Assembly (NCBI GenBank): GCA_964495085.1
Contig: CAZBUK010000011.1
Span: 844-64,843 of the forward strand
Length of the DNA: 64,000 nt
Source of the DNA: an uncultured Ignavibacteriales bacterium
GTDB taxonomy: Bacteria > Bacteroidota > Ignavibacteria > T3Sed10-11
Direction of reading: 5' to 3'
Made by a program: the position numbers and the translations under genes. Every line of letters begins with the position of its first letter. Within the stretch, counting starts at the first letter, position 1. The notes beneath the pieces were generated by a model, which worked only from the letters and a program-made list of their open reading frames with translations, was not told the DNA's origin and did not search any database. Of the stretch, positions 1 through 64,000 are shown piece after piece.

Positions 1-918
1 CCTTTCACGGTATATTGCTCCAGCGAGGCGCATTCATCCGTAGAGAAGGCCGTAAAGATTATCGGACTCGGCAAGGAGAATCTCCGGAAAATTCCGGTAG
101 ATCATACCTATGCAATGATGCCGGGTAAGCTGCATAATCAGATCGAAGACGATATGACGGACGGTTACGCCCCGCTCGCCGTGGTCGCCGCTATCGGTAC
201 TACAGGCTCCACAGCTATCGACCCGCTCAGGAAGATTGGAGAGATATGTTCGAAGTATAAACTCTGGTTGCATGCCGACGCGGCATATGCAGGTACCGCA
301 CTTCTCCTCCCCGAATACCGTTGGATGATCGACGGGGTGAAACATGTCGATTCTCTTGTTTTCAATCCGCACAAATGGATGTTTACGAATTTCGACTGTT
401 CCGCATATTTTGTCAGAGATACGGATTCGTTGATCCGTACCTTCGAAATTTTACCCGAATACCTGAGGACGAACGAGAAGGAAAGAGTGAAAAACTACAG
501 AGACTGGGGATTACAGCTCGGAAGAAGATTCCGTTCGTTGAAATTGTGGTTCGTCATCAGATCGTACGGTATCGACGGATTACAAGCAAAAATCAGAAAT
601 CACATTCGGCTCGCGCAGGACCTCGCACATATCATCGACAACGCCAACGATTTCGAGTTGCTCGCACCCGTTGCCCTGAATGCCATTTGTTTCAGGTACA
701 AGCCGCCCGATATCGACGACCCTGAGACATTGAACACGATCAACCAGGAATTGCTGGAAATGCTGAATGCTTCCGGGAAAGTGTTCATGACGCATACAAA
801 ACTCGACGGGAGATTTGCGCTGCGGCTCGTAATCGCTCAGACCGAAGTGACCGAGCGCCACGTCCAGGAGGCCTGGGAGATCATCTGCGACACTGTTCGT
901 ATGATCCAACCGGTATAG
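1..918 (+). CDS. Pyridoxal-phosphate-dependent group II decarboxylase (aromatic-L-amino-acid/tyrosine decarboxylase-like), 5'-truncated by the window edge
   Basis: Frame 1 is open from nt 1 with no upstream stop (..VYCSSEAHSSVEKAVKIIGLGKENLRKIPVDHTYAM..). The C-terminal large and small domain sequence (LWLHADAAYAGTALLLPEYRWMIDGV..HKWMFTNFDCSAY) is characteristic of DDC/TyrDC-type PLP decarboxylases. Stop at 916-918. Confidence 0.8.
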   Translation, partial: PFTVYCSSEAHSSVEKAVKIIGLGKENLRKIPVDHTYAMMPGKLHNQIEDDMTDGYAPLAVVAAIGTTGSTAIDPLRKIGEICSKYKLWLHADAAYAGTALLLPEYRWMIDGVKHVDSLVFNPHKWMFTNFDCSAYFVRDTDSLIRTFEILPEYLRTNEKERVKNYRDWGLQLGRRFRSLKLWFVIRSYGIDGLQAKIRNHIRLAQDLAHIIDNANDFELLAPVALNAICFRYKPPDIDDPETLNTINQELLEMLNASGKVFMTHTKLDGRFALRLVIAQTEVTERHVQEAWEIICDTVRMIQPV

Positions 919-1035
919 ACGACGCTTCACGAAGCCTTTACCACACCGGGATGCAGCATGGCTGCCGCGTGATACTCGATAGACGGAGTTCTCTTCACCT
1001 CAACTGCCACACTCTTATATAAGGACCGATGTTCT

Positions 1036-2763
1036 ATGCAAAAATTACTGTCGTTCACGGTATTACTTCTTTTTCTTTTTACCTCCTGTACCCCCCGTCT
1101 GTCCGAGGACGAACGGTTCGAACGGCTTGCGAATAATTTTATCGAAACGATGCTGCGGGTGAATCCGGAGTACGCGACTTCGCTCGGCGATCACAGATTC
1201 GATCACCTGATGAATGACTACAGCGAAGCATCCGTGCTCAGGAGCATCGAAGTGAACAGGGCTTATCTTGATTCGCTGACCGCGCTCGATGCGGATCTCC
1301 TCAACACGGTCAACCGCGTCGATATCGGGATTCTCACGAACGTTATCCGGGCGTCTCTCTATCAGGCTGAAGCGTTGCGCGAATATTCCTGGAATCCGTT
1401 GAGATATAACATCGGAAACGGAATCTATGCGCTCGTCGCCCGCGATTTTGAGCCGCTTGAGGATCGCCTGCGAAATGTCAAATCGAGGCTCGAAGCCGTC
1501 CCCGGAATTCTCGCGGAAGCGAAGAAGAATCTCGGGAATCCGCCGCGTGTGCATACCGAGACGGCGATCGGACAGAACCGGGGTAATATTAATCTGATCA
1601 GACAGGATCTCGATCTCTTCATCGAGGATGCCCCGCACATGCGCGAAGAGCTCGAGCAGGCACGCGCCGATGCGGTCGCAGCACTGGAGGCTTACGGTGC
1701 GTGGCTTCAGGAAGAGCTGCTCCCCGCATCGACCGGAGAGTTCAGGATCGGCGAAGAAAAGTTCAGAAACAAACTCCGGTATACCCTCGCCTCTGAAATC
1801 CCCATGGAGGAGATACTTCGACTCGCAGAAGCGGATCTCGTCGCAACGCAGGAGACGATGTATGAGACCGCACTCCCGCTGTACAGGAGGTACTTCCCGA
1901 ACGTCCGGGATCAGCGCAGACTGAACGATAAAAAACTCGTCATCAGAGCGGTGCTCGATCGGCTGGCGCAAGATCGTCCCGATGCGAATACCATCGTCGA
2001 TCAGGCTAAACGCGATCTGGATGAGACCACCCATTTCGTCAGTGAACATGCGCTCGTCACCGTTCCCGACGATCCGATTCGTATTATCGTCATGCCGGAG
2101 TTCAGGCGGGGCGTAGCGATAGCGTATTGTGATTCGCCGGGGCCGCTCGAAGATGGAGGAGAAACGTTTTACGCTATTTCTCCCCCTCCCACTGACTGGA
2201 ACAGGCAACGGGTGGAATCCTTCTTCCGCGAGTATAACGATTATATGCTCAAGAACCTGACGGTTCACGAGGCGATGCCGGGTCACTACCTGCAGCTCGC
2301 GCATTCGAACCGATTTTCGGCACCTACGCCGGTTCGTGCAATATTCTGGAGCGGTGTTTTCGTCGAGGGATGGGCGACGTATGCCGAGCAGGTAATGGTC
2401 GAACACGGTTACGGCGGTCCGGAGGTGAGAATGCAGCAGCTGAAAATGCGCCTGAGACTGATTATCAACTCGATTATAGATCAGAAAATTCACGCAGGTG
2501 AAATGGCCGAACAGGAAGCCATCGATCTTATGATGAAGGAAGGATTTCAGGAAGAGGGAGAAGCGGTCGGAAAATGGCGGAGGGCCTGCCTGACGTCCAC
2601 GCAGCTTTCCACGTACTACATTGGGAATATCGAAATCAACCGTATCAGGGATGCGTATCAGGAGGCACATGGAGACCGGGTCGACATGCGGGAGATGCAC
2701 GATCTTATGCTGTCGTTCGGTTCGCCCCCTCCCCGGTACGTAAAGCAGCATATGGGATTATAA
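1036..2763 (+). CDS. DUF885-family putative metallopeptidase lipoprotein
   Basis: Lipoprotein-type signal (LLFLFTSCTP) and the HEAMPGHYLQ motif typical of DUF885. Codon usage is coherent. The 562-aa antisense ORF over the same region is judged an artefact. Confidence 0.75.
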   Translation: MQKLLSFTVLLLFLFTSCTPRLSEDERFERLANNFIETMLRVNPEYATSLGDHRFDHLMNDYSEASVLRSIEVNRAYLDSLTALDADLLNTVNRVDIGILTNVIRASLYQAEALREYSWNPLRYNIGNGIYALVARDFEPLEDRLRNVKSRLEAVPGILAEAKKNLGNPPRVHTETAIGQNRGNINLIRQDLDLFIEDAPHMREELEQARADAVAALEAYGAWLQEELLPASTGEFRIGEEKFRNKLRYTLASEIPMEEILRLAEADLVATQETMYETALPLYRRYFPNVRDQRRLNDKKLVIRAVLDRLAQDRPDANTIVDQAKRDLDETTHFVSEHALVTVPDDPIRIIVMPEFRRGVAIAYCDSPGPLEDGGETFYAISPPPTDWNRQRVESFFREYNDYMLKNLTVHEAMPGHYLQLAHSNRFSAPTPVRAIFWSGVFVEGWATYAEQVMVEHGYGGPEVRMQQLKMRLRLIINSIIDQKIHAGEMAEQEAIDLMMKEGFQEEGEAVGKWRRACLTSTQLSTYYIGNIEINRIRDAYQEAHGDRVDMREMHDLMLSFGSPPPRYVKQHMGL

Positions 2764-2778
2764 CAGCTTCCGATCGAT

Positions 2779-3678
2779 ATGCAACAGACATATATGACAT
2801 ATCTGCAGCCGGATATCATCTCGAGGATCGAGAATCTCGAGCTGCGCGCACGGCTTGTCGTCGAGGGATTTATCGCCGGCTTGCATCGTAGTCCGTATCA
2901 CGGTTTCAGCGTTGAATTTGCCGAGCATCGCCAGTATATGCCCGGCGATGAGATCAAGCATATAGACTGGAAGGTTTACGGCAGGACGGATAGGTACTTC
3001 ATAAAGCAGTATGAAGAGGAGACCAATCTGAAGGCGTACCTCGTCGTCGACTCGAGCAGATCGATGGCATTTCGCAGCGGTTCCAATCCCACGAAACTCG
3101 ATTATGCGGCCTCGATAGCCGCGGCGCTTGCCTATCTGATGATGAAGCAACGGGACGCCGTGGGACTGGGGGTTTTCGACGAAACTGTCAGGACATACCT
3201 GCCTCCCCGATCGACACACTCGTATCTGAAAGTGATCCTCAGGACGCTCGCGGGACTCAGCGGCAATAAGCGGACCGGTACCGCCTCGTCGCTCCACCGA
3301 ATGGCAGAGAGAATAAAGAGGAGAGGGCTCATCATCGTGCTCAGCGACCTCTTCGACGATCCATCGGACGTTATGAGCGCTCTCAAGCATTTCCGGTATA
3401 ACGATAATGAAGTGATTGTGATGCAGATACTCGACCCGGCCGAGCGGAACTTTGCATTCGGCCGGGACGCCGTGTTTAAGGATATGGAGACCGAAGAGAA
3501 GATGACCACCCAGCCGTATCACATCAAGCGGGCATACCAGGATGCGATGGCGCGTTTTCTCGACGCATATAAGCGCCAGTGCCGCGAGAATCGAATCGAC
3601 TATGTTTGTCTTGAGACCTCAACGCCTTTCGATACCGCCCTCTTTCATTATCTGAATAAAAGGAAGCACCTCGGCTGA
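2779..3678 (+). CDS. DUF58 (vWA-like) domain protein
   Basis: N-terminal region RIENLELRARLVVEGFIAGLHRSPYHGFSVEFAEHRQYMPGDEIKHIDWKVYGRTDRYFIKQYEEE is the DUF58 signature. No MoxR ATPase partner lies adjacent. Confidence 0.75.
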   Translation: MQQTYMTYLQPDIISRIENLELRARLVVEGFIAGLHRSPYHGFSVEFAEHRQYMPGDEIKHIDWKVYGRTDRYFIKQYEEETNLKAYLVVDSSRSMAFRSGSNPTKLDYAASIAAALAYLMMKQRDAVGLGVFDETVRTYLPPRSTHSYLKVILRTLAGLSGNKRTGTASSLHRMAERIKRRGLIIVLSDLFDDPSDVMSALKHFRYNDNEVIVMQILDPAERNFAFGRDAVFKDMETEEKMTTQPYHIKRAYQDAMARFLDAYKRQCRENRIDYVCLETSTPFDTALFHYLNKRKHLG

Positions 3679-3769
3679 AATGTGAACGATCAGGGTTATT
3701 TGATTTTCAGACCCTCTTTTATTATTATTAAAGGTTTATAATACGGCGAAATGTTTAAGTACATTATCG

Positions 3770-4450
3770 ATGACCGGACTTACGGAGACGAACTTTTTGA
3801 TAACCAAATACGGATATGACGTGGTTGGAGTGGTGAGCGGTATTGTCGTCGCAGGGCTTGGTATCGCTGTTTTCTTCGTAAACTCGCCTTATATTAAATA
3901 TCCGCTCATTGCCGTCTGCCTCTTGTTACTCTTATTTACCCTCTATTTTTTCCGCGATCCCGAAAGAAAGATTCCCCGGGGGGAGAACCTCATTCTCTCG
4001 CCTGCCGACGGTAAACTGGTGCTGATCAGCAACTTAGAGCAGGCTGACTATCTCGGGGTGCCTGCGGTTCAGCTTAGCATTTTCCTTTCGCCCCTCAATG
4101 TGCATGTAAACCGTGTGCCATGGAGCGGTAAAGTAGGCTATTTCCGCTATATAAAAGGGGATTTTATAGTGGCATACGATCATGCTGCATCGGAGAAAAA
4201 CGAGAGGACCGAAATCGGAATAGAGAGGAACGGACAGCGAATCCTGTTCAAGCAGATCGTCGGCTCGATCGCGAGACGAATCGTATGTCCCCTGAAGGTG
4301 GGGGACGATCTGAGAGCCGGAGAACGATTCGGCATGATAAAATTCGGATCGCGTATGGATATCATCCTGCCGCAGGGGGCTACGGTGAAGGTCGGGGAAG
4401 GAGAGAAAGTAGTAGGCGGAGAGACCGTCATTGCGGTTATGCCGGATTGA
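3770..4450 (+). CDS. psd: Phosphatidylserine decarboxylase proenzyme (short archaetidylserine-type)
   Basis: N-terminal TM segment, LSPADGKL..NVHVNRVPWSGKV core and a C-terminal FGSRMD self-cleavage (G-S) motif. Confidence 0.8.
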   Translation: MTGLTETNFLITKYGYDVVGVVSGIVVAGLGIAVFFVNSPYIKYPLIAVCLLLLLFTLYFFRDPERKIPRGENLILSPADGKLVLISNLEQADYLGVPAVQLSIFLSPLNVHVNRVPWSGKVGYFRYIKGDFIVAYDHAASEKNERTEIGIERNGQRILFKQIVGSIARRIVCPLKVGDDLRAGERFGMIKFGSRMDIILPQGATVKVGEGEKVVGGETVIAVMPD

Positions 4451-4509
4451 GAAGCCGGCGTGTGTCGTTCGGGGAACCGGAATTCATGCTCGGCTGACAA
4501 AGAATCCAG

Positions 4510-5274
4510 ATGAAAATTACAAGAGCATTCGTACCGAACATGTTCACGACGCTGAACATGTTCAGCGGTTTCATGTCGATACTCACATCATCGCAAGGTA
4601 ATTTTATACTCGCTTCATGGTTTATTATTCTTGCCGCGATGTTCGATGCGCTCGACGGTGTAATGGCACGTATCACGAATTCCTCGAGCGAATTCGGCGT
4701 GGAATTCGATTCGCTGTCGGATATCGTTTCATTCGGTGTCGCTCCGTCGTTTCTGGTGTACAACCTGGCTCTGCATGAATGGAACAATATCGGCATATTG
4801 TTGAGCGCCTTCCCGATGATCTTCGGCGGCATCAGATTGGCGAGGTTTAATGTACAGCTCGTGGGATTCGACAAGAATTATTTCAAGGGACTCCCCATTC
4901 CATCGGCAGCAGGGCTTGTCGTCACCTACGTGCTGATATTTTACGATGAGACTTCGGGCATTACCGGATTTGTCTCGGATATTCTCGCGCCGCTCATCGT
5001 TGTTTCGTCGCTGCTGATGGTATCAACGATCCGATACGACTCGCTCCCCAGACCGAGCCTGAAAACGATTCGCGAATCGCCGTTGAAATTCATCATCCTG
5101 GCGGTAGCGCTCGTCGCGGTTCTTGCGACGAAAGGGAAAGCGCTTTTTTATGTGTTCGCACTTTATGCCCTGTCGGGTCCGGTTAAGTATGCAGTCGCTA
5201 AAACCGTTCATCTCATACGAAAGACCGGGGACGAGGATGCCGATAGCGAGGAAGCCGCCAGTCTGGACGCATAA
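4510..5274 (+). CDS. pssA: CDP-diacylglycerol--serine O-phosphatidyltransferase (CDP-alcohol phosphatidyltransferase family)
   Basis: Multi-TM protein with the CDP-OH transferase motif DALDGVMAR..GVEFDSLSDIVSFG. Sits directly downstream of psd, the classic psd-pssA pair. Confidence 0.8.
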   Translation: MKITRAFVPNMFTTLNMFSGFMSILTSSQGNFILASWFIILAAMFDALDGVMARITNSSSEFGVEFDSLSDIVSFGVAPSFLVYNLALHEWNNIGILLSAFPMIFGGIRLARFNVQLVGFDKNYFKGLPIPSAAGLVVTYVLIFYDETSGITGFVSDILAPLIVVSSLLMVSTIRYDSLPRPSLKTIRESPLKFIILAVALVAVLATKGKALFYVFALYALSGPVKYAVAKTVHLIRKTGDEDADSEEAASLDA

Positions 5275-5300
5275 TGCTTCACTAAGGAGTGATCAGAAAT

Positions 5301-5570
5301 ATGTACAAGGCAGTCATTACCGTTACCCTGCGCGCTTCGATTCTCGATCCGCAGGGTAAAGCGATCGAACAAAGCCTGCACCAGCTGGGCTATGCTTCCG
5401 TCTCGGGCGTCAGAACAGGCAAACATATCGAGGTGACCGTCGATGCAGGGAGCGAAGCCGAGGCGAGGGAATCGATCGAACAGATAACGGCAAAGCTTCT
5501 GGCGAATCCGGTTATGGAGGATTACACCTATCGCTTGTATGAATTCGATGCGGAGGCCGCGCAACCATGA
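5301..5570 (+). CDS. purS: Phosphoribosylformylglycinamidine synthase subunit PurS
   Basis: MYKAVITVTLRASILDPQGKAIEQSLHQLGY.. matches PurS. AAGGAG lies 11 nt upstream of the ATG at 5301. An in-frame GTG at 5289 is an alternative start. Confidence 0.85.
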   Translation: MYKAVITVTLRASILDPQGKAIEQSLHQLGYASVSGVRTGKHIEVTVDAGSEAEARESIEQITAKLLANPVMEDYTYRLYEFDAEAAQP

Positions 5571-6295
5571 TCGAAGGGATGCGTGCAACGGTCGTCGTCT
5601 TTCCGGGTTCGAACTGCGATCACGACTCTCTCTATGTATTGAGGAGCGTTTTGCAGATCGAGAGCAGGTTTGTCTGGCATAAGGACGAATCGCTGGGCGA
5701 GACCGATCTTGTCATCCTGCCGGGCGGATTCTCCTACGGCGATTATCTCCGGTGCGGAGCCATTGCGAGGTTTTCTCCGATCGTGAGGGACGTCGTCAGG
5801 TTTGCACACGATGGGGGGTTGGTACTCGGTATCTGCAACGGCTTCCAGGTGCTCTGCGAGGCCGGACTACTCCCCGGAGCTCTCATGCGGAACAGTTCGC
5901 TCCGATTCGTTTGCAGGGATGTCTTTGTGCGCGTTTCGGATAATATCGGCAGATTTACGGCCGCCTGCAGGCCGGGCGACGTACTTAAGCTGCCAATTGC
6001 GCACGGCGACGGCAACTATATGATAAACGAGGAAGGGCTTGCAGAGTTGAAAAAAAATAGGCAAATTGTGTTTCAATACTGTACCGACGAAGGCGAGATC
6101 AACGAATCCGCGAATCCGAACGGCTCGGTGTATAATATAGCCGGTATTACGAACACTGAAGGTAATGTGCTGGGGATGATGCCTCATCCGGAACGCGCTT
6201 CCGACCCCACGCTCGGCAGAACGGACGGAAAGAAGATATTTGAATCCATAGTACGGTACGTGATGGAGAAGAACAGTTACATTTCAGCGTCTTAG
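5567..6295 (+). CDS. purQ: Phosphoribosylformylglycinamidine synthase glutamine amidotransferase subunit PurQ
   Basis: [30 protein letters not shown] and MMPHPER motifs of the class I glutamine amidotransferase PurQ. 4-nt overlap with purS. Confidence 0.9.
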
Positions 6296-6312
6296 ACGCG
6301 AGGAGAGCTCTT

Positions 6313-6534
6313 ATGTTCGGCAATTTAGGCGCAACGGAAATAATACTTATTCTGCTCGTTATCCTTATTTTCTTCGGGGCGAGAAAAATACCGGAGCTGG
6401 CCCAGGGCCTCGGAAAAGGCCTGCGCGAATTTCGTAAAGCGGCCCGTGAAATACAGGACGACATAAACACGGAAAAGAAGAAGCTCGAAGACACTACCTC
6501 CGACGATAATAACGATGCGAAGAAAAATTCCTGA
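6313..6534 (+). CDS. tatA: Twin-arginine translocase subunit TatA/E
   Basis: [43 protein letters not shown] is the canonical TatA TM helix and amphipathic helix. Confidence 0.9.
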
Positions 6535-6539
6535 TGTGA

Positions 6540-7979
6540 ATGGCCGCCGATATCTCTGATTACTCTTCTCTTCAGCAATCTATCGCCCGGGGCAACCCCT
6601 CCGTCTCGCAGCTCATCTCGGAGTATATCAGACGCATCAATCAGAACCTGCACCTCAATGCATTCCTGACCGTATTTGATGAGCGGGCGCTCACAAAGGC
6701 CCGGGAAGTCGATAAACGTCTGGCCGAGGGCAACGCCGGCGAACTCGCCGGTATGATAGTCGCCGTCAAGGACAATATCTGCGTTGAGGGTGAGCGTGTT
6801 ACGTGCGGTTCTCGTATGCTCGAAAATTTCCGCTCACTTTTTGATGCGACCGTGATCGGCAAACTGGAGGCTGCGGACGCCGTTATTATCGGGAAGACGA
6901 ATATGGACGAGTTTGCGATGGGGTCGTCGAATGAGAATTCGGCGTTCGGACCTGTCAGGAATCCGGTGGATACCGGAAAGGTCCCCGGAGGATCGAGCGG
7001 AGGATCGGCGGCAGCGGTTGCTGCGGGCCTCTCGATGACCGCTCTGGGGAGCGATACCGGCGGTTCCATCAGACAACCCGCGGCGTTTAGCGGTGTCTAC
7101 GGAATGAAGCCGACGTACGGCAGGGTTTCACGTTACGGATTGATCGCATTCGCCTCCTCCTTCGATCAGATCGGTCCGTTTGGCAGGTCGGTCACTGATA
7201 TAGCCAGAGTTTTAAAAGTAATCTCGGGTCATGATCCGCGCGATTCGACATCGGTTATGACTGCTGTCCCCGACTATCCCTCCGGTTTGCGGAAAGATAT
7301 CCGGAGACTGCGAATCGGTATTCCGCATGAATACATAACAGACGACCTCGACACCGCGCTGCGGGAGAAACTCCAATATATTTCGGAACGTTTGAGATCA
7401 TCCGGCGCTGAGGTTACCGGGATATCGCTTCCGCATACCGGCTATACCATTGCCGCTTACTATATATTGACGACCGCGGAGGCTTCCTCCAATCTGGCCC
7501 GCTTCGACGGAGTCAGGTATGGACATCGAACGGAATCCGCAGAAGATTTGCAACAGCTTTATTCGGGGACGCGGAGCGAGGGATTCGGAGCCGAGGTAAA
7601 GCGGCGCATCATGCTCGGAACGTACGTGCTATCCGCCGGATATTACGATGCATATTACCTTAAGGCACAAAAGGTCCGGCGTCTGATAAAAGAGGATTTC
7701 GATAAAGCATTTTCCCATATCGATGCGATTCTGGCCCCGACATCGCCGACGACCGCATTCGAGCTCGGCGAAAAAACCGATGACCCGCTGCAGATGTATC
7801 TGTCGGATATCTTTACCACATCGGCAAACCTTGCGGGACTGCCCGGAATTTCCATCCCGGCAGGCACCGATGATGCCGGGCTCCCGCTTGGCCTTCAGTT
7901 GATCGGGAAACAGTTCGACGAACAGACGATTCTCAATATCGCATATTCATTGGAGAGCGAGCAGTCGAACGACGGATGA
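6540..7979 (+). CDS. gatA: Glutamyl-tRNA(Gln)/aspartyl-tRNA(Asn) amidotransferase subunit A
   Basis: Amidase signature GKTNMDEFAMGSS..GGSSGGSAAAVAAG and overall GatA length and architecture. Confidence 0.9.
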   Translation: MAADISDYSSLQQSIARGNPSVSQLISEYIRRINQNLHLNAFLTVFDERALTKAREVDKRLAEGNAGELAGMIVAVKDNICVEGERVTCGSRMLENFRSLFDATVIGKLEAADAVIIGKTNMDEFAMGSSNENSAFGPVRNPVDTGKVPGGSSGGSAAAVAAGLSMTALGSDTGGSIRQPAAFSGVYGMKPTYGRVSRYGLIAFASSFDQIGPFGRSVTDIARVLKVISGHDPRDSTSVMTAVPDYPSGLRKDIRRLRIGIPHEYITDDLDTALREKLQYISERLRSSGAEVTGISLPHTGYTIAAYYILTTAEASSNLARFDGVRYGHRTESAEDLQQLYSGTRSEGFGAEVKRRIMLGTYVLSAGYYDAYYLKAQKVRRLIKEDFDKAFSHIDAILAPTSPTTAFELGEKTDDPLQMYLSDIFTTSANLAGLPGISIPAGTDDAGLPLGLQLIGKQFDEQTILNIAYSLESEQSNDG

Positions 7980-8107
7980 GTCGCAATTGCAGGAACTTCC
8001 TCTGTAATCGATAAATAGCTACAGTACCGAGAGAAGACGCAATCAACTTATAATTCCATGATCGTCTGAATACCGAAACTGCACCGAAAATATAAACGGG
8101 TACACCT

Positions 8108-9073
8108 ATGAGCATTTTAGTCGATAAAAAAACGAAACTCCTCGTTCAGGGTATAACCGGCGGCGAGGGTAGCTTCCATACGGAACAGATAGTGGAATAC
8201 GGTACCGACGTTGTCGCCGGCGTGACGCCCGGCAAGGGAGGAACGCTCCACCAGGGAATACCGGTCTTCAATACAGTCTCCGACGCAGTAATAGCCACCG
8301 GTGCTAATGCTTCGGTGATATTCGTTCCTGCTTCCTTTGCAGCCGATGCGATCCTGGAGGCGATAGATGCGGGCCTTGCACTCGTCGTTTGCATTACCGA
8401 GGGCATTCCGACCAGGGATATGATGAAAGTGAAGTCCGCACTGGAGGCAGGTTCCACACGGCTTATCGGTCCGAACTGTCCGGGCATCATCTCGCCCGGG
8501 AAAGCAAAAATCGGGATCATGCCGGGCTTCATTCATAAGAAAGGAAGAGTCGGACTCGTCTCCAGAAGCGGAACGCTAACCTACGAAGCCGTGTACCAGC
8601 TCACACAGCTCGGAATCGGCCAGTCGACTTGCATCGGCATCGGCGGTGATCCGATCATCGGTACTCAATTCCGCGACGCGGTCGAATTATTCAATAACGA
8701 CCCGGATACCGATGCAATAGTTATGATCGGTGAAATCGGAGGGACAGCCGAGGAAGAAGCAGCGGCGTTCATCAAAGCCAACGTTAAAAAACCGGTGATC
8801 GGATTCATTGCAGGAAGGACAGCGCCCCCCGGCAGACGGATGGGGCACGCCGGTGCGATCATCGCGGGAGGAAAGGGCACTGCCGCTGAGAAGATGCAGG
8901 CAATGACAATAGCTGGGATTACGGTCGTCGAAAGTCCGGCTCTGATCGGTGAGGCGGTGAAGCGGGTCATGGTGCGAAAAGGGCTGCTCAAATCGACCGG
9001 ATCAAAAAAGAAAAAGAGCGAAGGCAGGAAGATAAAGCCATCGGCTGCGACATCGAGACGTATCGGGAAATAG
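8108..9073 (+). CDS. sucD: Succinyl-CoA ligase [ADP/GDP-forming] alpha subunit, with an unusual Lys/Arg-rich C-terminal tail
   Basis: [52 protein letters not shown] match SucD throughout. The last ~30 aa ([27 protein letters not shown]) are an extension. No sucC is adjacent. Confidence 0.85.
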
Positions 9074-9132
9074 ACCCGGCCCATCTTCACAAAATAACAT
9101 CAGCCATTTAAATTTCCCAGGAGTATTTTTCC

Positions 9133-9564
9133 ATGGCAGTAGAACGGACGCTTGCAATCCTCAAACCTGATTGTGTCAGGAAGAATTTGATCGGTGCGGT
9201 TATAAAACATATACAGGAGGGCGGGTTCACAATTATCGCAATGCAGATAACCAGGCTTACAAAAGAAGGTGCGCAGGGTTTTTATACCGTCCATCTCGGC
9301 AGACCGTTTTTCGAGAGTTTGACCGATTTTATGAGCTCGGGACCCTGCGTTCCGATGGTTCTGGAGAAGGAAAATGCGGTTGCCGATTTCAGAAAACTCA
9401 TCGGAGCCACAGATCCGGCGGAAGCTGAATCAGGAACCGTTCGGAAACTTTACGCCGACAACAAAAGTGAGAACATCGTCCACGGTTCCGACTCGGTCGA
9501 AAATGCCCAAATCGAGATATCATACTTTTTTACCGGGAATATGCTAGCCGAAATAACCAGATAA
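9133..9564 (+). CDS. ndk: Nucleoside diphosphate kinase
   Basis: [30 protein letters not shown] (catalytic His) is canonical NDK. Confidence 0.92.
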
Positions 9565-9588
9565 GATACCTCTCCTTTTTAATAAATG

Positions 9589-9627
9589 CCCGTTTCCTGA
9601 GTTATATTACGGGAAACGGTTTTTTTA
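9589..9627 (+). terminator. Rho-independent terminator downstream of ndk
   Basis: ccgtttcc / ggaaacgg 8-bp GC-containing stem with ~14-nt loop, followed by TTTTTTT, 25 nt after the ndk stop. Confidence 0.6.
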
Positions 9628-9781
9628 CGTTTTCGAGGAAGTATCGGCCTCAGAATTTGAGAAAACGGGGGTAGGATTTAAAATACCTTGATTTAGGGCG
9701 AGTTTTTAGTTAAATTATTATATTTTAGCAAAACATCCTTACTAAACCCGGATATATAACGGGAGCAACGGGTAATAATCC

Positions 9782-11605
9782 TTGTTAGATCTGATTACCT
9801 CACTGAACGTCAAAGAAAAGATCCTCTCTGTTCTCGGGGTTGTTTTATTAATCGGCGCCCTGATCTCCGGTTCACCTGTTATTATTATCGGAATTCTTTT
9901 TATCGCGATCGGCATCTGGGGCTATGTATATTTTTCAATCGCGAGCCGTTTGCAGACCTCGATAAAAACCAATAAAGGAGCGTCTGCGCGGAAAGATAGA
10001 GAACCCGTCGATGAAACGATATACGATTCAATCGATGATCTTGAAATAAACAAGGTACCCGGCAAGCCAGCCGAGGCAAATCTTTCCCAGCTTTTCTCTA
10101 TGGAGACCGACGAATATCCTTCCTCCGCGGAGCCCCGGACAGAATTCGATTTCCTGCTCGGTAAGGTACTTGCAGCGATAAAAGAAGCTCTCATCGCGCA
10201 TACCGTCGCCTTTTTCTGGACGAACTTCGAAAAAGGTCAGTTGATTTTTCAGGGGAGGGCAAGCGACAGTCACTATTTAAAATCGGTCAGAAAGCTTCCT
10301 CTCGACAGCGATATTGTGAGCCAGATCGCCCGGAACGGTAAACCGGAGGTTATCACCCATATTAATCCGGGCGCGGAGCGGGACATACTTCCTTATTATC
10401 AGGAGGTAGAGTTCGTCAAATCATTCATCGGCGTTCCCGTATTTTATCTCGGAACCGACGCCGACCGTCCGGTCGTGGGAGTCCTCGCTATCGACAGCAA
10501 GGCGGAGGATGCCTTCGGTTCGGAAACTTTGTCGCTGCTCGGTCAATTTACGAAATTGCTTGCGGCGCTTATTAAAAGCCATACCGAGAAATATGACCTG
10601 CTGGTCGACTCCGAATTATTATCTTCCATACGGAAGATGCAGGAATCGATGCGCGATCGCATGGAACTCCGTTCTATCATTAAGGTGTTAACTGACCAGG
10701 TAAAAAAACTGATCGGGTACGATTATTGTGCCGTGATAATGTTCAACGACGACCGGCACACGTGGGTCGTCTACCATGTCGATACTCCCCAGGGCGGAGG
10801 ATATATCCTACCGAATCAAACTGTCGATATGGGCGACAGCCTGGTCCAGAAAGTACTCCAGAGCAACACGCATATCATCGTCGACGACCTTTCAGCGGTT
10901 ACGATTCCCCGATATAATACCGAAGAGAAGATCGATTCGTCCGGGTCGATTCTTATCATGCCCGTCAGCTCAATGAATAAGTGCTACGGTACCGTGAGCG
11001 TCGAGCGCAGAGACAGGTCGGCTTATTCCAGACGGGACGTCGAGGTCTTGTACAGATTAACGGAGAACACCGCTGCAGCTCTCGAAATTCTGTATATGTC
11101 GGAGGTTATCGACAAGTATGTCATTATCGATGACACATCGGGTCTTTTAAGGAAGAATTATTTCGACATCAGGCTCGAAGAGGAGATTCGCCGTGCGGAC
11201 GATACGGGAGCCGATCTTACCTATGCGATGTTTTCAATCGATAATATCCAGGGATTCATCGATAAATTCGGCAAAGACGGTCTCGACACCGCCATCTTCT
11301 CTTTTGCGCAGTTTCTGAAACAGTCTGTCCGGCCGTACGACCTAGTCGGAAGGCTCGATTATAACCGATTCGGCGTCGTGCTCGTCCAAACGCCGGCAAA
11401 CGACGGGTACCTCTGGGCGGAAAAACTCAGAAAGAACTTCGCAGCCCAGGTTCTTTCGGTTAATACTAAATCCGTTTCGGTAGCAGTGAGCTCCGGGGTA
11501 TGCGGTCTCACGGATTCAATGCATTTTGCCGAATTGACGCAGCACACTGCGGCGGCGCTGCAGAAAGCAATCGATAGCGGCGGCAACATAGTGAGAGTAT
11601 ATTAA
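9782..11605 (+). CDS. Membrane-anchored tandem-GAF protein with a degenerate GGDEF domain (likely c-di-GMP binding, non-catalytic)
   Basis: TTG start (first start after the in-frame TAA at 9776-9778). N-terminal TM hairpin and two GAF-like regions. The C-terminal GGDEF fold aligns (DDTSGLLRKNYF..SIDNIQGFIDKFGKDGLD..) but the active site reads RLDYNRF instead of RYGG(D/E)EF. The I-site RxxD (RPYD) is preserved 5 residues upstream. Confidence 0.7.
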   Translation: MLDLITSLNVKEKILSVLGVVLLIGALISGSPVIIIGILFIAIGIWGYVYFSIASRLQTSIKTNKGASARKDREPVDETIYDSIDDLEINKVPGKPAEANLSQLFSMETDEYPSSAEPRTEFDFLLGKVLAAIKEALIAHTVAFFWTNFEKGQLIFQGRASDSHYLKSVRKLPLDSDIVSQIARNGKPEVITHINPGAERDILPYYQEVEFVKSFIGVPVFYLGTDADRPVVGVLAIDSKAEDAFGSETLSLLGQFTKLLAALIKSHTEKYDLLVDSELLSSIRKMQESMRDRMELRSIIKVLTDQVKKLIGYDYCAVIMFNDDRHTWVVYHVDTPQGGGYILPNQTVDMGDSLVQKVLQSNTHIIVDDLSAVTIPRYNTEEKIDSSGSILIMPVSSMNKCYGTVSVERRDRSAYSRRDVEVLYRLTENTAAALEILYMSEVIDKYVIIDDTSGLLRKNYFDIRLEEEIRRADDTGADLTYAMFSIDNIQGFIDKFGKDGLDTAIFSFAQFLKQSVRPYDLVGRLDYNRFGVVLVQTPANDGYLWAEKLRKNFAAQVLSVNTKSVSVAVSSGVCGLTDSMHFAELTQHTAAALQKAIDSGGNIVRVY

Positions 11606-11637
11606 TTCATTTATAATCTTAACGGGAAGATACAAGA

Positions 11638-11832
11638 ATGGCAAAAAGTACTTCGTTCGCCGATAAAGTGAACAAAATGAATAAAAAGTCCGTTACATGT
11701 CCGAAGTGCGGCTCCGATTATTCATACATCCAATCGATTACTTCGGAACGTTCCGAAAAAAGCGGATCGTACAAATTCAATCGACGCCAGGTGCGGGTCT
11801 GTAAATGTAACGAAAAAGAGATCTATAATTGA
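11638..11832 (+). CDS. Small Cys4 zinc-ribbon protein (hypothetical)
   Basis: 64 aa with CPKCG..CKCN. GGGAAG RBS-like sequence upstream. Stop overlaps the deoB TTG start (TTGA). Confidence 0.45.
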   Translation: MAKSTSFADKVNKMNKKSVTCPKCGSDYSYIQSITSERSEKSGSYKFNRRQVRVCKCNEKEIYN

Positions 11833-13022
11833 GGGAATCAAGACGATTCTTCCTCATCGTGATGGACGGGGTCGGCGCCGGAGAACTCCCGGATGCCGCG
11901 AAGTACGGGGATGAGGGTAGTTCGACTCTGACCAACATATCGACAGCAACGGGGGGATTACATCTTCCGAACCTCGGCAGATTCGGACTCGGTAACATCG
12001 TACCGATAACAGGCGTACCGCCGCAATCCAAACCCGCGGCGGCCTATGGAAAGTTGATCGAACGCAGCAAAGGGAAGGACAGCACGACCGGGCATTGGGA
12101 ATTGGCCGGTGTGATAACTGAGAAGCCGTTCGCGGTGTATCCCGACGGATTCCCGGAAGAAATCGTCTCCGGTTTTATTGAACTCACCGGCTGCGGCGGT
12201 GTGCTGGGAAATATTCCCGCATCCGGAACGGAAATAATAGAACGGTTGGGAACAGCTCATATTAAGACCGGATACCCGATCCTCTATACCTCAGCTGATC
12301 CGGTTTTTCAGCTCGCCGCCCATGAACAAATCGTCCCCCCCGAACGTCTATATAGGTGGTGCGAAATCGCTCGGAACGAGCTCATGATAGGAGAGCATAC
12401 GGTGAGCCGGGTCATCGCACGGCCGTTTATCGGTGAACCGGGCAACTTTAAAAGAACTGTAAACAGAAAAGATTTCTCCCTCGCTCCGCCGGTATTAACG
12501 ATCATCGATTATCTGGCGAATGCGGGGATCCCCACCGTAACAATCGGGAAGGTGGATAATCTTTTCGCAGGACGGGGAATTGCCAGGGTTATCCATACAA
12601 AAGGAAATGTCGAGGGGATCGAAAACATTATCAGGGAACTCGGTTCTCTTGAATCCGGACTTGTATTTACGAATTTAATAGATTTCGATCAGGAGTACGG
12701 CCACCGGAACGACATTGCCGGATTTGCCGCAGCGCTGGAAGAATTCGACCGGTCAATTCCGGACATTACTTCACTGGTGCGCCGAGACGACATTCTCATA
12801 ATTACAAGCGATCATGGTAACGATCCGACTACCCCGAGTACGGATCACTCGCGTGAATACGCCCCTCTTCTCGCATACAGGTCCGGGAGAGATGGCGGAG
12901 AAAATCTCGGGACGCGTGAGACTTTCGCAGATATCGCCCGGACCTGCGCAGACCATTTCGATCTTGGTCCTGATGTAAAAGGAAAACTTGCCGGGGAAAG
13001 TTTTTACCCCTCCCTCAGCTAA
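11829..13022 (+). CDS. deoB: Phosphopentomutase
   Basis: RRFFLIVMDGVGAGELPDA..(metalloenzyme N-term) and ..ITSDHGNDPT.. are characteristic of DeoB. TTG start, 4-nt overlap with the upstream small ORF. Confidence 0.88.
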   Translation: MRESRRFFLIVMDGVGAGELPDAAKYGDEGSSTLTNISTATGGLHLPNLGRFGLGNIVPITGVPPQSKPAAAYGKLIERSKGKDSTTGHWELAGVITEKPFAVYPDGFPEEIVSGFIELTGCGGVLGNIPASGTEIIERLGTAHIKTGYPILYTSADPVFQLAAHEQIVPPERLYRWCEIARNELMIGEHTVSRVIARPFIGEPGNFKRTVNRKDFSLAPPVLTIIDYLANAGIPTVTIGKVDNLFAGRGIARVIHTKGNVEGIENIIRELGSLESGLVFTNLIDFDQEYGHRNDIAGFAAALEEFDRSIPDITSLVRRDDILIITSDHGNDPTTPSTDHSREYAPLLAYRSGRDGGENLGTRETFADIARTCADHFDLGPDVKGKLAGESFYPSLS

Positions 13023-13332
13023 TCGGATAGACGGAAGGGTGTAGGTCCGGCTGGTTTTATGGATGTCCGTTTATATCGAATCTGCCGGTAACGCGCGATA
13101 CCGGAATAAAAGTGGAGAAAATGAAGGAATTTATCCGGGTTGAAGCTCGGATATGTATAATCCCGGGAACGATAACTTCCTGCGCACTTGGCCGTACATG
13201 AAAGACGTAGATATTCGTTATAATCCCGGGGTTTTCTGGAAACAGTCAGGGGAACATTTTGAAACTCCGCCCGCTGTATTCTTTGTTTTATCAACACGAG
13301 CGCCCATATCAGTTTAGTCGGAGAGGTGATGG

Positions 13333-14190
13333 ATGGTTAAAATAACCAAGCAATATACCAACAGGGAGAGCCAATCGCTCGAAAAGTATCTGCAGGAGAT
13401 CGGGAAGGTGGATCTACTGAATCCGGAGGAAGAGATCGATCTCGCACGCAGAATCAAGAAAGGCGATCAGTTCGCCCTGGAAAAGTTGACAAAAGCGAAT
13501 TTGCGGTTCGTGGTAAGCGTTGCGAAGCAGTATCAGAATCAAGGGCTTTCGCTCGGGGACCTGATCAACGAGGGAAATCTCGGACTTATCAAGGCGGCTA
13601 AGAGGTTTGATGAAACGCGTGGGTTTAAATTCATATCCTATGCGGTATGGTGGATCAGACAGTCTATTCTGCAGGCGCTAGCCGAACAATCGCGCATCGT
13701 CAAGTTGCCGCTGAACCGGGTCGGCGCGCTGAATAAAATAGGTAAAGCGTTTTCGGCGCTCGAACAGGAATACGAACGCGAGCCGAGCGCCAGCGAGCTT
13801 GCGGAAGAGCTGGACATGTCGCTTTTCGAAGTCGCCGATACGCTGAAGATATCGGGACGGCACCTGTCGATGGATGCGCCTTTCGCGCAGGGAGAAGACA
13901 ACCGTTTACTCGACGTTATCCACGACGACCGGCAGCCGTCTCCCGATAATACCCTTATGAAGGAATCCTTAAAACAGGAAGTACGGAGAGCGCTCTCGAC
14001 GCTTTCCGACCGTGAAGCGGAGATTATACGTCTCTATTTCGGTCTCGATCTCGAACATTCGCTCACGCTCGAGGAGATCGGCGAACGATTCAGTTTGACC
14101 CGCGAGCGGGTACGACAGATCAAGGAGAAAGCGCTCCGGAGGCTCCGGGACAAAACGAGAAGCAAGGCATTGAAAGCTTATCTGGGGTGA
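13333..14190 (+). CDS. rpoD: RNA polymerase primary sigma factor (short FCB-type sigma-70, lacking region 1.1)
   Basis: Regions 1.2-4.2 are present: [57 protein letters not shown] ~285-aa length is typical of Bacteroidetes/Chlorobi SigA. Confidence 0.85.
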
Positions 14191-14236
14191 TTCATTCTTC
14201 CCATCGGTACGATTCCAATATCCCGGTAGATCGTTC

Positions 14237-14896
14237 ATGAATTACCGGGATTTTTATTATATTGTGGCAATGCGCTTCGTAATCATCATACTTATTTCGG
14301 GAATTGTGTTGCTTTCCGGATGCGGCTCCGGATCCCCCCGGTTTTCCAAGCCGGAACGGGAAGCGAGGGAAACGGACGAGACGCAGACCGGGATCCGTTT
14401 CGCGCGCCAATTGGAGCGGGCGGCGAAGGAAGAACGCGCTGAGGATGATGTCAAAGTGGACGTAGAGGCTGTCGAAAACCGGCTGACCTCGGCGCCGGTA
14501 CCGGGCTCGGTGGTTCTTCCGACTGCTCGGCAGACAACGATGCTTCGTGAAATTCTGAAACACATCGGAACTCCGTACCGGCTGGGGGGAACGACTGCGG
14601 AAGGGATTGATTGTTCCGCGTATATCGCTCTCGTCTATCGCAATGCACTGAAAATCGATTTGCCGCGGACCACACGCCATCAGTTCGGGATTGGACGATC
14701 GGTCGGACGCAACGATATGCAGTTCGGCGACCTCATATTCTTCAACACCACGGGATCCAATCCTTCGCATGTCGGTATTTATATAGGCGATAATTTATTC
14801 GCACATGCAAGTGTTTCTTACGGCGTCACCATATCCTCGCTCCAAAGCAGTTATTTCCAAAAACGTTTAACGGACATCAGACGAATTCTCGATTAA
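14237..14896 (+). CDS. NlpC/P60-family (C40) cell-wall peptidase lipoprotein
   Basis: Signal/lipobox (LLSGCGS). Catalytic Cys in GIDCSAYIALVY and His in SHVGIYIGDNLFAHAS. Confidence 0.8.
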   Translation: MNYRDFYYIVAMRFVIIILISGIVLLSGCGSGSPRFSKPEREARETDETQTGIRFARQLERAAKEERAEDDVKVDVEAVENRLTSAPVPGSVVLPTARQTTMLREILKHIGTPYRLGGTTAEGIDCSAYIALVYRNALKIDLPRTTRHQFGIGRSVGRNDMQFGDLIFFNTTGSNPSHVGIYIGDNLFAHASVSYGVTISSLQSSYFQKRLTDIRRILD

Positions 14897-14913
14897 ATAC
14901 GAGCAGGAACACA

Positions 14914-15462
14914 ATGACTCTATTACCTATCGTTTTGTTCGGCCATCCCGCACTGCGACAGCAGGCTGACGCCGTTCAGAGCGATGACGATCTCGGCACC
15001 TTAATAGACGATATGTTCGCAACCATGCGAAATGCTCACGGAATCGGACTCGCCGCGAACCAGGTGAGCATTCTGAAGCGGGTAATCGTAATCGATATAT
15101 CGGATCTTGAAGGATACGCAGATCTGCAGCCTCTCGCGCTGATCAATCCTGAAATTCTTCATCAGGAAGGGGAATTGGCGATGGAGGAGGGATGTCTCAG
15201 CATACCGACGGTTCGAGACGAAGTCGTCCGGAGCGAGAAGATAAGGATTCGATACCGCGATTCCGGATTCAACGGACATGAGCTCGATGCCGAAGGTGTT
15301 CTCGCCAGGGTAATTCTCCATGAAATCGACCACCTCAACGGGGTGCTCTTCCTCGATCATCTAACCCCGGGTCGGAGAAAATTCCATAAGGGCGCGCTGA
15401 CCGATATTAAAAAGGGAGAACTCGAAATTCCATACCCTGTTATCCGCGATCAATCAAAGTAA
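14914..15462 (+). CDS. def: Peptide deformylase
   Basis: GIGLAANQV, EGCLSIP and HEIDHLNG motifs. Confidence 0.92.
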   Translation: MTLLPIVLFGHPALRQQADAVQSDDDLGTLIDDMFATMRNAHGIGLAANQVSILKRVIVIDISDLEGYADLQPLALINPEILHQEGELAMEEGCLSIPTVRDEVVRSEKIRIRYRDSGFNGHELDAEGVLARVILHEIDHLNGVLFLDHLTPGRRKFHKGALTDIKKGELEIPYPVIRDQSK

Positions 15463-15468
15463 ACTTCC

Positions 15469-16422
15469 ATGCTCAGGATCGTCTTCTTCGGTACGCCGGA
15501 GTTTGCTCTACCCGGTCTGTCGAAGCTCTATGAAAGCGGCTATGAAATTGCGGCGGTCGTGACGGCTCCGGATAAGGAGCGCGGTCGCGGACTGCGTGTT
15601 CACCCGCCTCCCGTGAAACAATTCGCCCTCAAGAACGGCCTGCGCGTACTCCAACCGGAGAATTTACGCGATCCCTCTTTTGTCGGGGCGCTTGCCGGCA
15701 TCGATCCCGATATCATAGTCGTTATTGCCTACCGGATTCTCCCCCGTGAAATATTCACCATCCCGAAGCAAGGGGCTTTTAATTTGCATGCATCGCTCCT
15801 TCCCCGGTACAGAGGCGCAGCGCCGATCAACTGGGCGATCATCAACGGTGAAACCGAAACCGGTGTCACTACCTTCTTCATTGAGGAGAAGATCGACACG
15901 GGGAGGATTATCCTTCAGTCGAAGTGTCCGATCGGACCAGACGAAACCGCGGGTGAATTGCATGATAAACTCTCACTGCTCGGATCCGAAACCGTATTTC
16001 GAACGGTCGAAATGATCGAGCGTGGCGAGGTGACTCCTGCGGTTCAGGATGATTCCCAGGCAAGCAGGGCGCCTAAACTGACAAGAGATATCTGTGTGAT
16101 CGATTGGAGTAAACCCGCGGCCGCTGTTCACAATCTGATACGCGGCCTCTCTCCGGTCCCGGCGGCATTCTCCTACCTCGAAGGTCATATGATAAAATTT
16201 TATCGTTCGGAAGTAGGTTCACCGTCTACGGGCGGAAGTCCGGGTACGATTATCAGCGCCGACGACGAACTTATCGTGGCGGCAGGGGACGGCGCCCTGA
16301 GGATAACCGAACTGCAGCGTGAGGGGAAGAAACGACTCGACTTTGCGAAGTTTCTTCGCGGCTACGCGCTTTCAGTCGGCACCCGGTTCACCCCGGCTCC
16401 GGAAGAGGAGAGTTCGTCATGA
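15469..16422 (+). CDS. fmt: Methionyl-tRNA formyltransferase
   Basis: MLRIVFFGTPEFALP..NLHASLLPRYRGAAPINWAIINGE.. is canonical Fmt. Immediately downstream of def. Confidence 0.92.
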   Translation: MLRIVFFGTPEFALPGLSKLYESGYEIAAVVTAPDKERGRGLRVHPPPVKQFALKNGLRVLQPENLRDPSFVGALAGIDPDIIVVIAYRILPREIFTIPKQGAFNLHASLLPRYRGAAPINWAIINGETETGVTTFFIEEKIDTGRIILQSKCPIGPDETAGELHDKLSLLGSETVFRTVEMIERGEVTPAVQDDSQASRAPKLTRDICVIDWSKPAAAVHNLIRGLSPVPAAFSYLEGHMIKFYRSEVGSPSTGGSPGTIISADDELIVAAGDGALRITELQREGKKRLDFAKFLRGYALSVGTRFTPAPEEESSS

Positions 16423-16727
16423 TCCCGAAGTTGACGAGTGTCAGGAGGGACGGCGATGAAGCCCTGACGATCAAATGGAGCGACGGCTTGCCGAAGACCT
16501 TGACGCTGCGCGAACTCCGCGATTCCTGCCCCTGCGCCGGATGTAGGGGAGAAACGATCCTCTTTAGGTCGTATGTCCCTGAGCCTCAGCCGGAACTTCC
16601 CGATAGGTACGATCTGAAAGGTATTGAACAGGTAGGAACATACGCTCTTAAAATGATCTGGGGCGACGGCCACGACACCGGGATATTCTCGTTCGAGTAT
16701 CTTAGAAAACTCTCCGAGATGTCATAA
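16419..16727 (+). CDS. DUF971 (gamma-butyrobetaine hydroxylase-like N-terminal domain) protein
   Basis: LTIKWSDG..LRELRDSCPCAGC..YALKMIWGDGHDTGIFSFEYLRKL is the DUF971 pattern. ATGA overlap with fmt. Confidence 0.7.
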   Translation: MIPKLTSVRRDGDEALTIKWSDGLPKTLTLRELRDSCPCAGCRGETILFRSYVPEPQPELPDRYDLKGIEQVGTYALKMIWGDGHDTGIFSFEYLRKLSEMS

Positions 16728-16779
16728 TAGATCCCTTCTCATCTGTACAGTACACCGTTCACTGCTTCGTCCGGAGCTT

Positions 16780-17205
16780 TTATCTTCCGAGCGATTTCAC
16801 TCCATAATAGATGGTTATCAGGAGGAACAAGAACAGAAAGGTGTGGTATGCGTCAGGAAGGACGCCCCGCTTCGTGAGACGCGGAAGGATGGTAGAATGG
16901 CCTCCGAAGATCTTATGGTATCCCTCTCTGTACTCCTCGGGCGCACCTATAAGCCAGGGTATCCAGTGCGTTCGCATTTGTGATATTGTCCAGAGTACGG
17001 CGAGCAGGAGGAGCAGCAAGGCCCCCGCGGGGTAACCGGCAAAATGTATCGTTATTCCTGCCAGCCATGCGGCGAGGAGGATGATGTTGATTTTCATGGC
17101 AGGTGAAGTTGCGGAGGGGCGCCTGCCGAAGCCTTTGACGGTAAAGAATTCTCCCAGAATAAAAAGCAATACGACGATAGCGGCGCTCGCCAGGAGGGGA
17201 GTCAT
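16780..17205 (-). CDS. Hypothetical integral membrane protein (4 predicted TM helices)
   Basis: 141-aa hydrophobic ORF with coherent coding. 3 nt downstream of the preceding minus-strand gene. No recognisable family. Confidence 0.5.
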   Translation of the reverse strand: MTPLLASAAIVVLLFILGEFFTVKGFGRRPSATSPAMKINIILLAAWLAGITIHFAGYPAGALLLLLLAVLWTISQMRTHWIPWLIGAPEEYREGYHKIFGGHSTILPRLTKRGVLPDAYHTFLFLFLLITIYYGVKSLGR

Positions 17206-17207
17206 CG

Positions 17208-17891
17208 TTACAGTCTTCGCCGCCAGTTCTCCAGGGTACTCAACGCAACCCTGACGTCGTTCCCGATAACTTCACTCGGAATCGGATCGGGCGGATTGTT
17301 CGGACAGCAAGCCAGCGCCTGCATGGTGTTCAGCTCCCAATTGGCGGGACAGTTGTTGCACTTGATCGCGTTGCTAATGATCGTGAACCGCGTTGCATTG
17401 CAGGGTTCGCTGATGCTGATGGCAGTGACGAGTTTCCCTTTCGGGGAGATGTAAGCCAGGACGGGAATCGTCGCCGTGGCATGCTGATATTCGACGCGGA
17501 CGAGCTGATGCGTACGGACGTCGCTGAGTGAAAAAACGAGGAAACCGTTTTCGATTCTCGAGGGGATATCGACCATATCGACCGTGCGATCGGTGTAATC
17601 GATCCCGTCGCCGATGCTCGGCTGTGCGGCTATGATCCCATGCTCTTCGACGGTGAGAAAATTAATGAAGATGAACACGAGTATCGCCACGATCAGGGCG
17701 AACAGGCCGAGAATTAGCCGCTTTGCTTTCGGAACGGTAGCCGCCGCGCTCTGTCCGGTATGGGTAGAGGGGATGTTAACCGACTGCGTTTTCTCCGGAG
17801 CTACCGGAGTGCCGCACTCGTTGCAGAATCTGGAAGCCGCTTTTAATTCGTGACCGCAGTTCGTGCAAAATCGGGATGTCATAATGTTCAC
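17208..17891 (-). CDS. Zinc-ribbon / single-TM membrane protein with Cys-rich extracytoplasmic domain (DUF2318-like, tentative)
   Basis: N-terminal double CxxC (FCTNCGHE..FCNECGTP), one TM helix, then an extracytoplasmic region with CNATRF..KCNNCPANWE..ACCPNNPP. Confidence 0.5.
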   Translation of the reverse strand: MNIMTSRFCTNCGHELKAASRFCNECGTPVAPEKTQSVNIPSTHTGQSAAATVPKAKRLILGLFALIVAILVFIFINFLTVEEHGIIAAQPSIGDGIDYTDRTVDMVDIPSRIENGFLVFSLSDVRTHQLVRVEYQHATATIPVLAYISPKGKLVTAISISEPCNATRFTIISNAIKCNNCPANWELNTMQALACCPNNPPDPIPSEVIGNDVRVALSTLENWRRRL

Positions 17892-17996
17892 TTGTTGTTC
17901 TTCTAAGGGTCGATAACCGGAATTATTTTCAACCGGGTGTACTCGGACAAATTCTAATCGAGCGAGATTCGCTTCTGAAGCGATAGCCGGACGGCG

Positions 17997-18037
17997 GGAA
18001 AAATGAAAACAGGATTCCGGCTGCCGGAATCCTGTTT
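17997..18037 (-). terminator. Rho-independent terminator downstream of fbaB (minus strand)
   Basis: 13-bp perfect stem aacaggattccgg/ccggaatcctgtt with a 3-nt loop. On the minus strand it is followed by UUUUCAUUUUU. 18 nt past the fbaB stop. Confidence 0.7.
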
Positions 18038-18054
18038 ATCTTCTCTACCGGGAA

Positions 18055-19104
18055 TTACGCTACAGTTACTTCCTTCGCCAGATATACATCCTGAATCGTC
18101 TGAAGCAATTTCGCGCCCTCGTCCATCGGTCGCTGGAAAGCTTTACGTCCGGAGATAAGTCCCATGCCTCCGGCGCGTTTATTGATCACCGCGGTTTTCA
18201 CTGCCTCCGCGAAATCATTCTTGCCTGAAGGTCCGCCCGAATTGATCAATCCGGCCCGTCCCATATAACAATTTGCAACCTGATACCTGGTCAGCTCGAT
18301 CGGATGATCCGGAGCGAGTTCTTCGTAAATCTTTTTGTGCGTTTTACCGAACTTCAATGCGTTATAGCCGCCGTTATTTTCCGGCATTTTCTGCTTGATA
18401 ATATCGGCCTCGATCGTGACTCCGAGATGGTTCGCCTGTCCGGAGAGGTCGGCTGAAACATGATAGTCCTTATCGGCGGTTTTGAATGCAGAATTCCGCA
18501 GATAGCACCAGAGTACGGTGACCAAGCCGAGTTCATGTGCGCGCTCGAATGCCGCCGTCACTTCCTGAATCTGCCGTGTGGATTCTTCGGATCCGAAATA
18601 AATGGTTGCCCCGACGGCAGCCGCACCCATATCGAATGCCTGTTCGACGCTGCCGAACATGATCTGGTCGAACTTATTCGGGTAGGTTAATAATTCATTG
18701 TGATTGATTTTTACCAGGAATGGAATCTTGTGCGCATATTTTCTGGCAGTCATTCCCAGAACGCCGAGCGTCGATGCGACAGCGTTGCATCCCCCCTCCA
18801 TTGCCAGTCTCACGATGTTCTCCGGGTCGAAGTAAACCGGATTCGGCGCGAAGGAGGCTCCGGCCGAGTGCTCGATCCCCTGATCGACGGGAAGAATGGA
18901 TACATAACCGGTTCCGGCAAGCCGCCCGCTATTGAGAATCCAGTTGAGGTTGCGGAGTACATTGTTATTTCTGTCCGTCGCCGCGAATACGCGATCGACG
19001 AAATCCGGCCCCGGAAGAGAAAGCTGTTCTTTGGCTATGCCCTTACATGTATATTCTAAAAGATCTTTGGATTCGTTTCCCAGATATTCTTCAATTTTCA
19101 CCAT
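18055..19104 (-). CDS. fbaB: Class I fructose-bisphosphate aldolase (FbaB/DhnA type)
   Basis: Near-colinear with E. coli FbaB from memory ([80 protein letters not shown]). The ORF extends to 19176, but Met25 (MVKIEEYLG, preceded by aaggagag) gives the canonical 350-aa length. Confidence 0.85.
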
Positions 19105-19243
19105 ATTCTTCTGCTCTCCTTGCTTCATTGAGTGATGTAGAATACTAAATGTAAGCATAAAATTTGAGTTATTCAATTCATTATCGTACTTTTAGAGAAT
19201 TACGCTCTATTAGACGGACAGATTCGGAAGCGGTGCGGACGTA

Positions 19244-20296
19244 ATGCGATTTGTCATAGTACTTCTGTTTTTATTTCCCCTTATGCCGATCGACACCCCG
19301 GCTCAAAACGATCAACGCCCCGATCACCATACGGAGACCGGATTCAGAAACCCCTGGTTGAGCGAAGAGGACAGCAGGTCGTTCCTGGATTTCCTTAAAT
19401 GGCAATGGGACAGGCGCATCGTTCGAAACGTGGTGAAGGCCGACCGGTACAATTTCGATGTCGTTCATCCCGATTACGTCAATCCGCCCGAGCGGGTATA
19501 CGGCGGGATTCTCACCTGGGTGGGTCATGCTACCTTCCTGCTGCAGATCGGAGGAAAAAATATACTAACCGATCCGGTCTGGAGCGACCGTGTCGGACCG
19601 GCGAGTTTTCTCGGACCCAAGCGCTATACTCCGCCGGGCATTCCGTGGGAAAAGCTTCCGCCCATCGACGTCGTCGTTATCTCGCATAACCACTACGATC
19701 ATATGGACCGCGCTACCATCGAGCGGCTGGAGAAGGACTTCTCGCCGGCTTTTTTCGTTCCGTTGGGGAATAAAAAATTGCTCGACGAGTGGAAGATCAC
19801 AAATGTGATCGAACACGACTGGTGGGAGGGAACGACGATCGACGACTTTGAGTTCGTCTGCACGCCGACGCAGCATTTTTCACAGCGATGGCTCAACGAT
19901 CGCAATGAAACCCTCTGGGCGAGTTGGATAATCAGGAGTCCCAACGGTACGGTCTATTTTGCCGGCGATACGGGTTATTTCCCGGGATTCGTCGAAATAG
20001 GGGAACGCTTCGGCCCTATCGATGTCGCGCTGATACCGATCGGTGCCTATAAACCGAGATGGTTTATGCGCCCCGTCCATGTCGATCCCGCAGAAGCTCT
20101 CCAGGCATACATCGATCTGAATGCCCGTTATTTCGCCGCGATGCACTGGGGAACCTTCGATCAGGCGGATGAACATCTGGATGAACCTCCCCGCGATCTC
20201 ATGCAGGCTTTAGATACCGTGCAGGTCGATAAATCCCGCATATGGGTTTTCGGATTCGGGGAGACCCGTTCCATACCCCCTCGCAACGACGAGTGA
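19244..20296 (+). CDS. Exported MBL-fold metallo-hydrolase (NAPE-PLD-like Zn-dependent hydrolase)
   Basis: Signal peptide. HxHxDH motif ISHNHYDHMD and downstream His/Asp ligands (FAGDTGY, HWGTFD). Confidence 0.75.
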   Translation: MRFVIVLLFLFPLMPIDTPAQNDQRPDHHTETGFRNPWLSEEDSRSFLDFLKWQWDRRIVRNVVKADRYNFDVVHPDYVNPPERVYGGILTWVGHATFLLQIGGKNILTDPVWSDRVGPASFLGPKRYTPPGIPWEKLPPIDVVVISHNHYDHMDRATIERLEKDFSPAFFVPLGNKKLLDEWKITNVIEHDWWEGTTIDDFEFVCTPTQHFSQRWLNDRNETLWASWIIRSPNGTVYFAGDTGYFPGFVEIGERFGPIDVALIPIGAYKPRWFMRPVHVDPAEALQAYIDLNARYFAAMHWGTFDQADEHLDEPPRDLMQALDTVQVDKSRIWVFGFGETRSIPPRNDE

Positions 20297-20745
20297 CATC
20301 GGTATGTATGCACTGAGCGCCGATGATCGAGCGGTTGACCGATCCCGCCGACAATAGTGTTTTTAGTAAAGACCAGAATAATAATCGTATACCGTGTTGC
20401 CGATTGATTCCGGGCCCGGAGATTATACATGATGCATCCGAACGTCGCACGGACTATGCGGAATAATGTTGGAATTATGGAATAATTTCAATATTTTAAA
20501 ATTCGGTTTGCTCAATCATGTATGAAAAATATTCTCAACAGGCTTGATACTCAAGGAACCCGAACACCCGGAGCAAGTGTCCCGCGCTGCGTCGATCAGC
20601 CTCCGGCAGAACAATCCGACAGGGCTCCATTGCTATTCCACCGGCCGATAAACGCCGGGTACTTCCGGGTTCATCTCTAACCCGGAAAAAGCTTCGCAAC
20701 GAAGCGCCGTTTTAATCGATCGCATATTGATCGCGGATCACGGAA

Positions 20746-22767
20746 ATGAAGATGTCCGGGATCTTTACCAACAACTCCGACGGAAAAATGATACCTAAAC
20801 GAATAGTATATGCGGTTGCGGTATCGCTATTCATTGTGTTGCCATCCCTATCGCAGGATCGACCGGTTCAGTACAGCGATCGGGCGGAACAACTCTTCAA
20901 CAGAGGCGTCATGCTATTCGGTCGGGGGGATTATGCGAATGCGCTGACGAGCTTTAATGAACTCCTTGAAACCGGATCGTTTACCCAGCGAACGACCGCA
21001 GCCTACCTGATGTCTTCGAAGTGTATGGTGGAACTCGGACAGTACCGGGAAGCGATCCGCCGGCTTCAATTGTTTCTCGATAGGTTTCCCCGATCATTGT
21101 ATCAGCCGGATGCATATTTCACTATCGGAGTCGGGTTCTACCGTGAACGCCGATACGAGGACGCTCTCTTTAATTTCCTTCGTACCGTTGAGTTAACCGA
21201 TATGAGCCAACCTCACGCGGATGCCGAGGCATATATTGCACGCATTGTGAACGATCATCTCACCACACCCGAATTACGCCGGGCCTATTCGGAGGTCCGC
21301 GGCACCTACGCTCCCGGGTACCTGGCGCTCGCACTCGGACGGAGGTACATACAGCAGGGGAATATCGCCGCCGCACGCGAAGTCCTCGAAAGTGCACTGG
21401 CAGCCAACATACTACACCCGCTGGCCGGAGAACTTCAAACGCTGCGCGAACGGGTCGAGGAAGGAGTCTCGGTCAAGATCGGCGTCGTGTTACCGCTTTT
21501 CGAGGACAATCCGCAGGAACCGCTCGCACGGCTCGGGAGAGATCTGCTCCATGGCATCAGATACGCGGTTGACGAATACAATGCCAGTGCGACCGTAAAG
21601 ATCTATCTCGACGTTAGGGATTCGCAGCGTCAACCCTCGGTTGCTGCCGGACATGTCCAACAGCTTGTTGACGATCCGGAGATCGTAGCGATTGTCGGAC
21701 CTGTCTTCAGCGACGAGGTTCTTGCAACCTCCGGGTTTGCGAACACGCGCGGCGTCCCGCTCATCACGCCTACGGCGACAGCAAATAATATTGCCGCATT
21801 GGGCAGGTACGTATTCCAGACGAATCCGGATTACCGGATCCGCGGACGTGCGATGGCGCGTTATGCGGTCGAAATTCTGGGATTTAAAACACTGGCCGTC
21901 CTCGCTCCCACCGATTCGCATGGGAAGGATATCGCAGAGGGATTTATGGAGGAGATAAGAAGCGCCGATGGCGCCCATATTCTGGTTAACGAATGGTACC
22001 GCACCGGTGAGACGAACTTCCGGCTGCAATTCGATAACATACGGTCGCGCGGTTTGCAGGATTCGCTGCATATGTATATCTCGTTTTCAGGAAACATCGA
22101 CCGCACTGACGTGATGAAGCTCGCGGCGTACGGCGTGAGCCTCGCAAAACTCGATTCGCTCTTCGAACGGGAGAGCGCCGTCTCCGTACTCGACCTTCTC
22201 GGTCCCGACGGGATCAGGATAGCCGATTCGCTCGGGGTCGCCGTCTATGCCGGTGATTTTCTTGCAGATAGTCTGCATATCCCGGTGAATTCGATCGATG
22301 CGATCTTCCTGCCGATCACGAGCCGCGAAGAGCTGGGGATCGTCGGTGCGCAGCTCGCATATTATAATGTGAAGACGCAGATTCTCGGCACCGGAGAATG
22401 GCATGATCTCATGACGCTCGAAGAGAACCGCCGGTATGTCAACGGAGTCTACTTCTCATCCGATTCCTATTGGGACACCGCCGATTCAGTCTTCATCCGT
22501 TTCTTTGACGGCTTTCTGAGCAAAACGCGGAACAGGCCGACACGGGAGACGCTGCTCGCATACGATACGCTGAAGCTGATAGGGTTCATACTCTCGGAGG
22601 GTATAACGACCCGGGAGGGAATCGCACAATTACTCTCATCGAATATTTTCTACAGGGGAATTCATTCTCCGATCGTCATGGGACCGGACAGGGTAAACCG
22701 CGCGAAGAACATTCTGCGGTATCTCGACGGCGATATACGAAAGGTCGATGAGATAATATTGAACTGA
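20746..22767 (+). CDS. Exported TPR-repeat protein fused to a type-1 periplasmic-binding-fold (Peripla_BP_6/ANF-receptor-like) domain
   Basis: N-terminal signal peptide (probably from Met15, MIPKRIVYAVAVSLFIVLPSLSQ), ~250 aa of TPR-like helical repeats, then a Leu/Ile/Val-binding-protein-like region (IGVVLPLF..AIVGPVFSDEV..ITPTATAN). Confidence 0.55.
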   Translation: MKMSGIFTNNSDGKMIPKRIVYAVAVSLFIVLPSLSQDRPVQYSDRAEQLFNRGVMLFGRGDYANALTSFNELLETGSFTQRTTAAYLMSSKCMVELGQYREAIRRLQLFLDRFPRSLYQPDAYFTIGVGFYRERRYEDALFNFLRTVELTDMSQPHADAEAYIARIVNDHLTTPELRRAYSEVRGTYAPGYLALALGRRYIQQGNIAAAREVLESALAANILHPLAGELQTLRERVEEGVSVKIGVVLPLFEDNPQEPLARLGRDLLHGIRYAVDEYNASATVKIYLDVRDSQRQPSVAAGHVQQLVDDPEIVAIVGPVFSDEVLATSGFANTRGVPLITPTATANNIAALGRYVFQTNPDYRIRGRAMARYAVEILGFKTLAVLAPTDSHGKDIAEGFMEEIRSADGAHILVNEWYRTGETNFRLQFDNIRSRGLQDSLHMYISFSGNIDRTDVMKLAAYGVSLAKLDSLFERESAVSVLDLLGPDGIRIADSLGVAVYAGDFLADSLHIPVNSIDAIFLPITSREELGIVGAQLAYYNVKTQILGTGEWHDLMTLEENRRYVNGVYFSSDSYWDTADSVFIRFFDGFLSKTRNRPTRETLLAYDTLKLIGFILSEGITTREGIAQLLSSNIFYRGIHSPIVMGPDRVNRAKNILRYLDGDIRKVDEIILN

Positions 22768-22807
22768 AACGTAATCATTACAGATCTATCCACGGTAGAG
22801 AGCGTCT

Positions 22808-23698
22808 ATGGAAATCAACCTTCGTGACAAACCCGTTCTGTATACGGATTTCAAGAACGTCGAACGCATTGCACGGGGTAAAGTTCGCGACATGTACACG
22901 GCAGGAGAGAACCTGCTCATCGTCACGACCGATAGGATATCGGCATTCGACGTCGTCATGGATTCGGGCATACCCGGGAAGGGAAAAGTGCTCACCGGCA
23001 TTTCCGTCTTCTGGTTCGACAAGATGAAAGACATCGTTCCCCATCATCTGATGAGCACAAATCCTTCCGATCTCCCGTCTGCATTTCATCCGTATACGGC
23101 GGATCTCGACGGAAGGTGTATGCTGGTGAAAAAAGCGAAAACCATCCCGATCGAATGCGTCGTCCGCGGTTATCTCGCGGGATCCGGATGGAAGGAATAC
23201 AAGATCTCGAAGAGCGTATGCGGCTTACCCCTGCCGGACGGCCTGCGTGAATCAGACCGTCTGCCTGAACCGATCTTCACCCCCGCGACGAAAGCTGAAA
23301 CAGGCCACGACGAAAACATATCTTTCGAACAGACTGCAGCGATTATCGGTGTAGAATTAGCCGGCAAGCTGCGCGATATCAGCATCGCCATTTATAAAAG
23401 AGCGGCCGATATCGCGGAACAACGCGGCATTATCATCGCCGATACGAAAATGGAGTTCGGAATCTATCGCGACGAGGTCATTCTGATCGACGAACTGCTT
23501 ACTCCCGATTCGTCCCGTTTCTGGCCGAAGAACGAGTATGAACCGGGTAGACCGCAAAAGAGCTACGATAAACAATTTCTGCGCGACTACCTGGAATCCC
23601 TCGCATGGAACAAGCAGCCTCCTCCTCCTCCGCTTCCAGAAGAGATCGTGATGAAGACTGCGGAGAAATATCTCGAAGCATACAAATTATTCGGCTGA
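22808..23698 (+). CDS. purC: Phosphoribosylaminoimidazole-succinocarboxamide (SAICAR) synthase, long form
   Basis: [34 protein letters not shown].. and an overall ~300-aa PurC layout. Confidence 0.9.
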
Positions 23699-23766
23699 TC
23701 CGTCTCAATGCCCGGAGAACGAGCTAAATCCGCCGGGCGTCCGTCGTAATTATCTTACGAGGTTGT

Positions 23767-24483
23767 ATGAGCAAGCCTGAGGGAGTTCACGAAGCTGCCG
23801 GCTATCACACAGCGATCAAGCACTGGCCCGAGGACGATCGTCCGCGCGAAAAGCTCTTAAAACACGGTCCTGCGGCTCTGAGCGACGCGGAATTGATTGC
23901 GATAGTCATTGGGTCGGGGAGCGGCAGGATCACCGCGCTCGATCTCGCTAAACGACTCCTCGTCGATCATAAGAATATCGGAGTGCTATCCACGCTCTCC
24001 ATCGAAGAGCTCAGCAGACACCGGGGATTGGGTAAGGCACGCTCGGCCGAACTTGTCGCCGTCTTCGAGCTCGGACGCCGCCTCACACGCACATCCGGAG
24101 TAAAGAAGATCCGCATCACCGGTCCCTCGGATGTCGCGGCGTATATGGCTCCCCAGATCGCTCATCTTAAACGCGAGGTGTTCGAGGTGTTACTCCTGAA
24201 TTCATCGAACACCGTACAGAAACAGGTCCGCATTTCCGAAGGAAATCTCAACGCAAGCATCGTACATCCGCGCGAGGTTTTTAAAGCCGCAATCGACGGC
24301 CTCGCTGCCGCGATAATCCTCGTGCACAACCACCCAAGCGGGAATCCGGAGCCCAGCAACGAGGATAAACTGATCACCAGACAGCTTATCGAAGCGGGTA
24401 GGATTATGGGAATTCCCGTGCACGATCATGTCATCATTGCCGGAACCACATATGCAAGTTTCGCCGAACGGGGACTGATGTAA
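23767..24483 (+). CDS. radC: RadC-like JAB/MPN-domain protein (UPF0758)
   Basis: N-terminal HhH region (ELIAIVIGSGSG) and C-terminal JAMM-like motif HNHPSGNPEPSNEDKLITRQL. Confidence 0.85.
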   Translation: MSKPEGVHEAAGYHTAIKHWPEDDRPREKLLKHGPAALSDAELIAIVIGSGSGRITALDLAKRLLVDHKNIGVLSTLSIEELSRHRGLGKARSAELVAVFELGRRLTRTSGVKKIRITGPSDVAAYMAPQIAHLKREVFEVLLLNSSNTVQKQVRISEGNLNASIVHPREVFKAAIDGLAAAIILVHNHPSGNPEPSNEDKLITRQLIEAGRIMGIPVHDHVIIAGTTYASFAERGLM

Positions 24484-24557
24484 CGGATGAACGTCAGCCG
24501 AAGTGATTCCTCCCGCTCTTCTCATATTCGCTCACATACTTAACATACCGGACAACT

Positions 24558-25538
24558 ATGCTGAATTATATTTGGTTGGGACTGATTTCTCTCGGTATCC
24601 TTGCCGCAGTATGGACGGACGTGCGGGATATCATATCCGATACCTTCAGAAACGATCAACCGATCGAGATGCTGCTCCGTCTCCCACCCGACGTTCGTCC
24701 GGCTCAGGGACGGGAGGCCGACGGAGAGCTTACGGCATCACATGCCGATCTTCTGCGGTTCTACGGGGAAGATGCGGTAGCGGACCGGCCGGTCGTGTAC
24801 CCGGCGCGCGTCATATTCTCAACGAGTGAGAAAGGATTGCTTCGAATACGGATCACGGACGACTTCCCTCCCCGCTGGAATGAAATTGCCCACGCACAAC
24901 CGGGCGACGCCGGCGAGCTCTCCGCATCCTTCGAACTGAAGCCGGGTCCGGAAGACGGGTCGTACCGGGCCGATGTCATCATTGATCCGATTCGTTTTAC
25001 GACCTTGCAGCGGCTGACGAACGACGGGATCATTGCATATGCAGGAACCGCCGTCACCATTGCGATAGGTCTGATCGGTATCATGGCCTTATGGCTCGGT
25101 GTCATGAAGGTCGCGGAGGAGGCGGGTCTGATTCAGTCGCTCGCACGCGGCTTGAAGCCCGTGATGACGAGATTGTTCCCCGATGTTCCCGCCGACCATC
25201 CCGCTATGGGAGCGATGATATTGAATATCTCAGCGAATATGCTCGGCCTGGCGAACGCTGCAACGCCGCTCGGCCTCAAAGCAATGGAAGAGTTGAATAA
25301 ATTGAGCAGGAAGGCGGGTACTGCCACCGATGCAATGTGTACGTTCCTTGTTATCAACACAAGCAGCGTACAGCTCATTCCGGCAACGGTCATCGCGGTA
25401 CGGGCCGCCGCCGGAAGCTCCAATCCGACCGAGATAATCGTTCCCGTGCTCATTGCGACAACTTGCGCCACGATTGCCGGAATCGTCTCGGTGAAGCTGC
25501 TGCAGAGATTACCGGTATACCGCAAACAACTCTCGTAG
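24558..25538 (+). CDS. spmA: Nucleoside-recognition-domain membrane protein SpmA-like, carrying a ~120-aa insertion
   Basis: MLNYIWLGLISLGILAAV.. and ..IGLIGIMALWLGVMKVAEEAGL.. match SpmA. The segment between them (residues ~30-155) has no counterpart in short SpmA proteins. Confidence 0.7.
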   Translation: MLNYIWLGLISLGILAAVWTDVRDIISDTFRNDQPIEMLLRLPPDVRPAQGREADGELTASHADLLRFYGEDAVADRPVVYPARVIFSTSEKGLLRIRITDDFPPRWNEIAHAQPGDAGELSASFELKPGPEDGSYRADVIIDPIRFTTLQRLTNDGIIAYAGTAVTIAIGLIGIMALWLGVMKVAEEAGLIQSLARGLKPVMTRLFPDVPADHPAMGAMILNISANMLGLANAATPLGLKAMEELNKLSRKAGTATDAMCTFLVINTSSVQLIPATVIAVRAAAGSSNPTEIIVPVLIATTCATIAGIVSVKLLQRLPVYRKQLS

Positions 25539-25550
25539 AGGAATACGGCT

Positions 25551-26087
25551 ATGCTGACGATTCTGAACGTTCTCTCTCTCGCTGCAATACCCGCATTGAT
25601 TCTCTTTGTTCTGATTACGGCTGCGATCAGGGGAGTGAAGATTTATGAGGTATTCGTCGAAGGTGCTAAGGAAGGTTTTCAGGTGGCTGTCCGGATTATT
25701 CCTTATCTGGTCGCGATGCTCGTCGCCATCGGGGTCTTCCGCGCGGGCGGCGCGATGGAATTGCTCGGGAAGTTGGTCAGCCCGCTGACGAACCTGATCG
25801 GGATGTCTCCCGAAGTATTGCCGATGGCATTGCTGCGCCCTCTCTCGGGAAGCGGCGCACTCGGCGTCCTGTCCGAGCTCGTAACGGTGCATGGTCCGGA
25901 TTCTCTCATCGGACGAATGGCGTCGGTCATGATGGGAAGTACCGAAACCACGTTCTATGTCATGGCGGTTTATTTCGGCTCGGTCAGTGTCTACCGGACC
26001 CGGCATGCAGTACCCGCAGGTATTATCGCCGACATAACCGGATTGCTCGTTGCGGTTCTGGTAACGAACCTGTTTTTCGGTCTGTAA
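25551..26087 (+). CDS. spmB: Spore-maturation-protein-B-like nucleoside-recognition membrane protein
   Basis: 178-aa multi-TM protein (..GMSPEVLPMALLRPLSGSGALGVL..GSTETTFYVMAVYFGSV..) that partners with spmA. Confidence 0.75.
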   Translation: MLTILNVLSLAAIPALILFVLITAAIRGVKIYEVFVEGAKEGFQVAVRIIPYLVAMLVAIGVFRAGGAMELLGKLVSPLTNLIGMSPEVLPMALLRPLSGSGALGVLSELVTVHGPDSLIGRMASVMMGSTETTFYVMAVYFGSVSVYRTRHAVPAGIIADITGLLVAVLVTNLFFGL

Positions 26088-26158
26088 GGAAAGAGTCTGC
26101 TTTTTCGGATACGCGTGCTGTCAAGGAGGAGTAGGACATTAGCACGGGCAAGATCTTT

Positions 26159-27403
26159 TTAGGTTGATGAGCCGGTATCGCCGGTGGAGTCCGTAGATTG
26201 CATTCCCCTGATAAGAGGGATTGTCAACAGGGGAAAGAGAGCCATGACTGCAAATGCGGCGGGGTATCCGAATAAACCGATTATGCGACCGACCGAGAAT
26301 GCCGACCACGATTCGCACATGTTTGTCGCGCCCATAAACGCGCTGAACTGTGTTGCGCCCAGACGCACGTCGGTGATATCCATGAAGAGCGCATAGGATG
26401 AAGATGTAAATAAACCGATGCCGAAATAGAGTACGGCCAGAAGCACAAGGAGCATCTTGCCCGACTCCCCTCCGGTAACCACATCGGCGCCTGCGATCAA
26501 AAAGATGACGGCTACATAGAAAAGGAGGAACACCGCGACGGTCGATCTGCGGCCGATCCGGTCGGATGCATATCCGCCGAGCAGGGCGCCTCCGACCATA
26601 CAAAGCACCGTCGGGAGTGCGAAGAACCATCCGATTTCCCCCGTTGAAAAACCGCGGTCGATGAGAAAAGGACCCGCCACGGACCCCACTGCTTCAAATC
26701 CGGCGCCTCCAACCAGTGCAAAAAGAAATCCCCGCCATGTACTTCGGTGTTTAGCCGCCGTTCTGATCAACCTCGCGAATCTCCTCAATTGCTCTGCGGT
26801 ATTCCCGGTCTCCCCGGCGGATTCGCGGTAATCGGATAAAATGAGCAGCAGCGAAGAACACCAGATCGCAGCGATTAAAAATACCAGAACGAAATCCAGA
26901 CCGAGATGTGCGGATACGATCAGCGCTCCGCCGCCGAAAATGGATCTACCCCCTAGCATTCCCGTCTGCATCCAGCCATTAACTCCGCCCCGTTCCCGTT
27001 CCGGCGTTACCGAGATACAGAGTGCATCGATGGCGACGTCCTGCGTTGCAGCCATACATGCATGGAGGACAAGGCATACAGTGACGAGCCGGAAGTCGTC
27101 GTGCAGATCGAGAAAAAAGAGCGGAAGCAGCGTCAGTCCCATCCCGAACTGCGCGAGGAGAATCCATCCCCGGAGGGTCCAGCGGGGGGACCGGAGCGTA
27201 TCGATGATCGGCGCCCAGAGAAATTTAAATGCCCACGGGAGAACGAGTACGGCTACGAGGGTTGAAATTTTTTGTATCGGTATATCTGCGGCGCGGAATA
27301 TCGTAGGAAGCGCCCACCATATGAAGCCGATCGGAGCGCCTTCGCTGAAATACAGCGCGCCGAAAATAAATTTTCTATCGCGTCGGTTCGTGAGAAGCTG
27401 CAT
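26159..27403 (-). CDS. MFS transporter, AmpG/PAT-family-like (muropeptide permease-like)
   Basis: 12-TM MFS with N-terminal FGALYFSEGAPIGFIWWALPTIF motif. The ORF is open to 27514, but Met38 (MQLLTNRRDRKF, preceded by GGAGCG) is the likelier start. Confidence 0.65.
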   Translation of the reverse strand: MQLLTNRRDRKFIFGALYFSEGAPIGFIWWALPTIFRAADIPIQKISTLVAVLVLPWAFKFLWAPIIDTLRSPRWTLRGWILLAQFGMGLTLLPLFFLDLHDDFRLVTVCLVLHACMAATQDVAIDALCISVTPERERGGVNGWMQTGMLGGRSIFGGGALIVSAHLGLDFVLVFLIAAIWCSSLLLILSDYRESAGETGNTAEQLRRFARLIRTAAKHRSTWRGFLFALVGGAGFEAVGSVAGPFLIDRGFSTGEIGWFFALPTVLCMVGGALLGGYASDRIGRRSTVAVFLLFYVAVIFLIAGADVVTGGESGKMLLVLLAVLYFGIGLFTSSSYALFMDITDVRLGATQFSAFMGATNMCESWSAFSVGRIIGLFGYPAAFAVMALFPLLTIPLIRGMQSTDSTGDTGSST

Positions 27404-27624
27404 CTGAGATCGCTCCGGTCCGCAGGTTATCTGCCGATCTGTATCCGGCTTTCCAATCCGGGTTTTGATGAATATCCGTTCATCATATAAAAGGGATCCG
27501 GAGATAAAAATCAACCTGGTGTGAAAAGATCCGGAACCTGGATTTCTTTTTTATCTTTTTTTATCGTATATACAGGGAAAATAAATTATTCTCATCGACG
27601 CTCACCGGTTTCAGGGAGGAACTC

Positions 27625-29022
27625 ATGAACGCCAAACATATACTATTTACGACGTGTATTAGATCGATCATCGTTGCGCTGTTTCTGGTCGCCGTCTCCG
27701 GAGTCGCGGAGTCGGAGGTGCGGGAGAGAAAGAGCGCTTTACCGGCTATATCCGATATACGAAAAGGAGTGGAGGGAGAAATAACCGCGGCGACAATCTA
27801 TGAGCGGTTCAGGAAATACAACGCGGTGGATTTCGCGCTACGGAAATCCGCCCAGGAGGTGATTATCCATTATCTGCGTCAGATTTGGTCGGTCGATACC
27901 TGGGCAGACGACGCACGGGAGATCTGGACCTACGATACCGAAGGCCGCGTGGTCGAAGATCTCTTCCAAATCTATGTGCAAAACGACTGGGTCGATATCG
28001 ATCGATTTTTATATGAGTACGATGTGAACGGCAACCTCATCGTCGACCTTCTGCAGGAATGGATCGATGACGAATGGATCGACATCGATCGGTTTCTCTA
28101 TAGCCATTATCCCTCCGGCGACATCCTCGAGTCGGTGTTCGAGGAATGGGACGGTGAAAACTGGACGCCGCTCTCGAAGACCGAGTACTTCTATACTGAA
28201 TCCGGACAATTCGACGAATTACTCGAATATTTTTGGGGATTCGGAGATTGGGAACCCGACACACGACTGCGGTGGGAGTACGACGTACAGGGCAATGCAC
28301 TCCTGCTGTCGATTGATCTCTGGGAGGATGACGAATGGAGAGAAGATTTCAGATTCGTCCATACATACGATTCCGGCGGAAATCTCCTCACCGAGATATG
28401 GGAATATTTCGATGCAGGGGAGGAGGAATGGATCGGAACGAATTTTAATACCTTCACCTACGACCAGAATGGAAATCAGATCGAAATAGTTCGTCAGATA
28501 TGGACGGACGATGCCTGGGAAAATACTCAGCGGGTTGAGAGCACGTACGACGGGAATAACAGATTGGTGAGTGAAATTTCATCGGTATGGGTTACGAACA
28601 ATTGGGTCCCGCAACGAAGAACGTCGCATGAATATAGTCAGGAAGGGGAGCTTACAGTCCGGTTAATCGAACTCTGGACCGGATCGGATTGGCTCAATTA
28701 TCAGCGCTTCCTGTACGGAGGATCACCCACGAACATTGCCGGAACAGGAACCGTACCTGAGCGTTTTGAGTTGTCGCAAAACTATCCGAACCCGTTCAAT
28801 CCCCGTACCGCCATACGATTTACGTTGCATGAAAGTACGGAGGTTGTATTGAGCGTTTATGATGTACTCGGCCGGGAAATAGAAATTCTGGTTGACGCGG
28901 AGCTCCAGCCCGGACAGCATACGGTAACGTTCGATGCGGCCGGCCTCCCAAGCGGGATTTATGTCTACCGGATCCGGGCCGGTTCTCTGTATGAACAGAA
29001 CAGGATGATTCTTCTGAAATAA
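27625..29022 (+). CDS. T9SS C-terminal-sorting-domain cargo protein with ~10 tandem ~29-aa Trp/Asp-rich repeats
   Basis: Signal peptide. Repeats of the form W.DDeW...R..Y.YD..GNL. The C-terminus NYPNPFNPRTAIRF..VLSVYDVLGREI..GIYVYRIRAG..NRMILLK is a type-A Por/T9SS CTD. Confidence 0.75.
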   Translation: MNAKHILFTTCIRSIIVALFLVAVSGVAESEVRERKSALPAISDIRKGVEGEITAATIYERFRKYNAVDFALRKSAQEVIIHYLRQIWSVDTWADDAREIWTYDTEGRVVEDLFQIYVQNDWVDIDRFLYEYDVNGNLIVDLLQEWIDDEWIDIDRFLYSHYPSGDILESVFEEWDGENWTPLSKTEYFYTESGQFDELLEYFWGFGDWEPDTRLRWEYDVQGNALLLSIDLWEDDEWREDFRFVHTYDSGGNLLTEIWEYFDAGEEEWIGTNFNTFTYDQNGNQIEIVRQIWTDDAWENTQRVESTYDGNNRLVSEISSVWVTNNWVPQRRTSHEYSQEGELTVRLIELWTGSDWLNYQRFLYGGSPTNIAGTGTVPERFELSQNYPNPFNPRTAIRFTLHESTEVVLSVYDVLGREIEILVDAELQPGQHTVTFDAAGLPSGIYVYRIRAGSLYEQNRMILLK

Positions 29023-29120
29023 GGAAAATATTCCTCAGCGGAAATAAGGGGCGGTCGCACAGCGGTAACAATGCGGCGGAATATCGCTCATCGGAGTCAC
29101 TGCGGGAGTCTGACGCTCAG

Positions 29121-32100
29121 TCATCCGCCTATGAGGATGAATCCACTCCAGAATGCCGGAAATGCCGTAAGATCATTTTGCAGCAGAGAGAGCTTAGCCG
29201 ATCGCAGCGCTGCCGGATAACTTTGTCCGGATAAAATATTCCGGTAGAATTCCACCATCAATTCACCCGTATGGCGGTCGTATACCTTCCAGAGGGAGAC
29301 GACGACATTTCGCGCGCCGGCAAACAGAATCCCGCGCGTGAGTGCGATCAGACCCTCTCCCCGGATCACTTCGCCAGCGCCGCTCTCGCAGCTGCTGAGC
29401 ACGACAAGATCCGCATCGAGATTCAGGTTGAACATTTCAGCGGCGAAAAGAAGTCCGTCTTCTCCGCTCCCTTCATCCTCAGGCCGGGCGAATACGATGC
29501 CGGATAGCCGCGGCTCAGTATCGTGTATGATGCCGTGGCTGGCGACATGGACGATCTGCGTAGCTGCCGCGTGCAATTTGAAGTTCTCTTCGCTCGCCGA
29601 GTCGAACAGGTAGCCGACGGCGGGAAGACCGCGCTGTTGAAAGAGACCGATGATATTTTCGAGTTCGAGGCGGGAGAACGGGAGCGGAGCGTAATTCCCG
29701 GTCTCCGTAAGGATCGACCGGTACTGATCGTCTGCCCGCATAGCGTGTGCCGTAATACCTACTTCTGCATCGTGGACCGCGGCGGCTTCATCTTCAAATA
29801 CGGGTGCAAATCCGACGAACGAAGAAGCATACCGTTCCGCGTCCTTCTGTCGGGTTGTTGAATTTCTATATAGTCTCGCTGCGTAATGGTACGACACCTC
29901 ATACTCCTCGATCAGATATTTCGTCTCTGCAAACCCGGATGTATGGAAACTCGCTTTCGGAAGATCTGCTATGAGGGCTTCGAACGGCAGGTAGAAAAGT
30001 TCACCGTCGGGAATTACAATCAGGCGCTCGATCTTTCCGAGCATCGATTTGACAGGGGTGATGAGATTTCTGTACAGAAACGCGGAGGGTTCAATGAACG
30101 AACCGCGATCGGCTTTCCGCAGACTTGCCGACAAACGCCGGATATTTGCCGATATCTCGCGCATATCTCCGCCCCGAAATACCTGGAGCGATTCGGCGGT
30201 GACGACGAACACCAGAAGCTCATCCGACCCGGCGAAGTAATGTAGAATCGCCGTCCTCGCATCCAATTCATTGCGGATCCGGTCGAGATCAGGCTGCATG
30301 AGCCGGTAGCGGATCTCGTAATATTCCGGATATTCTTTCTCGAATGTCGACAGGAGGAGATCGTACTGCGCCTTCTTTGTGTAATACAGATCGGCATGGT
30401 ACGCAAAGCGATCGTCTTCCGTCGGGCTCTTCACCATCTCCGTTTCATGATACACAATATCGTGCCGGAGATCGGATTCCAAGCCGAGCAGACTGTCGGG
30501 AATTCCCGCGAACGTGCGCGCGTCGAGATCGGCGAACGATTGCAGGAGTACCGACGACTTATTCGCTTCGGATAAGGCAAAAGCATCTGACAGGTAGATC
30601 CGGTCGCCGGTCGCATCATACAGGGCGAGTGCGGTTTCTATGCCTTCTTCGAAAACGAGGTGGCTCTCGCTCGCGATCAGGAGTCTGCTCTCGTCGCGCC
30701 GCAATCCCGTCTGCACCGACCGTATCAGATCGACGGCGGCAGTATACGTCTCAAGAGCCGTATTCAGATAGTGGATCTTCTCCGGATGAGAATCTGAGAT
30801 TGACCGCAGCACAAGGGCCTTCTTCCTGAGCGCGGTCAGCAATCTGTCGGCCGCATTCGTATGGATTTGCCGGGGGATGGCGAATATCGACGTATCGGTG
30901 AAGGACGGAGTGCCGGTGATAATCGCACGTTGATAAAACGGTAACGCACCGTTCGGGTCATTCCTGAGTTGGGACAGGTCGCCGAGATTGTTATATATCC
31001 GCACGAGCAGCCGGGTTTCGTTGTTCCCCGACAGGCGAAGATGATTTACGCCTTTCAGGTATAATTCTTCGGCAAGATCGTATTCGCCTTTTTTGCTGTA
31101 TGCAAATCCAAGATTGTTGTAGATGTAAGCGAACGTAGGATGTTCGGGAGAGAATACCCGTCCATAAATCCCGGATGCTTCCTGGAGGAAATGAATTGCC
31201 CGATCGTACTCACCGATATCGGTATAGTTGACGCCCATGTTCAGATATAGATTTCCCAGGTACTCCGGTCGGCCGGATGAGTTTGCGCCCCGAATCTCGA
31301 ACGCATTGTTATAGGCCTGACCGGCTGAAGTGTAATCCTTCAGATCGCTGTAGATGATCCCCATATGATTATATACCGTGGCGAGCCGGTCGTCGTCGGT
31401 TTCGAGAGAACTCTTATAGATCGATAATGCGCGGAATTGAAGATCGAGCGCGGCAGCGTGGTCGCCGGTATTGTTCCTGTATGCGCCGAGCGATGAATAT
31501 ATTTCGCCGACGCGGGGATGTTCTTCGCCGAAGTAATCACGGTAGATCTCGAGCGTTTTCTCGAGGTATACGATGGCAGAATCGAGTCTGCCGCGTTGAT
31601 TGAAATAGATGCCGATATTGCGGTAGGACTCGCCGGTCATATAATGCGTCGGTCCGAGCGTTACCCGTCGGATATCCGCCGCTTTCCTTGAGTACGCTAT
31701 CGCACTATCGAGATCTCCCATATAATAATGAACCACTCCGATGTTGTTCATCAGCCTTCCCGCAGCGGCGCCGAGCAGTTCGTTGTTGGCACGATATATC
31801 CAATGTGCTTTTCGGTAATAGACGAGAGCGTTATCGGGATCATTCTTATTCCGATAAACGATGCCGAGATTTGTATAGAGCGATGCAAGGAGCGGATGAT
31901 CCGGAGAGAGATCGCTTTCTGCGGCCTCGATCGCCGTGTTTATCTCCGAGAATGCGGAATCCAGTTCTCCCAATTGGATAAAGGCCGAGCTCATCCCGAT
32001 GCGGCTCCGGAGTCCGGCGTCATATGCACCCGTCTCATCGGCGAGCGATTGAGCCCGGCGATACTGAGATATCGATTCCTTATACGCTCCCGCACCGTAT

Positions 32101-32237
32101 AAAGATTGCGCTTCCTCCAGATGTCTGTTCAGGAGGACGGTATCGGCGGGAGAAATGTATTGAACCGCATTCGTGACAGAAGAAACGCCGATACAGAGAG
32201 CGATCAGGAAGAAGTGAAGCGATAAACGGGGACTCAA
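29121..32237 (-). CDS. Exported TPR-repeat + CHAT-domain (caspase-like peptidase) protein
   Basis: Signal peptide, ~450 aa of TPR repeats, C-terminal CHAT domain with the His/Cys dyad (VHVASHGI.. and DLVVLSSCESGAG). Confidence 0.75.
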   Translation of the reverse strand: MSPRLSLHFFLIALCIGVSSVTNAVQYISPADTVLLNRHLEEAQSLYGAGAYKESISQYRRAQSLADETGAYDAGLRSRIGMSSAFIQLGELDSAFSEINTAIEAAESDLSPDHPLLASLYTNLGIVYRNKNDPDNALVYYRKAHWIYRANNELLGAAAGRLMNNIGVVHYYMGDLDSAIAYSRKAADIRRVTLGPTHYMTGESYRNIGIYFNQRGRLDSAIVYLEKTLEIYRDYFGEEHPRVGEIYSSLGAYRNNTGDHAAALDLQFRALSIYKSSLETDDDRLATVYNHMGIIYSDLKDYTSAGQAYNNAFEIRGANSSGRPEYLGNLYLNMGVNYTDIGEYDRAIHFLQEASGIYGRVFSPEHPTFAYIYNNLGFAYSKKGEYDLAEELYLKGVNHLRLSGNNETRLLVRIYNNLGDLSQLRNDPNGALPFYQRAIITGTPSFTDTSIFAIPRQIHTNAADRLLTALRKKALVLRSISDSHPEKIHYLNTALETYTAAVDLIRSVQTGLRRDESRLLIASESHLVFEEGIETALALYDATGDRIYLSDAFALSEANKSSVLLQSFADLDARTFAGIPDSLLGLESDLRHDIVYHETEMVKSPTEDDRFAYHADLYYTKKAQYDLLLSTFEKEYPEYYEIRYRLMQPDLDRIRNELDARTAILHYFAGSDELLVFVVTAESLQVFRGGDMREISANIRRLSASLRKADRGSFIEPSAFLYRNLITPVKSMLGKIERLIVIPDGELFYLPFEALIADLPKASFHTSGFAETKYLIEEYEVSYHYAARLYRNSTTRQKDAERYASSFVGFAPVFEDEAAAVHDAEVGITAHAMRADDQYRSILTETGNYAPLPFSRLELENIIGLFQQRGLPAVGYLFDSASEENFKLHAAATQIVHVASHGIIHDTEPRLSGIVFARPEDEGSGEDGLLFAAEMFNLNLDADLVVLSSCESGAGEVIRGEGLIALTRGILFAGARNVVVSLWKVYDRHTGELMVEFYRNILSGQSYPAALRSAKLSLLQNDLTAFPAFWSGFILIGG

Positions 32238-32741
32238 TACACTCTCCCGGATTGGTTACTTGCTGGGAAACTATTGAGATTCATGGAATATGTATACCTT
32301 GTATCTTATCGCAGCGCAGGCGGGGCGAAGCGGGAATTCCGCCTCTCCCCGGCCGATTCGATCCGATAGTACCGGTCGAAGACCTGTGCGGTGACTTTTG
32401 AATCCTCCCAGGAATGCAGACATCAGCCTATCCGGTAAATTTCATGGTCCTCCGAATGAGTCCACAAAATGATTCATCCGGGGTTAATCATCCCATCTGC
32501 CAATCGTCGCTCAGGAGCCTTCGGCGCCGGTTGCATGTGATATAGAGCGTACCTTGGTTTTACCGGACAGAACTGAATTTACTCATTCAGGTCATTAATC
32601 GCAATGAAAATATTTCTGCCCGAACCATCGATTTGATTTTTTTGAATATTTTAATAATTCTTGACTTTGTATGAAACAATCGGCGATATTCAGAGGTAAA
32701 TCCCACGGAGTCGTTTCCAATAGAACCTGATCTTTCCAGGT

Positions 32742-33395
32742 ATGGGTCAGCCAGTAAGTATATTAATCGCCGATGATCACCCCGTGTTTCGGGAAGGATT
32801 GCTGAATATTCTCCAGAAGCGCAGAAACACAGGACCTGTCTATGAATCCGGCAACGGCGAAGAGGCGCTTGCTCTGATTCGTAAACATCATCCGGAAATC
32901 GTTTTGCTCGACATCGATATGCCGGGGTTGAACGGACTCGAAATCGCACGGACAGTTCAATCCGAAAATCTTCCATCCAGGATCATTATGCTGACAATGT
33001 ATAAAGAAGAGGACGTCTTCAACCGGGCGATGGACTATGGCGTATCGGGATTTGTCCTAAAGGAATCTGCCGTGACCGATCTGCTTCAGAGCATCTCGTT
33101 CGTGACAAGCGATAAATATTATGTAAGTCCGGTACTATCGGAATTCCTGATGCACCGCCTGCGAAGAGAGCAGAACTTCAACCTCTCACACCCGTCGCTC
33201 CATTTATTAACCGGTGCTGAGCGACGGATTCTCAAACTGATAGCCCTTATGAAAACGAGCAGGGATATTGCGGATGAGCTGTCCGTGAGTCCCCGCACCG
33301 TCGAAAATCACCGAATGAACATCTGCAATAAGCTCAACATACACGGCAGCCATGCCCTCATGAAATTCGCTCTCGAAAACAAATCATATCTTTGA
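32742..33395 (+). CDS. Two-component response regulator, NarL/LuxR family (REC + HTH_LuxR)
   Basis: VSILIADDHPVF..VLLDIDMPGLNG (phospho-Asp) receiver. C-terminal LuxR HTH (RRILKLIALMKTSRDIADELSVSPRTVENHRMNICNKL). Confidence 0.85.
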   Translation: MGQPVSILIADDHPVFREGLLNILQKRRNTGPVYESGNGEEALALIRKHHPEIVLLDIDMPGLNGLEIARTVQSENLPSRIIMLTMYKEEDVFNRAMDYGVSGFVLKESAVTDLLQSISFVTSDKYYVSPVLSEFLMHRLRREQNFNLSHPSLHLLTGAERRILKLIALMKTSRDIADELSVSPRTVENHRMNICNKLNIHGSHALMKFALENKSYL

Positions 33396-33656
33396 AGCTC
33401 GACGGATCTACCGGAGTACACGCAACGCTGCTTCAATCATTGTATACGTATCGAAAATTCCCCGCATTTAGAATTTCCGTGTTGTTAGCATGTCCCCGCC
33501 GATTATCTGACCGGATCGCTCCATATTAGTCCGGTTTTTCGGCGTAAACAAATTAGGTGGATCTACTCAGTCAAATCGGGTAATCATCTCTATTCCTTTT
33601 AATCATAGAACCTACCATCTTCGATAAAAACCGATTAACCTGGCGCTCACAGAAAT

Positions 33657-34010
33657 TTGAAATTATTAATCGTAGAAGATAACAGCAGTATGAGCGATCT
33701 TATCCGGGTGCTGCTCGAGGATGAGTTCGAAACCATACGCGAGATACAGGACGGGGATGAAGCTCTGAAGGAATTTACTGAACTTCATCCCGATTGGGTT
33801 ATCATGGACATCCAGATGAAACGATTGGATGGAATTAGCACAACCTCTCTTCTCAAGATGAAATATCCGGAAGCAAAAATTATCATTCTGACCAATTACC
33901 CGGACGGGGAGCTTCGCGCCGCCGCTCAGAAAGCGGGAGCGTTAGGATACGTGCTCAAGGAGAATATTTCCGAGGTCAGACAGATCATCCGGAATATGAA
34001 ATCCGGATAA
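33657..34010 (+). CDS. Stand-alone receiver (REC-only) response regulator, NarL-family-like
   Basis: TTG start (first start after the in-frame TAA). KLLIVEDN..VIMDIQMKRLDG..IIILT with no output domain. Confidence 0.7.
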   Translation: MKLLIVEDNSSMSDLIRVLLEDEFETIREIQDGDEALKEFTELHPDWVIMDIQMKRLDGISTTSLLKMKYPEAKIIILTNYPDGELRAAAQKAGALGYVLKENISEVRQIIRNMKSG

Positions 34011-34082
34011 CGGCCGGACGATTTGCCGGTATAGATCCATAACGAATTCCAGCAAGATTCACATTTCCAAAGGGAGAAGCGA

Positions 34083-35669
34083 ATGAGAACGAAGACTGCA
34101 TGTTTTCCGATTGCTGTGCTCATCCTGATGCTGCATGCCGTGATTCTTTATACTCAGGTGCCGCAGAAAATTTCATTCCAGGGGTATCTGACGGACGAAT
34201 CCAGCCTGCAGATGCTCGAAGACGGCGAATACTCCATGAGGTTTTCGCTCTATACGGACGAAGATCCGTCGACACCGCTCTGGACCGAAGAGCAGCAAGT
34301 ATCGGTGTTAAACGGAGTTTTCAACGTTCATCTCGGCGATGTTGAGCCGCTCATGCTTCCATTCGAAGTACCGTATTATCTGGGTATATCGATCGATGGC
34401 GGCGAGGAACTTTCGCCGCATATAGCTCTCGCCTCATCGCCATACAGCCTTCGTGCGGGCAATATAGACGATGGCCAGGTCGTGCGGAGTCTCAATGATT
34501 TACGGGATGACGTCGTTTTAGAGGCAGGCGAGAACATCTCGATCACGAGTGAGGAGAATGCCATCAGAATATCGGCGATCCTCGGAAACGATGTCGAGGA
34601 GGATGTGAATTGGAAGGCAGATGGTGACAATGTCTTTAATAAGAATACCGGAAACGTAGGTATCGGTACGGAGACGCCCGAGGCAAAGCTGGATGTACAG
34701 GGCGAATTGAGGGTTTCGGGCGGAGTGCGGATATCCGGAGGCAGCGCTGATGATGTGGATTTGTCGGGAACCGGTACAATTCTTTCCGTTACCACAACTG
34801 GAGCTAGCGCAACTGCCATATCCGGCAGGGCGGAGGGCAGTTTAAGCCCGGCTGGAGTATACGGAGTGAGCAACTCTTCAGGCGGCCGCGGGGTGTTCGG
34901 CGAAGCGACCCACGCGAGCGGTTCGACTGCCGGTGTTCGAGGTGTCACGGCTTCGAGCAACTCGAATGCGACCGGAGTTTTCGGTTTGGCAATTAGCGCT
35001 GATGCCGCTGGAGCAGGGGTGAAAGGCCAGAGCAACGGCATAACAGGTTACGGAGTGTGGGGGCAGGGAGGCACCGGCGGCACAGGTGTCCTGGGACAGA
35101 CACATTCTGCCACAAGTTATGGTGTATGGGCGTATAACAGCGGTACCGGAGTAGCTCTGCGTGCCGAGGGGAGCGGAACTCTGATCGAAGCATGGGATCT
35201 TTCGCCAGTCAACGTACGATTCAGGGTAGACAATAATGGAAATGTCACGGCTGACGGGACGTTCACCTCGCCCGCGGCGGATTTTGCGGAGATGCTGCCG
35301 GCTGCATCCGGTCTGGAGCCGGGTGATGTTCTGATAATCGGCAGGGAGGGACTGCTTGAGAAGAGCTCAAAGGCATTCGAATCGACAGTTGTCGGCGTTT
35401 ATTCGACCAAGCCGGCGTTTTTAGGGGGTGTTGAGATTCTAGAGGATCAGAATGATAAAATTCCCCTCGCCGTGCTCGGCATCGTCCCCGTCAAGGCAAG
35501 TGCGGGCAACGGCGCAATAATCCCGGGCGATCTTCTTGCAGCATCAGATATTCCCGGGCATGCAATGCGGGCAGGTTCAGACGCTCCGGTCGGCACGATC
35601 ATCGGCAAGTCAATGACCGGTCTTGAAGGAGGGACCGGAGTCATTCGGATGCTCGTCACTTTGCAGTAA
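34083..35669 (+). CDS. Exported paralogue 1 of a tail-fibre-like family: conserved N-domain, Gly-rich ~12-aa periodic repeats, distinct C-terminal domain
   Basis: Signal peptide then ISFQGYLTDE..DDGQVVRSLNDLRDDVVLEAGENISIT, shared with the ORFs at 36691, 37864 and 40472. One GNVGIGTETPEAKLDV motif. ~9 repeats of ..G.GV.G.s... AGGGAG RBS upstream. Confidence 0.7.
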   Translation: MRTKTACFPIAVLILMLHAVILYTQVPQKISFQGYLTDESSLQMLEDGEYSMRFSLYTDEDPSTPLWTEEQQVSVLNGVFNVHLGDVEPLMLPFEVPYYLGISIDGGEELSPHIALASSPYSLRAGNIDDGQVVRSLNDLRDDVVLEAGENISITSEENAIRISAILGNDVEEDVNWKADGDNVFNKNTGNVGIGTETPEAKLDVQGELRVSGGVRISGGSADDVDLSGTGTILSVTTTGASATAISGRAEGSLSPAGVYGVSNSSGGRGVFGEATHASGSTAGVRGVTASSNSNATGVFGLAISADAAGAGVKGQSNGITGYGVWGQGGTGGTGVLGQTHSATSYGVWAYNSGTGVALRAEGSGTLIEAWDLSPVNVRFRVDNNGNVTADGTFTSPAADFAEMLPAASGLEPGDVLIIGREGLLEKSSKAFESTVVGVYSTKPAFLGGVEILEDQNDKIPLAVLGIVPVKASAGNGAIIPGDLLAASDIPGHAMRAGSDAPVGTIIGKSMTGLEGGTGVIRMLVTLQ

Positions 35670-35750
35670 TAAAGCATAACCGTATGATTCCAGGCTTGAA
35701 TCTGCGATGTAATAGCATCAGGAATACTTTCGAATAATATGGAGGAACTC

Positions 35751-36647
35751 ATGCCAATGTTTACCTGGTCGGTCGTTTACACCGCAATATGCGTATGTGT
35801 TGCGGTTCTCTTTGCCTCGCAAGCGCGTGCGCAAGAGGGACTGACAGGGAGGATCGATGAACGCACGCCCGGCATATCATTCGCAGTCCCGGCCGGATGG
35901 ACCGCTTATAAAACGGAGGTTGGGTATCTGATCGCCTCGGAGACCGAGAAGGGCTTTGTTCTTGTGATGAGCCATGAGTTTAGTTCGATGAGCGAGTTAG
36001 AAAACGCTGCGCGTGAATCTATGAGTGATGATAACGGCACATCCCTGCGGCCGGATAGAGAACCGGAAAGATTTCTTTCCGCAGAATACGAAGGTATAGC
36101 GATGTACTATAAGGGGACCGTTGAATGGGTGGAAGCCCGAGCGTATGCGGTCGGTTTGATTTCGCCGTACGGCAGCGGCGTGACGATCCTCGCTGCCGTC
36201 GAGCCCCAGTCATTCACAGCAACATTTACAAGTACCGTGGACGATATCGCACGCGGGGTTGAATTCAGGCAACCCGAGCTACCTCCGGTCGATGAGCAAT
36301 GGAAAGCCGCATTAACCGGGATGCGTCTCACGTATATGCATACGTATTCAAGCGGCAGCTCGGGCGGTTTCTCAGACAGGATAGTTATTGATTTGTGTAC
36401 AGACGGCTCGTTTTCGTATTCCGGCAGCAGCAACCTGTCGATCGATACGGGAGGTGCGTACGGATACAGCCATGGAAAAAGCGGGGGAGCCGGAACGTGG
36501 GAGGTGTTGAACAATGGGGGACAGCCTGTATTGCGACTGATCTTTAACGATGGAACGGTCAGACAATACCGTATTTCATTGCAGGACGACCGGTTTTATC
36601 TCGACGATACAAGATATTTCAGGACTCACGATGCACCATGCAGGTAA
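35751..36647 (+). CDS. Hypothetical exported protein embedded in the paralogue cluster
   Basis: Signal peptide (MPMFTWSVVYTAICVCVAVLFASQARAQ), GGAGG RBS 5 nt upstream of ATG 35751 (the ORF is open from 35739). Gly/Ser-rich C-terminal half. No recognisable family. Confidence 0.55.
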   Translation: MPMFTWSVVYTAICVCVAVLFASQARAQEGLTGRIDERTPGISFAVPAGWTAYKTEVGYLIASETEKGFVLVMSHEFSSMSELENAARESMSDDNGTSLRPDREPERFLSAEYEGIAMYYKGTVEWVEARAYAVGLISPYGSGVTILAAVEPQSFTATFTSTVDDIARGVEFRQPELPPVDEQWKAALTGMRLTYMHTYSSGSSGGFSDRIVIDLCTDGSFSYSGSSNLSIDTGGAYGYSHGKSGGAGTWEVLNNGGQPVLRLIFNDGTVRQYRISLQDDRFYLDDTRYFRTHDAPCR

Positions 36648-36690
36648 ATGCATGCGGGTATTCTTTTATTCATAAAGCGAGGAAACGAAA

Positions 36691-37677
36691 ATGAAACGAA
36701 TGTCATTGTGTATGGGAATAATTCTCATGGCGATATCGGAAGCATTGTTATTCGGTCAGATACCTTACACCATCAGCTACCAGGGGTATCTGACAGATGA
36801 ATCCGGAACGCCGGTTTCCGATGGAGAATATAACATACAATTTTCGCTTTATACCGCAAATGATCCGCAAGAGCTTGTGTGGACGGAGATTCAATCAGTC
36901 GTCGTGACAAACGGTCTGTTCCATGTATATCTGGGAATTATCGAGCCGCTTTCGCCGGCTTTTGACGAGCAGTACTCCCTCGGAATTGCGATCGACGGAG
37001 GTGATGAGCTGTCACCGCGAACACCCCTCGCCTCATCTCCATACAGTTTACGCACCCGGGGGATCGATGACGGTCAGGTTGTGAAGAGTATCAACACTTT
37101 GAAAGACAGCGTCATACTTGAAGCGGGCGAGAATATATCCATCTCTGAGGAAGAGAACCGGATAATCATATCCGCTGCGGGAGGGAGTGAGAACGGAACT
37201 GAATTTCCGGAAGGCGGTGTAGTCCGTTCTATCAATGGACTAACCGATCATATCAATCTTGTCGGCGCAGACGGCGTGTCGGTCGGTTCCGTTGCCGATA
37301 CACTGTACATAAGCGCAGGTAATGCCCGGGTTATCTCCTCGGACTGGCAGTTATTTATAGGCAATAACTGGAGCGATGTGACAAACTTTTTTGGCAAGGA
37401 TCGAAGAACATACGAAATAGATGTACCGGAAATTACACAGAATGTTCTGGATCGAGGTATGGTACAGGTATCTGTAAGGTTCGGCGGCACTTCCAGTGTT
37501 ATACAGCCTTTACCCATCCTTCAATCGATAACTCAACAAAAGGAGCAACGTCTCGCATTTCATTTACGACTCGGGAAAATAGTGTTGGAATATTACAATA
37601 TCGGGGAATCGTCCGATCCGGGAACGATCAGCGGGGGAAGCAATCGCTATATGTATACGATCACCTCCGGGATATAA
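36691..37677 (+). CDS. Exported paralogue 2 of the tail-fibre-like family (short; distinct beta-rich C-terminal domain)
   Basis: Signal peptide + TISYQGYLTDESGTPVSDGEY..DDGQVVKSINTLKDSVILEAGENISIS, then a divergent ~190-aa C-terminal region. Confidence 0.7.
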   Translation: MKRMSLCMGIILMAISEALLFGQIPYTISYQGYLTDESGTPVSDGEYNIQFSLYTANDPQELVWTEIQSVVVTNGLFHVYLGIIEPLSPAFDEQYSLGIAIDGGDELSPRTPLASSPYSLRTRGIDDGQVVKSINTLKDSVILEAGENISISEEENRIIISAAGGSENGTEFPEGGVVRSINGLTDHINLVGADGVSVGSVADTLYISAGNARVISSDWQLFIGNNWSDVTNFFGKDRRTYEIDVPEITQNVLDRGMVQVSVRFGGTSSVIQPLPILQSITQQKEQRLAFHLRLGKIVLEYYNIGESSDPGTISGGSNRYMYTITSGI

Positions 37678-37863
37678 AGGTATTTACATGAAAATAATCA
37701 GGGACTGATCGGGCTTTTCTCATCGAATTCGTGGTTCCGAGCATGCTGTGTCTTATCGATGAAAATACAAACTTTTTATGGAACGATGGCAGTTTATTGA
37801 GAGGATCAAATCGAGGCGGAGGGTATTAAGCATATTTCACACTAACTAATCGTTGAGGGTACA

Positions 37864-40065
37864 ATGAAAAATATCTCGGTAATCCTCATGCTGTTGTCCT
37901 TCGTGCTCGTCGCACAGCCTGTCCCGGCCCAGGTTCCCCCTCATCTCTCGTATCAGGGTATACTCGTAGACGAAACCGGTACCGCAGTCGAAGACGGCAA
38001 TTATGACATTACATTTCGGCTCTATACGGAATCTATCGGATCGGATCCGATATGGACTGAAACGCAGAACGTTTCGGTTATCAAAGGACTGTTTACGGTT
38101 CTCCTCGGAACCGCTACGCCGATCGAGCTTCCCTTTGATGTGCCGTACTTCCTCGGCATTTCGGTCGGTGAAGGATCGGAGCTCACCGGCCGTATTCCGC
38201 TCACCGCGTCGGCCTACAGCCTCCGTTCAAAATCCGTCGACGACGGACAGGTAGTCAAGAGTCTCAATGATATAAAGGATGAGGTAATCCTCGAAGCGGG
38301 AGAAAATATCAGCATTACGCAGCAGGATAATAAAATCACCATCTCGGCTTCGGGAGGATCCGAGGAGGGTACAATCACCGGCGTGGTTGCCGGAGAAGGA
38401 TTGACAGGCGGAGGTACGAGCGGATCGGTAGATATATCGGTCGCCGACTCCGGTATCATCTCGGCAAAATTGGCTGCAGGTTCTGTGACGGCGGAGAAGA
38501 TCGCTGCTGGCGCAGCGGTTAAGAGTCTCAACGATCTCCGCGACGCGGTGATACTCTCCGGCGAGGGGGGCGCCACGATAACGACGCGGGGGGATACGAT
38601 TGTCATCAATGCAGGCAGCGGGGGGGATGGATCGGGGATCGAAGGGATTCAGAATACGAACAATACGCTTGATATTATTAACCCATCGGGTCCGACGACG
38701 ACCATAAATGTGAAGAGCGGTGGAATCGGTACGCAACATATTGCCGACGGCTCTATCACGCAAGAGAAGCTGGCATCCAACGCCATCAACGACGGTGATT
38801 GGATCATCGATGGAGACAATATGAGCTCCGGAGTAAGCGGATTTGTCGGTATAGGGCGAACCAATCGCTTGACCGGGTTGGAGGTATTCGGTATACGAGC
38901 ACCGTCTGCTGAAAATACCTGGGGAGGTATGTATATTGAAACATTACAAGCGACGGGAAGACCCTTCTACGGCTACGCGACGAACAACACTGCGATTATG
39001 TGGCATGAGTATAACAGCTCTGTCAATCAATGGCAACTGAACACCGGATCGGGTGTTCGGATTGCCGTCGAAAGATCGACCGGAAATATAGGGATGGGTA
39101 CGACAACTCCCTTGGAGAGGTTGGACATTGCCGGAGCCGTTCGAATCGGCACGACATCATCCTCGAACGCCGGAACTATCAGGTGGTCCGGAGCCGATTT
39201 TGAAGGACGCAAAGGGAGTCAATGGGTTTCGTTGACAGGCGTCTCCAGCTGGAATACATCGGGAAATAACATCAACTACACAACCGGAAATGTCGGCATC
39301 GGCACCACTACACCGGCATATCTTGCACATCTCCGCAGTTCCTCTCCTTCACTCATGCTGGAAAACACGGGTACTTCGGCGTCATTTGTCAGATTCCGCC
39401 GGTCAAACGACGGAGCGAACGACAATTATCTGGCTTTGGGCTCAAGCGGGCAGATGATTATGCGCGTCGGCGGTACGGACAGGATCACGGTTCTCAATGA
39501 CGGAAGGGTCGGTATCGGCACCGGCAGTCCCGAAACCATGTTTCAGATCCGGAATTCAGGCAGCGATATAGCGTACTCTCTGAAAGCGTCGAATTCCTGG
39601 ACTGCGCGAATACAGCAGGATGCCTCCAGCAATCTGACGATATGGAACGGCGGCCTGGAACGTATTCGCCTCCGGGCAAACGGGAATGTCGGTATAGGTA
39701 ATGATAATCCCTCCAACAGGCTCCAGGTGAGCGGGGATATGCAGGTAAGCGGAAAGGTGAAGCGTGAGTCGACCGGAAATAACAATGTTGTGCCGATCTG
39801 TTACGGTCAAATTAATTCTGCCGGTACTATTCAGAACGGTTCCGGCAACTTCACGGTGAATAGAACCGGTACCGGTGTATACCAAATCAATATTTCCGGT
39901 GAAAACGTTCTCTTTTCGAACTATACCGTGGTAGTGACAGCTATCGGTTCGTCTCCCGTCGTGGCAACATGGAGCAGTGCGAGTGGAAATTTAGTGGTTT
40001 ATATTCACAACATGTTCAGTTTTCGTACCGATAATCATTTTTCATTTACCGTCTTTAAACCCTGA
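37864..40065 (+). CDS. Exported paralogue 3 of the tail-fibre-like family (long; phage tail-fibre-type motifs)
   Basis: Signal peptide + HLSYQGILVDETGTAVEDGNY..DDGQVVKSLNDIKDEVILEAGENISIT. Downstream motifs ISAKLAAGSVTAEKIAAGAAV, HIADGSITQEKLASNAI and four G(N/R)(V/I)G(I/M)GT..P..L.V copies. Distinct ~90-aa C-terminal domain. Confidence 0.7.
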   Translation: MKNISVILMLLSFVLVAQPVPAQVPPHLSYQGILVDETGTAVEDGNYDITFRLYTESIGSDPIWTETQNVSVIKGLFTVLLGTATPIELPFDVPYFLGISVGEGSELTGRIPLTASAYSLRSKSVDDGQVVKSLNDIKDEVILEAGENISITQQDNKITISASGGSEEGTITGVVAGEGLTGGGTSGSVDISVADSGIISAKLAAGSVTAEKIAAGAAVKSLNDLRDAVILSGEGGATITTRGDTIVINAGSGGDGSGIEGIQNTNNTLDIINPSGPTTTINVKSGGIGTQHIADGSITQEKLASNAINDGDWIIDGDNMSSGVSGFVGIGRTNRLTGLEVFGIRAPSAENTWGGMYIETLQATGRPFYGYATNNTAIMWHEYNSSVNQWQLNTGSGVRIAVERSTGNIGMGTTTPLERLDIAGAVRIGTTSSSNAGTIRWSGADFEGRKGSQWVSLTGVSSWNTSGNNINYTTGNVGIGTTTPAYLAHLRSSSPSLMLENTGTSASFVRFRRSNDGANDNYLALGSSGQMIMRVGGTDRITVLNDGRVGIGTGSPETMFQIRNSGSDIAYSLKASNSWTARIQQDASSNLTIWNGGLERIRLRANGNVGIGNDNPSNRLQVSGDMQVSGKVKRESTGNNNVVPICYGQINSAGTIQNGSGNFTVNRTGTGVYQINISGENVLFSNYTVVVTAIGSSPVVATWSSASGNLVVYIHNMFSFRTDNHFSFTVFKP

Positions 40066-40471
40066 AGACCGATCCATCGATTCGAGAGCAATTATGTCAT
40101 CGTCTTCCTCCAGTTTGCGGTTCTGCTCGACTAGATAGAAATATTGCTGTACGGGGAGGAGAAATAGAGAAAAAGGTTGTCCTACACATAGCTTACTCGA
40201 TTCAGGTTATCGAGCGTTTGTTAACTGAAATATAGGAGGTGAAATCATACAACCGGCGTACCGGAATCCCATGGCTCTATAAATAACGGAACTTTGGGTA
40301 CATTTTTCCGGTTTGTACGGGAATGATTGCGGAAGGTACGGCGACGTCTGAACATTTCTGCGTCTGCATCGGTATATGCATACAAGGAAAGTTAAGCCTC
40401 AACACAACAGGTCCTGCCGCCGCCAAACAAACCCGCCACATTCCCGTCACCTTACTATCGGAAGGTACTAT

Positions 40472-41935
40472 ATGAAGCACGTCCTTATGGTCGTCGCCTT
40501 GTCTGTCTGTTTTTGCATTGCCGAATCATCCGCCGGTACACCGGCAAAGATAACATACCAGGGTATGCTCATGGCTCAGAATGGCTTGCCGGTCCCAGAC
40601 AACAATTACAATATTACGTTCAGTCTCTATGCCGCGCCGGATGCGGTCGAGCCTGTATGGTCCGAAACCCAATCCGTGACGGTCGTGAAAGGTTTATTCA
40701 ACGCCATACTCGGAAGCAGTGTTCCTTTCTCGGAGGAGTTCGATCAGGCATGTTGGCTCGGTCTGAAGCTCGGCGATGAGCCGGAAATGACTCCACGGAT
40801 AGAATTCACCTCCGTCGCGTATTCATTGAAAAGCCGGACGGTTGATGACGGTGCGATTGTCACTTCGAAGATCGCTAACTCCGCTATAACGGCGGAAAAG
40901 TTAGCTGTTGTTGAAGGGCCGAGTTCGGTAAGCCAGGTGCTCACCTGGAACGGGACTGGTCTTTCCTGGCAGGTTCCTCCCGGGGAGGGCGGATTACTGC
41001 TTCCGTATTCAGGGACGGCAAATCAGGGGGGTGCTGCTTTCGAGGTCAGCAATACGAACAGTGATGCGCTTCGCGGATCTACACAGTTCGGAAATGGTGT
41101 ATTCGGTTTCAGCACGGGAGGCGGAAACGGAATAAGCGGGTATAGTGAGACCGGGTTCGGTGTTATCGGATTTACAAACACCGGAATCTCCGGGATCTAC
41201 GGTGAGTCAAAGATAAACGGCGGCGCTGGTATATGGGGAAAAAATACGGCCGGTGCGGGTTCTTCAGGTATCTGGGGAGAAAGCCCCGCTGGAATGGGCG
41301 TAAGAGGGAACAGCACGTCCGGTACGGGTGTATATGGGAGTAGTAATTCCGGTTATGGAGTACGGGGACTTGTTTCGCAGAGCGGCACCGGAGTCTATGG
41401 GGAGAATACAAGCAACAGTGCAGGCGCGGGAGTGCAGGGGAGGGCAGACCACGGCAGCTCCGTCGGCGTACTCGGAATGAGCACGGCCGGAACCGGAGTC
41501 AGGGGATCGAGCAGCAGCAGTACCGGCGTTTCCGGGTCGTCTGTATCCGGCGTCGGTGTCCATGGACAGGGCCCCGTCGCAATGAAAGCAGAAGGGAATA
41601 CACTCCAGGATATCGGCAGCGGGGGATGGATGAAAGCGATGCTTCTCGTGAGGGATATAGGATTGAATGCACCTTACATTGAAAGGTGTTATAACGGGGT
41701 CACCGGAGCTACCGAAAGCAATTGTGGATTTAGTATCAGCCAGCCCGGGGGTGCAGGTCCCGTAAAAATAACCGCTCCGTTCAAAGTAGTCGATCGGTTC
41801 TTTTCGGTAACCTTGCTTCAGTCTGCGGTTCACGATATTGTTCCCAGCATTTTTTTCGACCAGGGAGATCTTTTCGGCAATACCGTGGTGGTCGCGACGG
41901 GTACGGATGCAAGCTTCTATCTGCTGATATACTGA
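40472..41935 (+). CDS. Exported paralogue 4 of the tail-fibre-like family (divergent N-domain; ~20 Gly-rich 11-12-aa repeats)
   Basis: The ORF is open from 40376, but Met33 (MKHVLMVVALSVCFCIAESSA, GGAAGG RBS 6 nt upstream) gives a signal peptide followed by KITYQGMLMAQNGLPVPDNNYNITFSLY.. homologous to the other three N-domains. Long G.GV.G.S repeat tract. Confidence 0.65.
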   Translation: MKHVLMVVALSVCFCIAESSAGTPAKITYQGMLMAQNGLPVPDNNYNITFSLYAAPDAVEPVWSETQSVTVVKGLFNAILGSSVPFSEEFDQACWLGLKLGDEPEMTPRIEFTSVAYSLKSRTVDDGAIVTSKIANSAITAEKLAVVEGPSSVSQVLTWNGTGLSWQVPPGEGGLLLPYSGTANQGGAAFEVSNTNSDALRGSTQFGNGVFGFSTGGGNGISGYSETGFGVIGFTNTGISGIYGESKINGGAGIWGKNTAGAGSSGIWGESPAGMGVRGNSTSGTGVYGSSNSGYGVRGLVSQSGTGVYGENTSNSAGAGVQGRADHGSSVGVLGMSTAGTGVRGSSSSSTGVSGSSVSGVGVHGQGPVAMKAEGNTLQDIGSGGWMKAMLLVRDIGLNAPYIERCYNGVTGATESNCGFSISQPGGAGPVKITAPFKVVDRFFSVTLLQSAVHDIVPSIFFDQGDLFGNTVVVATGTDASFYLLIY

Positions 41936-42015
41936 TTTCGGTGATGATTTCGAATGAGCCGGATTTCACTGACATCCGGCGGCACGGAAAATATTAACTA
42001 CCTAACGGAGGAATC

Positions 42016-42546
42016 ATGAAAAAAATATGGTTTGCAGTATTGAGCTTTACAGCTCTGGTGGCGCTCCAATCTTCTGTACTCGCACAGTATACTATATTGT
42101 ATAGTACCTTCGGTTCGGGCGGCGGCAGGACAGAAGGCTCATCCGTCTCCCTCCAGGGTACAATAGGACAATCGGTAGCAGGTTTTACGGAGAACGAATC
42201 GCATGCTGCAGGATCGGGATTCTGGTATGTTGTCCAATCGTCGATTACCACCGACGTAGAGCGTCTGCACGAAATGCTTCCACTCGAGTTTCGTATGGAT
42301 CAGAACTATCCGAATCCGTTCAATCCTTCAACGACCATCCGTTTCGCTCTCCCGCTGGAAGAGCACGTTACATTGGTCGTTTACGATCTTATCGGACGGA
42401 AAATCGCTATGCTTGTCGATGAACGGATGACGGCGGGAGAATATTCGGTAGTTTTCGATGCCGCGGGTGTCGCAAGCGGTTTCTATATATACAGAATACA
42501 GGCGGGATCGCATGTTACAACCCGGCGCATGATCCTCCTGAAATAG
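42016..42546 (+). CDS. Small T9SS-sorted protein (hypothetical ~70-aa mature domain + type-A CTD)
   Basis: Signal peptide. The C-terminus NYPNPFNPSTTIRFALPLEEHVTLVVYDLIGRKIAMLVDE..GFYIYRIQAG..RRMILLK is a T9SS CTD. Confidence 0.7.
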   Translation: MKKIWFAVLSFTALVALQSSVLAQYTILYSTFGSGGGRTEGSSVSLQGTIGQSVAGFTENESHAAGSGFWYVVQSSITTDVERLHEMLPLEFRMDQNYPNPFNPSTTIRFALPLEEHVTLVVYDLIGRKIAMLVDERMTAGEYSVVFDAAGVASGFYIYRIQAGSHVTTRRMILLK

Positions 42547-42629
42547 AGCCGGTACCGCCTGTCCGATTCCGAGACCGGCGGTTGATCCGGCGTTCGGACA
42601 TCTTTTCAATATACTGCGGAATTTCTCAC

Positions 42630-42983
42630 ATGAAAAATTTATTTCCGATGTTATTGTTTTTATCAGTTTCATTTCTTATGGTAACCTGTTCCCCCCGAAA
42701 GGAATCATCTATCGAACAGCCCGGGAAAATGGATCCATCGCTGCGTCTGCTGATATCCCGTTACGAACATGATCGGAGCGACGAAGTTATCGAGGTGCTC
42801 ATTGAACTCCACCGCGATCCTGACGGCGAAGCGCAGATACTGTTCCGGGAGTACAATCTCGAACTCGACGGCATGGAGGGAAAAATCCTTGCCGCGCGCG
42901 GCAGAGTTTCCGATATACGGCGAATAACTGCCTCCTCGCTCGTGAAACATATCGCCTTGAGCCAGAAAAGACAACCGTTATAA
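42630..42983 (+). CDS. Free-standing subtilase pro-region-like protein (putative propeptide/I9-type inhibitor or chaperone), lipoprotein-like signal
   Basis: Start taken at ATG 42630 (MKNLFPMLLFLSVSFLMVTCS signal; the ORF is open from 42582). The mature part aligns to the N-terminal pro-region of the downstream S8 protease: GKMDPSLRLLIS vs GKIDASLRLVMS, and ..VKHIALSQKRQPL vs ..RFIELAARRKPL. Confidence 0.6.
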   Translation: MKNLFPMLLFLSVSFLMVTCSPRKESSIEQPGKMDPSLRLLISRYEHDRSDEVIEVLIELHRDPDGEAQILFREYNLELDGMEGKILAARGRVSDIRRITASSLVKHIALSQKRQPL

Positions 42984-43015
42984 ATTATTTCAATATTCAT
43001 AAAGGGTATAATCAA

Positions 43016-46000
43016 ATGGGTCTTTTAAGAAGCTTTCTCCGGAGAATATCGCGAATTTCGGGCGGTGGAGCGATTGCGGCCGTATGCTTAATCGCTGCCG
43101 GTACCTCGTTCGGTCAGACCAATGAAAAACTGGTCAGGGCATTGAGATCGGGTATGTTTTCCGGTGAATTTCAGATCAACCAACAGGCATATTCTCAGGA
43201 AGGGTTGCTCCGGCCGCAGGCTCACGGGAAAATCGACGCTTCGCTTCGGCTGGTCATGTCGCAGAACCACAGGATGATGAAGGCACGCCCGGGCGATTCC
43301 TACTTACAAGGTATCAGCCCGTATGCATTATCGGTCTCAGGTGACGATGATATACGCGCGGATGTTTTTATCCGAACAGAAGCCGGATTTTCTGCCGCTG
43401 TGCTGACCTCGCTCGGCGCCACGAGGATCGTGGAAGCGGGAGGCATTGTCAGTGCATCCGTACCTCTCGGCGGCATCGGGGCGTTGGCGGAGGATCCGAA
43501 CGTCCGGTTTATCGAACTGGCAGCCCGTCGAAAGCCCCTCAATGATGCCGGGAGGACCGATATCCGGGCGGATCTCGTCCACCAGGGGTTCAACCTCCCT
43601 GCCGCGTATAAGGGCGAGGGAGTGATTGTCGGCGTGCTCGACAGCGGCATCGATTTCACTCATCCGGATTTCTCGGATGAGAACGGAACACGAATACAAC
43701 ATCTGCTTGAATACACTACGACCGGTCAACTCGAGTGGTCGAAGACTCAGATCGATACGGACCCTACCTCGGTAACTCAGGGCGATCTCGACGACGGGGG
43801 AGGCCATGGAACGCATGTCGCAGGAAGCGCAACAGGCGGCGGCAAGCTTAACTCGATCTACACGGGCGTCGCTCCGAACGCGGATATAATCTTTGTGAAG
43901 GGAATGATCGACGGCGGCTTCAGCGATAACGCAGTCTTCGGCGGTTGCCAGTATATATTTGAAAAGGCTGATGCACTGGGTAAACCGGCGGTTATCAACC
44001 TGAGTCTCGGTAGTAATTTCGGACCGATCGACGGCTCGAGCTTATATGAGCAGGCATTATCGAACCTGACCGGACCCGGAAAGATCATCGTAGCGGCCGC
44101 CGGCAACGAGGGTTTTGATTTGATTCACGCAGGCGCTGTCTTACCGGCCTCGACGCAGAACGTCACGCTTCTCATAAGCGATAATCCGTCTCAGCTTTTT
44201 ATCAATATGTGGTACACGCCAGGGGTGATCTCTGATGTCGCGATCGGGGCTTTCGCTATCGATGAATCGGACGAACCCATCTATCTGGGGAACACCTCTT
44301 TCGTACCAGTCGGTTCGTTCATGAATCACACGCCGTTAACATCTGATGAAATCATACTCGGACAAATCGGAATCGACGCTCAGACAACGGCGGATCCCAG
44401 AAACGGCGACGGAAATATTATATTCGAGATCATCGGTGATCCGGATCAGGGAGTCGATATCTCGGAAATAATCTGGGTAGTGATCTATAACTCATCGTCA
44501 TCAGGCCGGTTCGATATGTGGTCATTCGGCGGAGAATTCTGGCCGGTAGTCGAAGGAATCCCGGGCGTGAACGAGATACCCGGCGATTCGCACAGCACGA
44601 TCGGTACACCGGCATCGGCCCACAAGATCATCGCAGTCGGTTCGTACGTGACGAAGACCACGTTTACCAATATCGATAATCAGATGCTCCAGTGGCGGAA
44701 TCCGGATCCGACACGACAGACCAACGATCTGGTGGTTCCGTCGATCGGACAGAAATCGTACTTCAGCAGCATCGGACCTACTCGGGACGGACGAATCGCG
44801 CCCGATATTTCGGCCCCCGGCGAGTTGATATTCTCTCCGCTTTCATCTCAGCTTGCTGAGGGAACGGGGTATCAACGTATACTCGTGGCTGAGGGGGGAA
44901 ATTATATCGGTTCTCAGGGGACCAGCATGGCATCTCCGCATGTAGCCGGAGTCGTCGCGCTCATGCTTCAGGTTCGGCCTGATCTCACATACGAGCAGAC
45001 TCTGGATATACTCCGGGAAACCGCCCGGGTCGATTCGTGGACCGGCTCGGTTCCGAACCACTCCTTCGGCGCAGGGAAGATCGACGCACATGCTGCGGTT
45101 ATGAATGCTCTCGGACTGAACGGCGGACCGGGTACGCCGACTACACTCAGATATTTCGATCCCGAAAGCGAACAGCGAACCTGGATTATCGATACCACAT
45201 TACCAATCGACAGCGGTTTCGTCTTCGGAACGAACAGATATTCGGATATGTCCAAAGCCACCGCATTTTCGCTCCCCGGCGGGGAGACCGAAGGAAGGAT
45301 TTCTGAAGTTAAAATCTGGTTCTCATATCGGAGAGACGGATTAACCGATCAGACATACAGCGTGGAGGTCTTTAACGGTTCGGCATCGTCCGGTCCTACC
45401 GGTGTGACTTTGTCGACGAAGGAATTCATGCTCGCAAACGTGAATGCGGATGCGGATCTACAGACGCCCGAGCAGGCGACGGTGCATACGTTCGATATGC
45501 CTGTTTCTGTGGGATCGGAATTTTTCGTCTCGGTTAATTTCGGCAGTTACGGAAGCGACGATTTCGGGAACGCCGGCATAGCGGCCACCGATCAGCTGGG
45601 GAGCAGGGTGCCCGAAGTATGGGAGCAATGGAGCGATGGAGAATGGCATAACCTCTCCGATGCATGGTTCGGCTCGGGAGCCGCTCCGGGTACGGGCATC
45701 GACGGATGGCATATGTGGATGGAAGTCGTTCTCGAAGGTCCGGTGAGTGTCCCGAATGACGGCTATACACTTCCGGTTTCTATTTCGCTCGAACAGAATT
45801 ATCCCAATCCGTTTAATCCGTCCACGGCTATCAGGTATTCGATTCCCTCGCCTTCGCGGGTGTCGCTCCGGGTATACGATATACTCGGACGGGTGGTGGC
45901 GGACCTGATCAACGGGGATGTTGAAGCCGGGACGCACACCGTCCACTTCGACGGCTCGTCTGTGAGCAGCGGATTATATTTCTACCGGCTCGAGACGGAT

Positions 46001-46039
46001 TCCAAGACCATCGTCAGACATATGATGCTGGTTAAGTAA
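43016..46039 (+). CDS. Subtilisin-like serine peptidase (S8 family) with N-terminal pro-region and T9SS C-terminal sorting domain
   Basis: Catalytic triad motifs VGVLDSGID (Asp), GHGTHVAGSA (His), GTSMASPHVAGV (Ser). The C-terminus NYPNPFNPSTAIRYSIP..LRVYDILGRVV..GLYFYRLE..RHMMLVK is a T9SS CTD. Confidence 0.88.
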   Translation: MGLLRSFLRRISRISGGGAIAAVCLIAAGTSFGQTNEKLVRALRSGMFSGEFQINQQAYSQEGLLRPQAHGKIDASLRLVMSQNHRMMKARPGDSYLQGISPYALSVSGDDDIRADVFIRTEAGFSAAVLTSLGATRIVEAGGIVSASVPLGGIGALAEDPNVRFIELAARRKPLNDAGRTDIRADLVHQGFNLPAAYKGEGVIVGVLDSGIDFTHPDFSDENGTRIQHLLEYTTTGQLEWSKTQIDTDPTSVTQGDLDDGGGHGTHVAGSATGGGKLNSIYTGVAPNADIIFVKGMIDGGFSDNAVFGGCQYIFEKADALGKPAVINLSLGSNFGPIDGSSLYEQALSNLTGPGKIIVAAAGNEGFDLIHAGAVLPASTQNVTLLISDNPSQLFINMWYTPGVISDVAIGAFAIDESDEPIYLGNTSFVPVGSFMNHTPLTSDEIILGQIGIDAQTTADPRNGDGNIIFEIIGDPDQGVDISEIIWVVIYNSSSSGRFDMWSFGGEFWPVVEGIPGVNEIPGDSHSTIGTPASAHKIIAVGSYVTKTTFTNIDNQMLQWRNPDPTRQTNDLVVPSIGQKSYFSSIGPTRDGRIAPDISAPGELIFSPLSSQLAEGTGYQRILVAEGGNYIGSQGTSMASPHVAGVVALMLQVRPDLTYEQTLDILRETARVDSWTGSVPNHSFGAGKIDAHAAVMNALGLNGGPGTPTTLRYFDPESEQRTWIIDTTLPIDSGFVFGTNRYSDMSKATAFSLPGGETEGRISEVKIWFSYRRDGLTDQTYSVEVFNGSASSGPTGVTLSTKEFMLANVNADADLQTPEQATVHTFDMPVSVGSEFFVSVNFGSYGSDDFGNAGIAATDQLGSRVPEVWEQWSDGEWHNLSDAWFGSGAAPGTGIDGWHMWMEVVLEGPVSVPNDGYTLPVSISLEQNYPNPFNPSTAIRYSIPSPSRVSLRVYDILGRVVADLINGDVEAGTHTVHFDGSSVSSGLYFYRLETDSKTIVRHMMLVK

Positions 46040-46058
46040 ATATCCTGGGAAACTCCGC

Positions 46059-47684
46059 ATGAATCGTCGTACAATCATCCTGTCTCGAAGTCGATTGCTG
46101 CGTACCGTTCTTACCGGCTTCCTGATGTCTGCGTCGGTCACGGCATCGTCGCAGGTTTTTATTCCGGATTTTCCCGCGAACGACGCGGAGCACAACACCA
46201 ACGGTCTCTGGCGTCCGAGAATTGCCGCCGCAGCGGACGGGAACTTCTCGATCGCATGGGAGGATTACAGCGACCGGCCGGGGATACACCCCAACAGCAC
46301 CGGCCGGTCACAGATTGCAGTACGGCGTTTCTTGCCGGATGGTAGTCCGCATGGTCCGCTCAGTTTTTTCCAGGGAGAGAGCAGCACTCTTTCGCTCTGG
46401 CTGTTCGACTTCCTCGAGCACGCGGAGATCAAATATCTCGGCGACGGAACGCTCGTACTGTTGATGCAGCATACCGGCAGATTGTCGATCGGAACCGACG
46501 ATGTGGCATCGTCGGAAATAACGCTGGGTGCGATCGATCCGGAAGGTCAGATCATCAAATTGTCTCAATTCGGCTCGAACCTACAATACCCGTTGATATT
46601 TACCTCGTCGAGCCGCCAGTATAATCCGAGGCTCGCACTCACGCCCGACAATGTCATAGTCGCCGCTCTCGAAGAATCCTCCTACGACAGCGAATTCCGG
46701 AACGCCGCGTTTCGGGCGCTCGACGCATCGTTAAACGAGCTCATTACCCGGGAGATTCCGCACAGCGACGGTGTCGGAGAGGCGCCGCATATACTGGCGG
46801 ATGTCGCAACCAACGGACAATTGTTCGCCGTTGTTTGGCAGGACGGAAGGTTCAGCGACCAGTGGAGTGTCGGGATTCAGTTCTATACGGACGACGGGAT
46901 TCTGGGTGCGAATCGCAGGATAAACGAAACCGAGCCCGGAACCGCATATGCTCTCCGGCCGAGCGTCGCGATGAATGGGTCCGGGCGCTCGGTCGCGGTC
47001 TGGTTCGACTCTCGAAACGGCAATCAGCTCTTCGGGCAGATTTTCGATTCCGCAGGTGAACCTGCCGGCGGTAACTTCCAGATATCGGATACACCGGCAG
47101 GGGGAGATATATATTTCCGACCTGAAGTAACGATTCGCGACGACGGCAGCTTCATGGTAGTCTGGACTGACAGCACCTCCGTTCAACACGCATTCCGTGC
47201 ACGCGGAAGACAATTCGACCCTCACGGAATACCCCGAGGCGATCCGTTCCTCATTCCGGATATAGACGTATATTCCGGTTACCCGCACGTTGCCACCGAC
47301 GGCGCTGCATATTACTGCGTCTGGCTTGACGATCGACTCGGCATGAACCACGTTAATGCGTATGCGAAGAAAGTCGACGCGGTTATCACCTATGCTGCGA
47401 ACGAGCGATCCACGATGCCCGATTCTTTCGTACTCCATCCTCCTTATCCCAATCCCTTCAATCCGGAGACCACGGTCACGTTCGAGATCCCCGAAGAGGG
47501 CCGCGTCAGGTTATCCGTCCACGATCTTCTCGGGAGGAACGTAATGGATCTCACCGATTCGTATTATCAGGCGGGATTGCATTCGGTATTGTTCTCCGGC
47601 TCGAGACTCTCAAGCGGGATCTATGTGCTGCGGCTGGAATTCGGACCCTTCGCCGAAACAAGATCCGTGTTTTTGATCAAGTAG
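46059..47684 (+). CDS. T9SS-sorted protein with six ~55-aa beta-propeller-like repeats (hypothetical)
   Basis: Signal peptide. Repeated P.vA..g.G.f.vvW.D..(G).lfGq.F pattern (e.g. GNFSIAWEDYS, QLFAVVWQDGR, RSVAVWFDSRNGNQLFGQIFD, SFMVVWTDST, AYYCVWLDDR). The C-terminus PYPNPFNPETTVTFEIPEEGRVRLSVHDLLGRNV..GIYVLRLE is a T9SS CTD. Confidence 0.7.
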   Translation: MNRRTIILSRSRLLRTVLTGFLMSASVTASSQVFIPDFPANDAEHNTNGLWRPRIAAAADGNFSIAWEDYSDRPGIHPNSTGRSQIAVRRFLPDGSPHGPLSFFQGESSTLSLWLFDFLEHAEIKYLGDGTLVLLMQHTGRLSIGTDDVASSEITLGAIDPEGQIIKLSQFGSNLQYPLIFTSSSRQYNPRLALTPDNVIVAALEESSYDSEFRNAAFRALDASLNELITREIPHSDGVGEAPHILADVATNGQLFAVVWQDGRFSDQWSVGIQFYTDDGILGANRRINETEPGTAYALRPSVAMNGSGRSVAVWFDSRNGNQLFGQIFDSAGEPAGGNFQISDTPAGGDIYFRPEVTIRDDGSFMVVWTDSTSVQHAFRARGRQFDPHGIPRGDPFLIPDIDVYSGYPHVATDGAAYYCVWLDDRLGMNHVNAYAKKVDAVITYAANERSTMPDSFVLHPPYPNPFNPETTVTFEIPEEGRVRLSVHDLLGRNVMDLTDSYYQAGLHSVLFSGSRLSSGIYVLRLEFGPFAETRSVFLIK

Positions 47685-47752
47685 TTCACGCCATCTCTAC
47701 CAGCGAGATCGGAGATTGAATTCTTCATGGAACCGCCAAGGAATGAGATCCA

Positions 47753-50674
47753 TTGAAACGTAACTTCCCGATCGGAGCGGCTCTGCTGCTCGTCTTCATC
47801 ATCGTCAGGATGGAGGGCCAGACATATCCGTTCAAACTGTTTACCGTGGATGAGGGATTACCTCAATCAACCGTATATGCAGTATTTCAGGATTCGAGGG
47901 GGTATATCTGGACCGGTACGCAGGGCGGACTATCGCGATTCGACGGACTCGGCTTCACCACATACACGACCGCTGACGGATTGACGAACGATCGGGTTCT
48001 CCACATTTCCGAAGACCGGTACGGTCATATTTGGATCGGGACGAACGACGGCGTCGCCCGATTCGATGGAAACGGCTATGAAGGATATTCCAACGGCATC
48101 GGATCCGTCTTCTCCATTCTGTCGATCGAATCGGGAGCAGTACTGATCGGCTCGGCGGAGGGAGTTGCGGTACTTCCGCACGGCGTTCTCGATACAATCA
48201 TCTTCATACCGGAAATATCTTCTCCCGTTTATTCGCTCTACGGACTAAATGACGGACGAATCCTTGCAGGAACAGGACATGGATTGTTCGGAATAACTAT
48301 CGACGATGGGTTCTCGGTATCGATCGATACACTACAGGTGTCCGGACCGGTAATGTGCATAGCGGAGGACGGCGAGGGAAGGATCTGGGCGGGTACCGAC
48401 GGCGAAGGCGTTGCGGTACTCGAAGGAGACCGGGTGAGCAGACTTACCGTCGAAGACGGTCTTGGAAATAATAAGATCTTTTCGATGCTTGTCGATACTT
48501 CGGACAGGGTATGGGTGGGCTCGTACGGCAGAGGAGCGAATGAAATCGTCGGAAAAGCGGTTGTCGGAAGTTACCTGACGGCGCAGGGGCTCCCGAGCAA
48601 TGTCGTAAGATCGATCATACAGGATCGCGAAGGGAATATCTGGTTTGCTACGTACGGCGGGCTGGCGATGCTCAGACATACCGGGTTGAATTACTTCGAT
48701 ACCTCGCAGGGATTCACAAACGCCATAGTTATGGCGATAATGCGCGACAGGTCGGCAACCCTTTGGATCGGCACGTATGGCGGTGGAATCACCAGGCTGC
48801 ATGGCGATGCGGCGATACCGTTTAAAACCGAACATGGACTTTCGCACAACGTCGTGCGGTCGATGCTCGAGGACAGTAAGGGTCGGATCTGGATCGGCAC
48901 ACATCGCGGAGTGACCATGCTGGACGGTGAATCGATGCGTCGCTATACAGTCCGCGACGGGCTCCCGGGGGATGTTATTCTCTCCATCGCAGAGGACCGG
49001 GGGGGAAGGATCTGGTTCGGAACGTTCGGAACGGGTTTGGCATATCTTGCGGGAGGTACATTTTCATCTTTCACGGTTAAAAACGGGCTCGGGCATAACA
49101 CGGTTCGCACGATTCGGGAAGATGCCCTCGGCAGGATATGGATCGGTACCGACAACGGTTTGACGAAATTTGAAGACGGTTCCTTTACGAATTATACCGC
49201 CGAACATGGACTCATCCACAATACGATCCGTTCCCTTTCGACCGGCCGCGACGGTTCGCTATGGATTGCTACCGACGGCGGAGGCGTCGCGATACTGCGG
49301 GATGATAAGTTTTCATCACTGACCGTTCAGGACGGACTTACGAATAATGTCTGTTTCCTGATCATACATGACTGGGATGACAAGGTCTGGGTCGGAACGA
49401 ACAGGGGACTCAATAAAATAAGTTTCGATCCCTCCGGGAAGCTGCCGGCGGACATAACGACGATTTCGATGCGCGACGGACTTCCATCGAACGAATTCAA
49501 CACGGGCGCCGCACATCTCGACGATGACGGAACCCTCTGGTTTGGCACCGTTGCCGGTCTTGTGAAGGTCGGCCGGGATTTCACAGCCGGCACCTCTATT
49601 CCCCCGGCTATCCAGTTGACGAAAGTGAAGGTATTCGAACAAGATCAGGTCCTCGATGCTCCGCTCAGATTCTCCCACGATGAGAATTATCTTAAATTCG
49701 AATATGCGGGATTATTCTATTCCTCCCCCGAAGAGGTCGAGTATAGATACAGATTGTCGGGCCTCGATACGGATTGGCAGCTCTCATCGGTTCGCAGCGT
49801 CCAGTATACCTCATTGCCGCCGGGCCGCTATACGTTCGAGGTGACTGCACGGAGCGTAAGGAGCGAATGGAATCCCAGTCCTGCGGTTGTGCACTTTCGT
49901 ATTGTACCCCCGTATTGGTCAACATGGTGGTTCCGGATAATTTCGCTGACCTTGATCGTAGCGATGATCGGGGTTCTATATACCCGGCGTATACGGAAAT
50001 TAACGAGAGAACGGCTTGAACGCGAGGAGTTTTCCAGACGGTTGATTGATTCCCAGGAGCAGGAACGGAAACGGATAGCGGGAGAACTTCACGACAGCCT
50101 GGGACAGAATCTGCTTATCATAAAGAATAGAGCGCTGATGGGGCTGCACCCGCCCGCCTCCGAGAATGCTCCGGGTCAGCTAGAATATATCTCCGATATT
50201 GCGTCGCAGGCGATACACGAAGTGAGGGAAATATCGTACAACTTGCATCCGTATCAGCTTGAGCGGCTCGGTCTCAAAGAGGCAATAGATTCAGCGACCC
50301 GGAAGATTGCATCGGCATCCCGGATCAGATTTCAGACTTCGCTCGATGAATTGAACGGGAAATTTTCGCGTGAAGTTGATCTGAATATCTATCGGATCGT
50401 GCAGGAATGCTTGAACAACATAGTGAAGCATTCCGGCGCGGATGAAGTGACGATGACTGTGAATATGGCAGGCGGTTTGCTCGAGATCCGGATATCGGAT
50501 AACGGGTGTGGATTTTCCAAGAGGAAGTACGCCGCATTGCCGCACGGGGACGGCACGGGATTGGGACTAAAGAGTATCGCGGAACGGGTAAGGATCATTG
50601 ATGCCGCGTTCGATATTCAATCCGAGCCGGATAAGGGGACGACGGTGACGGTGAGTATTCCCGTTCGACCATGA
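47753..50674 (+). CDS. Sensor histidine kinase with periplasmic two-component-regulator propeller (Reg_prop) repeats, Y_Y_Y domain, TM helix and HisKA_3 + HATPase_c
   Basis: Signal peptide. Many G.L.RFDG..F..YT..DGL repeats. TM (WWFRIISLTLIVAMIGVLY). H-box ELHDSLGQNL (HisKA_3, the family that partners NarL/LuxR regulators). ATP-binding GTGLGLKSIAERV. Confidence 0.85.
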   Translation: MKRNFPIGAALLLVFIIVRMEGQTYPFKLFTVDEGLPQSTVYAVFQDSRGYIWTGTQGGLSRFDGLGFTTYTTADGLTNDRVLHISEDRYGHIWIGTNDGVARFDGNGYEGYSNGIGSVFSILSIESGAVLIGSAEGVAVLPHGVLDTIIFIPEISSPVYSLYGLNDGRILAGTGHGLFGITIDDGFSVSIDTLQVSGPVMCIAEDGEGRIWAGTDGEGVAVLEGDRVSRLTVEDGLGNNKIFSMLVDTSDRVWVGSYGRGANEIVGKAVVGSYLTAQGLPSNVVRSIIQDREGNIWFATYGGLAMLRHTGLNYFDTSQGFTNAIVMAIMRDRSATLWIGTYGGGITRLHGDAAIPFKTEHGLSHNVVRSMLEDSKGRIWIGTHRGVTMLDGESMRRYTVRDGLPGDVILSIAEDRGGRIWFGTFGTGLAYLAGGTFSSFTVKNGLGHNTVRTIREDALGRIWIGTDNGLTKFEDGSFTNYTAEHGLIHNTIRSLSTGRDGSLWIATDGGGVAILRDDKFSSLTVQDGLTNNVCFLIIHDWDDKVWVGTNRGLNKISFDPSGKLPADITTISMRDGLPSNEFNTGAAHLDDDGTLWFGTVAGLVKVGRDFTAGTSIPPAIQLTKVKVFEQDQVLDAPLRFSHDENYLKFEYAGLFYSSPEEVEYRYRLSGLDTDWQLSSVRSVQYTSLPPGRYTFEVTARSVRSEWNPSPAVVHFRIVPPYWSTWWFRIISLTLIVAMIGVLYTRRIRKLTRERLEREEFSRRLIDSQEQERKRIAGELHDSLGQNLLIIKNRALMGLHPPASENAPGQLEYISDIASQAIHEVREISYNLHPYQLERLGLKEAIDSATRKIASASRIRFQTSLDELNGKFSREVDLNIYRIVQECLNNIVKHSGADEVTMTVNMAGGLLEIRISDNGCGFSKRKYAALPHGDGTGLGLKSIAERVRIIDAAFDIQSEPDKGTTVTVSIPVRP

Positions 50675-50800
50675 ACTCGTCCATCGACGGATACTGAAGT
50701 TTTTTCGCCGCAGGGTTGCCCGCGCTCAGTTAGTCGGAATCGAGCGGAGTACAAATGTAAGTCGGCATCTGACGTGAAGAACGAGATTCGATCCGGCGCA

Positions 50801-52324
<1,524 letters not shown>

Positions 52325-52357
52325 TCATTCGTATGTTGACTGAAAAAATTTGTCACG

Positions 52358-53053
52358 GTGAACAGCAATGCAGGTACCGATCCTATGATTCCGATCAGAG
52401 ACAGTATTCGAAGCAGTACATTTCCGATCATCACGCTGCTCATAATCGCGGTTAATCTCATCGTCTTTCTGTATCAGATATTCTATCATGGGGATCTCGG
52501 TCCGATGATCGGGCGATATGCGGCGGTACCTTCGGAAATAACGAAAGCGCTTGCCGATCCGATGGCGGCGCCGTTAACATTCGCTACGCTCATCACATCG
52601 TTATTTTTGCACGGCGGACTGTTCCACCTTGCCGGCAATATGCTCTACTTATGGGTATTCGGCGATAATATCGAAGACAGGATGGGCCGCATAAGATTTC
52701 TCTTTTTTTATTTACTCTGCGGTGTTATCGCAACCGCGACACATATCTATTTCAACTCCGATTCTTCGACGCCGCTCGTCGGAGCGAGCGGAGCGATCGC
52801 AGGTGTGCTCGGCGCTTATTTGCTGCTCTATCCGTTTGCGCGGGTCCAGATCGTCGTACCCCTCTTTCTCATCTTTCCCATAGTCCGAATCCCGGCGCTA
52901 TTTTTCCTGGGAGGATGGTTTGCAATGCAGGTGATCAGCGGATATGCCTCGCACACAGATGAGATAGCGGGCGGCACTGCGTGGTGGGCGCATGCAGGCG
53001 GATTTCTTGCGGGAGTTTTATTGGTCGGTCTCTTTGCAATGAAACGGAAATGA
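52358..53053 (+). CDS. Rhomboid-family intramembrane serine protease
   Basis: 6-TM protein with HLAGNMLYLWVFG, catalytic GASGAIAGVLGAY (Ser) and AHAGGFLAGVL (His). An alternative start is Met10 (52385). Confidence 0.85.
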   Translation: MNSNAGTDPMIPIRDSIRSSTFPIITLLIIAVNLIVFLYQIFYHGDLGPMIGRYAAVPSEITKALADPMAAPLTFATLITSLFLHGGLFHLAGNMLYLWVFGDNIEDRMGRIRFLFFYLLCGVIATATHIYFNSDSSTPLVGASGAIAGVLGAYLLLYPFARVQIVVPLFLIFPIVRIPALFFLGGWFAMQVISGYASHTDEIAGGTAWWAHAGGFLAGVLLVGLFAMKRK

Positions 53054-53115
53054 TTTCACGCGATGCCGGGTGCCGGCGGAGCAGGTGTAAGCGGGACTCC
53101 TGGTGAAGTTGCCCG

Positions 53116-53697
53116 TTATTTCCTTATCCAGCTCTCGTAGAGCGACCGGTATTCATCATCGGTGAGTTTCGGCGCCCGGTAGGCTCCCTGCAGCAACCGC
53201 TGGCGCAGGCATTCGAAAAGAATGATCGCCCCCGCGACCGACACGTTCAGGCTCTCGAGCATGCCGAACATCGGAATCCGCAGCATGCCGTCGGCTTTTT
53301 CGGCGGCTTCATCCGAAACGCCCCGGTTCTCGTTTCCGAGCACGAATGCGATTTTTTTCGTCAGATCGAATTCGTAGAGCGATTGTGCATGGTCGCCGGT
53401 CATCGTCGCGAGAATCGTGAAGCCGTTCTGACGCAGCTCTTCGTAGCATGTATCGATGTCGGTAAATTTTTTGCGCGAAATCCATTTGATCGCGCTCGCC
53501 GAGCTCTTTTTCCCGAGCTTCGGGAATGTATCTTCGTTGTAGACGAGATAGACGCCGAGCACCCCGACCGCGTCGCAGGTACGCAGCACCGCACTGACAT
53601 TATGAGGATCGTGGAGGTTTTCAAAGACGACGGTGAGATCCGGTTGACGATGACGCAGAACGTTTTCAGTTTTTCTGGATCGCCGATCCGTTCGCAT
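53116..53697 (-). CDS. SpoU/TrmH-family RNA 2'-O-methyltransferase
   Basis: SPOUT motifs (VVFENLHDPHNVSAVLRTCDAVGV, FVLGNENRGVS, LESLNVSVAGAIILFE). Confidence 0.8.
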   Translation of the reverse strand: MRTDRRSRKTENVLRHRQPDLTVVFENLHDPHNVSAVLRTCDAVGVLGVYLVYNEDTFPKLGKKSSASAIKWISRKKFTDIDTCYEELRQNGFTILATMTGDHAQSLYEFDLTKKIAFVLGNENRGVSDEAAEKADGMLRIPMFGMLESLNVSVAGAIILFECLRQRLLQGAYRAPKLTDDEYRSLYESWIRK

Positions 53698-53926
53698 AGC
53701 TGTTCAGGTTTCGTCCGCTGTTCGATTGCTTGATTCTGATAAAGCAGTTTATTAAATTTATCCGTATTTGTCAATCGGAAAAGCCGTATCCCATATTCCG
53801 TACGACGACGAAACAGAGTGGCCCGATATACCCGACTGATCATACCTTGTTTATTATGCGTGCTCGGTTCCCATTCGCCCTATCCCGTTCAATTCCAATA
53901 ATCCGATATCGAAAGGAAGCGAATAA

Positions 53927-56257
53927 ATGATTACTGTTGTATCGGTTATCTTTATTCCATTCCTGTTCTCGCTCCTGACACCCGTTGTGCATAGATTCCT
54001 CGGCAACCGGATAGGTCTCTGGGGCATATCGGGCGCAGCCGCATCGTTCGCCGGAGTACTGCTGCTGGCCCGGGATGTAAACGGCGGCAGTCCGCTTTAT
54101 TATATAATCGAATGGGCTCCGGCATTCGGTCTCTCCTTCGGATTCTATGTCGATGGGTTGAGCTGGCTCTTCGCCTTGATCATCTCGGGAATCGGAGTTC
54201 TCGTTACCATATACGCATATTTCTACCTTCATAAGCCCGACCCGTTCGCCCGGTTCTTCTCGTACATTCTCTTTTTCATGGGTTCGATGCTCGGTCTGGT
54301 AATGTCCTCTAATCTCGTCCTGTTGATGATCTTCTGGGAACTGACCACGATCAGCTCGTTCCTGCTCATCGGCTATTGGCACAAAACTGAAAAGGCAAGA
54401 TACGGGGCCGTCAAGTCGATCCTGATTACCGCAATGGGGGGACTCGCGATGCTCGGCGGCATAGTTCTCCTGACCGTTATAGCCGGGACCTCGGAGATAC
54501 CGGAACTTATTAAAATGTCGGCATTCATCCAGGAGCATTCGCTCTTCGTTCCGGTGTTGCTCTTGCTTATGCTCGGTGCATTCAGCAAATCCGCTCAAAC
54601 GCCGTTCCATCTCTGGCTTCCCGACGCGATGGAAGCGCCGACGCCGGTGAGCGCATATCTTCACTCCGCTACGATGGTCAAGGCCGGAGTTTTTCTGATT
54701 GCACGTCTTCATCCCGTTTTCTCCGGGAGGGTGGAGTGGACGATGCTTGTCGCATCGGTCGGATTGATCACTATGGTCCTTGCCGGATATTGGGCGCTCA
54801 GGAAGGTCGATCTGAAAGCGATCCTGGCGTATTCGACGGTGAGTCAGCTCGGTCTGATGATTATGGCGCTCGGTTTTGGCGACGTACTCGGGGCCAAGGC
54901 AACCTCGCTTCATATCCTCAATCATGCCGCATTCAAGGCGACGCTCTTTCTGGTCGTCGGCATAATCGATCACGAAACGGGAACGAGAGACATAACGGTC
55001 CTCAGAGGTCTGCGTAAACGCATGCCGTGGACGGCCGTGCTTGCGGGGATAGGGGCGTTCGCATCCGCCGGTATTCCGTTGTTCAATGGATTCGTGAGCA
55101 AGGAACTGATATTTGAGTCCGCGTACGATCAGATTGGCGTAGCCCCATGGATGGTGGTGTTTCCCGTGCTCGCCGTTCTCGGCGGCGTTCTGACTTTCGT
55201 TTATTCGATGAAAATATTTTTCGGCGTATTTTTCGGCCTTGAAAATCCGGAACTTTCCGCGAAACCGCATGATCCGTCTTTCGGATTATTATTTTCACCT
55301 TCGGTGCTCGCAGTGATATCGGTATTGGTCGGTGTAATTCCGTTCGTCGCGGAAGGCATCGTCGGCGCATCTGCGGAGGCAATCCTGCAGCGCCCCGCCG
55401 ATCTGCATTTGACGCTCTGGCATGGTCTTACTCCCGCACTCGGAATGAGTGTCGTCACGGTTCTGCTCGGACTCCTCCTCTATTCACGCAAGTCCCTGCT
55501 TTCCGCTCTCCATTCGAAACCTCCCTTCGGTTTGACGGTGGACGCCATCTACGATTGGGGATATCCCAACTCGATGAAGGGAGCGGAGGCGTTCATGAAC
55601 GTATTCCAGAGCCGGAAGATTCGATATTACTTCATGTATATCATCGCTACGACGTTGCTCTTATCCGGATGGGTGCTTACCGGTGGCGGCGGTCTGGGAT
55701 TCAGTACAGGAGCGATCTGGCGCGCCGAAATATACGAATACCTGATAGCTGCCGGTTTCATCCTTGCGACGTTGGGAGTTGCATGGTTCAGAAGCAGATT
55801 GGCACGGGTATTATCGCTCGGCGTTATCGGCTACCTTCTCTGCGCGCTCTTCATTTTACTGCGCGCTCCCGATCTTGGCTTAACACAGCTGCTCGTCGAC
55901 AGCGTGACGGTGATACTCTTCATGCTGGTGGTGTATTTTCTGCCGAGATTCGCCGAGACGAGGGAGTCGATTCTCATCAAAGCGAGGGATGTGCTGATAT
56001 CCGTCATCACGGGACTTTTTTTCTCGGTGCTCGTACTCGCGGTCTATGCGAACCGATATTCCACAACCGTTGCCGAATATTTTCTGGAGAACAGCTATAA
56101 ACTGGCCGGCGGGAAGAATGTAGTCAACGTGATACTCGTCGACTTCCGTGGTTTCGATACGCTCGGCGAGATAATCGTACTCGGACTCGCCGGTCTCGGC
56201 GTCTTCGCTCTTGTTCGTCTCGGATCGAAGAAGAAAGAGAAGAGGAGAAGCGCATGA
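53927..56257 (+). CDS. mrpA: Na+/H+ (multisubunit cation/proton) antiporter subunit A, with fused MrpB-like C-terminal domain
   Basis: 776-aa NuoL/ND5-like polytopic protein (WLPDAMEAPTPVSAYLHSATMVKAGV..) with extra C-terminal TM helices. First gene of a 7-gene mrp operon with 4-nt overlaps. Confidence 0.88.
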   Translation: MITVVSVIFIPFLFSLLTPVVHRFLGNRIGLWGISGAAASFAGVLLLARDVNGGSPLYYIIEWAPAFGLSFGFYVDGLSWLFALIISGIGVLVTIYAYFYLHKPDPFARFFSYILFFMGSMLGLVMSSNLVLLMIFWELTTISSFLLIGYWHKTEKARYGAVKSILITAMGGLAMLGGIVLLTVIAGTSEIPELIKMSAFIQEHSLFVPVLLLLMLGAFSKSAQTPFHLWLPDAMEAPTPVSAYLHSATMVKAGVFLIARLHPVFSGRVEWTMLVASVGLITMVLAGYWALRKVDLKAILAYSTVSQLGLMIMALGFGDVLGAKATSLHILNHAAFKATLFLVVGIIDHETGTRDITVLRGLRKRMPWTAVLAGIGAFASAGIPLFNGFVSKELIFESAYDQIGVAPWMVVFPVLAVLGGVLTFVYSMKIFFGVFFGLENPELSAKPHDPSFGLLFSPSVLAVISVLVGVIPFVAEGIVGASAEAILQRPADLHLTLWHGLTPALGMSVVTVLLGLLLYSRKSLLSALHSKPPFGLTVDAIYDWGYPNSMKGAEAFMNVFQSRKIRYYFMYIIATTLLLSGWVLTGGGGLGFSTGAIWRAEIYEYLIAAGFILATLGVAWFRSRLARVLSLGVIGYLLCALFILLRAPDLGLTQLLVDSVTVILFMLVVYFLPRFAETRESILIKARDVLISVITGLFFSVLVLAVYANRYSTTVAEYFLENSYKLAGGKNVVNVILVDFRGFDTLGEIIVLGLAGLGVFALVRLGSKKKEKRRSA

Positions 56258-56673
56258 TCAGTCTGATCCTTGCACGCGTAACACGTGTCGTTTTTCACGT
56301 GATCCTGCTGTACTCGATATTTATACTCTTCAAAGGACATAATGAACCGGGAGGCGGGTTCATCGCCGGCTTGATGACGTCCGTTGCCTTCGTCCTCGTC
56401 TATATTGCTTTTAATATCGAGACCGTGGCGAGAACGATCCCGGTAAAATTTAAATATGTGATAGCCCTCGGTCTTCTGTTTGCAGTGGGAACGGGACTCG
56501 GGGCCGTTGTTATGGGTTATCCGTTCCTGAGCCATACCTATGGATACATCGAGCTTCCCCTGTTCGGCGAAGTGGAGATCGCGTCTTCGCTCGGGTTCGA
56601 CATAGGCGTCTATCTCGTCGTCGTGGGAGCCACGCTCCTCATAATCAGAATCCTGGGAGGCGAATCCCAATGA
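56254..56673 (+). CDS. mrpB: Cation/proton antiporter subunit B
   Basis: 139-aa 4-TM protein, operon position and MnhB-like sequence (GHNEPGGGFIAGL). Confidence 0.8.
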   Translation: MISLILARVTRVVFHVILLYSIFILFKGHNEPGGGFIAGLMTSVAFVLVYIAFNIETVARTIPVKFKYVIALGLLFAVGTGLGAVVMGYPFLSHTYGYIELPLFGEVEIASSLGFDIGVYLVVVGATLLIIRILGGESQ

Positions 56674-57011
56674 TCGCATTGTTAGCTTTGATGATAGGCG
56701 TTCTGATAGGCAGCGGTACATATTTAATTCTGAAGAAAATGGCATTTAAAGTCGTGTTGGGACTGGTGCTGTACGGGCAGGCGGCGAATCTTCTCATCAT
56801 CAGTATGGGGGGAATCCAGCTCGGCGATCCGCCGATCCTCTCGGGGCTATCTACGGATGCGTACACCGATCCGCTGGTACAGGCGCTCGTACTCACCGCA
56901 ATCGTCATTTCGTTCGGCGTTACCTCTTTTCTCCTGGCGCTCATATTGCGTGCGTATCAGACGCATGACTCAGATGAAGTAGATCTTTTCGATGCCGCAG
57001 ATGAGAAATAA
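56670..57011 (+). CDS. mrpC: Cation/proton antiporter subunit C (NuoK-like)
   Basis: 113-aa 3-TM NuoK/ND4L-like (VLGLVLYGQAANLLIISMG). Confidence 0.85.
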   Translation: MIALLALMIGVLIGSGTYLILKKMAFKVVLGLVLYGQAANLLIISMGGIQLGDPPILSGLSTDAYTDPLVQALVLTAIVISFGVTSFLLALILRAYQTHDSDEVDLFDAADEK

Positions 57012-58488
57012 CCTTATACTCATACCGGTTTTGTTGCCGCTCGTAACGGCAATTACGCAGCTGTTCTTTCTGAGAGTCAGAGCGGTACAGCGTCTCCTGA
57101 GCATAGTCTCGGCCGTTATCGTATCGGTAGCCGTTGTTGCATTGTACATCGCCGTCCGCAACGAGGGGATCGTCGTGTATCCGATGGGGAACTGGCCCGC
57201 GCCGTTCGGCATAGTGCTGGTTGCCGACCTCTTCGCCTGTTTCATGCTGTTTCTGTCGGCGCTCGCATCGTTCTCCATGTCGCTGTATGCATACTTCGAT
57301 CTCGACGAGCAGCGCGAAAAGCATGCGCATTTTCCGGTGTTCCAGCTTCTACTCATGGGAATCAACGGCGCATTTCTGACCGGAGATATTTTCAACCTGT
57401 TCGTTATGTACGAGGTAATGCTGATCGCCTCATACGTATTGCTTGCGCATGGGAGCAAAGCTCGTCAGCTCCGGGGATCGCTGCACTATGTCCTGATAAA
57501 TCTGTTCGGCTCCACGTTGTTCCTGCTCGCGATCGGCTTACTCTACGGGGTTGCCGGCACGCTCAACTTCGCCGATATTGCCGTTCACATGCAGGAAGCC
57601 GAACCTGCCTCCCGAACGCTGCTGCGGACAATCTCGATGCTGCTCTTTGTGGTCTTTGGTATTAAAACCGCGCTCGTCCCGCTCTTCTTCTGGATGCCCG
57701 ACGCCTATCCGCAACCGCCCGTCGCCACGGCGGCGATGTTCGCGGCTATTATGACAAAGGTCGGTGTCTATTCTATCATCAGAACGTTTACGCTTCTCTT
57801 TCCGGGCGACGAATTTACGCTCGGCGTCATAAAAATCGTTGCCGTCCTCTCGATGCTGATCGGGGTAATCGGCGCCATCGCGCAGACCAATTTCCGGAGA
57901 CTGCTGTCGTTTCACAGCGTGAGCCAGGTCGGCTTTATGGTTCTCGGGCTCGGATTCTATTCGCCGATGGCGATCGCAGGCTCCATCTATTTCGTCATGC
58001 ACCACAACATGATAAAATCGTCGCTCTTTCTCTGTTCGGGCATCGCCGAACGTTTGACGGGGAAGCGCGATATCAAGAAAATGGGGGGCATCGTAGAAGG
58101 CCACAAGTTCTATAGTTCGTTGTTTCTGATCGCGGCCTTTTCGCTCGCAGGCTTACCCCCCTTCAGCGGATTCTTTGCGAAGCTGATACTCCTGTTTGCC
58201 GGATTCGAATTACGGGAGTACTGGTACATCGCAGCTATGCTGGTCGGGAGTTTTCTGACGCTCTTCTCAATGGTGAAGATCTGGAGTATGGCGTACTGGG
58301 GCGAGCGGGAACAGCCGTTCCAGAAGACAAACGTGGGCCGGCTTTCTCTGGGAATCATCGTTCTTGTGGGTACGTCGATGCTGTTGGCGATGTTCATACA
58401 GCCTGTTTACGAGAGGGCATTGGAAGCTGGTAACCAATTGCTCGATCGCTCCCCATATATAGAGGCAGTATTGGAGGTGACGAGATGA
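56992..58488 (+). CDS. mrpD: Cation/proton antiporter subunit D (NuoN/ND2-like)
   Basis: 498-aa polytopic NuoM/N-like (FFWMPDAYPQPPVATAAMFAAIMTKVGVYSII). Confidence 0.88.
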   Translation: MPQMRNNLILIPVLLPLVTAITQLFFLRVRAVQRLLSIVSAVIVSVAVVALYIAVRNEGIVVYPMGNWPAPFGIVLVADLFACFMLFLSALASFSMSLYAYFDLDEQREKHAHFPVFQLLLMGINGAFLTGDIFNLFVMYEVMLIASYVLLAHGSKARQLRGSLHYVLINLFGSTLFLLAIGLLYGVAGTLNFADIAVHMQEAEPASRTLLRTISMLLFVVFGIKTALVPLFFWMPDAYPQPPVATAAMFAAIMTKVGVYSIIRTFTLLFPGDEFTLGVIKIVAVLSMLIGVIGAIAQTNFRRLLSFHSVSQVGFMVLGLGFYSPMAIAGSIYFVMHHNMIKSSLFLCSGIAERLTGKRDIKKMGGIVEGHKFYSSLFLIAAFSLAGLPPFSGFFAKLILLFAGFELREYWYIAAMLVGSFLTLFSMVKIWSMAYWGEREQPFQKTNVGRLSLGIIVLVGTSMLLAMFIQPVYERALEAGNQLLDRSPYIEAVLEVTR

Positions 58489-58970
58489 GAATCGGCCGTG
58501 TCATTATGGTGGTGCTGCTCGCCTTTACCTGGTGTATGCTGAATAAAAGCATCGACCCGGCAACGTTCGTCGTCGGGATACTGCTCGGTTGGGCGAGCAC
58601 GGCATTATTCCATGGTCTATCGCCATACGAGCCGTTCAGGATCAATTTATGGGAGGGATTCAAACTGCTCGTGGTCTTTACCTATGAGATGATATGGGCG
58701 AATTTCCAGATCGCCTTCATCATTCTCTCTCCCAAGCTGCACATACGCCCCGGCATAATAGAATATCCCGTAGAGCTTCGCAACGAAGGCGCGATCGTTC
58801 TGTTCGCCAGCATGGTATCGCTGACGCCCGGCACGCTCAGCGTCGATATTTCCCAGGATAGAAAATTCATCTATATCCATGCGATGATCATCGACTCGCC
58901 GGAATCGCTGAAGGCCGAAATCAAAAAAACCTTCGAATCGCGGATACAAAAAATGCTGAAGGAGGCGTGA
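58485..58970 (+). CDS. mrpE: Cation/proton antiporter subunit E
   Basis: 161 aa, operon position, MnhE-like pattern. Confidence 0.75.
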   Translation: MRIGRVIMVVLLAFTWCMLNKSIDPATFVVGILLGWASTALFHGLSPYEPFRINLWEGFKLLVVFTYEMIWANFQIAFIILSPKLHIRPGIIEYPVELRNEGAIVLFASMVSLTPGTLSVDISQDRKFIYIHAMIIDSPESLKAEIKKTFESRIQKMLKEA

Positions 58971-59248
58971 AAAACCCTATGGTTGAAACGACATCGATTA
59001 TCGGCATGATACTCATCGGGGTCTCGATCCTCCTCTGTGTGTGGAGAATCTTTGTCGGCCCGACGACCCCCGACAGAACGATCGCGTTTGATACCATAGC
59101 GGTGAACGTACTGGCGTTCATTGTCCTGCTGTCGATCTCTCAGAATACAAACATCTATTTCGACGCGGTGCTGATCATCGCAGTGATAGCCTTCGTGGGT
59201 ACGGTCGCCATCGCAAAATATCTTATCAAAGGAGATATAATCGAATGA
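58967..59248 (+). CDS. mrpF: Cation/proton antiporter subunit F
   Basis: 93-aa 3-TM protein, operon position. Confidence 0.75.
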   Translation: MKNPMVETTSIIGMILIGVSILLCVWRIFVGPTTPDRTIAFDTIAVNVLAFIVLLSISQNTNIYFDAVLIIAVIAFVGTVAIAKYLIKGDIIE

Positions 59249-59655
59249 ACCTGACCGAAATACTGGTAGTTTTTTTACTGGTGAACGGAATTTTCTTCGT
59301 TCTAACCGGGACGGTCGGTCTGATCCGGCTGCCGGATCTGTATAACCGCATGCACGCGCCGACCAAAGCCACCACGCTCGGCGTGAGCAGCATCATCCTC
59401 GCGTCCATCGTTCACTTCTACGGTCCGTTCCCACTGGAAGGATTAAAAGAGATACTTGCGATTACCTTCCTTTTCATGACGATGCCGGTAGGGGGACATA
59501 TGCTCGCGAAAGCGGCATATCACTCGAAAATTAAACTCTGGAAGGGCAGCGTCATCGACGAACGGGCAGGCAAACACGTGATCGGAGGAGAGGATATTGT
59601 CGGATTCGATGAAACGCTGAAATCCCGGGAGGTGGATGAAGACGATTCGTGGTGA
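59245..59655 (+). CDS. mrpG: Cation/proton antiporter subunit G
   Basis: MNLTEILVVFLLVNGIFFVLTGTVGLIRLPDLYNRMHAPTKATTLG is the characteristic MnhG N-terminus. Confidence 0.85.
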   Translation: MNLTEILVVFLLVNGIFFVLTGTVGLIRLPDLYNRMHAPTKATTLGVSSIILASIVHFYGPFPLEGLKEILAITFLFMTMPVGGHMLAKAAYHSKIKLWKGSVIDERAGKHVIGGEDIVGFDETLKSREVDEDDSW

Positions 59656-59874
59656 TACTTTCGATCTTATCCCCGTCTCCACGTGTTTGCCGCCGTTATC
59701 TTCTCAAATTCGGATTTCCATCACTCCTTCGCTCGGGGTAAATACCGTCGATCGGATGCTCAGAATTTCATCATATTGAATGGTAGTCTGGTAAAATAAT
59801 CCGGCTAACTTGCTTTTCTCCCCTTTCTTTCCGATTCTTAGGAGCCGATACTATATATATCTGAGAATGTCCCC

Positions 59875-62295
59875 ATGTTCAGGTCAGTTTCCCGGTTTTT
59901 TCCCCTCTCGTTTTTTCCCCTCCTTGCATTCATAATCGGATCGACTTTTTCGCAGGAGATTTACAGGATTCCACCGCAAGATATCGCTTCGATACTCGAT
60001 GCCCCGTCGCTTCCCTCAATGCAGGTTAGTCCTGACGGCAAGTACCTGTTGTTCGTTTATCGCCATACATATCCGGGAATCAGTGACCTAGCGGTACCTT
60101 TTATGAACCTTGCAGGAAGCAGGATAAATCCGCGAACGAACGGAAATTACTCGACCGCCGGAAGAATTCATTCGCTGGGCCTGAAGCCAATCGAGGGCGG
60201 AGAAGAGAGTATGATACGCCCGTCCGGCGAACCGCACATCGGCTCGATAATTTGGTCGCATAGAGGCGACAAATTCGCATTTACCAATACAACCGATCGG
60301 GGTGTCGAACTATGGATTACGGACATTCCATCAGGGAATTCGTTCCAGATCGGGGGATTATACCTCAATGATATCGGGTCTTCGACCTATCGATGGATGC
60401 CGGACGGACGGTCCATACTTGCGAGAATTATACCCGGAAACAGACCGCCGCGTCCGGAGTCGTCGGGTATCCCAGCAGGTCCGATTCTACAGGATGCCGA
60501 CGGCAGGCCTGCACCCGCCCGAACATATCGGAATCTTCTCGGAAATCCTGAAGACGAACTATTATACGAATATTATTTTACCTCTCAGCTTGTCCTCATA
60601 GACGTTACAGACGGTACGTTCATGCCTGTCGGAGAACCGGCGGTTTATCGTGATTTAGTAGTCTCTCCGGACGGTCGCTTTATACTCGTCAGCCTGATCG
60701 AGAGGCCGTATTCATATCTCGTTCCGGCATCGAGATTCCCGTACCGGACCGAAATATGGTCGACGGCAGGTGAGTTTGTCAGGCATATCACGTCGGTTCC
60801 GCTCGGCGAGAATATACCACTGTTCGGTGTCGTCACACAGCCGAGGTCGTTCGTCTGGAATCCATCGGAGGACTCGCAACTATTATATGTACAGGCGCTC
60901 GATGAAGGCGATCCGCAGAAGGATGCAGCATACCGGGATGCCGTCTATCTCCTCGATGCCCCCTTTGATGGACAGCCGGTCGAGCTCATGAAACTCGGAT
61001 ACCGACACCAGAGAATTATCTGGGGAAGGGATTTTGCTCTCATTAATGAATTCGATCTTCCGACCCGCAGAGTACGGACCTGGTTGCTATCGCCGGTTTC
61101 AGGCGACGGCGAACGAGTGCTGCTCTTCGACCGGGATTCGCAGGACCGTTATAATGATCCGGGGATACCGCTGCTCACCCATGATGCTCGAGGATCCATC
61201 CTGTGCATCCTCGGTGAAGACGGCAATACGATTTTTCTCGCCGGCGAGGGCGCGTCGCCGAGAGGAGATCGTCCGTTCCTCGATGCATTCAATCTGAGCG
61301 ACCGGAGCACTGTCCGATTATGGCAGACCGGCGACGACCGGTATGAACGGGTCGTGGAGATGCTGGATAATCGCGGAGCTTCGGTCGTAACGCAGCGGGA
61401 AACGGTTACCGAGCCTCCGAATTATTATCTCCGCGATTTCCTGTCAGGCGGCGAACGCAGATTGACGGACTTCGCCGATCCGCATCCCCAGTTGACGGGC
61501 ATCTCACGGCGGCTCATAACGTACCGGAGAGACGACGGCATCGATCTATCGGCGATATTGTTTTTGCCGCCGGAACATCGCGATGGAGATACGCATCCGC
61601 TGGTGGTCTGGGTGTATCCATCGGATTATGTATCTCCCGATGCAGCGAGTCAGGTTCGCGGGAATCCGAATCAATTCACATTCCTTCGCGGTGCAACTCA
61701 CCTCTTCTTCCTTTTACGCGGATATGCGATACTCGACGGACCGAGCCTGCCGATCATCGGAACGCACGGCAATGATACGTATACGGAACAGCTCGTCGCC
61801 GGCATGAAAGCAGCACTCGAGAAGGTCGTCGAATTGGGAGTGGCGGATACCTCGCGTATGGGAATCGGCGGGCATAGCTATGGTGCGTTTTCAACGGTGA
61901 ACCTGCTCATACATACGGATTATTTCAAGGCAGGAATCGCACGCAGCGGCGCGTACAACAGAACGCTTACCCCGTTCGGATTTCAGGCGGAGAGACGTAC
62001 TTTCTGGGAAGCCCCGGATACCTATATGAGGGTCTCTCCCTTCGCACTTGCGGATAAGATCAGGCGTCCGCTCCTTATAATTCACGGCATGGATGACAGT
62101 AATTCAGGAACATTTCCTATCCAATCGGAACGTTTATTTCACGCGATCCGGGGCCTCGGTGGAATTGCGCAATATGTTCAATATCCGTACGAGGATCATG
62201 GCTACCGCGCACGGGAGACGGTCGGAGACGCGGTCTACCGGATGCTCGATTGGTTCGATCGCTATGTCCTTCGGACCGGTTATACCTCCGAATAA
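59875..62295 (+). CDS. Exported S9-family serine peptidase (prolyl oligopeptidase/dipeptidyl-peptidase type; N-terminal beta-propeller + alpha/beta-hydrolase)
   Basis: Signal peptide. Nucleophile elbow GIGGHSYGAF. Downstream Asp/His region (IIHGMDDSN..YEDHGY). Confidence 0.82.
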   Translation: MFRSVSRFFPLSFFPLLAFIIGSTFSQEIYRIPPQDIASILDAPSLPSMQVSPDGKYLLFVYRHTYPGISDLAVPFMNLAGSRINPRTNGNYSTAGRIHSLGLKPIEGGEESMIRPSGEPHIGSIIWSHRGDKFAFTNTTDRGVELWITDIPSGNSFQIGGLYLNDIGSSTYRWMPDGRSILARIIPGNRPPRPESSGIPAGPILQDADGRPAPARTYRNLLGNPEDELLYEYYFTSQLVLIDVTDGTFMPVGEPAVYRDLVVSPDGRFILVSLIERPYSYLVPASRFPYRTEIWSTAGEFVRHITSVPLGENIPLFGVVTQPRSFVWNPSEDSQLLYVQALDEGDPQKDAAYRDAVYLLDAPFDGQPVELMKLGYRHQRIIWGRDFALINEFDLPTRRVRTWLLSPVSGDGERVLLFDRDSQDRYNDPGIPLLTHDARGSILCILGEDGNTIFLAGEGASPRGDRPFLDAFNLSDRSTVRLWQTGDDRYERVVEMLDNRGASVVTQRETVTEPPNYYLRDFLSGGERRLTDFADPHPQLTGISRRLITYRRDDGIDLSAILFLPPEHRDGDTHPLVVWVYPSDYVSPDAASQVRGNPNQFTFLRGATHLFFLLRGYAILDGPSLPIIGTHGNDTYTEQLVAGMKAALEKVVELGVADTSRMGIGGHSYGAFSTVNLLIHTDYFKAGIARSGAYNRTLTPFGFQAERRTFWEAPDTYMRVSPFALADKIRRPLLIIHGMDDSNSGTFPIQSERLFHAIRGLGGIAQYVQYPYEDHGYRARETVGDAVYRMLDWFDRYVLRTGYTSE

Positions 62296-62346
62296 GGTTG
62301 TACAGCTGCACAGTGTCACTCGACTACATAATCACAGGAGAATACT

Positions 62347-64000
62347 ATGGGTATAGTCCAGCCCTTTTCGACGATTACGGAGATGTTTCTAAAAGTAACC
62401 GATACCTTCGCGGGCGACGACCGCCCGATGTACCGATACAAAAAGGAAGGGAAGTACCACGATATCAAATACGCCGAGATGCGCGCATGGGTCGAACACT
62501 TTGCATGCGGTCTCGCATCTCTCGGTTTGGGAAGGGGGGAACGGCTTGCGATCATTTCGGAAAACCGGCCGGAATGGGTTGTAGCCGATATGGGAACTCT
62601 CCTCCTCGGTGCAATCGACGTACCGCTGTATCCCACGCTTACTGCAAGCCAGGTGGAATATATACTCGAGAATTCCGAGTGCAAGATTGTAGTTGTATCG
62701 AACCAGTACCAGTTGAACAAGGTGCTCAAGATCAGGGATAATGTAAAATCTCTGCAGACGGTCATCGTCATGAACGAGATGCAGACTACCGAAAAGAATG
62801 TCCTTTCGATGTCCACCGTCGTCGAACGCGGAAAAGAAAATCAGACAAAACATGCGGATATCCTGGAGAAAACGAGGCAATCGATCGGACCCGAGGATAT
62901 ACTGACGATCATCTACACTTCGGGTACAACCGGAAATCCGAAGGGAGTCGTTTTGACGCACAATAATCTGGTTTCCAATATTACCGCATCTGTCACTGTC
63001 ATCAAGCTCGATGCAACGGATGAACTGTTGTCGTTTCTGCCGCTCTGTCATTCATTCGAACGAATGGCGGGGTATTATACGGCGATGGCTTGCGGCTCGA
63101 CGGTTTCTTATGCAGAGAATATCGATACGGTGCGGGATAATCTCATCGAAATCCGCCCGACCGTCGTTACCACAGTACCACGGTTATTCGAAAGGATTTT
63201 CTCTCGAATAAAAATGCAGGTCGAGAGCAGTCCCCCCGCCCGACAGAAGATATTCAACTGGGCCGTCGAAGTCGGCAGACAGTATGTAAAGGCGAGAAGG
63301 GAGGGGAGCGTCGGGCTTGTTCTGAAGGGACAACATGCGCTTGCGTCGAAGCTCGTATTCGCCAAATTGAAGGAACGTACCGGCGGACGGATCCGGTTTT
63401 TTGTCTCGGGCGGAGCTGCATTATCGCGGGAACTCGGCGAGTTCTTCGAATCCGTCGACATTATGATTATAGAAGGCTACGGACTGACCGAATCATCCCC
63501 GGTTATCAGCGCGAACCGCATCGACGACTATCGTTTCGGCACCGTCGGTAAACCGATTCCCGGAGTCGAGGTAAAGATCGCTCCCGACGGAGAAATACTT
63601 GCTCGCGGGCCCAATATTATGAAAGGATATTACAACGATAAAAAATCCACCGATGAAGCGGTCGACAAAGATGGCTGGCTTCATACCGGTGATATCGGTG
63701 TCTTCGATGCGGCCGGGCATCTCATGATCACCGATCGGAAGAAACATCTTTTTGTCAGTTCGGGGGGTAAAAACATCGCACCGCAACCGATTGAAAATAT
63801 CTTCCTGCAATCGAAGTATATCGACCAGTTTGTGCTCATCGGCGACCGAAGGATGTTCCTGAGCGCATTGATAGTGCCCGATTTCGACGCGCTCAAGGAA
63901 TACGCCGATTCCCACAGAATACCATATAAAACGAATGAGGACTTGACAGGCATCCCGGAAATACACAATCTGATCGATGAAGATATAAAAAAGCTGCAGA
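62347..64000 (+). CDS. Long-chain-fatty-acid--CoA ligase (AMP-dependent synthetase/ligase), 3'-truncated by the window edge
   Basis: AGGAG RBS. AMP-binding motif IYTSGTTGNPKGVVLTHNN and ..GYGLTESSP..GWLHTGDIG... The frame is still open at nt 64000. Not in the supplied ORF track because no stop lies in-window. Confidence 0.85.
   Translation, partial: MGIVQPFSTITEMFLKVTDTFAGDDRPMYRYKKEGKYHDIKYAEMRAWVEHFACGLASLGLGRGERLAIISENRPEWVVADMGTLLLGAIDVPLYPTLTASQVEYILENSECKIVVVSNQYQLNKVLKIRDNVKSLQTVIVMNEMQTTEKNVLSMSTVVERGKENQTKHADILEKTRQSIGPEDILTIIYTSGTTGNPKGVVLTHNNLVSNITASVTVIKLDATDELLSFLPLCHSFERMAGYYTAMACGSTVSYAENIDTVRDNLIEIRPTVVTTVPRLFERIFSRIKMQVESSPPARQKIFNWAVEVGRQYVKARREGSVGLVLKGQHALASKLVFAKLKERTGGRIRFFVSGGAALSRELGEFFESVDIMIIEGYGLTESSPVISANRIDDYRFGTVGKPIPGVEVKIAPDGEILARGPNIMKGYYNDKKSTDEAVDKDGWLHTGDIGVFDAAGHLMITDRKKHLFVSSGGKNIAPQPIENIFLQSKYIDQFVLIGDRRMFLSALIVPDFDALKEYADSHRIPYKTNEDLTGIPEIHNLIDEDIKKLQ

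What the first reader, a model, noticed from the sequence alone, without database searches (positions are those of the whole stretch)
32742..50674. Accessory island of exported/T9SS proteins bracketed by an orphan LuxR-type regulator pair and an orphan HisKA_3 propeller sensor kinase
No histidine kinase sits next to the response regulators at 32742 (REC+LuxR) and 33657 (REC only). No response regulator sits next to the kinase at 47753 (Reg_prop/Y_Y_Y periplasmic sensor with HisKA_3, the subfamily that phosphorylates NarL/LuxR regulators). All nine genes between them are on the same strand and encode exported proteins. They are the four paralogues, a hypothetical secreted protein, a small T9SS protein, a pro-region-like protein, a T9SS S8 protease and a T9SS propeller protein. 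This looks like a single signal-responsive surface/secretion module whose kinase and regulator have been split to the two ends. The extra REC-only protein could act as a phosphate sink. Such an arrangement is not a described system.
Basis: inference. Interest (0 to 1): 0.65.

Follow-up and report, generated by a model that had tools for sequence, protein, structure and literature searches.

The report
Rearranged sensor system flanking fibre genes
The two regulators and the kinase at the ends of this gene cluster are one ordinary three-gene bacterial sensing system whose gene order was rearranged in this lineage, so that it now brackets genes for phage-tail-like surface fibres and a secreted protease that it probably switches on.

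Summary
REC+GerE (32742) and REC-only (33657) regulators sit 14 kb upstream of a Reg_prop/Y_Y_Y/HisKA_3 kinase (47753), with nine co-directional exported-protein genes between them. There are no other two-component genes in the 64 kb.

They are not true orphans. In relatives the same three proteins are adjacent, in the order kinase, regulator, REC-only. In one such locus the kinase is 47% identical to the window's and both regulators 57%. This order holds in most of about 70 loci from at least five phyla. Only the window's clade has the permuted order: regulator, REC-only, cargo, kinase.

A 16-bp palindrome, TnnGTAS-NN-STACnnA, is conserved between the two regulator genes. Its core is exact in 21 of 53 loci (0.6 expected). 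It marks a probable regulator-dependent promoter for the REC-only gene and the cargo.

The four paralogues are relatives of Bdellovibrio MAT fibres. A lipoprotein, S8 protease and beta-propeller cassette also occurs elsewhere with fibres but without the sensing genes.

The cluster is not a transferred island. The core is conserved in relatives and only the fibre number varies.

Verdict: a rearranged variant of a widespread but apparently uncharacterised sensing cassette. Moderate interest.

The parts
32742..33395 (+). RR1: NarL/LuxR-type response regulator (REC + GerE HTH), the probable output regulator
   Evidence: Pfam Response_reg 4e-26 and GerE 8e-13. D11/D12/D57/T85/K107 are present. It is 57% identical to the RR1 that overlaps the kinase gene in L010 and 56% to that in L091. 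It is only 27% identical to a non-cassette LuxR regulator in L008.
33554..33569 (.). Operator-like palindrome TAGGTGGATCTACTCA in the RR1-RR2 spacer. It is a degenerate copy of the family consensus TnnGTAS-NN-STACnnA and is followed by a conserved block (to about 33605).
   Evidence: It aligns positionally with TAAGTAGAACTACTTA in L001, L003, L006 and L010. The core GTASNNSTAC is exact in 21 of 53 RR1-RR2 spacers against 0.6 expected. Of 27 exact 16-mer matches in 1.39 Mb, 20 lie in that spacer and none in genes. It is the only site with at most 1 mismatch in any intergenic region of the cluster.
33657..34010 (+). RR2: stand-alone receiver (REC-only), the conserved third member of the signalling cassette
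   Evidence: Pfam Response_reg 9e-23, no output domain. E7/D8/D51/T79/K101 are present. It is 57% identical to the REC-only gene following RR1 in L010. A REC-only gene follows RR1 in 47 of 62 evaluable loci.
34083..35669 (+). Fibre paralogue F1 (528 aa): signal peptide, MAT-like N-domain, Gly-rich stalk, unique C-terminal tip
   Evidence: FibN profile hit 6e-49. NCBIfam NF053851 Bdello_MAT_N 3.7e-5. Absent from L001-L003.
35739..36647 (+). Exported 302-aa protein of unknown function, not a paralogue. Found only in the window among the loci examined.
   Evidence: No Pfam, NCBIfam or PHROG hit. No counterpart in L001-L010.
36691..37677 (+). Fibre paralogue F2 (328 aa)
   Evidence: FibN 8e-51. 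NF053851 1.1e-5. In the AlphaFold model the N-domain (residues 28-120) has pLDDT above 90 and the rest is poor.
37864..40065 (+). Fibre paralogue F3 (733 aa)
   Evidence: FibN 2e-50. NF053851 2.3e-5. PHROG tail-fibre families 1.4e-7 and 2.2e-6 on residues 461-669.
40472..41935 (+). Fibre paralogue F4 (487 aa from Met33 of the ORF that opens at 40376). This is the conserved core fibre of the clade.
   Evidence: 71-73% identical over its full length to the single fibre of L001 and L003, which start at this Met. FibN 3e-49.
42016..42546 (+). Small T9SS cargo protein (176 aa)
   Evidence: Por_Secre_tail 1e-8, TIGR04183 2e-10. 56% identical orthologues in L001, L003 and L005.
42630..42983 (+). Lipoprotein that is a stand-alone copy of the S8 propeptide (the ORF opens at 42582). 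Probable in-trans chaperone or inhibitor of the protease.
   Evidence: hhalign of its family against residues ~70-176 of the S8 family: probability 95.7%, E 8.5e-9. An invariant Cys follows the signal sequence. It always lies directly upstream of the S8 gene.
43016..46039 (+). T9SS-secreted subtilase (S8), 1007 aa
   Evidence: Peptidase_S8 1e-48 and Por_Secre_tail 9e-9. Best solved relative is CspB 4i0w, 1e-28. The D, H and S motifs are visible in the alignment.
46059..47684 (+). T9SS-secreted beta-propeller protein (541 aa), a conserved partner of CTD-bearing proteases
   Evidence: CTD hit. AlphaFold pLDDT 82.8, pTM 0.77. Foldseek hits to CylK and sialidase propellers at 1e-11 to 1e-9. It lies next to an S8 in L001-L007 and L098, in the same cluster as an S8 in L099, and next to an M4 protease in L097.
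47753..50674 (+). Sensor histidine kinase: N-terminal hydrophobic anchor, periplasmic Reg_prop propellers + Y_Y_Y, a TM segment near residues 723-745, HisKA_3 (H780), HATPase_c
   Evidence: Pfam. H-box ELHDSLGQ and the TM segment. Orthologues at 59-62% identity sit in the same position. Those at 40-47% are immediately followed by RR1 and RR2.

Best explanation
The kinase (47753), the NarL-type regulator RR1 (32742) and the stand-alone receiver RR2 (33657) form one cognate three-protein phosphorelay. They belong to a widespread cassette whose ancestral gene order is kinase, RR1, RR2, then secreted cargo.

In the window's clade the order has been circularly permuted to RR1, RR2, cargo, kinase. 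A likely route is tandem duplication of the locus followed by loss of the outer copies, or a transposition of the kinase gene.

Proposed mechanism; every step below is inferred, none is shown:
1. The periplasmic propeller/Y_Y_Y domain senses an extracytoplasmic ligand, probably a glycan or surface polymer.
2. The kinase phosphorylates RR1.
3. RR1~P binds the conserved palindrome in the RR1-RR2 spacer.
4. This drives a transcript that starts with RR2 and runs through the cargo. The cargo is the MAT-like surface fibres, a small T9SS protein, the propeptide-like lipoprotein, the T9SS S8 protease and the T9SS propeller.
5. In this clade the transcript may also run into the kinase gene, which would add positive feedback.
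6. RR2, co-induced with the cargo, competes for phosphoryl groups (sink or threshold) or relays the signal to a non-transcriptional target.

The cargo itself is a separable adhesion-plus-protease module: fibres with swappable tips, and a protease cassette.
For: Shown by comparison:
- These are the only two-component genes in 64 kb, and the subfamilies match (HisKA_3 with NarL).
- In L010 the kinase orthologue (47% identical) overlaps RR1 (57%) by 8 nt and is followed by RR2 (57%). L091, L008 and L093 show the same adjacency.
- RR1 directly follows the kinase in 64 of 71 loci, and REC-only follows RR1 in 47 of 62. The loci come from Acidobacteriota, Ignavibacteriota, Calditrichota, Bacteroidota and Verrucomicrobiota.
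- The window's RR1 is 38-57% and its RR2 26-57% identical to cassette members. RR1 is 27% identical to a non-cassette LuxR regulator.
- The permuted order, with the same core cargo, is conserved in three further lineages at about 60% identity, L001-L007.
- The palindrome core is exact in 21 of 53 RR1-RR2 spacers (0.6 expected) and within 1 mismatch in 37 of 53 (12 expected). It lies mostly 75-135 bp upstream of RR2.
- Of 27 exact 16-mers in 1.39 Mb, 20 fall in that spacer, which makes up 0.9% of the sequence. The other 7 are all intergenic, 5 of them just upstream of RR2 or the cargo. None is genic.
- The symmetric flanking positions co-vary.
- The cassette is nearly always followed by large co-directional exported proteins. 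These include FibN fibres in five distant loci (L010, L025, L027, L068, L074), T9SS-CTD proteins, and FG-GAP, Ig, Kelch or PKD adhesin-like proteins.
- Gaps in the window cluster are short: 20-81 bp at most junctions, with 187 bp (F2/F3), 262 bp (RR1/RR2) and 406 bp (F3/F4) as the exceptions.
Against: - There is no expression, binding or phosphotransfer data.
- The window's own palindrome is degenerate: 1 core mismatch and half-sites only 4/7 complementary.
- The promoter and terminator scans are at chance level, so the transcript structure is unknown.
- The 406-bp F3/F4 gap and the 187-bp F2/F3 gap could hold independent promoters.
- In L001-L007 the housekeeping flanks (lyase, rhomboid, SpoU, Mrp) are syntenic too. 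Conservation inside that clade therefore does not by itself prove functional linkage.
- The protease cassette and the fibres occur without any two-component genes in L097-L101.
- Only about 5 of some 50 distant cassettes carry fibre cargo.
- A 6-bp stem with a 4-nt loop hairpin cannot be formally excluded as the reason for the palindrome.
Confidence: 0.6

Rival explanations
1. The three signalling proteins are cognate, but they control only RR2 or targets elsewhere. The fibre and protease genes are a self-contained T9SS/adhesin cluster with its own promoters, and it merely sits between the signalling genes after a rearrangement.
For: The cassette of propeptide lipoprotein, S8 and propeller, with or without fibres, exists with no two-component genes in L097-L101. 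The F2/F3 and F3/F4 gaps are long. Only one operator-like site lies in the cluster.
Against: Across phyla the cassette is followed by co-directional exported cargo, and extra operator copies sit directly in front of cargo genes in L028, L052, L054 and L056. Fibre genes follow RR2 directly in L010, L068 and L074.
Confidence: 0.2
2. The kinase and the regulators are unrelated orphans, each with a partner elsewhere in the genome. Their placement at the two ends is coincidental.
For: They are 14 kb apart, and the window shows only 64 kb of the genome. The family is highly paralogous: 7675 homologues at E below 1e-20, and L008 carries a second such kinase/regulator pair.
Against: Orthologues of all three are adjacent in L010, L091, L008 and L093 and in most of about 70 other loci. 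The nearest canonical locus by kinase identity is also the nearest by RR1 and RR2 identity. The three genes stay together, in the same permuted order, in L001-L006.
Confidence: 0.15
3. A horizontally acquired accessory island inserted into a pre-existing kinase-regulator operon and split it.
For: The number of fibre genes differs between relatives: one in L001-L003, one truncated fibre plus a secreted propeller in L005 and L006, four plus an extra gene in the window.
Against: The ancestral order is kinase, RR1, RR2, cargo. An insertion would therefore give kinase, insert, RR1, RR2, not the observed RR1, RR2, cargo, kinase. There is no compositional anomaly and no tRNA, no integrase-like gene was seen among the genes scanned around the cluster, and no flanking direct repeats were found. 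The core cargo is conserved at 56-73% identity, apart from the fast-evolving propeptide lipoprotein at 31-37%.
Confidence: 0.05

Closest known systems
NarX/NarL-type two-component systems (HisKA_3 kinase with a REC+GerE regulator that binds inverted heptamers)
   Same: It has a HisKA_3 H-box (H780), HATPase_c, and a REC+GerE regulator scoring 1e-38 to NarL models. The candidate operator is an inverted repeat of two 7-bp halves separated by 2 bp and contains a TAC core. The comparison with NarL sites rests on my own knowledge.
   Different: The sensor is a large periplasmic double-propeller/Y_Y_Y domain, not a four-helix-bundle nitrate sensor. A third, REC-only gene is an obligatory member. In the half-sites the TAC lies on the inner side, the opposite orientation to the NarL 7-2-7 site. 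The genes are not adjacent in this lineage.
Bacteroides hybrid two-component systems (HTCS) of polysaccharide utilisation loci
   Same: The same periplasmic sensor architecture, Reg_prop repeats plus Y_Y_Y. This suggests a glycan-type ligand.
   Different: An HTCS is a single polypeptide with HisKA, HATPase, a fused REC and an AraC HTH. Here the kinase is HisKA_3 with no fused receiver or DNA-binding domain, and the output is a separate LuxR-type regulator. There are no SusC/SusD genes.
One-kinase/two-regulator 'phosphate sink' circuits (modelled in PMC4214558; for example CheA with two CheY proteins)
   Same: One kinase gene, one output regulator and one receiver-only protein with all phospho-acceptor residues intact.
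   Different: Sink behaviour is untested. Here the receiver-only gene lies downstream of the putative regulator-dependent operator. It would therefore be induced by the pathway it drains, giving negative feedback.
Bdellovibrio bacteriovorus MAT (mosaic adhesive trimer) fibres (PMC10769870)
   Same: Signal peptide, a conserved ~130-aa beta-rich N-domain, then a stalk and a variable C-terminal tip, in multiple tandem paralogues. Of 62 family members, 57 hit NF053851 Bdello_MAT_N as their only non-tip family. The N-domain has no PDB structural homologue, as that paper reports for MATs. Close relatives in L098 end in Peptidase_S74, like the S74 MAT subgroup.
   Different: All scores are below the NCBIfam cut-off (20-25 bits for the window's four paralogues, against 60). 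The host is a T9SS-bearing FCB-group bacterium, not a known predator. The window copies lack S74. The genes are linked to a two-component cassette and to a T9SS protease cassette. Trimerisation and surface display are untested.
PorX/PorY regulation of type IX secretion
   Same: A two-component system next to T9SS cargo genes.
   Different: The similarity to PorX is weak and confined to the receiver domain (RR1 4e-11... precisely 9.6e-12, 44 bits against a cut-off of 300). No PglZ domain is present, and the kinase architecture differs. No T9SS machinery genes were identified among the genes scanned in the cluster.
Subtilase propeptides and I9-type propeptide-like inhibitors
   Same: The 133-aa protein is homologous to the protease's own N-terminal pro-region and is always encoded just upstream of it.
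   Different: It is a separate lipoprotein, while the protease also keeps its own propeptide. There is no Pfam Inhibitor_I9 hit.

Membership tests
HisKA_3 / NarL-type two-component system | Kinase with a HisKA_3 dimerisation/phosphoacceptor domain, conserved His, and HATPase_c | tested here: met
   PF07730 1e-11 and PF02518 3e-17. H780 lies in ELHDSLGQ and is invariant in 12 orthologues.
HisKA_3 / NarL-type two-component system | Regulator with a receiver domain (conserved Asp) and a GerE/LuxR HTH | tested here: met
   PF00072 4e-26 and PF00196 8e-13. D57, T85 and K107 are present.
HisKA_3 / NarL-type two-component system | Kinase and regulator are a cognate pair (normally adjacent genes) | tested here: inconclusive
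   Not adjacent in the window. Orthologues are adjacent or overlapping in L010, L091, L008 and L093, and in 64 of 71 wider loci.
HisKA_3 / NarL-type two-component system | Specific phosphotransfer from kinase to regulator | not testable with these tools
   Needs in vitro phosphotransfer profiling.
Bacteroides-type hybrid two-component system (HTCS) | Periplasmic Reg_prop propellers plus Y_Y_Y sensor | tested here: met
   PF07494 2e-61 (7 stretches) and PF07495 8e-16.
Bacteroides-type hybrid two-component system (HTCS) | Receiver and AraC-type HTH fused to the kinase in one polypeptide | tested here: not met
   The protein ends with HATPase_c at residue 972 of 973. There is no REC or HTH hit.
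MAT fibre superfamily (Bdellovibrio) | Signal peptide followed by the conserved ~130-aa beta-rich N-terminal domain | tested here: inconclusive
   All four paralogues hit NF053851 only, at E 1e-5 to 3e-4, below the 60-bit cut-off. 57 of 62 family members hit it, best 2e-10. No direct structural comparison with a MAT N-domain was possible because afdb50 was unavailable.
MAT fibre superfamily (Bdellovibrio) | Variable, swappable C-terminal tip domains on a common N-domain | tested here: met
   The paralogues align only over about 130-170 N-terminal residues and have unrelated C-termini. Family members carry Collar, BclA_C, collagen or S74 ends.
MAT fibre superfamily (Bdellovibrio) | C-terminal Peptidase_S74 chaperone-protease (S74 subgroup only) | tested here: not met
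   No S74 hit in the four window paralogues, so they would be of the non-S74 type. The four L098 relatives do have PF13884.
MAT fibre superfamily (Bdellovibrio) | Trimeric intertwined beta-prism stalk; surface display | not testable with these tools
   The monomer AlphaFold model is poor beyond residue 125. Needs multimer modelling, EM or localisation.
T9SS cargo | C-terminal Por_Secre_tail sorting domain | tested here: met
   Met for 42016, 43016 and 46059. Not found in the four fibres, the 302-aa protein or the lipoprotein, which therefore use another route.
Horizontally acquired genomic island | Deviant composition, tRNA or integrase boundary, absence from close relatives | tested here: not met
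   GC 0.49-0.56 against flanks of 0.50-0.55. No tRNA. No long flanking repeats. The core genes are present in L001-L007.
Phosphate-sink (one kinase, two receivers) circuit | A second receiver-only protein with an intact phospho-acceptor pocket, encoded with the kinase/regulator pair | tested here: met
   RR2 has D8, D51, T79 and K101. A REC-only gene is present in 47 of 62 loci directly after RR1, and nearby in most others.
Phosphate-sink (one kinase, two receivers) circuit | The receiver-only protein drains phosphoryl groups from the kinase or regulator | not testable with these tools
   Needs phosphotransfer kinetics.

The most novel reading that the evidence does not exclude
The trio (propeller/Y_Y_Y-HisKA_3 kinase, NarL-type regulator, REC-only protein) with its TnnGTAS-NN-STACnnA operator is a widespread and so far undescribed plug-in regulatory cassette. 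Across at least five phyla it switches on interchangeable large surface adhesins. In this FCB-group lineage it has captured, and been permuted around, a Bdellovibrio-MAT-like fibre repertoire plus a T9SS protease cassette. That would make the cluster a signal-induced cell- or substrate-recognition and degradation apparatus, possibly used against other microbes.
Probability: 0.3. Interest if true: 0.65.

Novelty: new variant of a known kind. Interest (0 to 1): 0.4.

Why it matters
- The work turns two apparent orphans into a testable cognate trio.
- It shows that this trio belongs to a very common cassette for which my limited full-text searches found no description.
- It provides a concrete candidate operator and regulon for that cassette, namely the REC-only gene plus the adjacent surface-protein cargo.
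- It extends relatives of the Bdellovibrio MAT fibres to T9SS-bearing environmental bacteria. There the fibres are genetically tied to a secreted protease, a propeptide-like lipoprotein and a propeller.
- If the regulatory link is real, the operator motif could be used to predict which adhesins are signal-controlled in Acidobacteriota, Ignavibacteriota, Calditrichota and relatives.

Tried and rejected
- Exact-sequence look-ups of the window's kinase and RR1 found no record, so the source genome and its taxonomy could not be retrieved. Cluster look-up gave no names.
It was useful for the family picture but found no additional permuted loci.
- The metagenome scan with the S8 protease found only sorting-domain matches.
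- The sigma-70 promoter and terminator scan was at chance level.
- No Rfam family was found in 32-51 kb.
- The Foldseek afdb50 library was unavailable. The PDB search with the fibre model gave only generic Ig-like hits above E 0.01.
- No conserved element was found upstream of the kinase gene.
- Pairwise BLAST of the 133-aa protein against the protease gave only a 13-residue match. The relationship needed profile-profile comparison.
- The listing of HTH sequences against half-site types suggests co-variation but is confounded by phylogeny, so I do not count it as evidence.
- The other operator-like sites in the window with 1 mismatch (34657, 47907, 48131, 56707) are genic and near chance expectation: 6 observed against 2.4 expected.
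- Literature searches for Reg_prop+HisKA_3, Y_Y_Y+HisKA_3 and propeller+LuxR found no description of the trio.

Full report
**1. What is in the window**

- RR1 (32742-33395) is REC+GerE.
- RR2 (33657-34010) is REC only.
- The 973-aa protein at 47753-50674 has seven Reg_prop repeats, Y_Y_Y, HisKA_3 and HATPase_c.
- Both receivers keep the acidic pocket, the phospho-acceptor Asp, the Thr and the Lys. The kinase has H780 in an ELHDSLGQ H-box. It also has an N-terminal hydrophobic anchor and a second membrane segment near residues 723-745, so the propellers are periplasmic.
- A phmmer scan of every six-frame ORF of at least 60 aa found no other receiver or kinase in the 64 kb.

Between the ends lie nine + strand genes with N-terminal signal sequences. 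The signal sequences were judged by eye.

The region has flank-like GC, no tRNA and no Rfam hit. No long DNA repeats were found.

**2. The 'orphans' are one cognate trio**

The kinase has homologues at 59-62% identity whose contigs show the same layout. That layout is a divergent TPR-CHAT gene, then RR1, RR2, one to three unannotated proteins, a small T9SS protein, a ~118-aa protein, an S8-CTD protease, a CTD protein and the kinase. A convergent beta-eliminating lyase, rhomboid, SpoU and Mrp genes follow.

The next tier of homologues is decisive.

- In L010 the kinase is 47% identical. It overlaps by 8 nt a REC+GerE gene that is 57% identical to the window's RR1. A REC-only gene 57% identical to RR2 follows.
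- L091 (47%), L008/L009 (40%) and L093 (41%) show the same adjacency.
- A second LuxR-type regulator in L008 is only 27% identical to RR1.

A profile scan of species-representative genomes returned 80 loci at 23-42% identity, from Acidobacteriota, Ignavibacteriota, Calditrichota, Bacteroidota and Verrucomicrobiota. Where the contig allows a judgement:

- 64 of 71 loci have REC+GerE directly after the kinase;
- 47 of 62 have a REC-only gene directly after that;
- most of the remainder have one within a few kb or on the opposite strand.

The window's RR1 and RR2 are 38-57% and 26-57% identical to these cassette members. The canonical locus nearest by kinase identity is also nearest by both regulators.

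The ancestral unit is therefore kinase, RR1, RR2. The window's clade alone has RR1, RR2, cargo, kinase. A simple insertion cannot produce that order. It is a circular permutation, and how it arose is inference.

**3. A conserved operator between RR1 and RR2**

The RR1-RR2 spacer is unusually long, 120-260 bp in the close set. It aligns across the permuted and canonical loci around a perfect 7-2-7 palindrome, TAAGTAGAACTACTTA, followed by a conserved block.

Across 53 non-redundant spacers:

- the core GTASNNSTAC is exact in 21 (0.6 expected from shuffles);
- it is within one mismatch in 37 (12 expected);
- it lies mostly 75-135 bp upstream of the RR2 receiver domain.

The outer positions are T...A. 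The two positions inside them change symmetrically between lineages, for example TAAGTAG/CTACTTA, TAGGTAG/CTACCTA, TCCGTAG/CTACGGA and TGAGTAC/GTACTCA.

Exact matches to TNNGTASNNSTACNNA in all 1.39 Mb of fetched DNA number 27.

- 20 are in this spacer, which makes up 0.9% of the sequence.
- The other 7 are all intergenic. Five of them lie immediately upstream of RR2 or the first cargo gene.
- None is inside a gene.

A 2-nt centre argues for a dimeric DNA-binding protein rather than a hairpin. The obvious candidate is the GerE-type RR1 encoded next to it. That assignment is inference.

The window's copy (33554-33569, TAGGTGGATCTACTCA) is degenerate. It is, however, positionally homologous and is the only such site in any intergenic region of the cluster.

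**4. What the cargo is**

*The four paralogues.* They share only a signal peptide and a ~120-130-aa domain, then diverge. Each hits a single NCBIfam model, NF053851 Bdello_MAT_N, at 1e-5 to 3e-4. Of 62 family members, 57 hit it, best 2e-10.

Caulton et al. (PMC10769870) describe exactly this plan for the 21 Bdellovibrio MAT fibres. Those have a conserved ~130-aa beta-rich domain after the signal peptide, trimeric stalks and swappable tips. They form S74 and non-S74 subgroups, and their N-domain has no PDB homologue.

The evidence here fits that plan.

- The fibre model has a confident N-domain (pLDDT above 90) and no PDB match at E of 1e-3 or better.
- Family members end in Collar, BclA_C, collagen or S74 domains.
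- F3 hits phage tail-fibre PHROGs.

F4 is the conserved fibre of the clade, 71-73% identical to the single fibre of L001 and L003. F1-F3 and the 302-aa protein are extra in the window.

*The protease cassette.*

- The 133-aa protein is a lipoprotein homologous to the S8 protease's own pro-region.
- The S8 has its catalytic motifs.
- The 541-aa CTD protein is a beta-propeller.

*This cassette is separable from the signalling genes.*

- In L098 the lipoprotein, S8 (58% identical) and propeller (56%) are followed by four tandem fibres that combine the same N-domain with a C-terminal Peptidase_S74. No two-component genes lie within 21 kb.
- In L099-L101 the cassette sits among other T9SS cargo.
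- In L097 the propeller partners an M4 protease instead.

*The trio is likewise separable.* Elsewhere it is followed by quite different large exported proteins: T9SS-CTD, FG-GAP, He_PIG, HYR, Kelch+Big_3_5, Calx-beta+PKD and PEP-CTERM types. In five distant loci it is followed by fibre genes with this N-domain.

**5. Most likely mechanism**

The phosphorelay components are shown by sequence. Cognate status is strongly supported by comparison. Everything else is inferred.

1. Ligand binding to the periplasmic propellers activates the kinase.
2. RR1~P binds the palindrome and activates a promoter whose first gene is RR2 and which reads into the cargo.
3. RR2 acts as an induced sink or threshold element, a design analysed in PMC4214558, or as a relay.
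4. In the permuted clade the kinase gene lies at the 3' end of this unit, only 69 bp after the propeller gene. Induction might therefore raise kinase levels, which would be positive feedback.
5. The output is a set of surface fibres with different tips plus a secreted protease system. This is an adhesion and degradation function whose target is unknown.

**6. Comparison with known systems, and novelty**

It is a NarL-class two-component system by domain content. It is not a Bacteroides HTCS, because there is no fused receiver or AraC domain. It is not PorXY.

My full-text searches for the domain combination found no description of the trio. That search was limited.

The cluster is not an accessory island.

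What is mildly new:

- the family-wide operator;
- the consistent REC-only third member;
- the cassette's association with swappable surface-protein cargo;
- MAT-like fibres linked to a T9SS protease cassette outside predatory bacteria.

I rate it a new variant of a known kind, with interest 0.4.

Noticed in passing
window 29121-32237 (-): A 1038-aa TPR + CHAT (caspase-like) protein is encoded divergently from RR1, across a 504-bp spacer. The same gene occupies this position in L001-L003. Its relation to the signalling cassette is unknown.
   Followed up: partly
window 27625-29022 (+): A 465-aa protein with an RHS-repeat hit and a T9SS sorting domain lies just upstream of the CHAT gene. It is another T9SS cargo gene outside the stated interval.
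   Followed up: no
L006 1745-3895 (split in L005 at 1388-3537): Between RR2 and the fibre gene these relatives encode a 716-aa secreted protein. Its body resembles the kinase's own periplasmic Reg_prop propellers (28% identity over about 700 aa) and it ends in a T9SS sorting domain. It could be a secreted decoy or co-sensor. It appears frameshifted in L005.
   Followed up: partly
L098 11875-21472: Four tandem fibres (741, 672, 720 and 1002 aa) combine the MAT-like N-domain with a C-terminal Peptidase_S74. They lie directly after an orthologous cassette of lipoprotein, S8 and propeller, with no two-component genes nearby.
   Followed up: yes
L097 5997-11638: A homologue of the propeller protein (39% identical) follows an M4 (thermolysin-type) T9SS protease and a 141-aa protein. 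The propeller family therefore seems to be a general partner of CTD-bearing proteases.
   Followed up: partly
L028 14134 and 21575; L052 14148; L054 14088; L056 7746: Extra exact copies of the TnnGTAS-NN-STACnnA palindrome sit directly upstream of cargo genes in Acidobacteriota loci. This suggests more than one regulated promoter per cassette.
   Followed up: partly
window 53797-53812: A one-mismatch operator-like site (TCCGTACGACGACGAA) lies in the spacer between the SpoU methylase gene and the Mrp antiporter operon. At this stringency 2.4 sites are expected by chance in the window, so it may be meaningless.
   Followed up: no
window 40066-40471: The 406-bp non-coding gap before the conserved fibre F4 is the longest in the cluster. 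It contains a 2-mismatch operator-like sequence at 40173 and could hold an independent promoter.
   Followed up: no
L005 4235-4765 versus L006: The small T9SS protein gene present in L005, and in the window at 42016, is missing from the otherwise near-identical L006. This shows strain-level gain and loss within the cargo region.
   Followed up: no

Follow-up and report, generated by a model that had tools for sequence, protein, structure and literature searches.

Mosaic adhesive trimer (MAT) fibres constitute a known family, first described in 2024 in the predator Bdellovibrio, in which their structures, surface localisation and glycan binding have been reported (Caulton et al. 2024, PMC10769870). 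The proteins of Bdellovibrio bacteriovorus (Bd2133, Bd1334, Bd2439, Bd2734, Bd2740 and Bd3182) begin with a signal peptide and a beta-rich N-domain, followed by a repetitive tail-fibre-like shaft and swappable tips, some of which carry an autocleaving chaperone. Several paralogues occur per genome, some with consecutive locus tags (bd0704/0705, bd3266/3267). They bind glycans on the surface of other bacteria (PMC10769870), yet MAT deletions do not significantly reduce predation efficiency (PMC12428579), so that the reference function is itself soft. FCB bacteria already appear in the MAT list (Supplementary Table S3, PMC10769870), with proteins of 417–854 aa from Saprospiraceae, Salinivirga, Kordia algicida, Dokdonia and Patiriisocius that bear varied tips (collagen-like, beta-sandwich, S74-like, invasin/intimin). 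These are single examples, given with no locus context, arrays or partner, and the comparison made with them here is one of description.

The locus reported here lies in a stretch of 64,000 nucleotides (the window) from an FCB-type bacterium that possesses a type IX secretion system (T9SS), i.e., from the same superphylum as the proteins of Table S3 and not from Bdellovibrio. It comprises four fibre genes, P1–P4, and two accessory genes that were overlooked in an earlier, sequence-only reading of the region:

34083..35669, + strand: P1, 528 aa (ORF call); signal peptide (aa 1-24), MAT-type N-domain (aa ~25-126, nt 34155-34460), one collar repeat (aa 128-166), shaft (aa 167-399) of one 'GNVGIGT' unit and seven Gly-rich GVxG repeats, and C-terminal Peptidase_G2/phi29 gp12-type intramolecular chaperone (aa 400-528, nt 35280-35666)
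35739..36647, + strand: orf302, 302 aa, no N-domain, between P1 and P2
36691..37677, + strand: P2, 328 aa (ORF call); signal peptide, N-domain (aa 23-123), two collar repeats (aa 125-210), ~118-aa beta-rich tip (aa 211-328)
37864..40065, + strand: P3, 733 aa (ORF call); signal peptide, N-domain (aa 23-124), two collar repeats, long shaft (aa ~326-612) with five 'G(N/R/F)(V/I)G(I/M)G' units, ~95-aa C-terminal tip
40472..41935, + strand: P4, 487 aa (ORF call and start); signal peptide, divergent N-domain (aa 22-125), 'IANSAITAEKL' repeat where the others have the collar, Gly-rich shaft (aa ~209-365) of 11 G(V/I)xG repeats, then a ~110-aa tip
42016..42546, + strand: partner, 176 aa; signal peptide, N-module (nt ~42088-42240) of ~55 aa with three ~19-aa pseudo-repeats (S-x-N-Y.. 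/ ..GQ.. / ..GFW), linker, type A T9SS C-terminal sorting domain (CTD; aa 98-173)

The coordinates of the four fibre genes are borne out by both the ORF calls and the public gene calls, whose starts are identical, P4 at 40472 included. Each N-terminus shows a charged n-region and a hydrophobic h-region with the conserved block immediately after, and the AF2 model of P2 places a helix (residues 2-20) at the signal peptide. Over the first 170 residues, all pairs align with 37–54% identity (BLASTP E 1e-24 to 6e-63), which supports the constant N-terminal module fused to variable tail-fibre-like C-termini that had been described. The block had been taken for a single domain of ~140 aa; its conservation stands, but it is made of two modules, a ~100-aa beta-sandwich N-domain and a ~40-aa collar repeat, the latter occurring twice in both P2 and P3 and found as tandem copies in unrelated proteins, e.g., P0034. 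As had been observed, the block is complete in P1–P3 and divergent in P4, which keeps the N-domain (37–42% identity; E 3e-25 against P1) and is missing the 'GQVVKSLN..L.D.V.LEAGENISI' module. Past residue 170, the tails do diverge as reported but are not wholly unrelated: they have short repeat motifs in common (E 1e-4 to 1e-5 or worse), namely the Gly-rich 'GVxG' repeats in P1 (7 copies) and P4 (11 copies), the 'GNVGIG' repeats in P1 and P3, and the second collar repeat in P2 and P3.

Profile matches identify the N-domain of P1–P4 as homologous to the N-terminal domain of MAT fibres. The four proteins match the NCBIfam model NF053851 (E 3.7e-5, 1.1e-5, 2.3e-5 and 2.8e-4 for P1 to P4), and again without the signal peptide (2.8e-5 for P1, 1.8e-6 for P2 and 6.7e-5 for P4), at 21–28 bits, well under the curated cutoff of 60 bits. 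The alignment covers positions ~13–76 of 162: the domain here is ~100 aa long and corresponds to the initial ~60 positions of the model for the mature Bdellovibrio domain, whose second half is unmatched. The same model is matched by 41 of 42 family members (best E 6.2e-13) and by all ten mature N-domains from which the signal peptide was removed (E 3.5e-9 to 2e-3). The sequence-only reading had placed this domain in no known family; that claim does not survive, since MATs are a described adhesin family. The AF2 and Foldseek check that it had proposed, carried out on P2, gives a confident all-beta domain (residues 25-118, pLDDT >90) with no significant PDB match; the Bdellovibrio domain is likewise without a PDB match (PMC10769870). 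At 48 genome loci, the N-domain invariably comes straight after the signal peptide, and the complete ORFs encode proteins of about 290–2500 aa. The family is very large, and many of its lineages are not known as predators (Ignavibacteriota, Chloroflexota, Verrucomicrobiota, Patescibacteria).

The regions beyond the N-domain resemble both MAT and phage fibres. P1 residues 179-254 match the Bd2133 structure 8ond (E 1.4e-4) and 8ol4 (9e-4), so that one shaft module as well as the N-domain has detectable homology to the Bdellovibrio proteins. The P3 shaft matches the tail-fibre families phrog_18345 (1.4e-7) and phrog_9942 (2.2e-6), and P3 residues 326-688 are 27–29% identical to cyanophage and pelagiphage tail fibre genes (tblastn). 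No PDB sequence match was found for P2, P3 or P4. The P2 tip is modelled with moderate confidence (pLDDT 50–80), and fold searches with it return nothing specific. P0095 (570 aa) provides evidence of tip swapping: over its first ~480 residues it aligns with P3, and at its C-terminus it shares 60% identity with the P2 tip. P3 itself has a full-length homologue, P0177, at 50% identity, and the P1 tail is found on seven other family members (610–870 aa) with differing N-terminal portions. With 328–733 aa, P1–P4 are shorter than the Bdellovibrio MATs (~1000 aa) and similar in size range to the FCB proteins of Table S3.

The C-terminus of P1 appears to be a cleavable chaperone and not a receptor-binding tip, a point missed in the earlier reading. 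Its C-terminal ~130 aa align with the autochaperone of the phi29 pre-neck appendage protein gp12 (PF11962; 6qz9, 3gqh and 3suc, profile E 7.5e-5 to 1.5e-3), with the motif D and E kept, although the match, at E ~1e-4, is limited to the first ~100 chaperone residues, and the remainder of P1, a secreted cellular protein, is unrelated to the gp12 beta-helix. D400 and E403 align with the D and E of the phi29 'SDFAEYFE' cleavage motif; 3gqh begins at the motif D, and 3suc has Q where the motif has E. The D..E motif is kept in all eight aligned P1-tail homologues, two of which match Pfam PF11962 (Peptidase_G2; 2.4e-4). Autocleavage of P1 is thus predicted at A399|D400. The chaperone would promote assembly of the trimer before releasing itself by cleavage, after which the fibre would terminate distally in the Gly-rich beta-helix. 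Its type differs from the S74 chaperones, and the tip list of Caulton et al. contains no G2 class.

The small gene directly downstream of P4 encodes a protein whose C-terminus is a T9SS sorting domain (Por_Secre_tail/TIGR04183, E 2.3e-10, over cutoff), while its N-module is covered by no family in profile searches and is folded with low confidence on its own (pLDDT 42–58). The N-module was found at 25 of the 48 independently MAT-seeded genome loci, in several phyla, and within 200 bp of a MAT ORF in 21. In the reverse search, restricted to loci with enough flanking DNA, every one had a MAT gene alongside: all four contig sets seeded with FCB/WOR-3 partners (the two genes being adjacent in three and 1.7 kb apart in one) and all seven informative metagenome loci. 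No fusion of the module to a MAT protein was seen among 331 proteins, and the partner is absent from one MAT array (L056) over the 21 kb seen. That a partner gene travels with MAT fibre genes in several phyla appears to be unreported; neither it nor orf302 features in Caulton et al. 2024, and the grouping of four fibre genes in one array is a further difference from the Bdellovibrio MATs.

Altogether, these findings lead to a model in which P1–P4 are likely Sec-exported, homotrimeric, phage-tail-fibre-like surface fibres of the MAT superfamily. The constant N-domain would sit cell-proximal and dock the fibre, followed by a shaft of shuffled, presumably trimer-forming modules (collar repeats, 'GNVGIGT' beta-prism units and Gly-rich beta-helix repeats), and each fibre would end in a different C-terminal module. 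The C-termini of P2, P3 and P4 would be distinct small beta-rich tips for ligand binding, and the four paralogues would thereby let one cell display four different binding specificities, all carried on the same attachment module. No T9SS CTD is carried by P1–P4, as had been noted, whereas five neighbouring proteins have one, and no outer-membrane route is evident for the CTD-less fibres; their trimerisation is proposed from the homology of their modules, and their surface display and type of ligand are likewise putative.

The shaft modules shared with phage tail fibres, the phi29-type chaperone of P1 and weak Foldseek matches to minor tail proteins among viral models could suggest that P1–P4 are a tail-fibre cassette of a decayed prophage, a tailocin or a phage-like particle rather than cellular adhesins. 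This is very improbable: all four have Sec signal peptides, which are without counterpart in phage virion proteins, relatives have the same array organisation, and the N-domain has no relatives in 2.9 million viral contigs or GenBank phages. In agreement with the earlier view that this is no prophage, the setting has no phage genes; capsid, tail, terminase and integrase are missing from 20 neighbouring ORFs (Pfam; ~14 kb on each side plus three distal ORFs), which encode instead response regulators, T9SS cargo, a protease, a histidine kinase and housekeeping functions, and GC content is unremarkable throughout. The setting of the array is chromosomal. It is also conceivable, if somewhat doubtful, that the same swapped-tip fibres bind something other than other cells and serve in foraging by attaching the bacterium to particles or polymers, in self-aggregation or biofilm formation, or as phage-binding decoys. 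The many lineages not known as predators and the weak predation phenotype of MAT knockouts are in keeping with such roles, as are the flanking S8 peptidase, a hydrolase-type T9SS cargo, and the Y_Y_Y-type sensor kinase, a type found in polysaccharide-sensing systems. However, bacterial surface glycans provide the sole experimental ligand data for the family, predatory or epibiotic lifestyles are over-represented among its curated examples from outside Bdellovibrio (PMC10769870), and giant members occur in Saccharibacteria, which are obligate epibionts. The content of the window favours neither class of ligand.

How the fibres might be held at the surface is suggested by the partner, a candidate anchor or adaptor for the constant MAT N-domain. 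It would be exported and tethered by the T9SS, and its three-repeat N-module would bind the N-domain of the fibres. PAAR proteins cap the three-fold axis of trimeric VgrG spikes, and by analogy, the geometry of three pseudo-repeats might allow the N-module to close off such an axis. The partner shows neither sequence similarity nor confident structural similarity to Tfa, gp38 or PAAR and, unlike these, carries a signal peptide and surface-sorting signals. A less favoured possibility is that the partner is a Tfa-like assembly chaperone or an unrelated T9SS cargo: the order of the genes is that of phage tail fibre and assembly or adaptor pairs, in which a small gene comes right after the fibre gene, most MATs found with the partner are missing an intramolecular chaperone, and the N-module does not fold confidently alone. 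Yet the linkage statistics in both directions rule out that the genes lie together by chance, and a partner also stands beside an S74 MAT (L049), i.e., a fibre with its own chaperone. Moreover, a single partner gene serves arrays of 4–5 fibres that have only the N-domain in common, and its C-terminus varies by lineage, being a T9SS CTD in FCB and WOR-3 and a conserved '(W/Y)LPxIx(K/R)' tail in Chloroflexota; a sorting signal matched to the envelope is expected if the final location of the protein is the cell surface.

The second accessory gene, orf302, encodes a secreted or membrane-tethered protein with no Pfam, NCBIfam or PHROG family match; its public gene call is 298 aa long, so that the start is probably at 35751. 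It has 82 homologues (~290–300 aa), the named ones from Bacteroidota. On contigs seeded with these homologues, MAT genes lie immediately next to the orf302 homologue: L058 carries the homologue, a MAT, a partner and four more MATs, L056 the homologue and four MATs, and L054 a short homologue, a partner and a MAT. In this lineage, orf302 thus ranks as a conserved accessory gene of the MAT arrays, and relatives carry arrays of at least four or five MAT genes with both orf302 and the partner.

The array comprises four fibre genes (P1 to P4) on the forward strand, interrupted by a 302-aa ORF (orf302) and followed by a small T9SS cargo protein, hereafter the partner. Public gene calls place the boundaries of P1 to P4 identically, including the start of P4 at 40472.

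34083-35669, + strand: P1, ORF of 528 aa
35739-36647, + strand: orf302, ORF of 302 aa without the N-domain, interrupting the array
36691-37677, + strand: P2, ORF of 328 aa
37864-40065, + strand: P3, ORF of 733 aa
40472-41935, + strand: P4, ORF of 487 aa
42016-42546, 80 bp downstream of P4: partner, 176 aa; its signal peptide is followed by an N-module of ~55 aa, then by a linker and, at the C-terminus, by a T9SS sorting domain of type A

The first ~170 residues of P1 to P4 align with 37-54% pairwise identity (BLASTP, E 1e-24 to 6e-63), far beyond chance, which confirms the four tandem paralogous exported ORFs with a conserved N-terminus reported in the sequence-only reading. All four carry a signal peptide, directly followed at residue ~22-25 by the N-domain, the constant module of ~100 aa. 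The ~140-aa block described in that reading is indeed conserved, but it is composed of two modules rather than one domain, i.e., the N-domain and a ~40-aa collar repeat (GQVVKSLN.L.D.V.LEAGENISI). P2 and P3 each have the collar repeat twice, whereas P4 lacks it; unrelated proteins contain it in tandem. P4 is the divergent copy, as claimed. Beyond the first ~170 residues, only short repeat motifs are held in common. The tails are mosaics of common shaft repeats (GNVGIG units and Gly-rich GVxG repeats) and unique ends, so that the C-termini, initially described as unrelated, differ at their ends but share their shaft repeats. At the DNA level, the paralogues are old, with 62-77% identity in their best short segments. 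The constant-N/variable-C architecture is real and was correctly described, but the claim of novelty is not supported, since the mosaic adhesive trimer (MAT) family of Bdellovibrio fibres, defined by Caulton et al. 2024 (PMC10769870), was already known.

The N-domain has no Pfam model, and a Pfam search of all five array proteins gave nothing meaningful. The earlier statement that it belongs to no known family does not hold, since all four proteins match the NCBIfam model NF053851 ('Bdello_MAT_N, mosaic adhesive trimer family chimeric fiber protein') with E-values of 1e-5 to 3e-4. Their scores (20.7-27.9 bits) do not reach the curated cutoff of 60 bits for 162 positions, and the alignments span model positions ~2-76 or 13-76 of 162, i.e., the first half of the model only. 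Because the window scores lie far below the curated cutoff, the link was retested in two ways. NF053851 was matched by 41 of 42 family members (P1 to P4 and 38 database homologues; best E 6.2e-13), and all ten mature domains tested, from which the signal peptide had been removed, matched positions ~13-76 (E 3.5e-9 to 2e-3). These family-wide and mature-domain matches show that the N-domain and the first half of its Bdellovibrio MAT counterpart are homologous, although it lies outside the curated subfamily NF053851. In the AlphaFold2 model of P2, residues 25-118 are all-beta with pLDDT > 90, and a Foldseek search of this model against the PDB returned no match at E <= 1e-3, only generic Ig/Fn3-like sandwiches. 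The Bdellovibrio MAT N-domain is likewise without a structural homologue in the PDB (PMC10769870).

Residues 179-254 of P1 match the crystallised Bd2133 shaft (PDB 8ond, E 1.4e-4; also 8ol4), while the P3 shaft matches tail-fibre PHROGs and the tail fibres of cyanophages and pelagiphages. PDB sequence searches with P2, P3 and P4 gave no match, and comparison of the P2 model with viral models by Foldseek yielded weak, low-TM matches to minor tail proteins. Given the shaft similarities of P1 and P3 and the trimerisation chaperone on P1, the fibres may form intertwined homotrimers; P2 and P4 show no direct shaft match. The four C-termini differ from one another. P2, P3 and P4 end in three different beta-rich tips of ~95-120 aa, for which PDB sequence searches and Foldseek of P2 detected no relatives of known structure. 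The P2 tip recurs with 60% identity at the C-terminus of P0095, a homologous protein outside the window whose first ~480 residues align with P3, and seven further members of the family (610-870 aa) carry the P1 tail. Chimerism, with apparently exchangeable tips, is directly visible from these two recurrences.

The last ~130 residues of P1 match the phi29 gp12 autochaperone (profile of 8 homologues; 6qz9 at 7.5e-5, 3gqh at 1.1e-3 and 3suc at 1.5e-3). The D and E of the phi29 motif SDFAEYFE are matched by D400 and E403 of P1, both invariant in the alignment of the P1 tail with its homologues; the 3gqh structure starts at the D of the motif, and in 3suc a Q replaces the E. The Pfam model PF11962 (Peptidase_G2) is reached by only two of the eight P1-tail homologues, at 2.4e-4. 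Judged by sequence, the P1 C-terminus is an intramolecular chaperone of the Peptidase_G2/phi29 gp12 type, with a predicted catalytic Asp and a Glu three residues later. P1 parallels the S74-type MATs in bearing a chaperone, but its chaperone is of the G2 class, which does not appear in the tip list of PMC10769870 and is new to the MAT family, where it stands in place of S74.

The possibility that the fibre genes are DGR targets was rejected, since no TR/VR-like DNA repeat is found in 33500-42700, only diverged paralogous segments (62-77%). No reverse transcriptase was found among the 20 window ORFs scanned against Pfam. On the contig of one relative (L058; also in the L059 context), an RVT_1 gene of 520 aa (5901-7463) lies directly upstream of an orf302 homologue and a five-gene MAT array. 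This gene, which has no counterpart in the window, could be part of a DGR diversifying the fibre tip, or a group II intron.

An exhaustive search with the N-domain profile returned 86,782 cluster representatives at E <= 1e-3, the weak end of which may hold repeat-only matches since the profile included the collar repeat, and 12,261 at E <= 1e-30, a very large family yet one without a Pfam model. In a scan of one genome per species, the N-domain was found at 48 loci from Ignavibacteriota, Chlorobiota, Bacteroidota, Rhodothermales, Eisenbacteria, Desulfosudaceae, Verrucomicrobiota, Chloroflexota and Patescibacteria/Saccharibacteria. Ignavibacteriota are the closest (50% identity), and the nearest homologues belong to Ignavibacteriaceae; together with the T9SS domains, this is the basis for placing the host in FCB. 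The N-domain is N-terminal at all 48 loci, in complete ORFs of about 290 to 2548 aa. Supplementary Table S3 of PMC10769870 had already named MATs in FCB bacteria, in Omnitrophica and elsewhere. By itself, the window extends a fibre family known since 2024 by a single genome and does not represent a new kind of system. Because no relatives of the N-domain were found in 2.9 million viral contigs, and because GenBank phage matches to P3 start only at residue 326, the N-domain is a cellular invention placed on phage-like shafts.

In the Saccharibacteria/Patescibacteria, which are obligate epibionts, giant proteins of 1,100-2,548 aa start with the N-domain (L020-L030; e.g., L030 9860-17503 and L024 1195-7545), most of them without an adjacent small partner. 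At two of these loci (L021 and L022), a ~270-aa protein with the partner N-module lies 1.5-1.8 kb upstream.

The array region is chromosomal. The window also holds SAICAR synthetase, an amidase-family protein and Mrp-type antiporter subunits, and several T9SS cargo proteins surround the array. A prophage or tailocin fibre module was considered and rejected, as the array sits among regulators, T9SS cargo and housekeeping genes, signal peptides are present, and the N-domain is absent from viral collections. Two absences noted in the sequence-only reading were upheld: no phage structural or integrase proteins were found among the 20 window ORFs scanned against Pfam, and neither Pfam nor NCBIfam detected a T9SS CTD (Por_Secre_tail/TIGR04183) in P1 to P4. 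This CTD is present in the partner and in four other neighbours of the array.

No family was assigned to orf302 in family searches. Its 82 homologues measure ~295 aa, and on contigs found via these homologues MAT arrays are their immediate neighbours:

L058: orf302 homologue followed by one MAT, the partner and a further four MATs
L056: orf302 homologue followed by four MATs; no partner visible
L054: short orf302 homologue, partner, MAT

Since these contigs show MATs beside orf302 homologues, the tandem arrangement of 4 to at least 5 fibres is not peculiar to the window but characterises the lineage; MAT-type fibres form conserved arrays in uncultured FCB bacteria, and orf302 and the partner belong to the same system as the fibres.

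The CTD of the partner matches Por_Secre_tail/TIGR04183 at E 2.3e-10 (40 bits against a 23-bit cutoff). Its N-module, which has no Pfam or NCBIfam family, is made of three ~19-aa pseudo-repeats with the consensus SANYxIxRxVxxxGGGxAxSANYxxxxTIGQxxxGxxxSxxYxxxxGFW. Linkage to the fibres was tested with an HMM of the N-module alone, devoid of signal peptide and CTD. In the forward direction, the N-module was found at 25 of the 48 MAT-seeded loci, five further loci having no downstream DNA, and it lay less than 200 bp from the MAT ORF at 21. In the reverse direction, a MAT gene was found in all four partner-seeded contig sets from FCB/WOR-3. It is the immediate neighbour of the partner in L049, L051 and L054 and lies 1.7 kb upstream in L052/L053. 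A metagenome scan with the single window N-module sequence found nothing; seeded with the Chloroflexota subset of N-module sequences, it placed a MAT directly upstream at 7/7 loci with enough upstream DNA, the remaining 4 having too little to tell.

The partner C-terminus varies between lineages. It is a T9SS CTD in FCB, WOR-3 and Eisenbacteria and an extra ~100-aa domain in Verrucomicrobiota, while the Chloroflexota partners (~90-125 aa) share a conserved extreme C-terminus, (W/Y)LP(V/L/I/M)(I/L/M)x(K/R)-COOH, exemplified by VWLPMIAK, TWLPVILK and VYLPIVVR, with no transmembrane segment after it. This tail, seen at L032-L047 and L060-L068 (e.g., L036 11277-11648 and L060 3911-4204), looks like a C-terminal signal for sorting or docking that has not been described before.

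Beyond the directly supported elements (paralogy, a MAT-type N-domain, shafts of the phage and Bd2133 types, a chaperone of the G2 class bearing the catalytic residue pair, mosaic tips and a conserved three-component locus), we propose a model in which P1 to P4 would be exported by Sec and would then trimerise, P1 with the aid of its C-terminal chaperone, followed by predicted self-cleavage at A399|D400. On display, the fibres would have their N-domain towards the cell and their tip pointing away from it, and the set of four paralogues would provide four binding specificities. Surface localisation and, for one member, glycan binding have been shown in Bdellovibrio; within the MAT family, surface display and foreign-glycan binding are demonstrated for Bdellovibrio members only (PMC10769870). 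The surface element bound by the MAT N-domain is stated there as not yet identified, and a 2025 review reports nothing further on what this domain binds. Our literature search, in which subscription journals were thinly covered, found no identified MAT anchor or T9SS link.

Because the N-domain is common to all paralogues, a whole array is served by one partner, and the partner carries the surface-sorting signal of the lineage, the most economical hypothesis is that the three-repeat N-module of the partner would dock the three-fold N-terminal end of the fibre to the cell surface. In its fullest form, which we rate as somewhat less likely than not, the partner would be the MAT surface anchor, its N-module binding the three-fold N-domain end and its C-terminus delivering the complex by the sorting route of the lineage. 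It is no less conjectural that this route would be the T9SS CTD in FCB, WOR-3 and Eisenbacteria and the (W/Y)LPxIx(K/R)-COOH tail in Chloroflexota. Several observations stand against an anchor: in the AlphaFold2 model of the partner the CTD is confident, but the N-module (pLDDT 42-58) is not confidently folded alone; no partner-MAT fusions were found among 331 collected proteins; and one relative's array (L056) has no visible partner. The partner may instead be a chaperone for the fibres.

Were the partner the anchor, there would be a reason for the N-domain to stay constant within a family that is huge and otherwise mosaic. Fibres lacking a CTD would have a means of getting to the surface or of being retained there, perhaps carried along through the T9SS, and the binding target of the N-domain, a question raised by the Bdellovibrio work, would be settled. 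The chief remaining interest lies in the cross-phylum pairing of a fibre gene with a small sorted protein, which makes N-domain attachment directly testable. If the fibres mediate cell-cell recognition as in Bdellovibrio, the arrays may be markers of a predatory, epibiotic or aggregative way of life among lineages that metagenomes alone have revealed.

Regulatory genes flank the array on both sides. Two response regulators lie just upstream, a LuxR-type regulator (32742-33395) and a stand-alone receiver protein (33657-34010), and a Y_Y_Y/HisKA_3 sensor kinase (47753-50674) is found downstream, where the run of genes on the same strand comes to an end. Kinases of this class pair with NarL/LuxR regulators, and these proteins may control the fibre and T9SS-cargo block. 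A promoter and terminator scan performed no better than on shuffled sequence. Related arrays have other regulators beside them: L056 a GAF-HisKA kinase, L054 an ECF sigma factor together with a Ser/Thr kinase. Immediately upstream of the window regulators lie a 1,038-aa TPR-CHAT protein (29121-32237, - strand) and a T9SS-sorted protein showing weak RHS/YD-repeat matches (27625-29022); neither has an obvious link to the fibres. A T9SS-sorted S8 subtilase follows the fibre/partner pair at a distance of a few genes, both in the window (43016-46039) and on two partner-seeded contigs (L054 8530-11535 and L049 3664-11082), a recurrence that hints at a wider conserved neighbourhood and possibly at a processing protease. 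Between the partner and this protease, a 133-aa ORF (42582-42983) matches no family; its product has an N-terminal hydrophobic segment, is possibly a lipoprotein and, judged by its position, may be a protease propeptide or inhibitor-like.

Follow-up and report, generated by a model that had tools for sequence, protein, structure and literature searches.

Gene organization at the locus

The window (the whole 64-kb stretch of DNA that was analysed) holds one gene for an S8 subtilase and, directly upstream on the same strand, one small gene whose product resembles the subtilase's own N-terminal pro-region. The coordinates given in a preliminary description of this DNA are correct; the two ORFs lie at 42630..42983 (117 aa) and 43016..46039 (1007 aa). 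The features of interest are as follows:

42630..42983, + strand: small ORF, 117 aa; ATG at 42630, stop at 42981-42983 (stop codon included in the coordinates)
42630..42689, + strand: signal peptide up to Cys20 (MKNLFPMLLFLSVSFLMVTC) with a putative lipobox; M1 and C20 invariant in the alignment of small proteins (A1)
42720..42965, + strand: prodomain-like core, aa 31-112, from AF2 secondary structure and alignment to S8 67-170
42966..42980, + strand: C-terminal tail KRQPL, from hhalign and MAFFT alignments
42984..43015, + strand: intergenic spacer of 32 nt, covered by the terminator scan
43016..46039, + strand: S8 subtilase of 1007 aa secreted by the T9SS, Csp-like and bearing a beta-rich insert in its centre, from Pfam and PDB relatives
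43214..43540, + strand: pro-region of the S8 protein itself (aa 67-175), which is homologous to the small protein and has an insert of 22-26 aa after the first helix
43601..45115, + strand: S8 catalytic domain, aa ~196-700, with D209, H264, N364 and S637 (invariant columns of alignment A3)
45800..46021, + strand: T9SS C-terminal sorting domain, aa 929-1002 (Por_Secre_tail, E 8.9e-9; TIGR04183, E 3.6e-11)

The larger protein is readily classified: Pfam returns Peptidase_S8 (E 1.2e-48) together with the Por_Secre_tail match listed above, and the best relatives in the PDB, both in sequence and in fold, are CspB, CspA and CspC. An insert at residues ~370-545 splits the Peptidase_S8 match into two stretches, and the best fold match of the catalytic domain with this insert included is CspB (4i0w_D/B). 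The nearest named relatives derive from candidate division KSB1 and from Bacteroidota MAGs. The AF2 model of the S8 protein has a pLDDT of 87.1; in the native pro-enzyme, the junction between pro-region and catalytic domain (residues 171-176) is modelled with a pLDDT below 50, and templates that contain a prodomain superpose on the model with an rmsd of about 23 Å. Even the prodomain in cis is thus not confirmed by the model to dock in the canonical way.

The small ORF opens with a basic n-region that is followed by a hydrophobic core and then by Cys20. The putative lipobox of the window's protein reads MVTC, which is non-canonical at positions -1 (Thr) and -3 (Met). The database gene call for this ORF (P0001, 101 aa) starts at Met17, with the result that the signal is lost.

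Our scan found no terminator-like site in the 32-nt spacer, the sole one on the + strand lying upstream of the small ORF at 42586-42598; co-transcription of the small gene with that for S8 is therefore likely, judging from the sequence. The counts returned here by the promoter and terminator scan do not exceed the shuffle expectation, and hence are uninformative.

Homology between the small protein and the S8 pro-region

Compared as a single pair, the two proteins provide weak evidence of relationship. BLASTP of the small ORF against S8 is marginal, aligning only GKMDPSLRLLISR with GKIDASLRLVMSQ (13 aa; E 0.021 for a single comparison), and a Smith-Waterman alignment to S8 residues 1-200 has a z of about 3, with its score reached by 16 of 1000 shuffles, or by 1 of 1000 when gaps were made cheaper. 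It is the addition of relatives, in a profile-profile comparison, that renders the homology unambiguous. The small family (A1, 12 sequences) was aligned by hhalign to those parts of about 97 S8 homologues that precede the catalytic domain (from a trimmed set of 99, of which the longest were dropped beforehand), yielding a probability of 98.9 and an E-value of 1.3e-17 over 87 columns, with residues 28-117 of the small protein matched to S8 67-175. Thirty column shuffles scored 8-16.6, against 90.8 for the real alignment under the same run settings (98.5 in the original run). Furthermore, an HMM of the S8 pro-region is by itself sufficient to find all five of five syntenic small proteins (E 4.6e-11 to 7.8e-5). 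On these profile comparisons, the small ORF is unambiguously a homologue (paralogue) of the pro-region of the adjacent S8 protein.

This is what the preliminary description had proposed in taking the small ORF for a free-standing paralogue of the pro-region found in the protease next to it, and the three pairs of motifs on which it relied are each aligned together by hhalign. It had also noted that a segment of the protease is missing from the small protein: the segment is indeed absent, but its length is about 22-26 aa rather than 28.

As to when the two copies diverged, the similarity of a small protein to its cognate pro-region is 0.15-0.24, compared to means of 0.19-0.22 for non-cognate pro-regions. 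A recent duplication is consequently rejected: the pro-region of a small protein's own partner is no closer to it than are the pro-regions of others. The best explanation is that the small gene arose through an old duplication of a subtilase pro-region, and that it was then kept with the protease as a two-gene unit.

Predicted fold of the small protein

The AF2 model of the small protein (pLDDT 84.6, with block values of 89-96 across residues 31-110) places in its core a helix (36-48), a β-strand (53-60), an α-helix (66-74), two further strands (78-83 and 86-92), an α-helix (93-99) and a final strand (105-110). The order of strands and helices is the same in residues 113-168 of the S8 model. 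When the model was submitted to Foldseek, the top PDB matches were subtilase prodomains, with probabilities of 0.98-1.00: the CspB prodomain (4i0w_A), ProN-Tk-SP (3afg), the PC1/3 prodomain (9fid) and prosubtilisin (3cnq_P/1spb_P). Further matches include the Tk-subtilisin propeptide (2z58_B) and, at rank 16 with a probability of 0.85, the ASP chaperone ORF2 (3wqb_B). The E-values are modest (4e-3 to 0.4), but the matches are consistent, and they support a predicted prodomain (I9-like) fold.

The window's small protein has no Pfam match at E <= 1 and no NCBIfam family; a sequence-profile search of the PDB assigned no family to it; and PF05922 (Inhibitor_I9) did not match any of 12 family members at E <= 5, while one member showed a weak match to Tk-SP_N-pro (E 0.078). 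The small protein is I9-like in its predicted fold, but not a member of the Pfam Inhibitor_I9 family by sequence.

Another observation concerns where the small protein ends: its last residue coincides with the junction between the pro-region and the catalytic domain of S8 (KRQPL at the C-terminus, versus RRKPL175 followed by ND).

A family of small proteins kept beside S8 orthologues

Word-indexed searches recovered little: with the small protein as query, only itself, and with S8 residues 1-210, no match at E <= 1e-3. An exhaustive representative search uncovered a family of 17 homologues, all intact ORFs of conserved length and about 30 % mutual identity. Cys20, Lys33 and Leu38 are invariant; close to the tail, Arg114 is conserved in 82 % of members, and Leu110 and Ser111 in 88 %. 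Compared with the lipobox pattern [LVI][ASTVI][GAS]C, the Cys is present in 17/17 members and Gly occupies position -1 in 76 %; the window's MVTC departs from the pattern at positions -3 and -1. These alignments support conservation of a putative lipoprotein-type signal in the family, in keeping with the initial impression of a lipoprotein-like ORF. Nearly all members terminate at, or no more than 4 aa beyond, the position that aligns with the prodomain/catalytic junction. In some, the tail has a basic-x-x-Leu character like that of the partner's junction (KRQPL versus RRKPL; IRKPL versus RRKPL and RRKQL), whereas in others it is unlike it (IREHRE in L004, RERPGSNS in L005, NNTIR and KKEIQ in L008).

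The small gene is kept beside S8 orthologues across many lineages. A family member lies directly upstream of the S8 orthologue in 9 of 11 informative loci (the window, L001, L002, L004, L005, L008, L010/11, L012 and L017), among which L008 carries two small genes in tandem; a contig scan with S8 had reached two loci only, with L008 the informative one. The S8 orthologues of the syntenic loci show 49-65 % identity, and 39 % in one distant locus. The spacers at orthologous loci measure 29-41 nt in four cases; a further two are about 3 nt and 177 nt long. The pair sits among other genes for T9SS cargo, in a conserved cluster. Exceptions occur in both directions: of the 8 S8 loci found by way of the protease, 2 show no homologue of the small gene in the 3 kb to either side; family member P0132 is flanked by a beta-helix T9SS protein and an S9 peptidase, with no S8 adjoining; and no S8 is found on the 2.6-kb contig of P0131.

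We considered whether the small gene might be a decaying, functionless remnant of a partial gene duplication, as could be imagined for an ORF that belongs to no Pfam or NCBIfam family and whose database gene call omits the signal peptide. This idea is rejected, being effectively refuted by the pattern of conservation: 17 intact homologues that share the three invariant residues, their length and their C-terminal end point, a core that AF2 models confidently, and synteny that extends across distant S8 lineages and includes a tandem pair. The pattern instead points to selection on a protein that is probably secreted and lipidated.

The exceptional loci raise the possibility that the family comprises general secreted or lipoprotein inhibitors of other subtilases, be they those of competitors or of the cell itself, such that adjacency to S8 reflects ancestry only. 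P0132 and P0131 would fit this idea, as would the observation that the cognate pro-region is no closer to a small protein than are non-cognate ones; there is also a precedent for a wider target range, in that the potempin PotA inhibits a host MMP as well (PMC9890683). We nevertheless judge this alternative to be decidedly unlikely: a small gene stands directly upstream of S8 in 9/11 loci that span 39-65 % S8 identity, the spacers are mostly about 3-41 nt, and the one small gene in the 64-kb window is adjacent to the one S8 gene. An inhibitor dedicated to the neighbouring protease is our preferred reading, and its possible mode of action is described below.

A proposed mode of action

We propose, with a probability of roughly 55 % and taking as models the cleaved prodomains of subtilases, CspB and the ORF2 chaperone of Aeromonas, that the small protein is a lipid-anchored, stand-alone mimic of a prodomain that blocks the S8 active site. 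Its β-sheet face would pack on the S8 catalytic domain, while its free C-terminal tail (..SQKRQPL-COOH) would occupy the S4-S1 subsites in the manner of a cleavage product, closing the active site. Anchored in one of the envelope's membranes, be it at the periplasmic face or at the cell surface, the small protein would keep a protease that has shed its own prodomain latent in the vicinity of the cell, and the producer's envelope proteins would thus be protected, as potempins do for the Tannerella KLIKK peptidases. Binding, inhibition and cellular location are inferred. There are precedents: the CspB prodomain blocks the active site with its P3-P1 tail and is functional in trans (PMC3567191); ORF2 inhibits ASP, at whose catalytic centre its C-terminal residue is located (PMC5638518); T9SS peptidases with lipoprotein inhibitors encoded just upstream are on record (PMC9890683); and stand-alone propeptide-like inhibitors exist (PMC6993865). 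The preliminary description had suggested control of the protease before T9SS export, as an inhibitor or chaperone; the potempins, which are the analogues studied best, act on the outer surface (PMC9890683).

A rival reading is a trans-acting foldase that aids the folding or refolding of S8, in the periplasm or following export, as ORF2 does for ASP, with any inhibition only a transient by-product. The prodomain fold would fit it, the ORF2 structure (3wqb_B) is among the Foldseek matches, prodomains can chaperone in trans, as was shown for CspB (PMC3567191), and tight pairing of the genes is compatible with such a role. But the pro-region of S8 itself is complete and conserved, whereas ASP lacks one (PMC5638518), two orthologous S8 loci are devoid of a small-gene homologue within 3 kb on either side, and a lipid anchor would be unexpected in a folding catalyst that needs to be released. 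Bearing in mind the full pro-region and those two loci, we infer that S8 probably does not depend upon the small protein for folding, and for the same two reasons a pure foldase role is less likely; we regard it as unlikely overall.

Alternatively, the small protein could be a tether or latency adaptor, which uses its prodomain-like interface mainly to keep S8 at the cell surface or to pass it on in the course of T9SS processing, and whose chief role would not be to switch the protease off. The conserved lipoprotein signal accords with this, as do the partner's T9SS sorting domain, which implies surface attachment or release, and the position of the pair within a conserved cluster with other T9SS cargo genes. 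Yet no feature distinguishes this function from inhibition, since a protein bound through such an interface, its tail in the cleft, would be inhibitory in any case; moreover, T9SS cargo is anchored via its own sorting domain, as is established for this system (PMC9890683). We consider a tether to be quite unlikely, and we retain inhibition of S8 by an anchored prodomain mimic as the preferred interpretation.

Discussion

It is poorly understood by what means bacteria with aggressive T9SS-exported proteases keep their own envelope from being digested. To our knowledge, the potempin system of one oral pathogen is the only case of self-protection against T9SS proteases that has been worked out. 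It is quite possible, and we suggest it tentatively, that the small proteins are the first family to be recognised in prokaryotes of inhibitors that mimic a prodomain, stand alone and are lipid-anchored, which arose by duplication of a subtilase's own prodomain and which form with Csp-like T9SS subtilases a two-gene module for self-protection or latency. If so, evolution would have arrived at a potempin-like system by a route independent of the potempins and from an origin, the protease's own prodomain, which can be traced and read directly from sequence. With a second lipoprotein family, unrelated to the first, at this genomic position, a lipoprotein inhibitor upstream of a T9SS protease would seem to be a general design. 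The family would also bring into bacteria the stand-alone propeptide-like inhibitors that have been characterised in fungi, plants and apicomplexans, and it would provide, ready-made, a candidate inhibitor specific to a clade of environmental, Csp-like subtilases that is itself uncharacterised. Current annotation has this small gene truncated and unnamed.

The closest analogy in gene layout is with the potempins of Tannerella forsythia. These are lipoproteins of 98-132 residues that are encoded directly upstream of, and co-transcribed with, a T9SS peptidase; they are specific inhibitors of the KLIKK peptidases that protect the producer's outer membrane, and one of them, PotC, inhibits the S8 peptidase mirolase (PMC9890683). 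The small protein is similar in its length of 117 aa, its signal peptide with an invariant Cys, and its 32-nt spacer to an S8 gene that encodes a Por_Secre_tail. The folds differ: potempins are β-barrels (an OB fold or an up-and-down barrel with eight strands) that insert a reactive-centre loop, whereas the small protein is predicted to be an α/β prodomain paralogue that would be expected to use its C-terminal tail. No potempin chain is among the Foldseek top 50 or among the matches at E <= 10 of the profile search against the PDB.

ASP and its ORF2 (PDB 3wqb) offer a bacterial example of a separately encoded protein with an adjacent S8 partner, in which the C-terminal residues of ORF2 occupy the ASP active site (PMC5638518). 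Unlike the S8 protein described here, which keeps its full pro-region, ASP has no propeptide and needs ORF2 in order to fold; the ORF2 gene is downstream of the protease gene whereas the small gene is upstream; and a lipoprotein nature is not described for ORF2 (PMC5638518). CspB (PDB 4i0w) is the best fold match to both partners, to the small protein through 4i0w_A and to the S8 catalytic domain through 4i0w_D/B, and its prodomain stays bound after cleavage (PMC3567191). There, though, the inhibitor is the cleaved prodomain of the enzyme itself, a spore protein of Firmicutes; the small protein is an additional, separately encoded and putatively membrane-anchored copy beside a T9SS-secreted enzyme.

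Finally, the stand-alone inhibitors of MEROPS family I9 (Pleurotus POIA1, yeast PBI2, Arabidopsis SPI-1, Toxoplasma MIC5 and Plasmodium SUB1-ProM) act through a prodomain interface and a C-terminal tail; SUB1-ProM, too, is encoded beside subtilase genes (PMC6993865), and the predicted fold of the small protein likewise matches prodomains. The characterised examples named in that study are all eukaryotic and soluble (PMC6993865), whereas the small protein is bacterial, carries a lipoprotein-type signal, apparently shares an operon with a protease that is T9SS cargo, and has no Pfam Inhibitor_I9 match. It is, in addition, demonstrably a homologue of its partner's prodomain (E 1.3e-17) and not a mimic that may have arisen by convergence. 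Our best reading is that the small protein combines the gene layout of the potempins with a different fold, in which it resembles the stand-alone I9 inhibitors of eukaryotes.

Homology to the subtilase pro-region

Within the 64-kb window there is only one S8 subtilase gene and one small gene, arranged as follows:

42630-42983, + strand: small ORF, 117 aa, with its ATG at 42630 and its stop at 42983 (ORF reading)
32-nt spacer, + strand: separates the two ORFs (ORF coordinates)
43016-46039, + strand: S8 subtilase ORF, 1007 aa (ORF reading, Pfam)

The preliminary description had read the small ORF as a free-standing copy of its neighbour's pro-region, on the strength of a convincing alignment. 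As a pairwise statement that alignment is not significant: of 1000 shuffles, 16 equalled the Smith-Waterman score against S8 residues 1-200 (1 when gaps were made cheaper), and BLASTP against S8 returned a single 13-residue segment (GKMDPSLRLLISR versus GKIDASLRLVMSQ; E 0.021 for one comparison). It is at the profile level that the homology stands. We searched 1.84 billion representative proteins exhaustively and obtained 11 further small proteins (103-130 aa; E 7e-13 to 7e-4), which we aligned with the window protein (alignment A1) and compared with pre-catalytic regions trimmed from about 97 S8 homologues. With hhalign, small-protein residues 28-117 match S8 residues 67-175 (probability 98.9 %, E 1.3e-17, 87 columns); at identical settings the real alignment scored 90.8 and 30 column-shuffled versions of A1 scored 8-16.6. 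Furthermore, an HMM built from the S8 pro-region only picks up all of the syntenic small proteins (E 4.6e-11 to 7.8e-5). Profile comparison, shuffles and HMM together confirm that the small protein is a relative of its neighbour's pro-region. The three motif pairs originally singled out are all mutually aligned in the profile alignment; the stretch that the protease has and the small protein lacks also exists, after the first helix, but comprises 22-26 residues rather than about 28.

The S8 protein itself matches Peptidase_S8 (Pfam E 1.2e-48, split in two by an insert) and has a T9SS sorting domain at its C-terminus (E 8.9e-9 for Por_Secre_tail and 3.6e-11 for TIGR04183). Its catalytic residues D209, H264, N364 and S637 are all present and invariant among homologues. 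By both sequence and fold, its nearest solved relatives are CspB, CspA and CspC, Csp proteases of clostridia, with which it has in common a beta-rich insertion in the catalytic domain (about aa 370-545 of S8). This kinship to spore-germination proteases is unexpected for a secreted enzyme with a T9SS sorting domain. Our model of the native pro-enzyme has a pLDDT of 87.1, but junction residues 171-176 fall below 50 and prodomain-containing templates superpose poorly; the model is not informative on docking.

A prodomain-like family of probable lipoproteins

Searches of Pfam and NCBIfam gave no match for the small protein, which by sequence does not belong to Pfam Inhibitor_I9. AlphaFold2 run on A1 (mean pLDDT 84.6; 89-96 per 10-residue block over residues 31-110) predicts the classical subtilase prodomain topology. 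When this model was compared with the PDB using Foldseek, the strongest matches were nearly all subtilase prodomains, among them the CspB prodomain (4i0w_A, E 4e-3), ProN-Tk-SP (3afg), the furin-bound PC1/3 prodomain, prosubtilisin (3cnq_P, 1spb_P, 1scj_B) and the Tk-subtilisin propeptide. EpiP, fervidolysin, the propeptide of cucumisin and ORF2, the Aeromonas chaperone (3wqb_B), were matched as well. The prodomain matches have probabilities of 0.98-1.00. The E-values are modest one by one; the list of matches is consistent.

Members from related loci bring the family to 17 sequences of about 30 % mutual identity. They all share three residues, K33, L38 and the Cys of the signal peptide, and V56-L57-I58, I86, G91, L110-S111 and R114 are conserved in at least 82 %. 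Every member has a hydrophobic N-terminus that ends in Cys, usually as G-C, which supports a lipoprotein assignment. Because these features are kept across the family, we favour the ATG at 42630 over the start of the database gene call P0001 (101 aa, from Met17, MVTC...), which drops the signal peptide. The lipobox of the window member, MVTC, is atypical, so that its lipidation is probable rather than certain. At the other end, nearly all members stop at, or 1-4 residues past, the point that corresponds to the final residue of the S8 pro-region in the alignment; in the window, ..SQKRQPL-stop of the small protein compares with ..ARRKPL175|ND of S8. These small proteins are a real, conserved and unannotated family.

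Conservation of the gene pair

The small gene lies directly upstream of S8 in 9 of the 11 informative loci that hold it, among them the following, reached from S8 homologues (with S8 identity to the window S8):

L001: 62 %, spacer 29 nt
L002: 65 %, spacer 31 nt
L004: 55 %, spacer 177 nt
L005: 49 %, spacer 41 nt

When the small proteins are taken as the starting point, the gene for family member P0124 likewise lies 36 nt upstream of a 1005-aa T9SS S8, and on the short contigs of P0126 and P0129 the truncated ORFs that follow are recognised by the HMM of the S8 pro-region (E 7.5e-23 and about 1e-5, respectively). A distant MAG (L008, S8 39 %) has two tandem small lipoprotein homologues (2697-3089 and 3390-3767) immediately upstream of a shorter S8 (764-aa ORF), the second of which stops some 3 nt short of the S8; ending in ..KNNTIR and ..KKKEIQ, they depart from the R-x-P-L type of tail. 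No small gene was found within 3 kb on either side of S8 in L003 (58 %) or L006/L007 (40 %). Conversely, the 2.6-kb contig of P0131 carries no S8. Nor is there one near P0132 (L014, 4001-4381), which has a beta-helix T9SS protein of 2515 aa on one side and a Peptidase_S9/PD40 protein of 714 aa on the other; this copy may have been re-targeted or be an orphan.

Identity is 0.30 within the small proteins, 0.25 within the pro-regions and 0.20 across the two groups, and small proteins do not resemble the pro-region of their own partner more than they do other pro-regions. The duplication is therefore old, with both lineages inherited together.

The pair is also part of a conserved cluster (window 32742-50674), whose order is shared by L001, in part by L002, and by L010 up to the locus edge:

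32742-33395: LuxR-type response regulator, upstream of the pair
42016-42546: T9SS-tail protein (about 176-184 aa in the cluster), upstream of the pair
46059-47684: T9SS-tail protein (about 529-541 aa in the cluster), downstream of the pair
47753-50674: Reg_prop/Y_Y_Y/HisKA_3 sensor kinase, after the preceding gene

Upstream of the cluster, on the opposite strand (29121-32237, -), is a large TPR and CHAT-domain protein of 1037 aa (CHAT E 7.8e-61). The adjacent ORFs 37864-40065 (733 aa) and 40376-41935 (519 aa) are without Pfam match and look paralogous, with a similar N-terminal segment (..YQG-L......G..V.D.NY.ITF.LY......P.W.E.Q.V.V.KGLF...LG..); Peptidase_S74-domain proteins occupy the matching position in homologous loci. 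A weak terminator-like hairpin (42586-42598, +) separates the upstream T9SS-tail gene from the small ORF start. None was found between the small ORF and S8. Both observations are of little weight since site counts do not exceed shuffle expectation.

A proposed mode of action

Once a subtilase has processed itself, its prodomain remains bound to the catalytic domain, the C-terminal P4-P1 residues occupying the substrate cleft, and acts as an inhibitor until degraded. The small protein, with its predicted prodomain fold and its end at the P1-equivalent residue, looks like a pre-cleaved prodomain; hence we propose that it may be a membrane-anchored prodomain mimic that would bind the mature catalytic domain of S8 and plug its active site with the ..R-x-P-L-COOH tail. 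The producer's envelope would thereby be protected, or the enzyme kept latent near the cell. In CspB, the active site is gated by prodomain residues P3-P1 and the prodomain works in trans (PMC3567191); in Aeromonas, the C-terminal residue of the separately encoded ORF2 is at the catalytic centre of ASP, which ORF2 inhibits (PMC5638518). An obligatory foldase role, by which S8 would depend on the small protein, is argued against by the complete pro-region that S8 has of its own and by the two orthologous S8 loci that have no small-gene homologue nearby.

The preliminary interpretation, of an inhibitor or chaperone acting before T9SS export, is partly supported: the small protein is homologous, prodomain-fold, lipoprotein-like and syntenic, but its timing before export is unsupported; every step past those attributes, the prodomain-mimic proposal included, we infer by analogy. 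The family would be a bacterial form of the stand-alone, prodomain-like protease inhibitor, probably anchored by lipid and apparently in one operon with a Csp-like T9SS subtilase. For a protease or T9SS specialist it is neat and directly testable, not startling.

Comparison with known systems

In the literature, of which our coverage is incomplete, we found no account of a bacterial lipoprotein that is a prodomain paralogue and is encoded next to a T9SS subtilase, though databases may contain single-domain I9-like proteins from bacteria that are still uncharacterised. By gene layout, the nearest known case is the potempin/KLIKK system of Tannerella forsythia: potempins are lipoproteins of 98-132 residues, whose genes directly precede those of T9SS peptidases and are transcribed together with them; they act at the outer surface, and one, PotC, inhibits the S8 enzyme mirolase (PMC9890683). 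However, potempins fold as beta-barrels and work through reactive-centre loops, and the small protein is unrelated to them by sequence or fold. In fold and presumed mechanism, the closest are instead the stand-alone propeptide-like inhibitors of MEROPS family I9, namely POIA1, PBI2, Arabidopsis SPI-1, TgMIC5 and Plasmodium SUB1-ProM; the characterised examples named in that source are all eukaryotic and soluble, and convergence is raised there as a possible origin (PMC6993865). For the small protein, in contrast, descent from its partner's prodomain is demonstrable.
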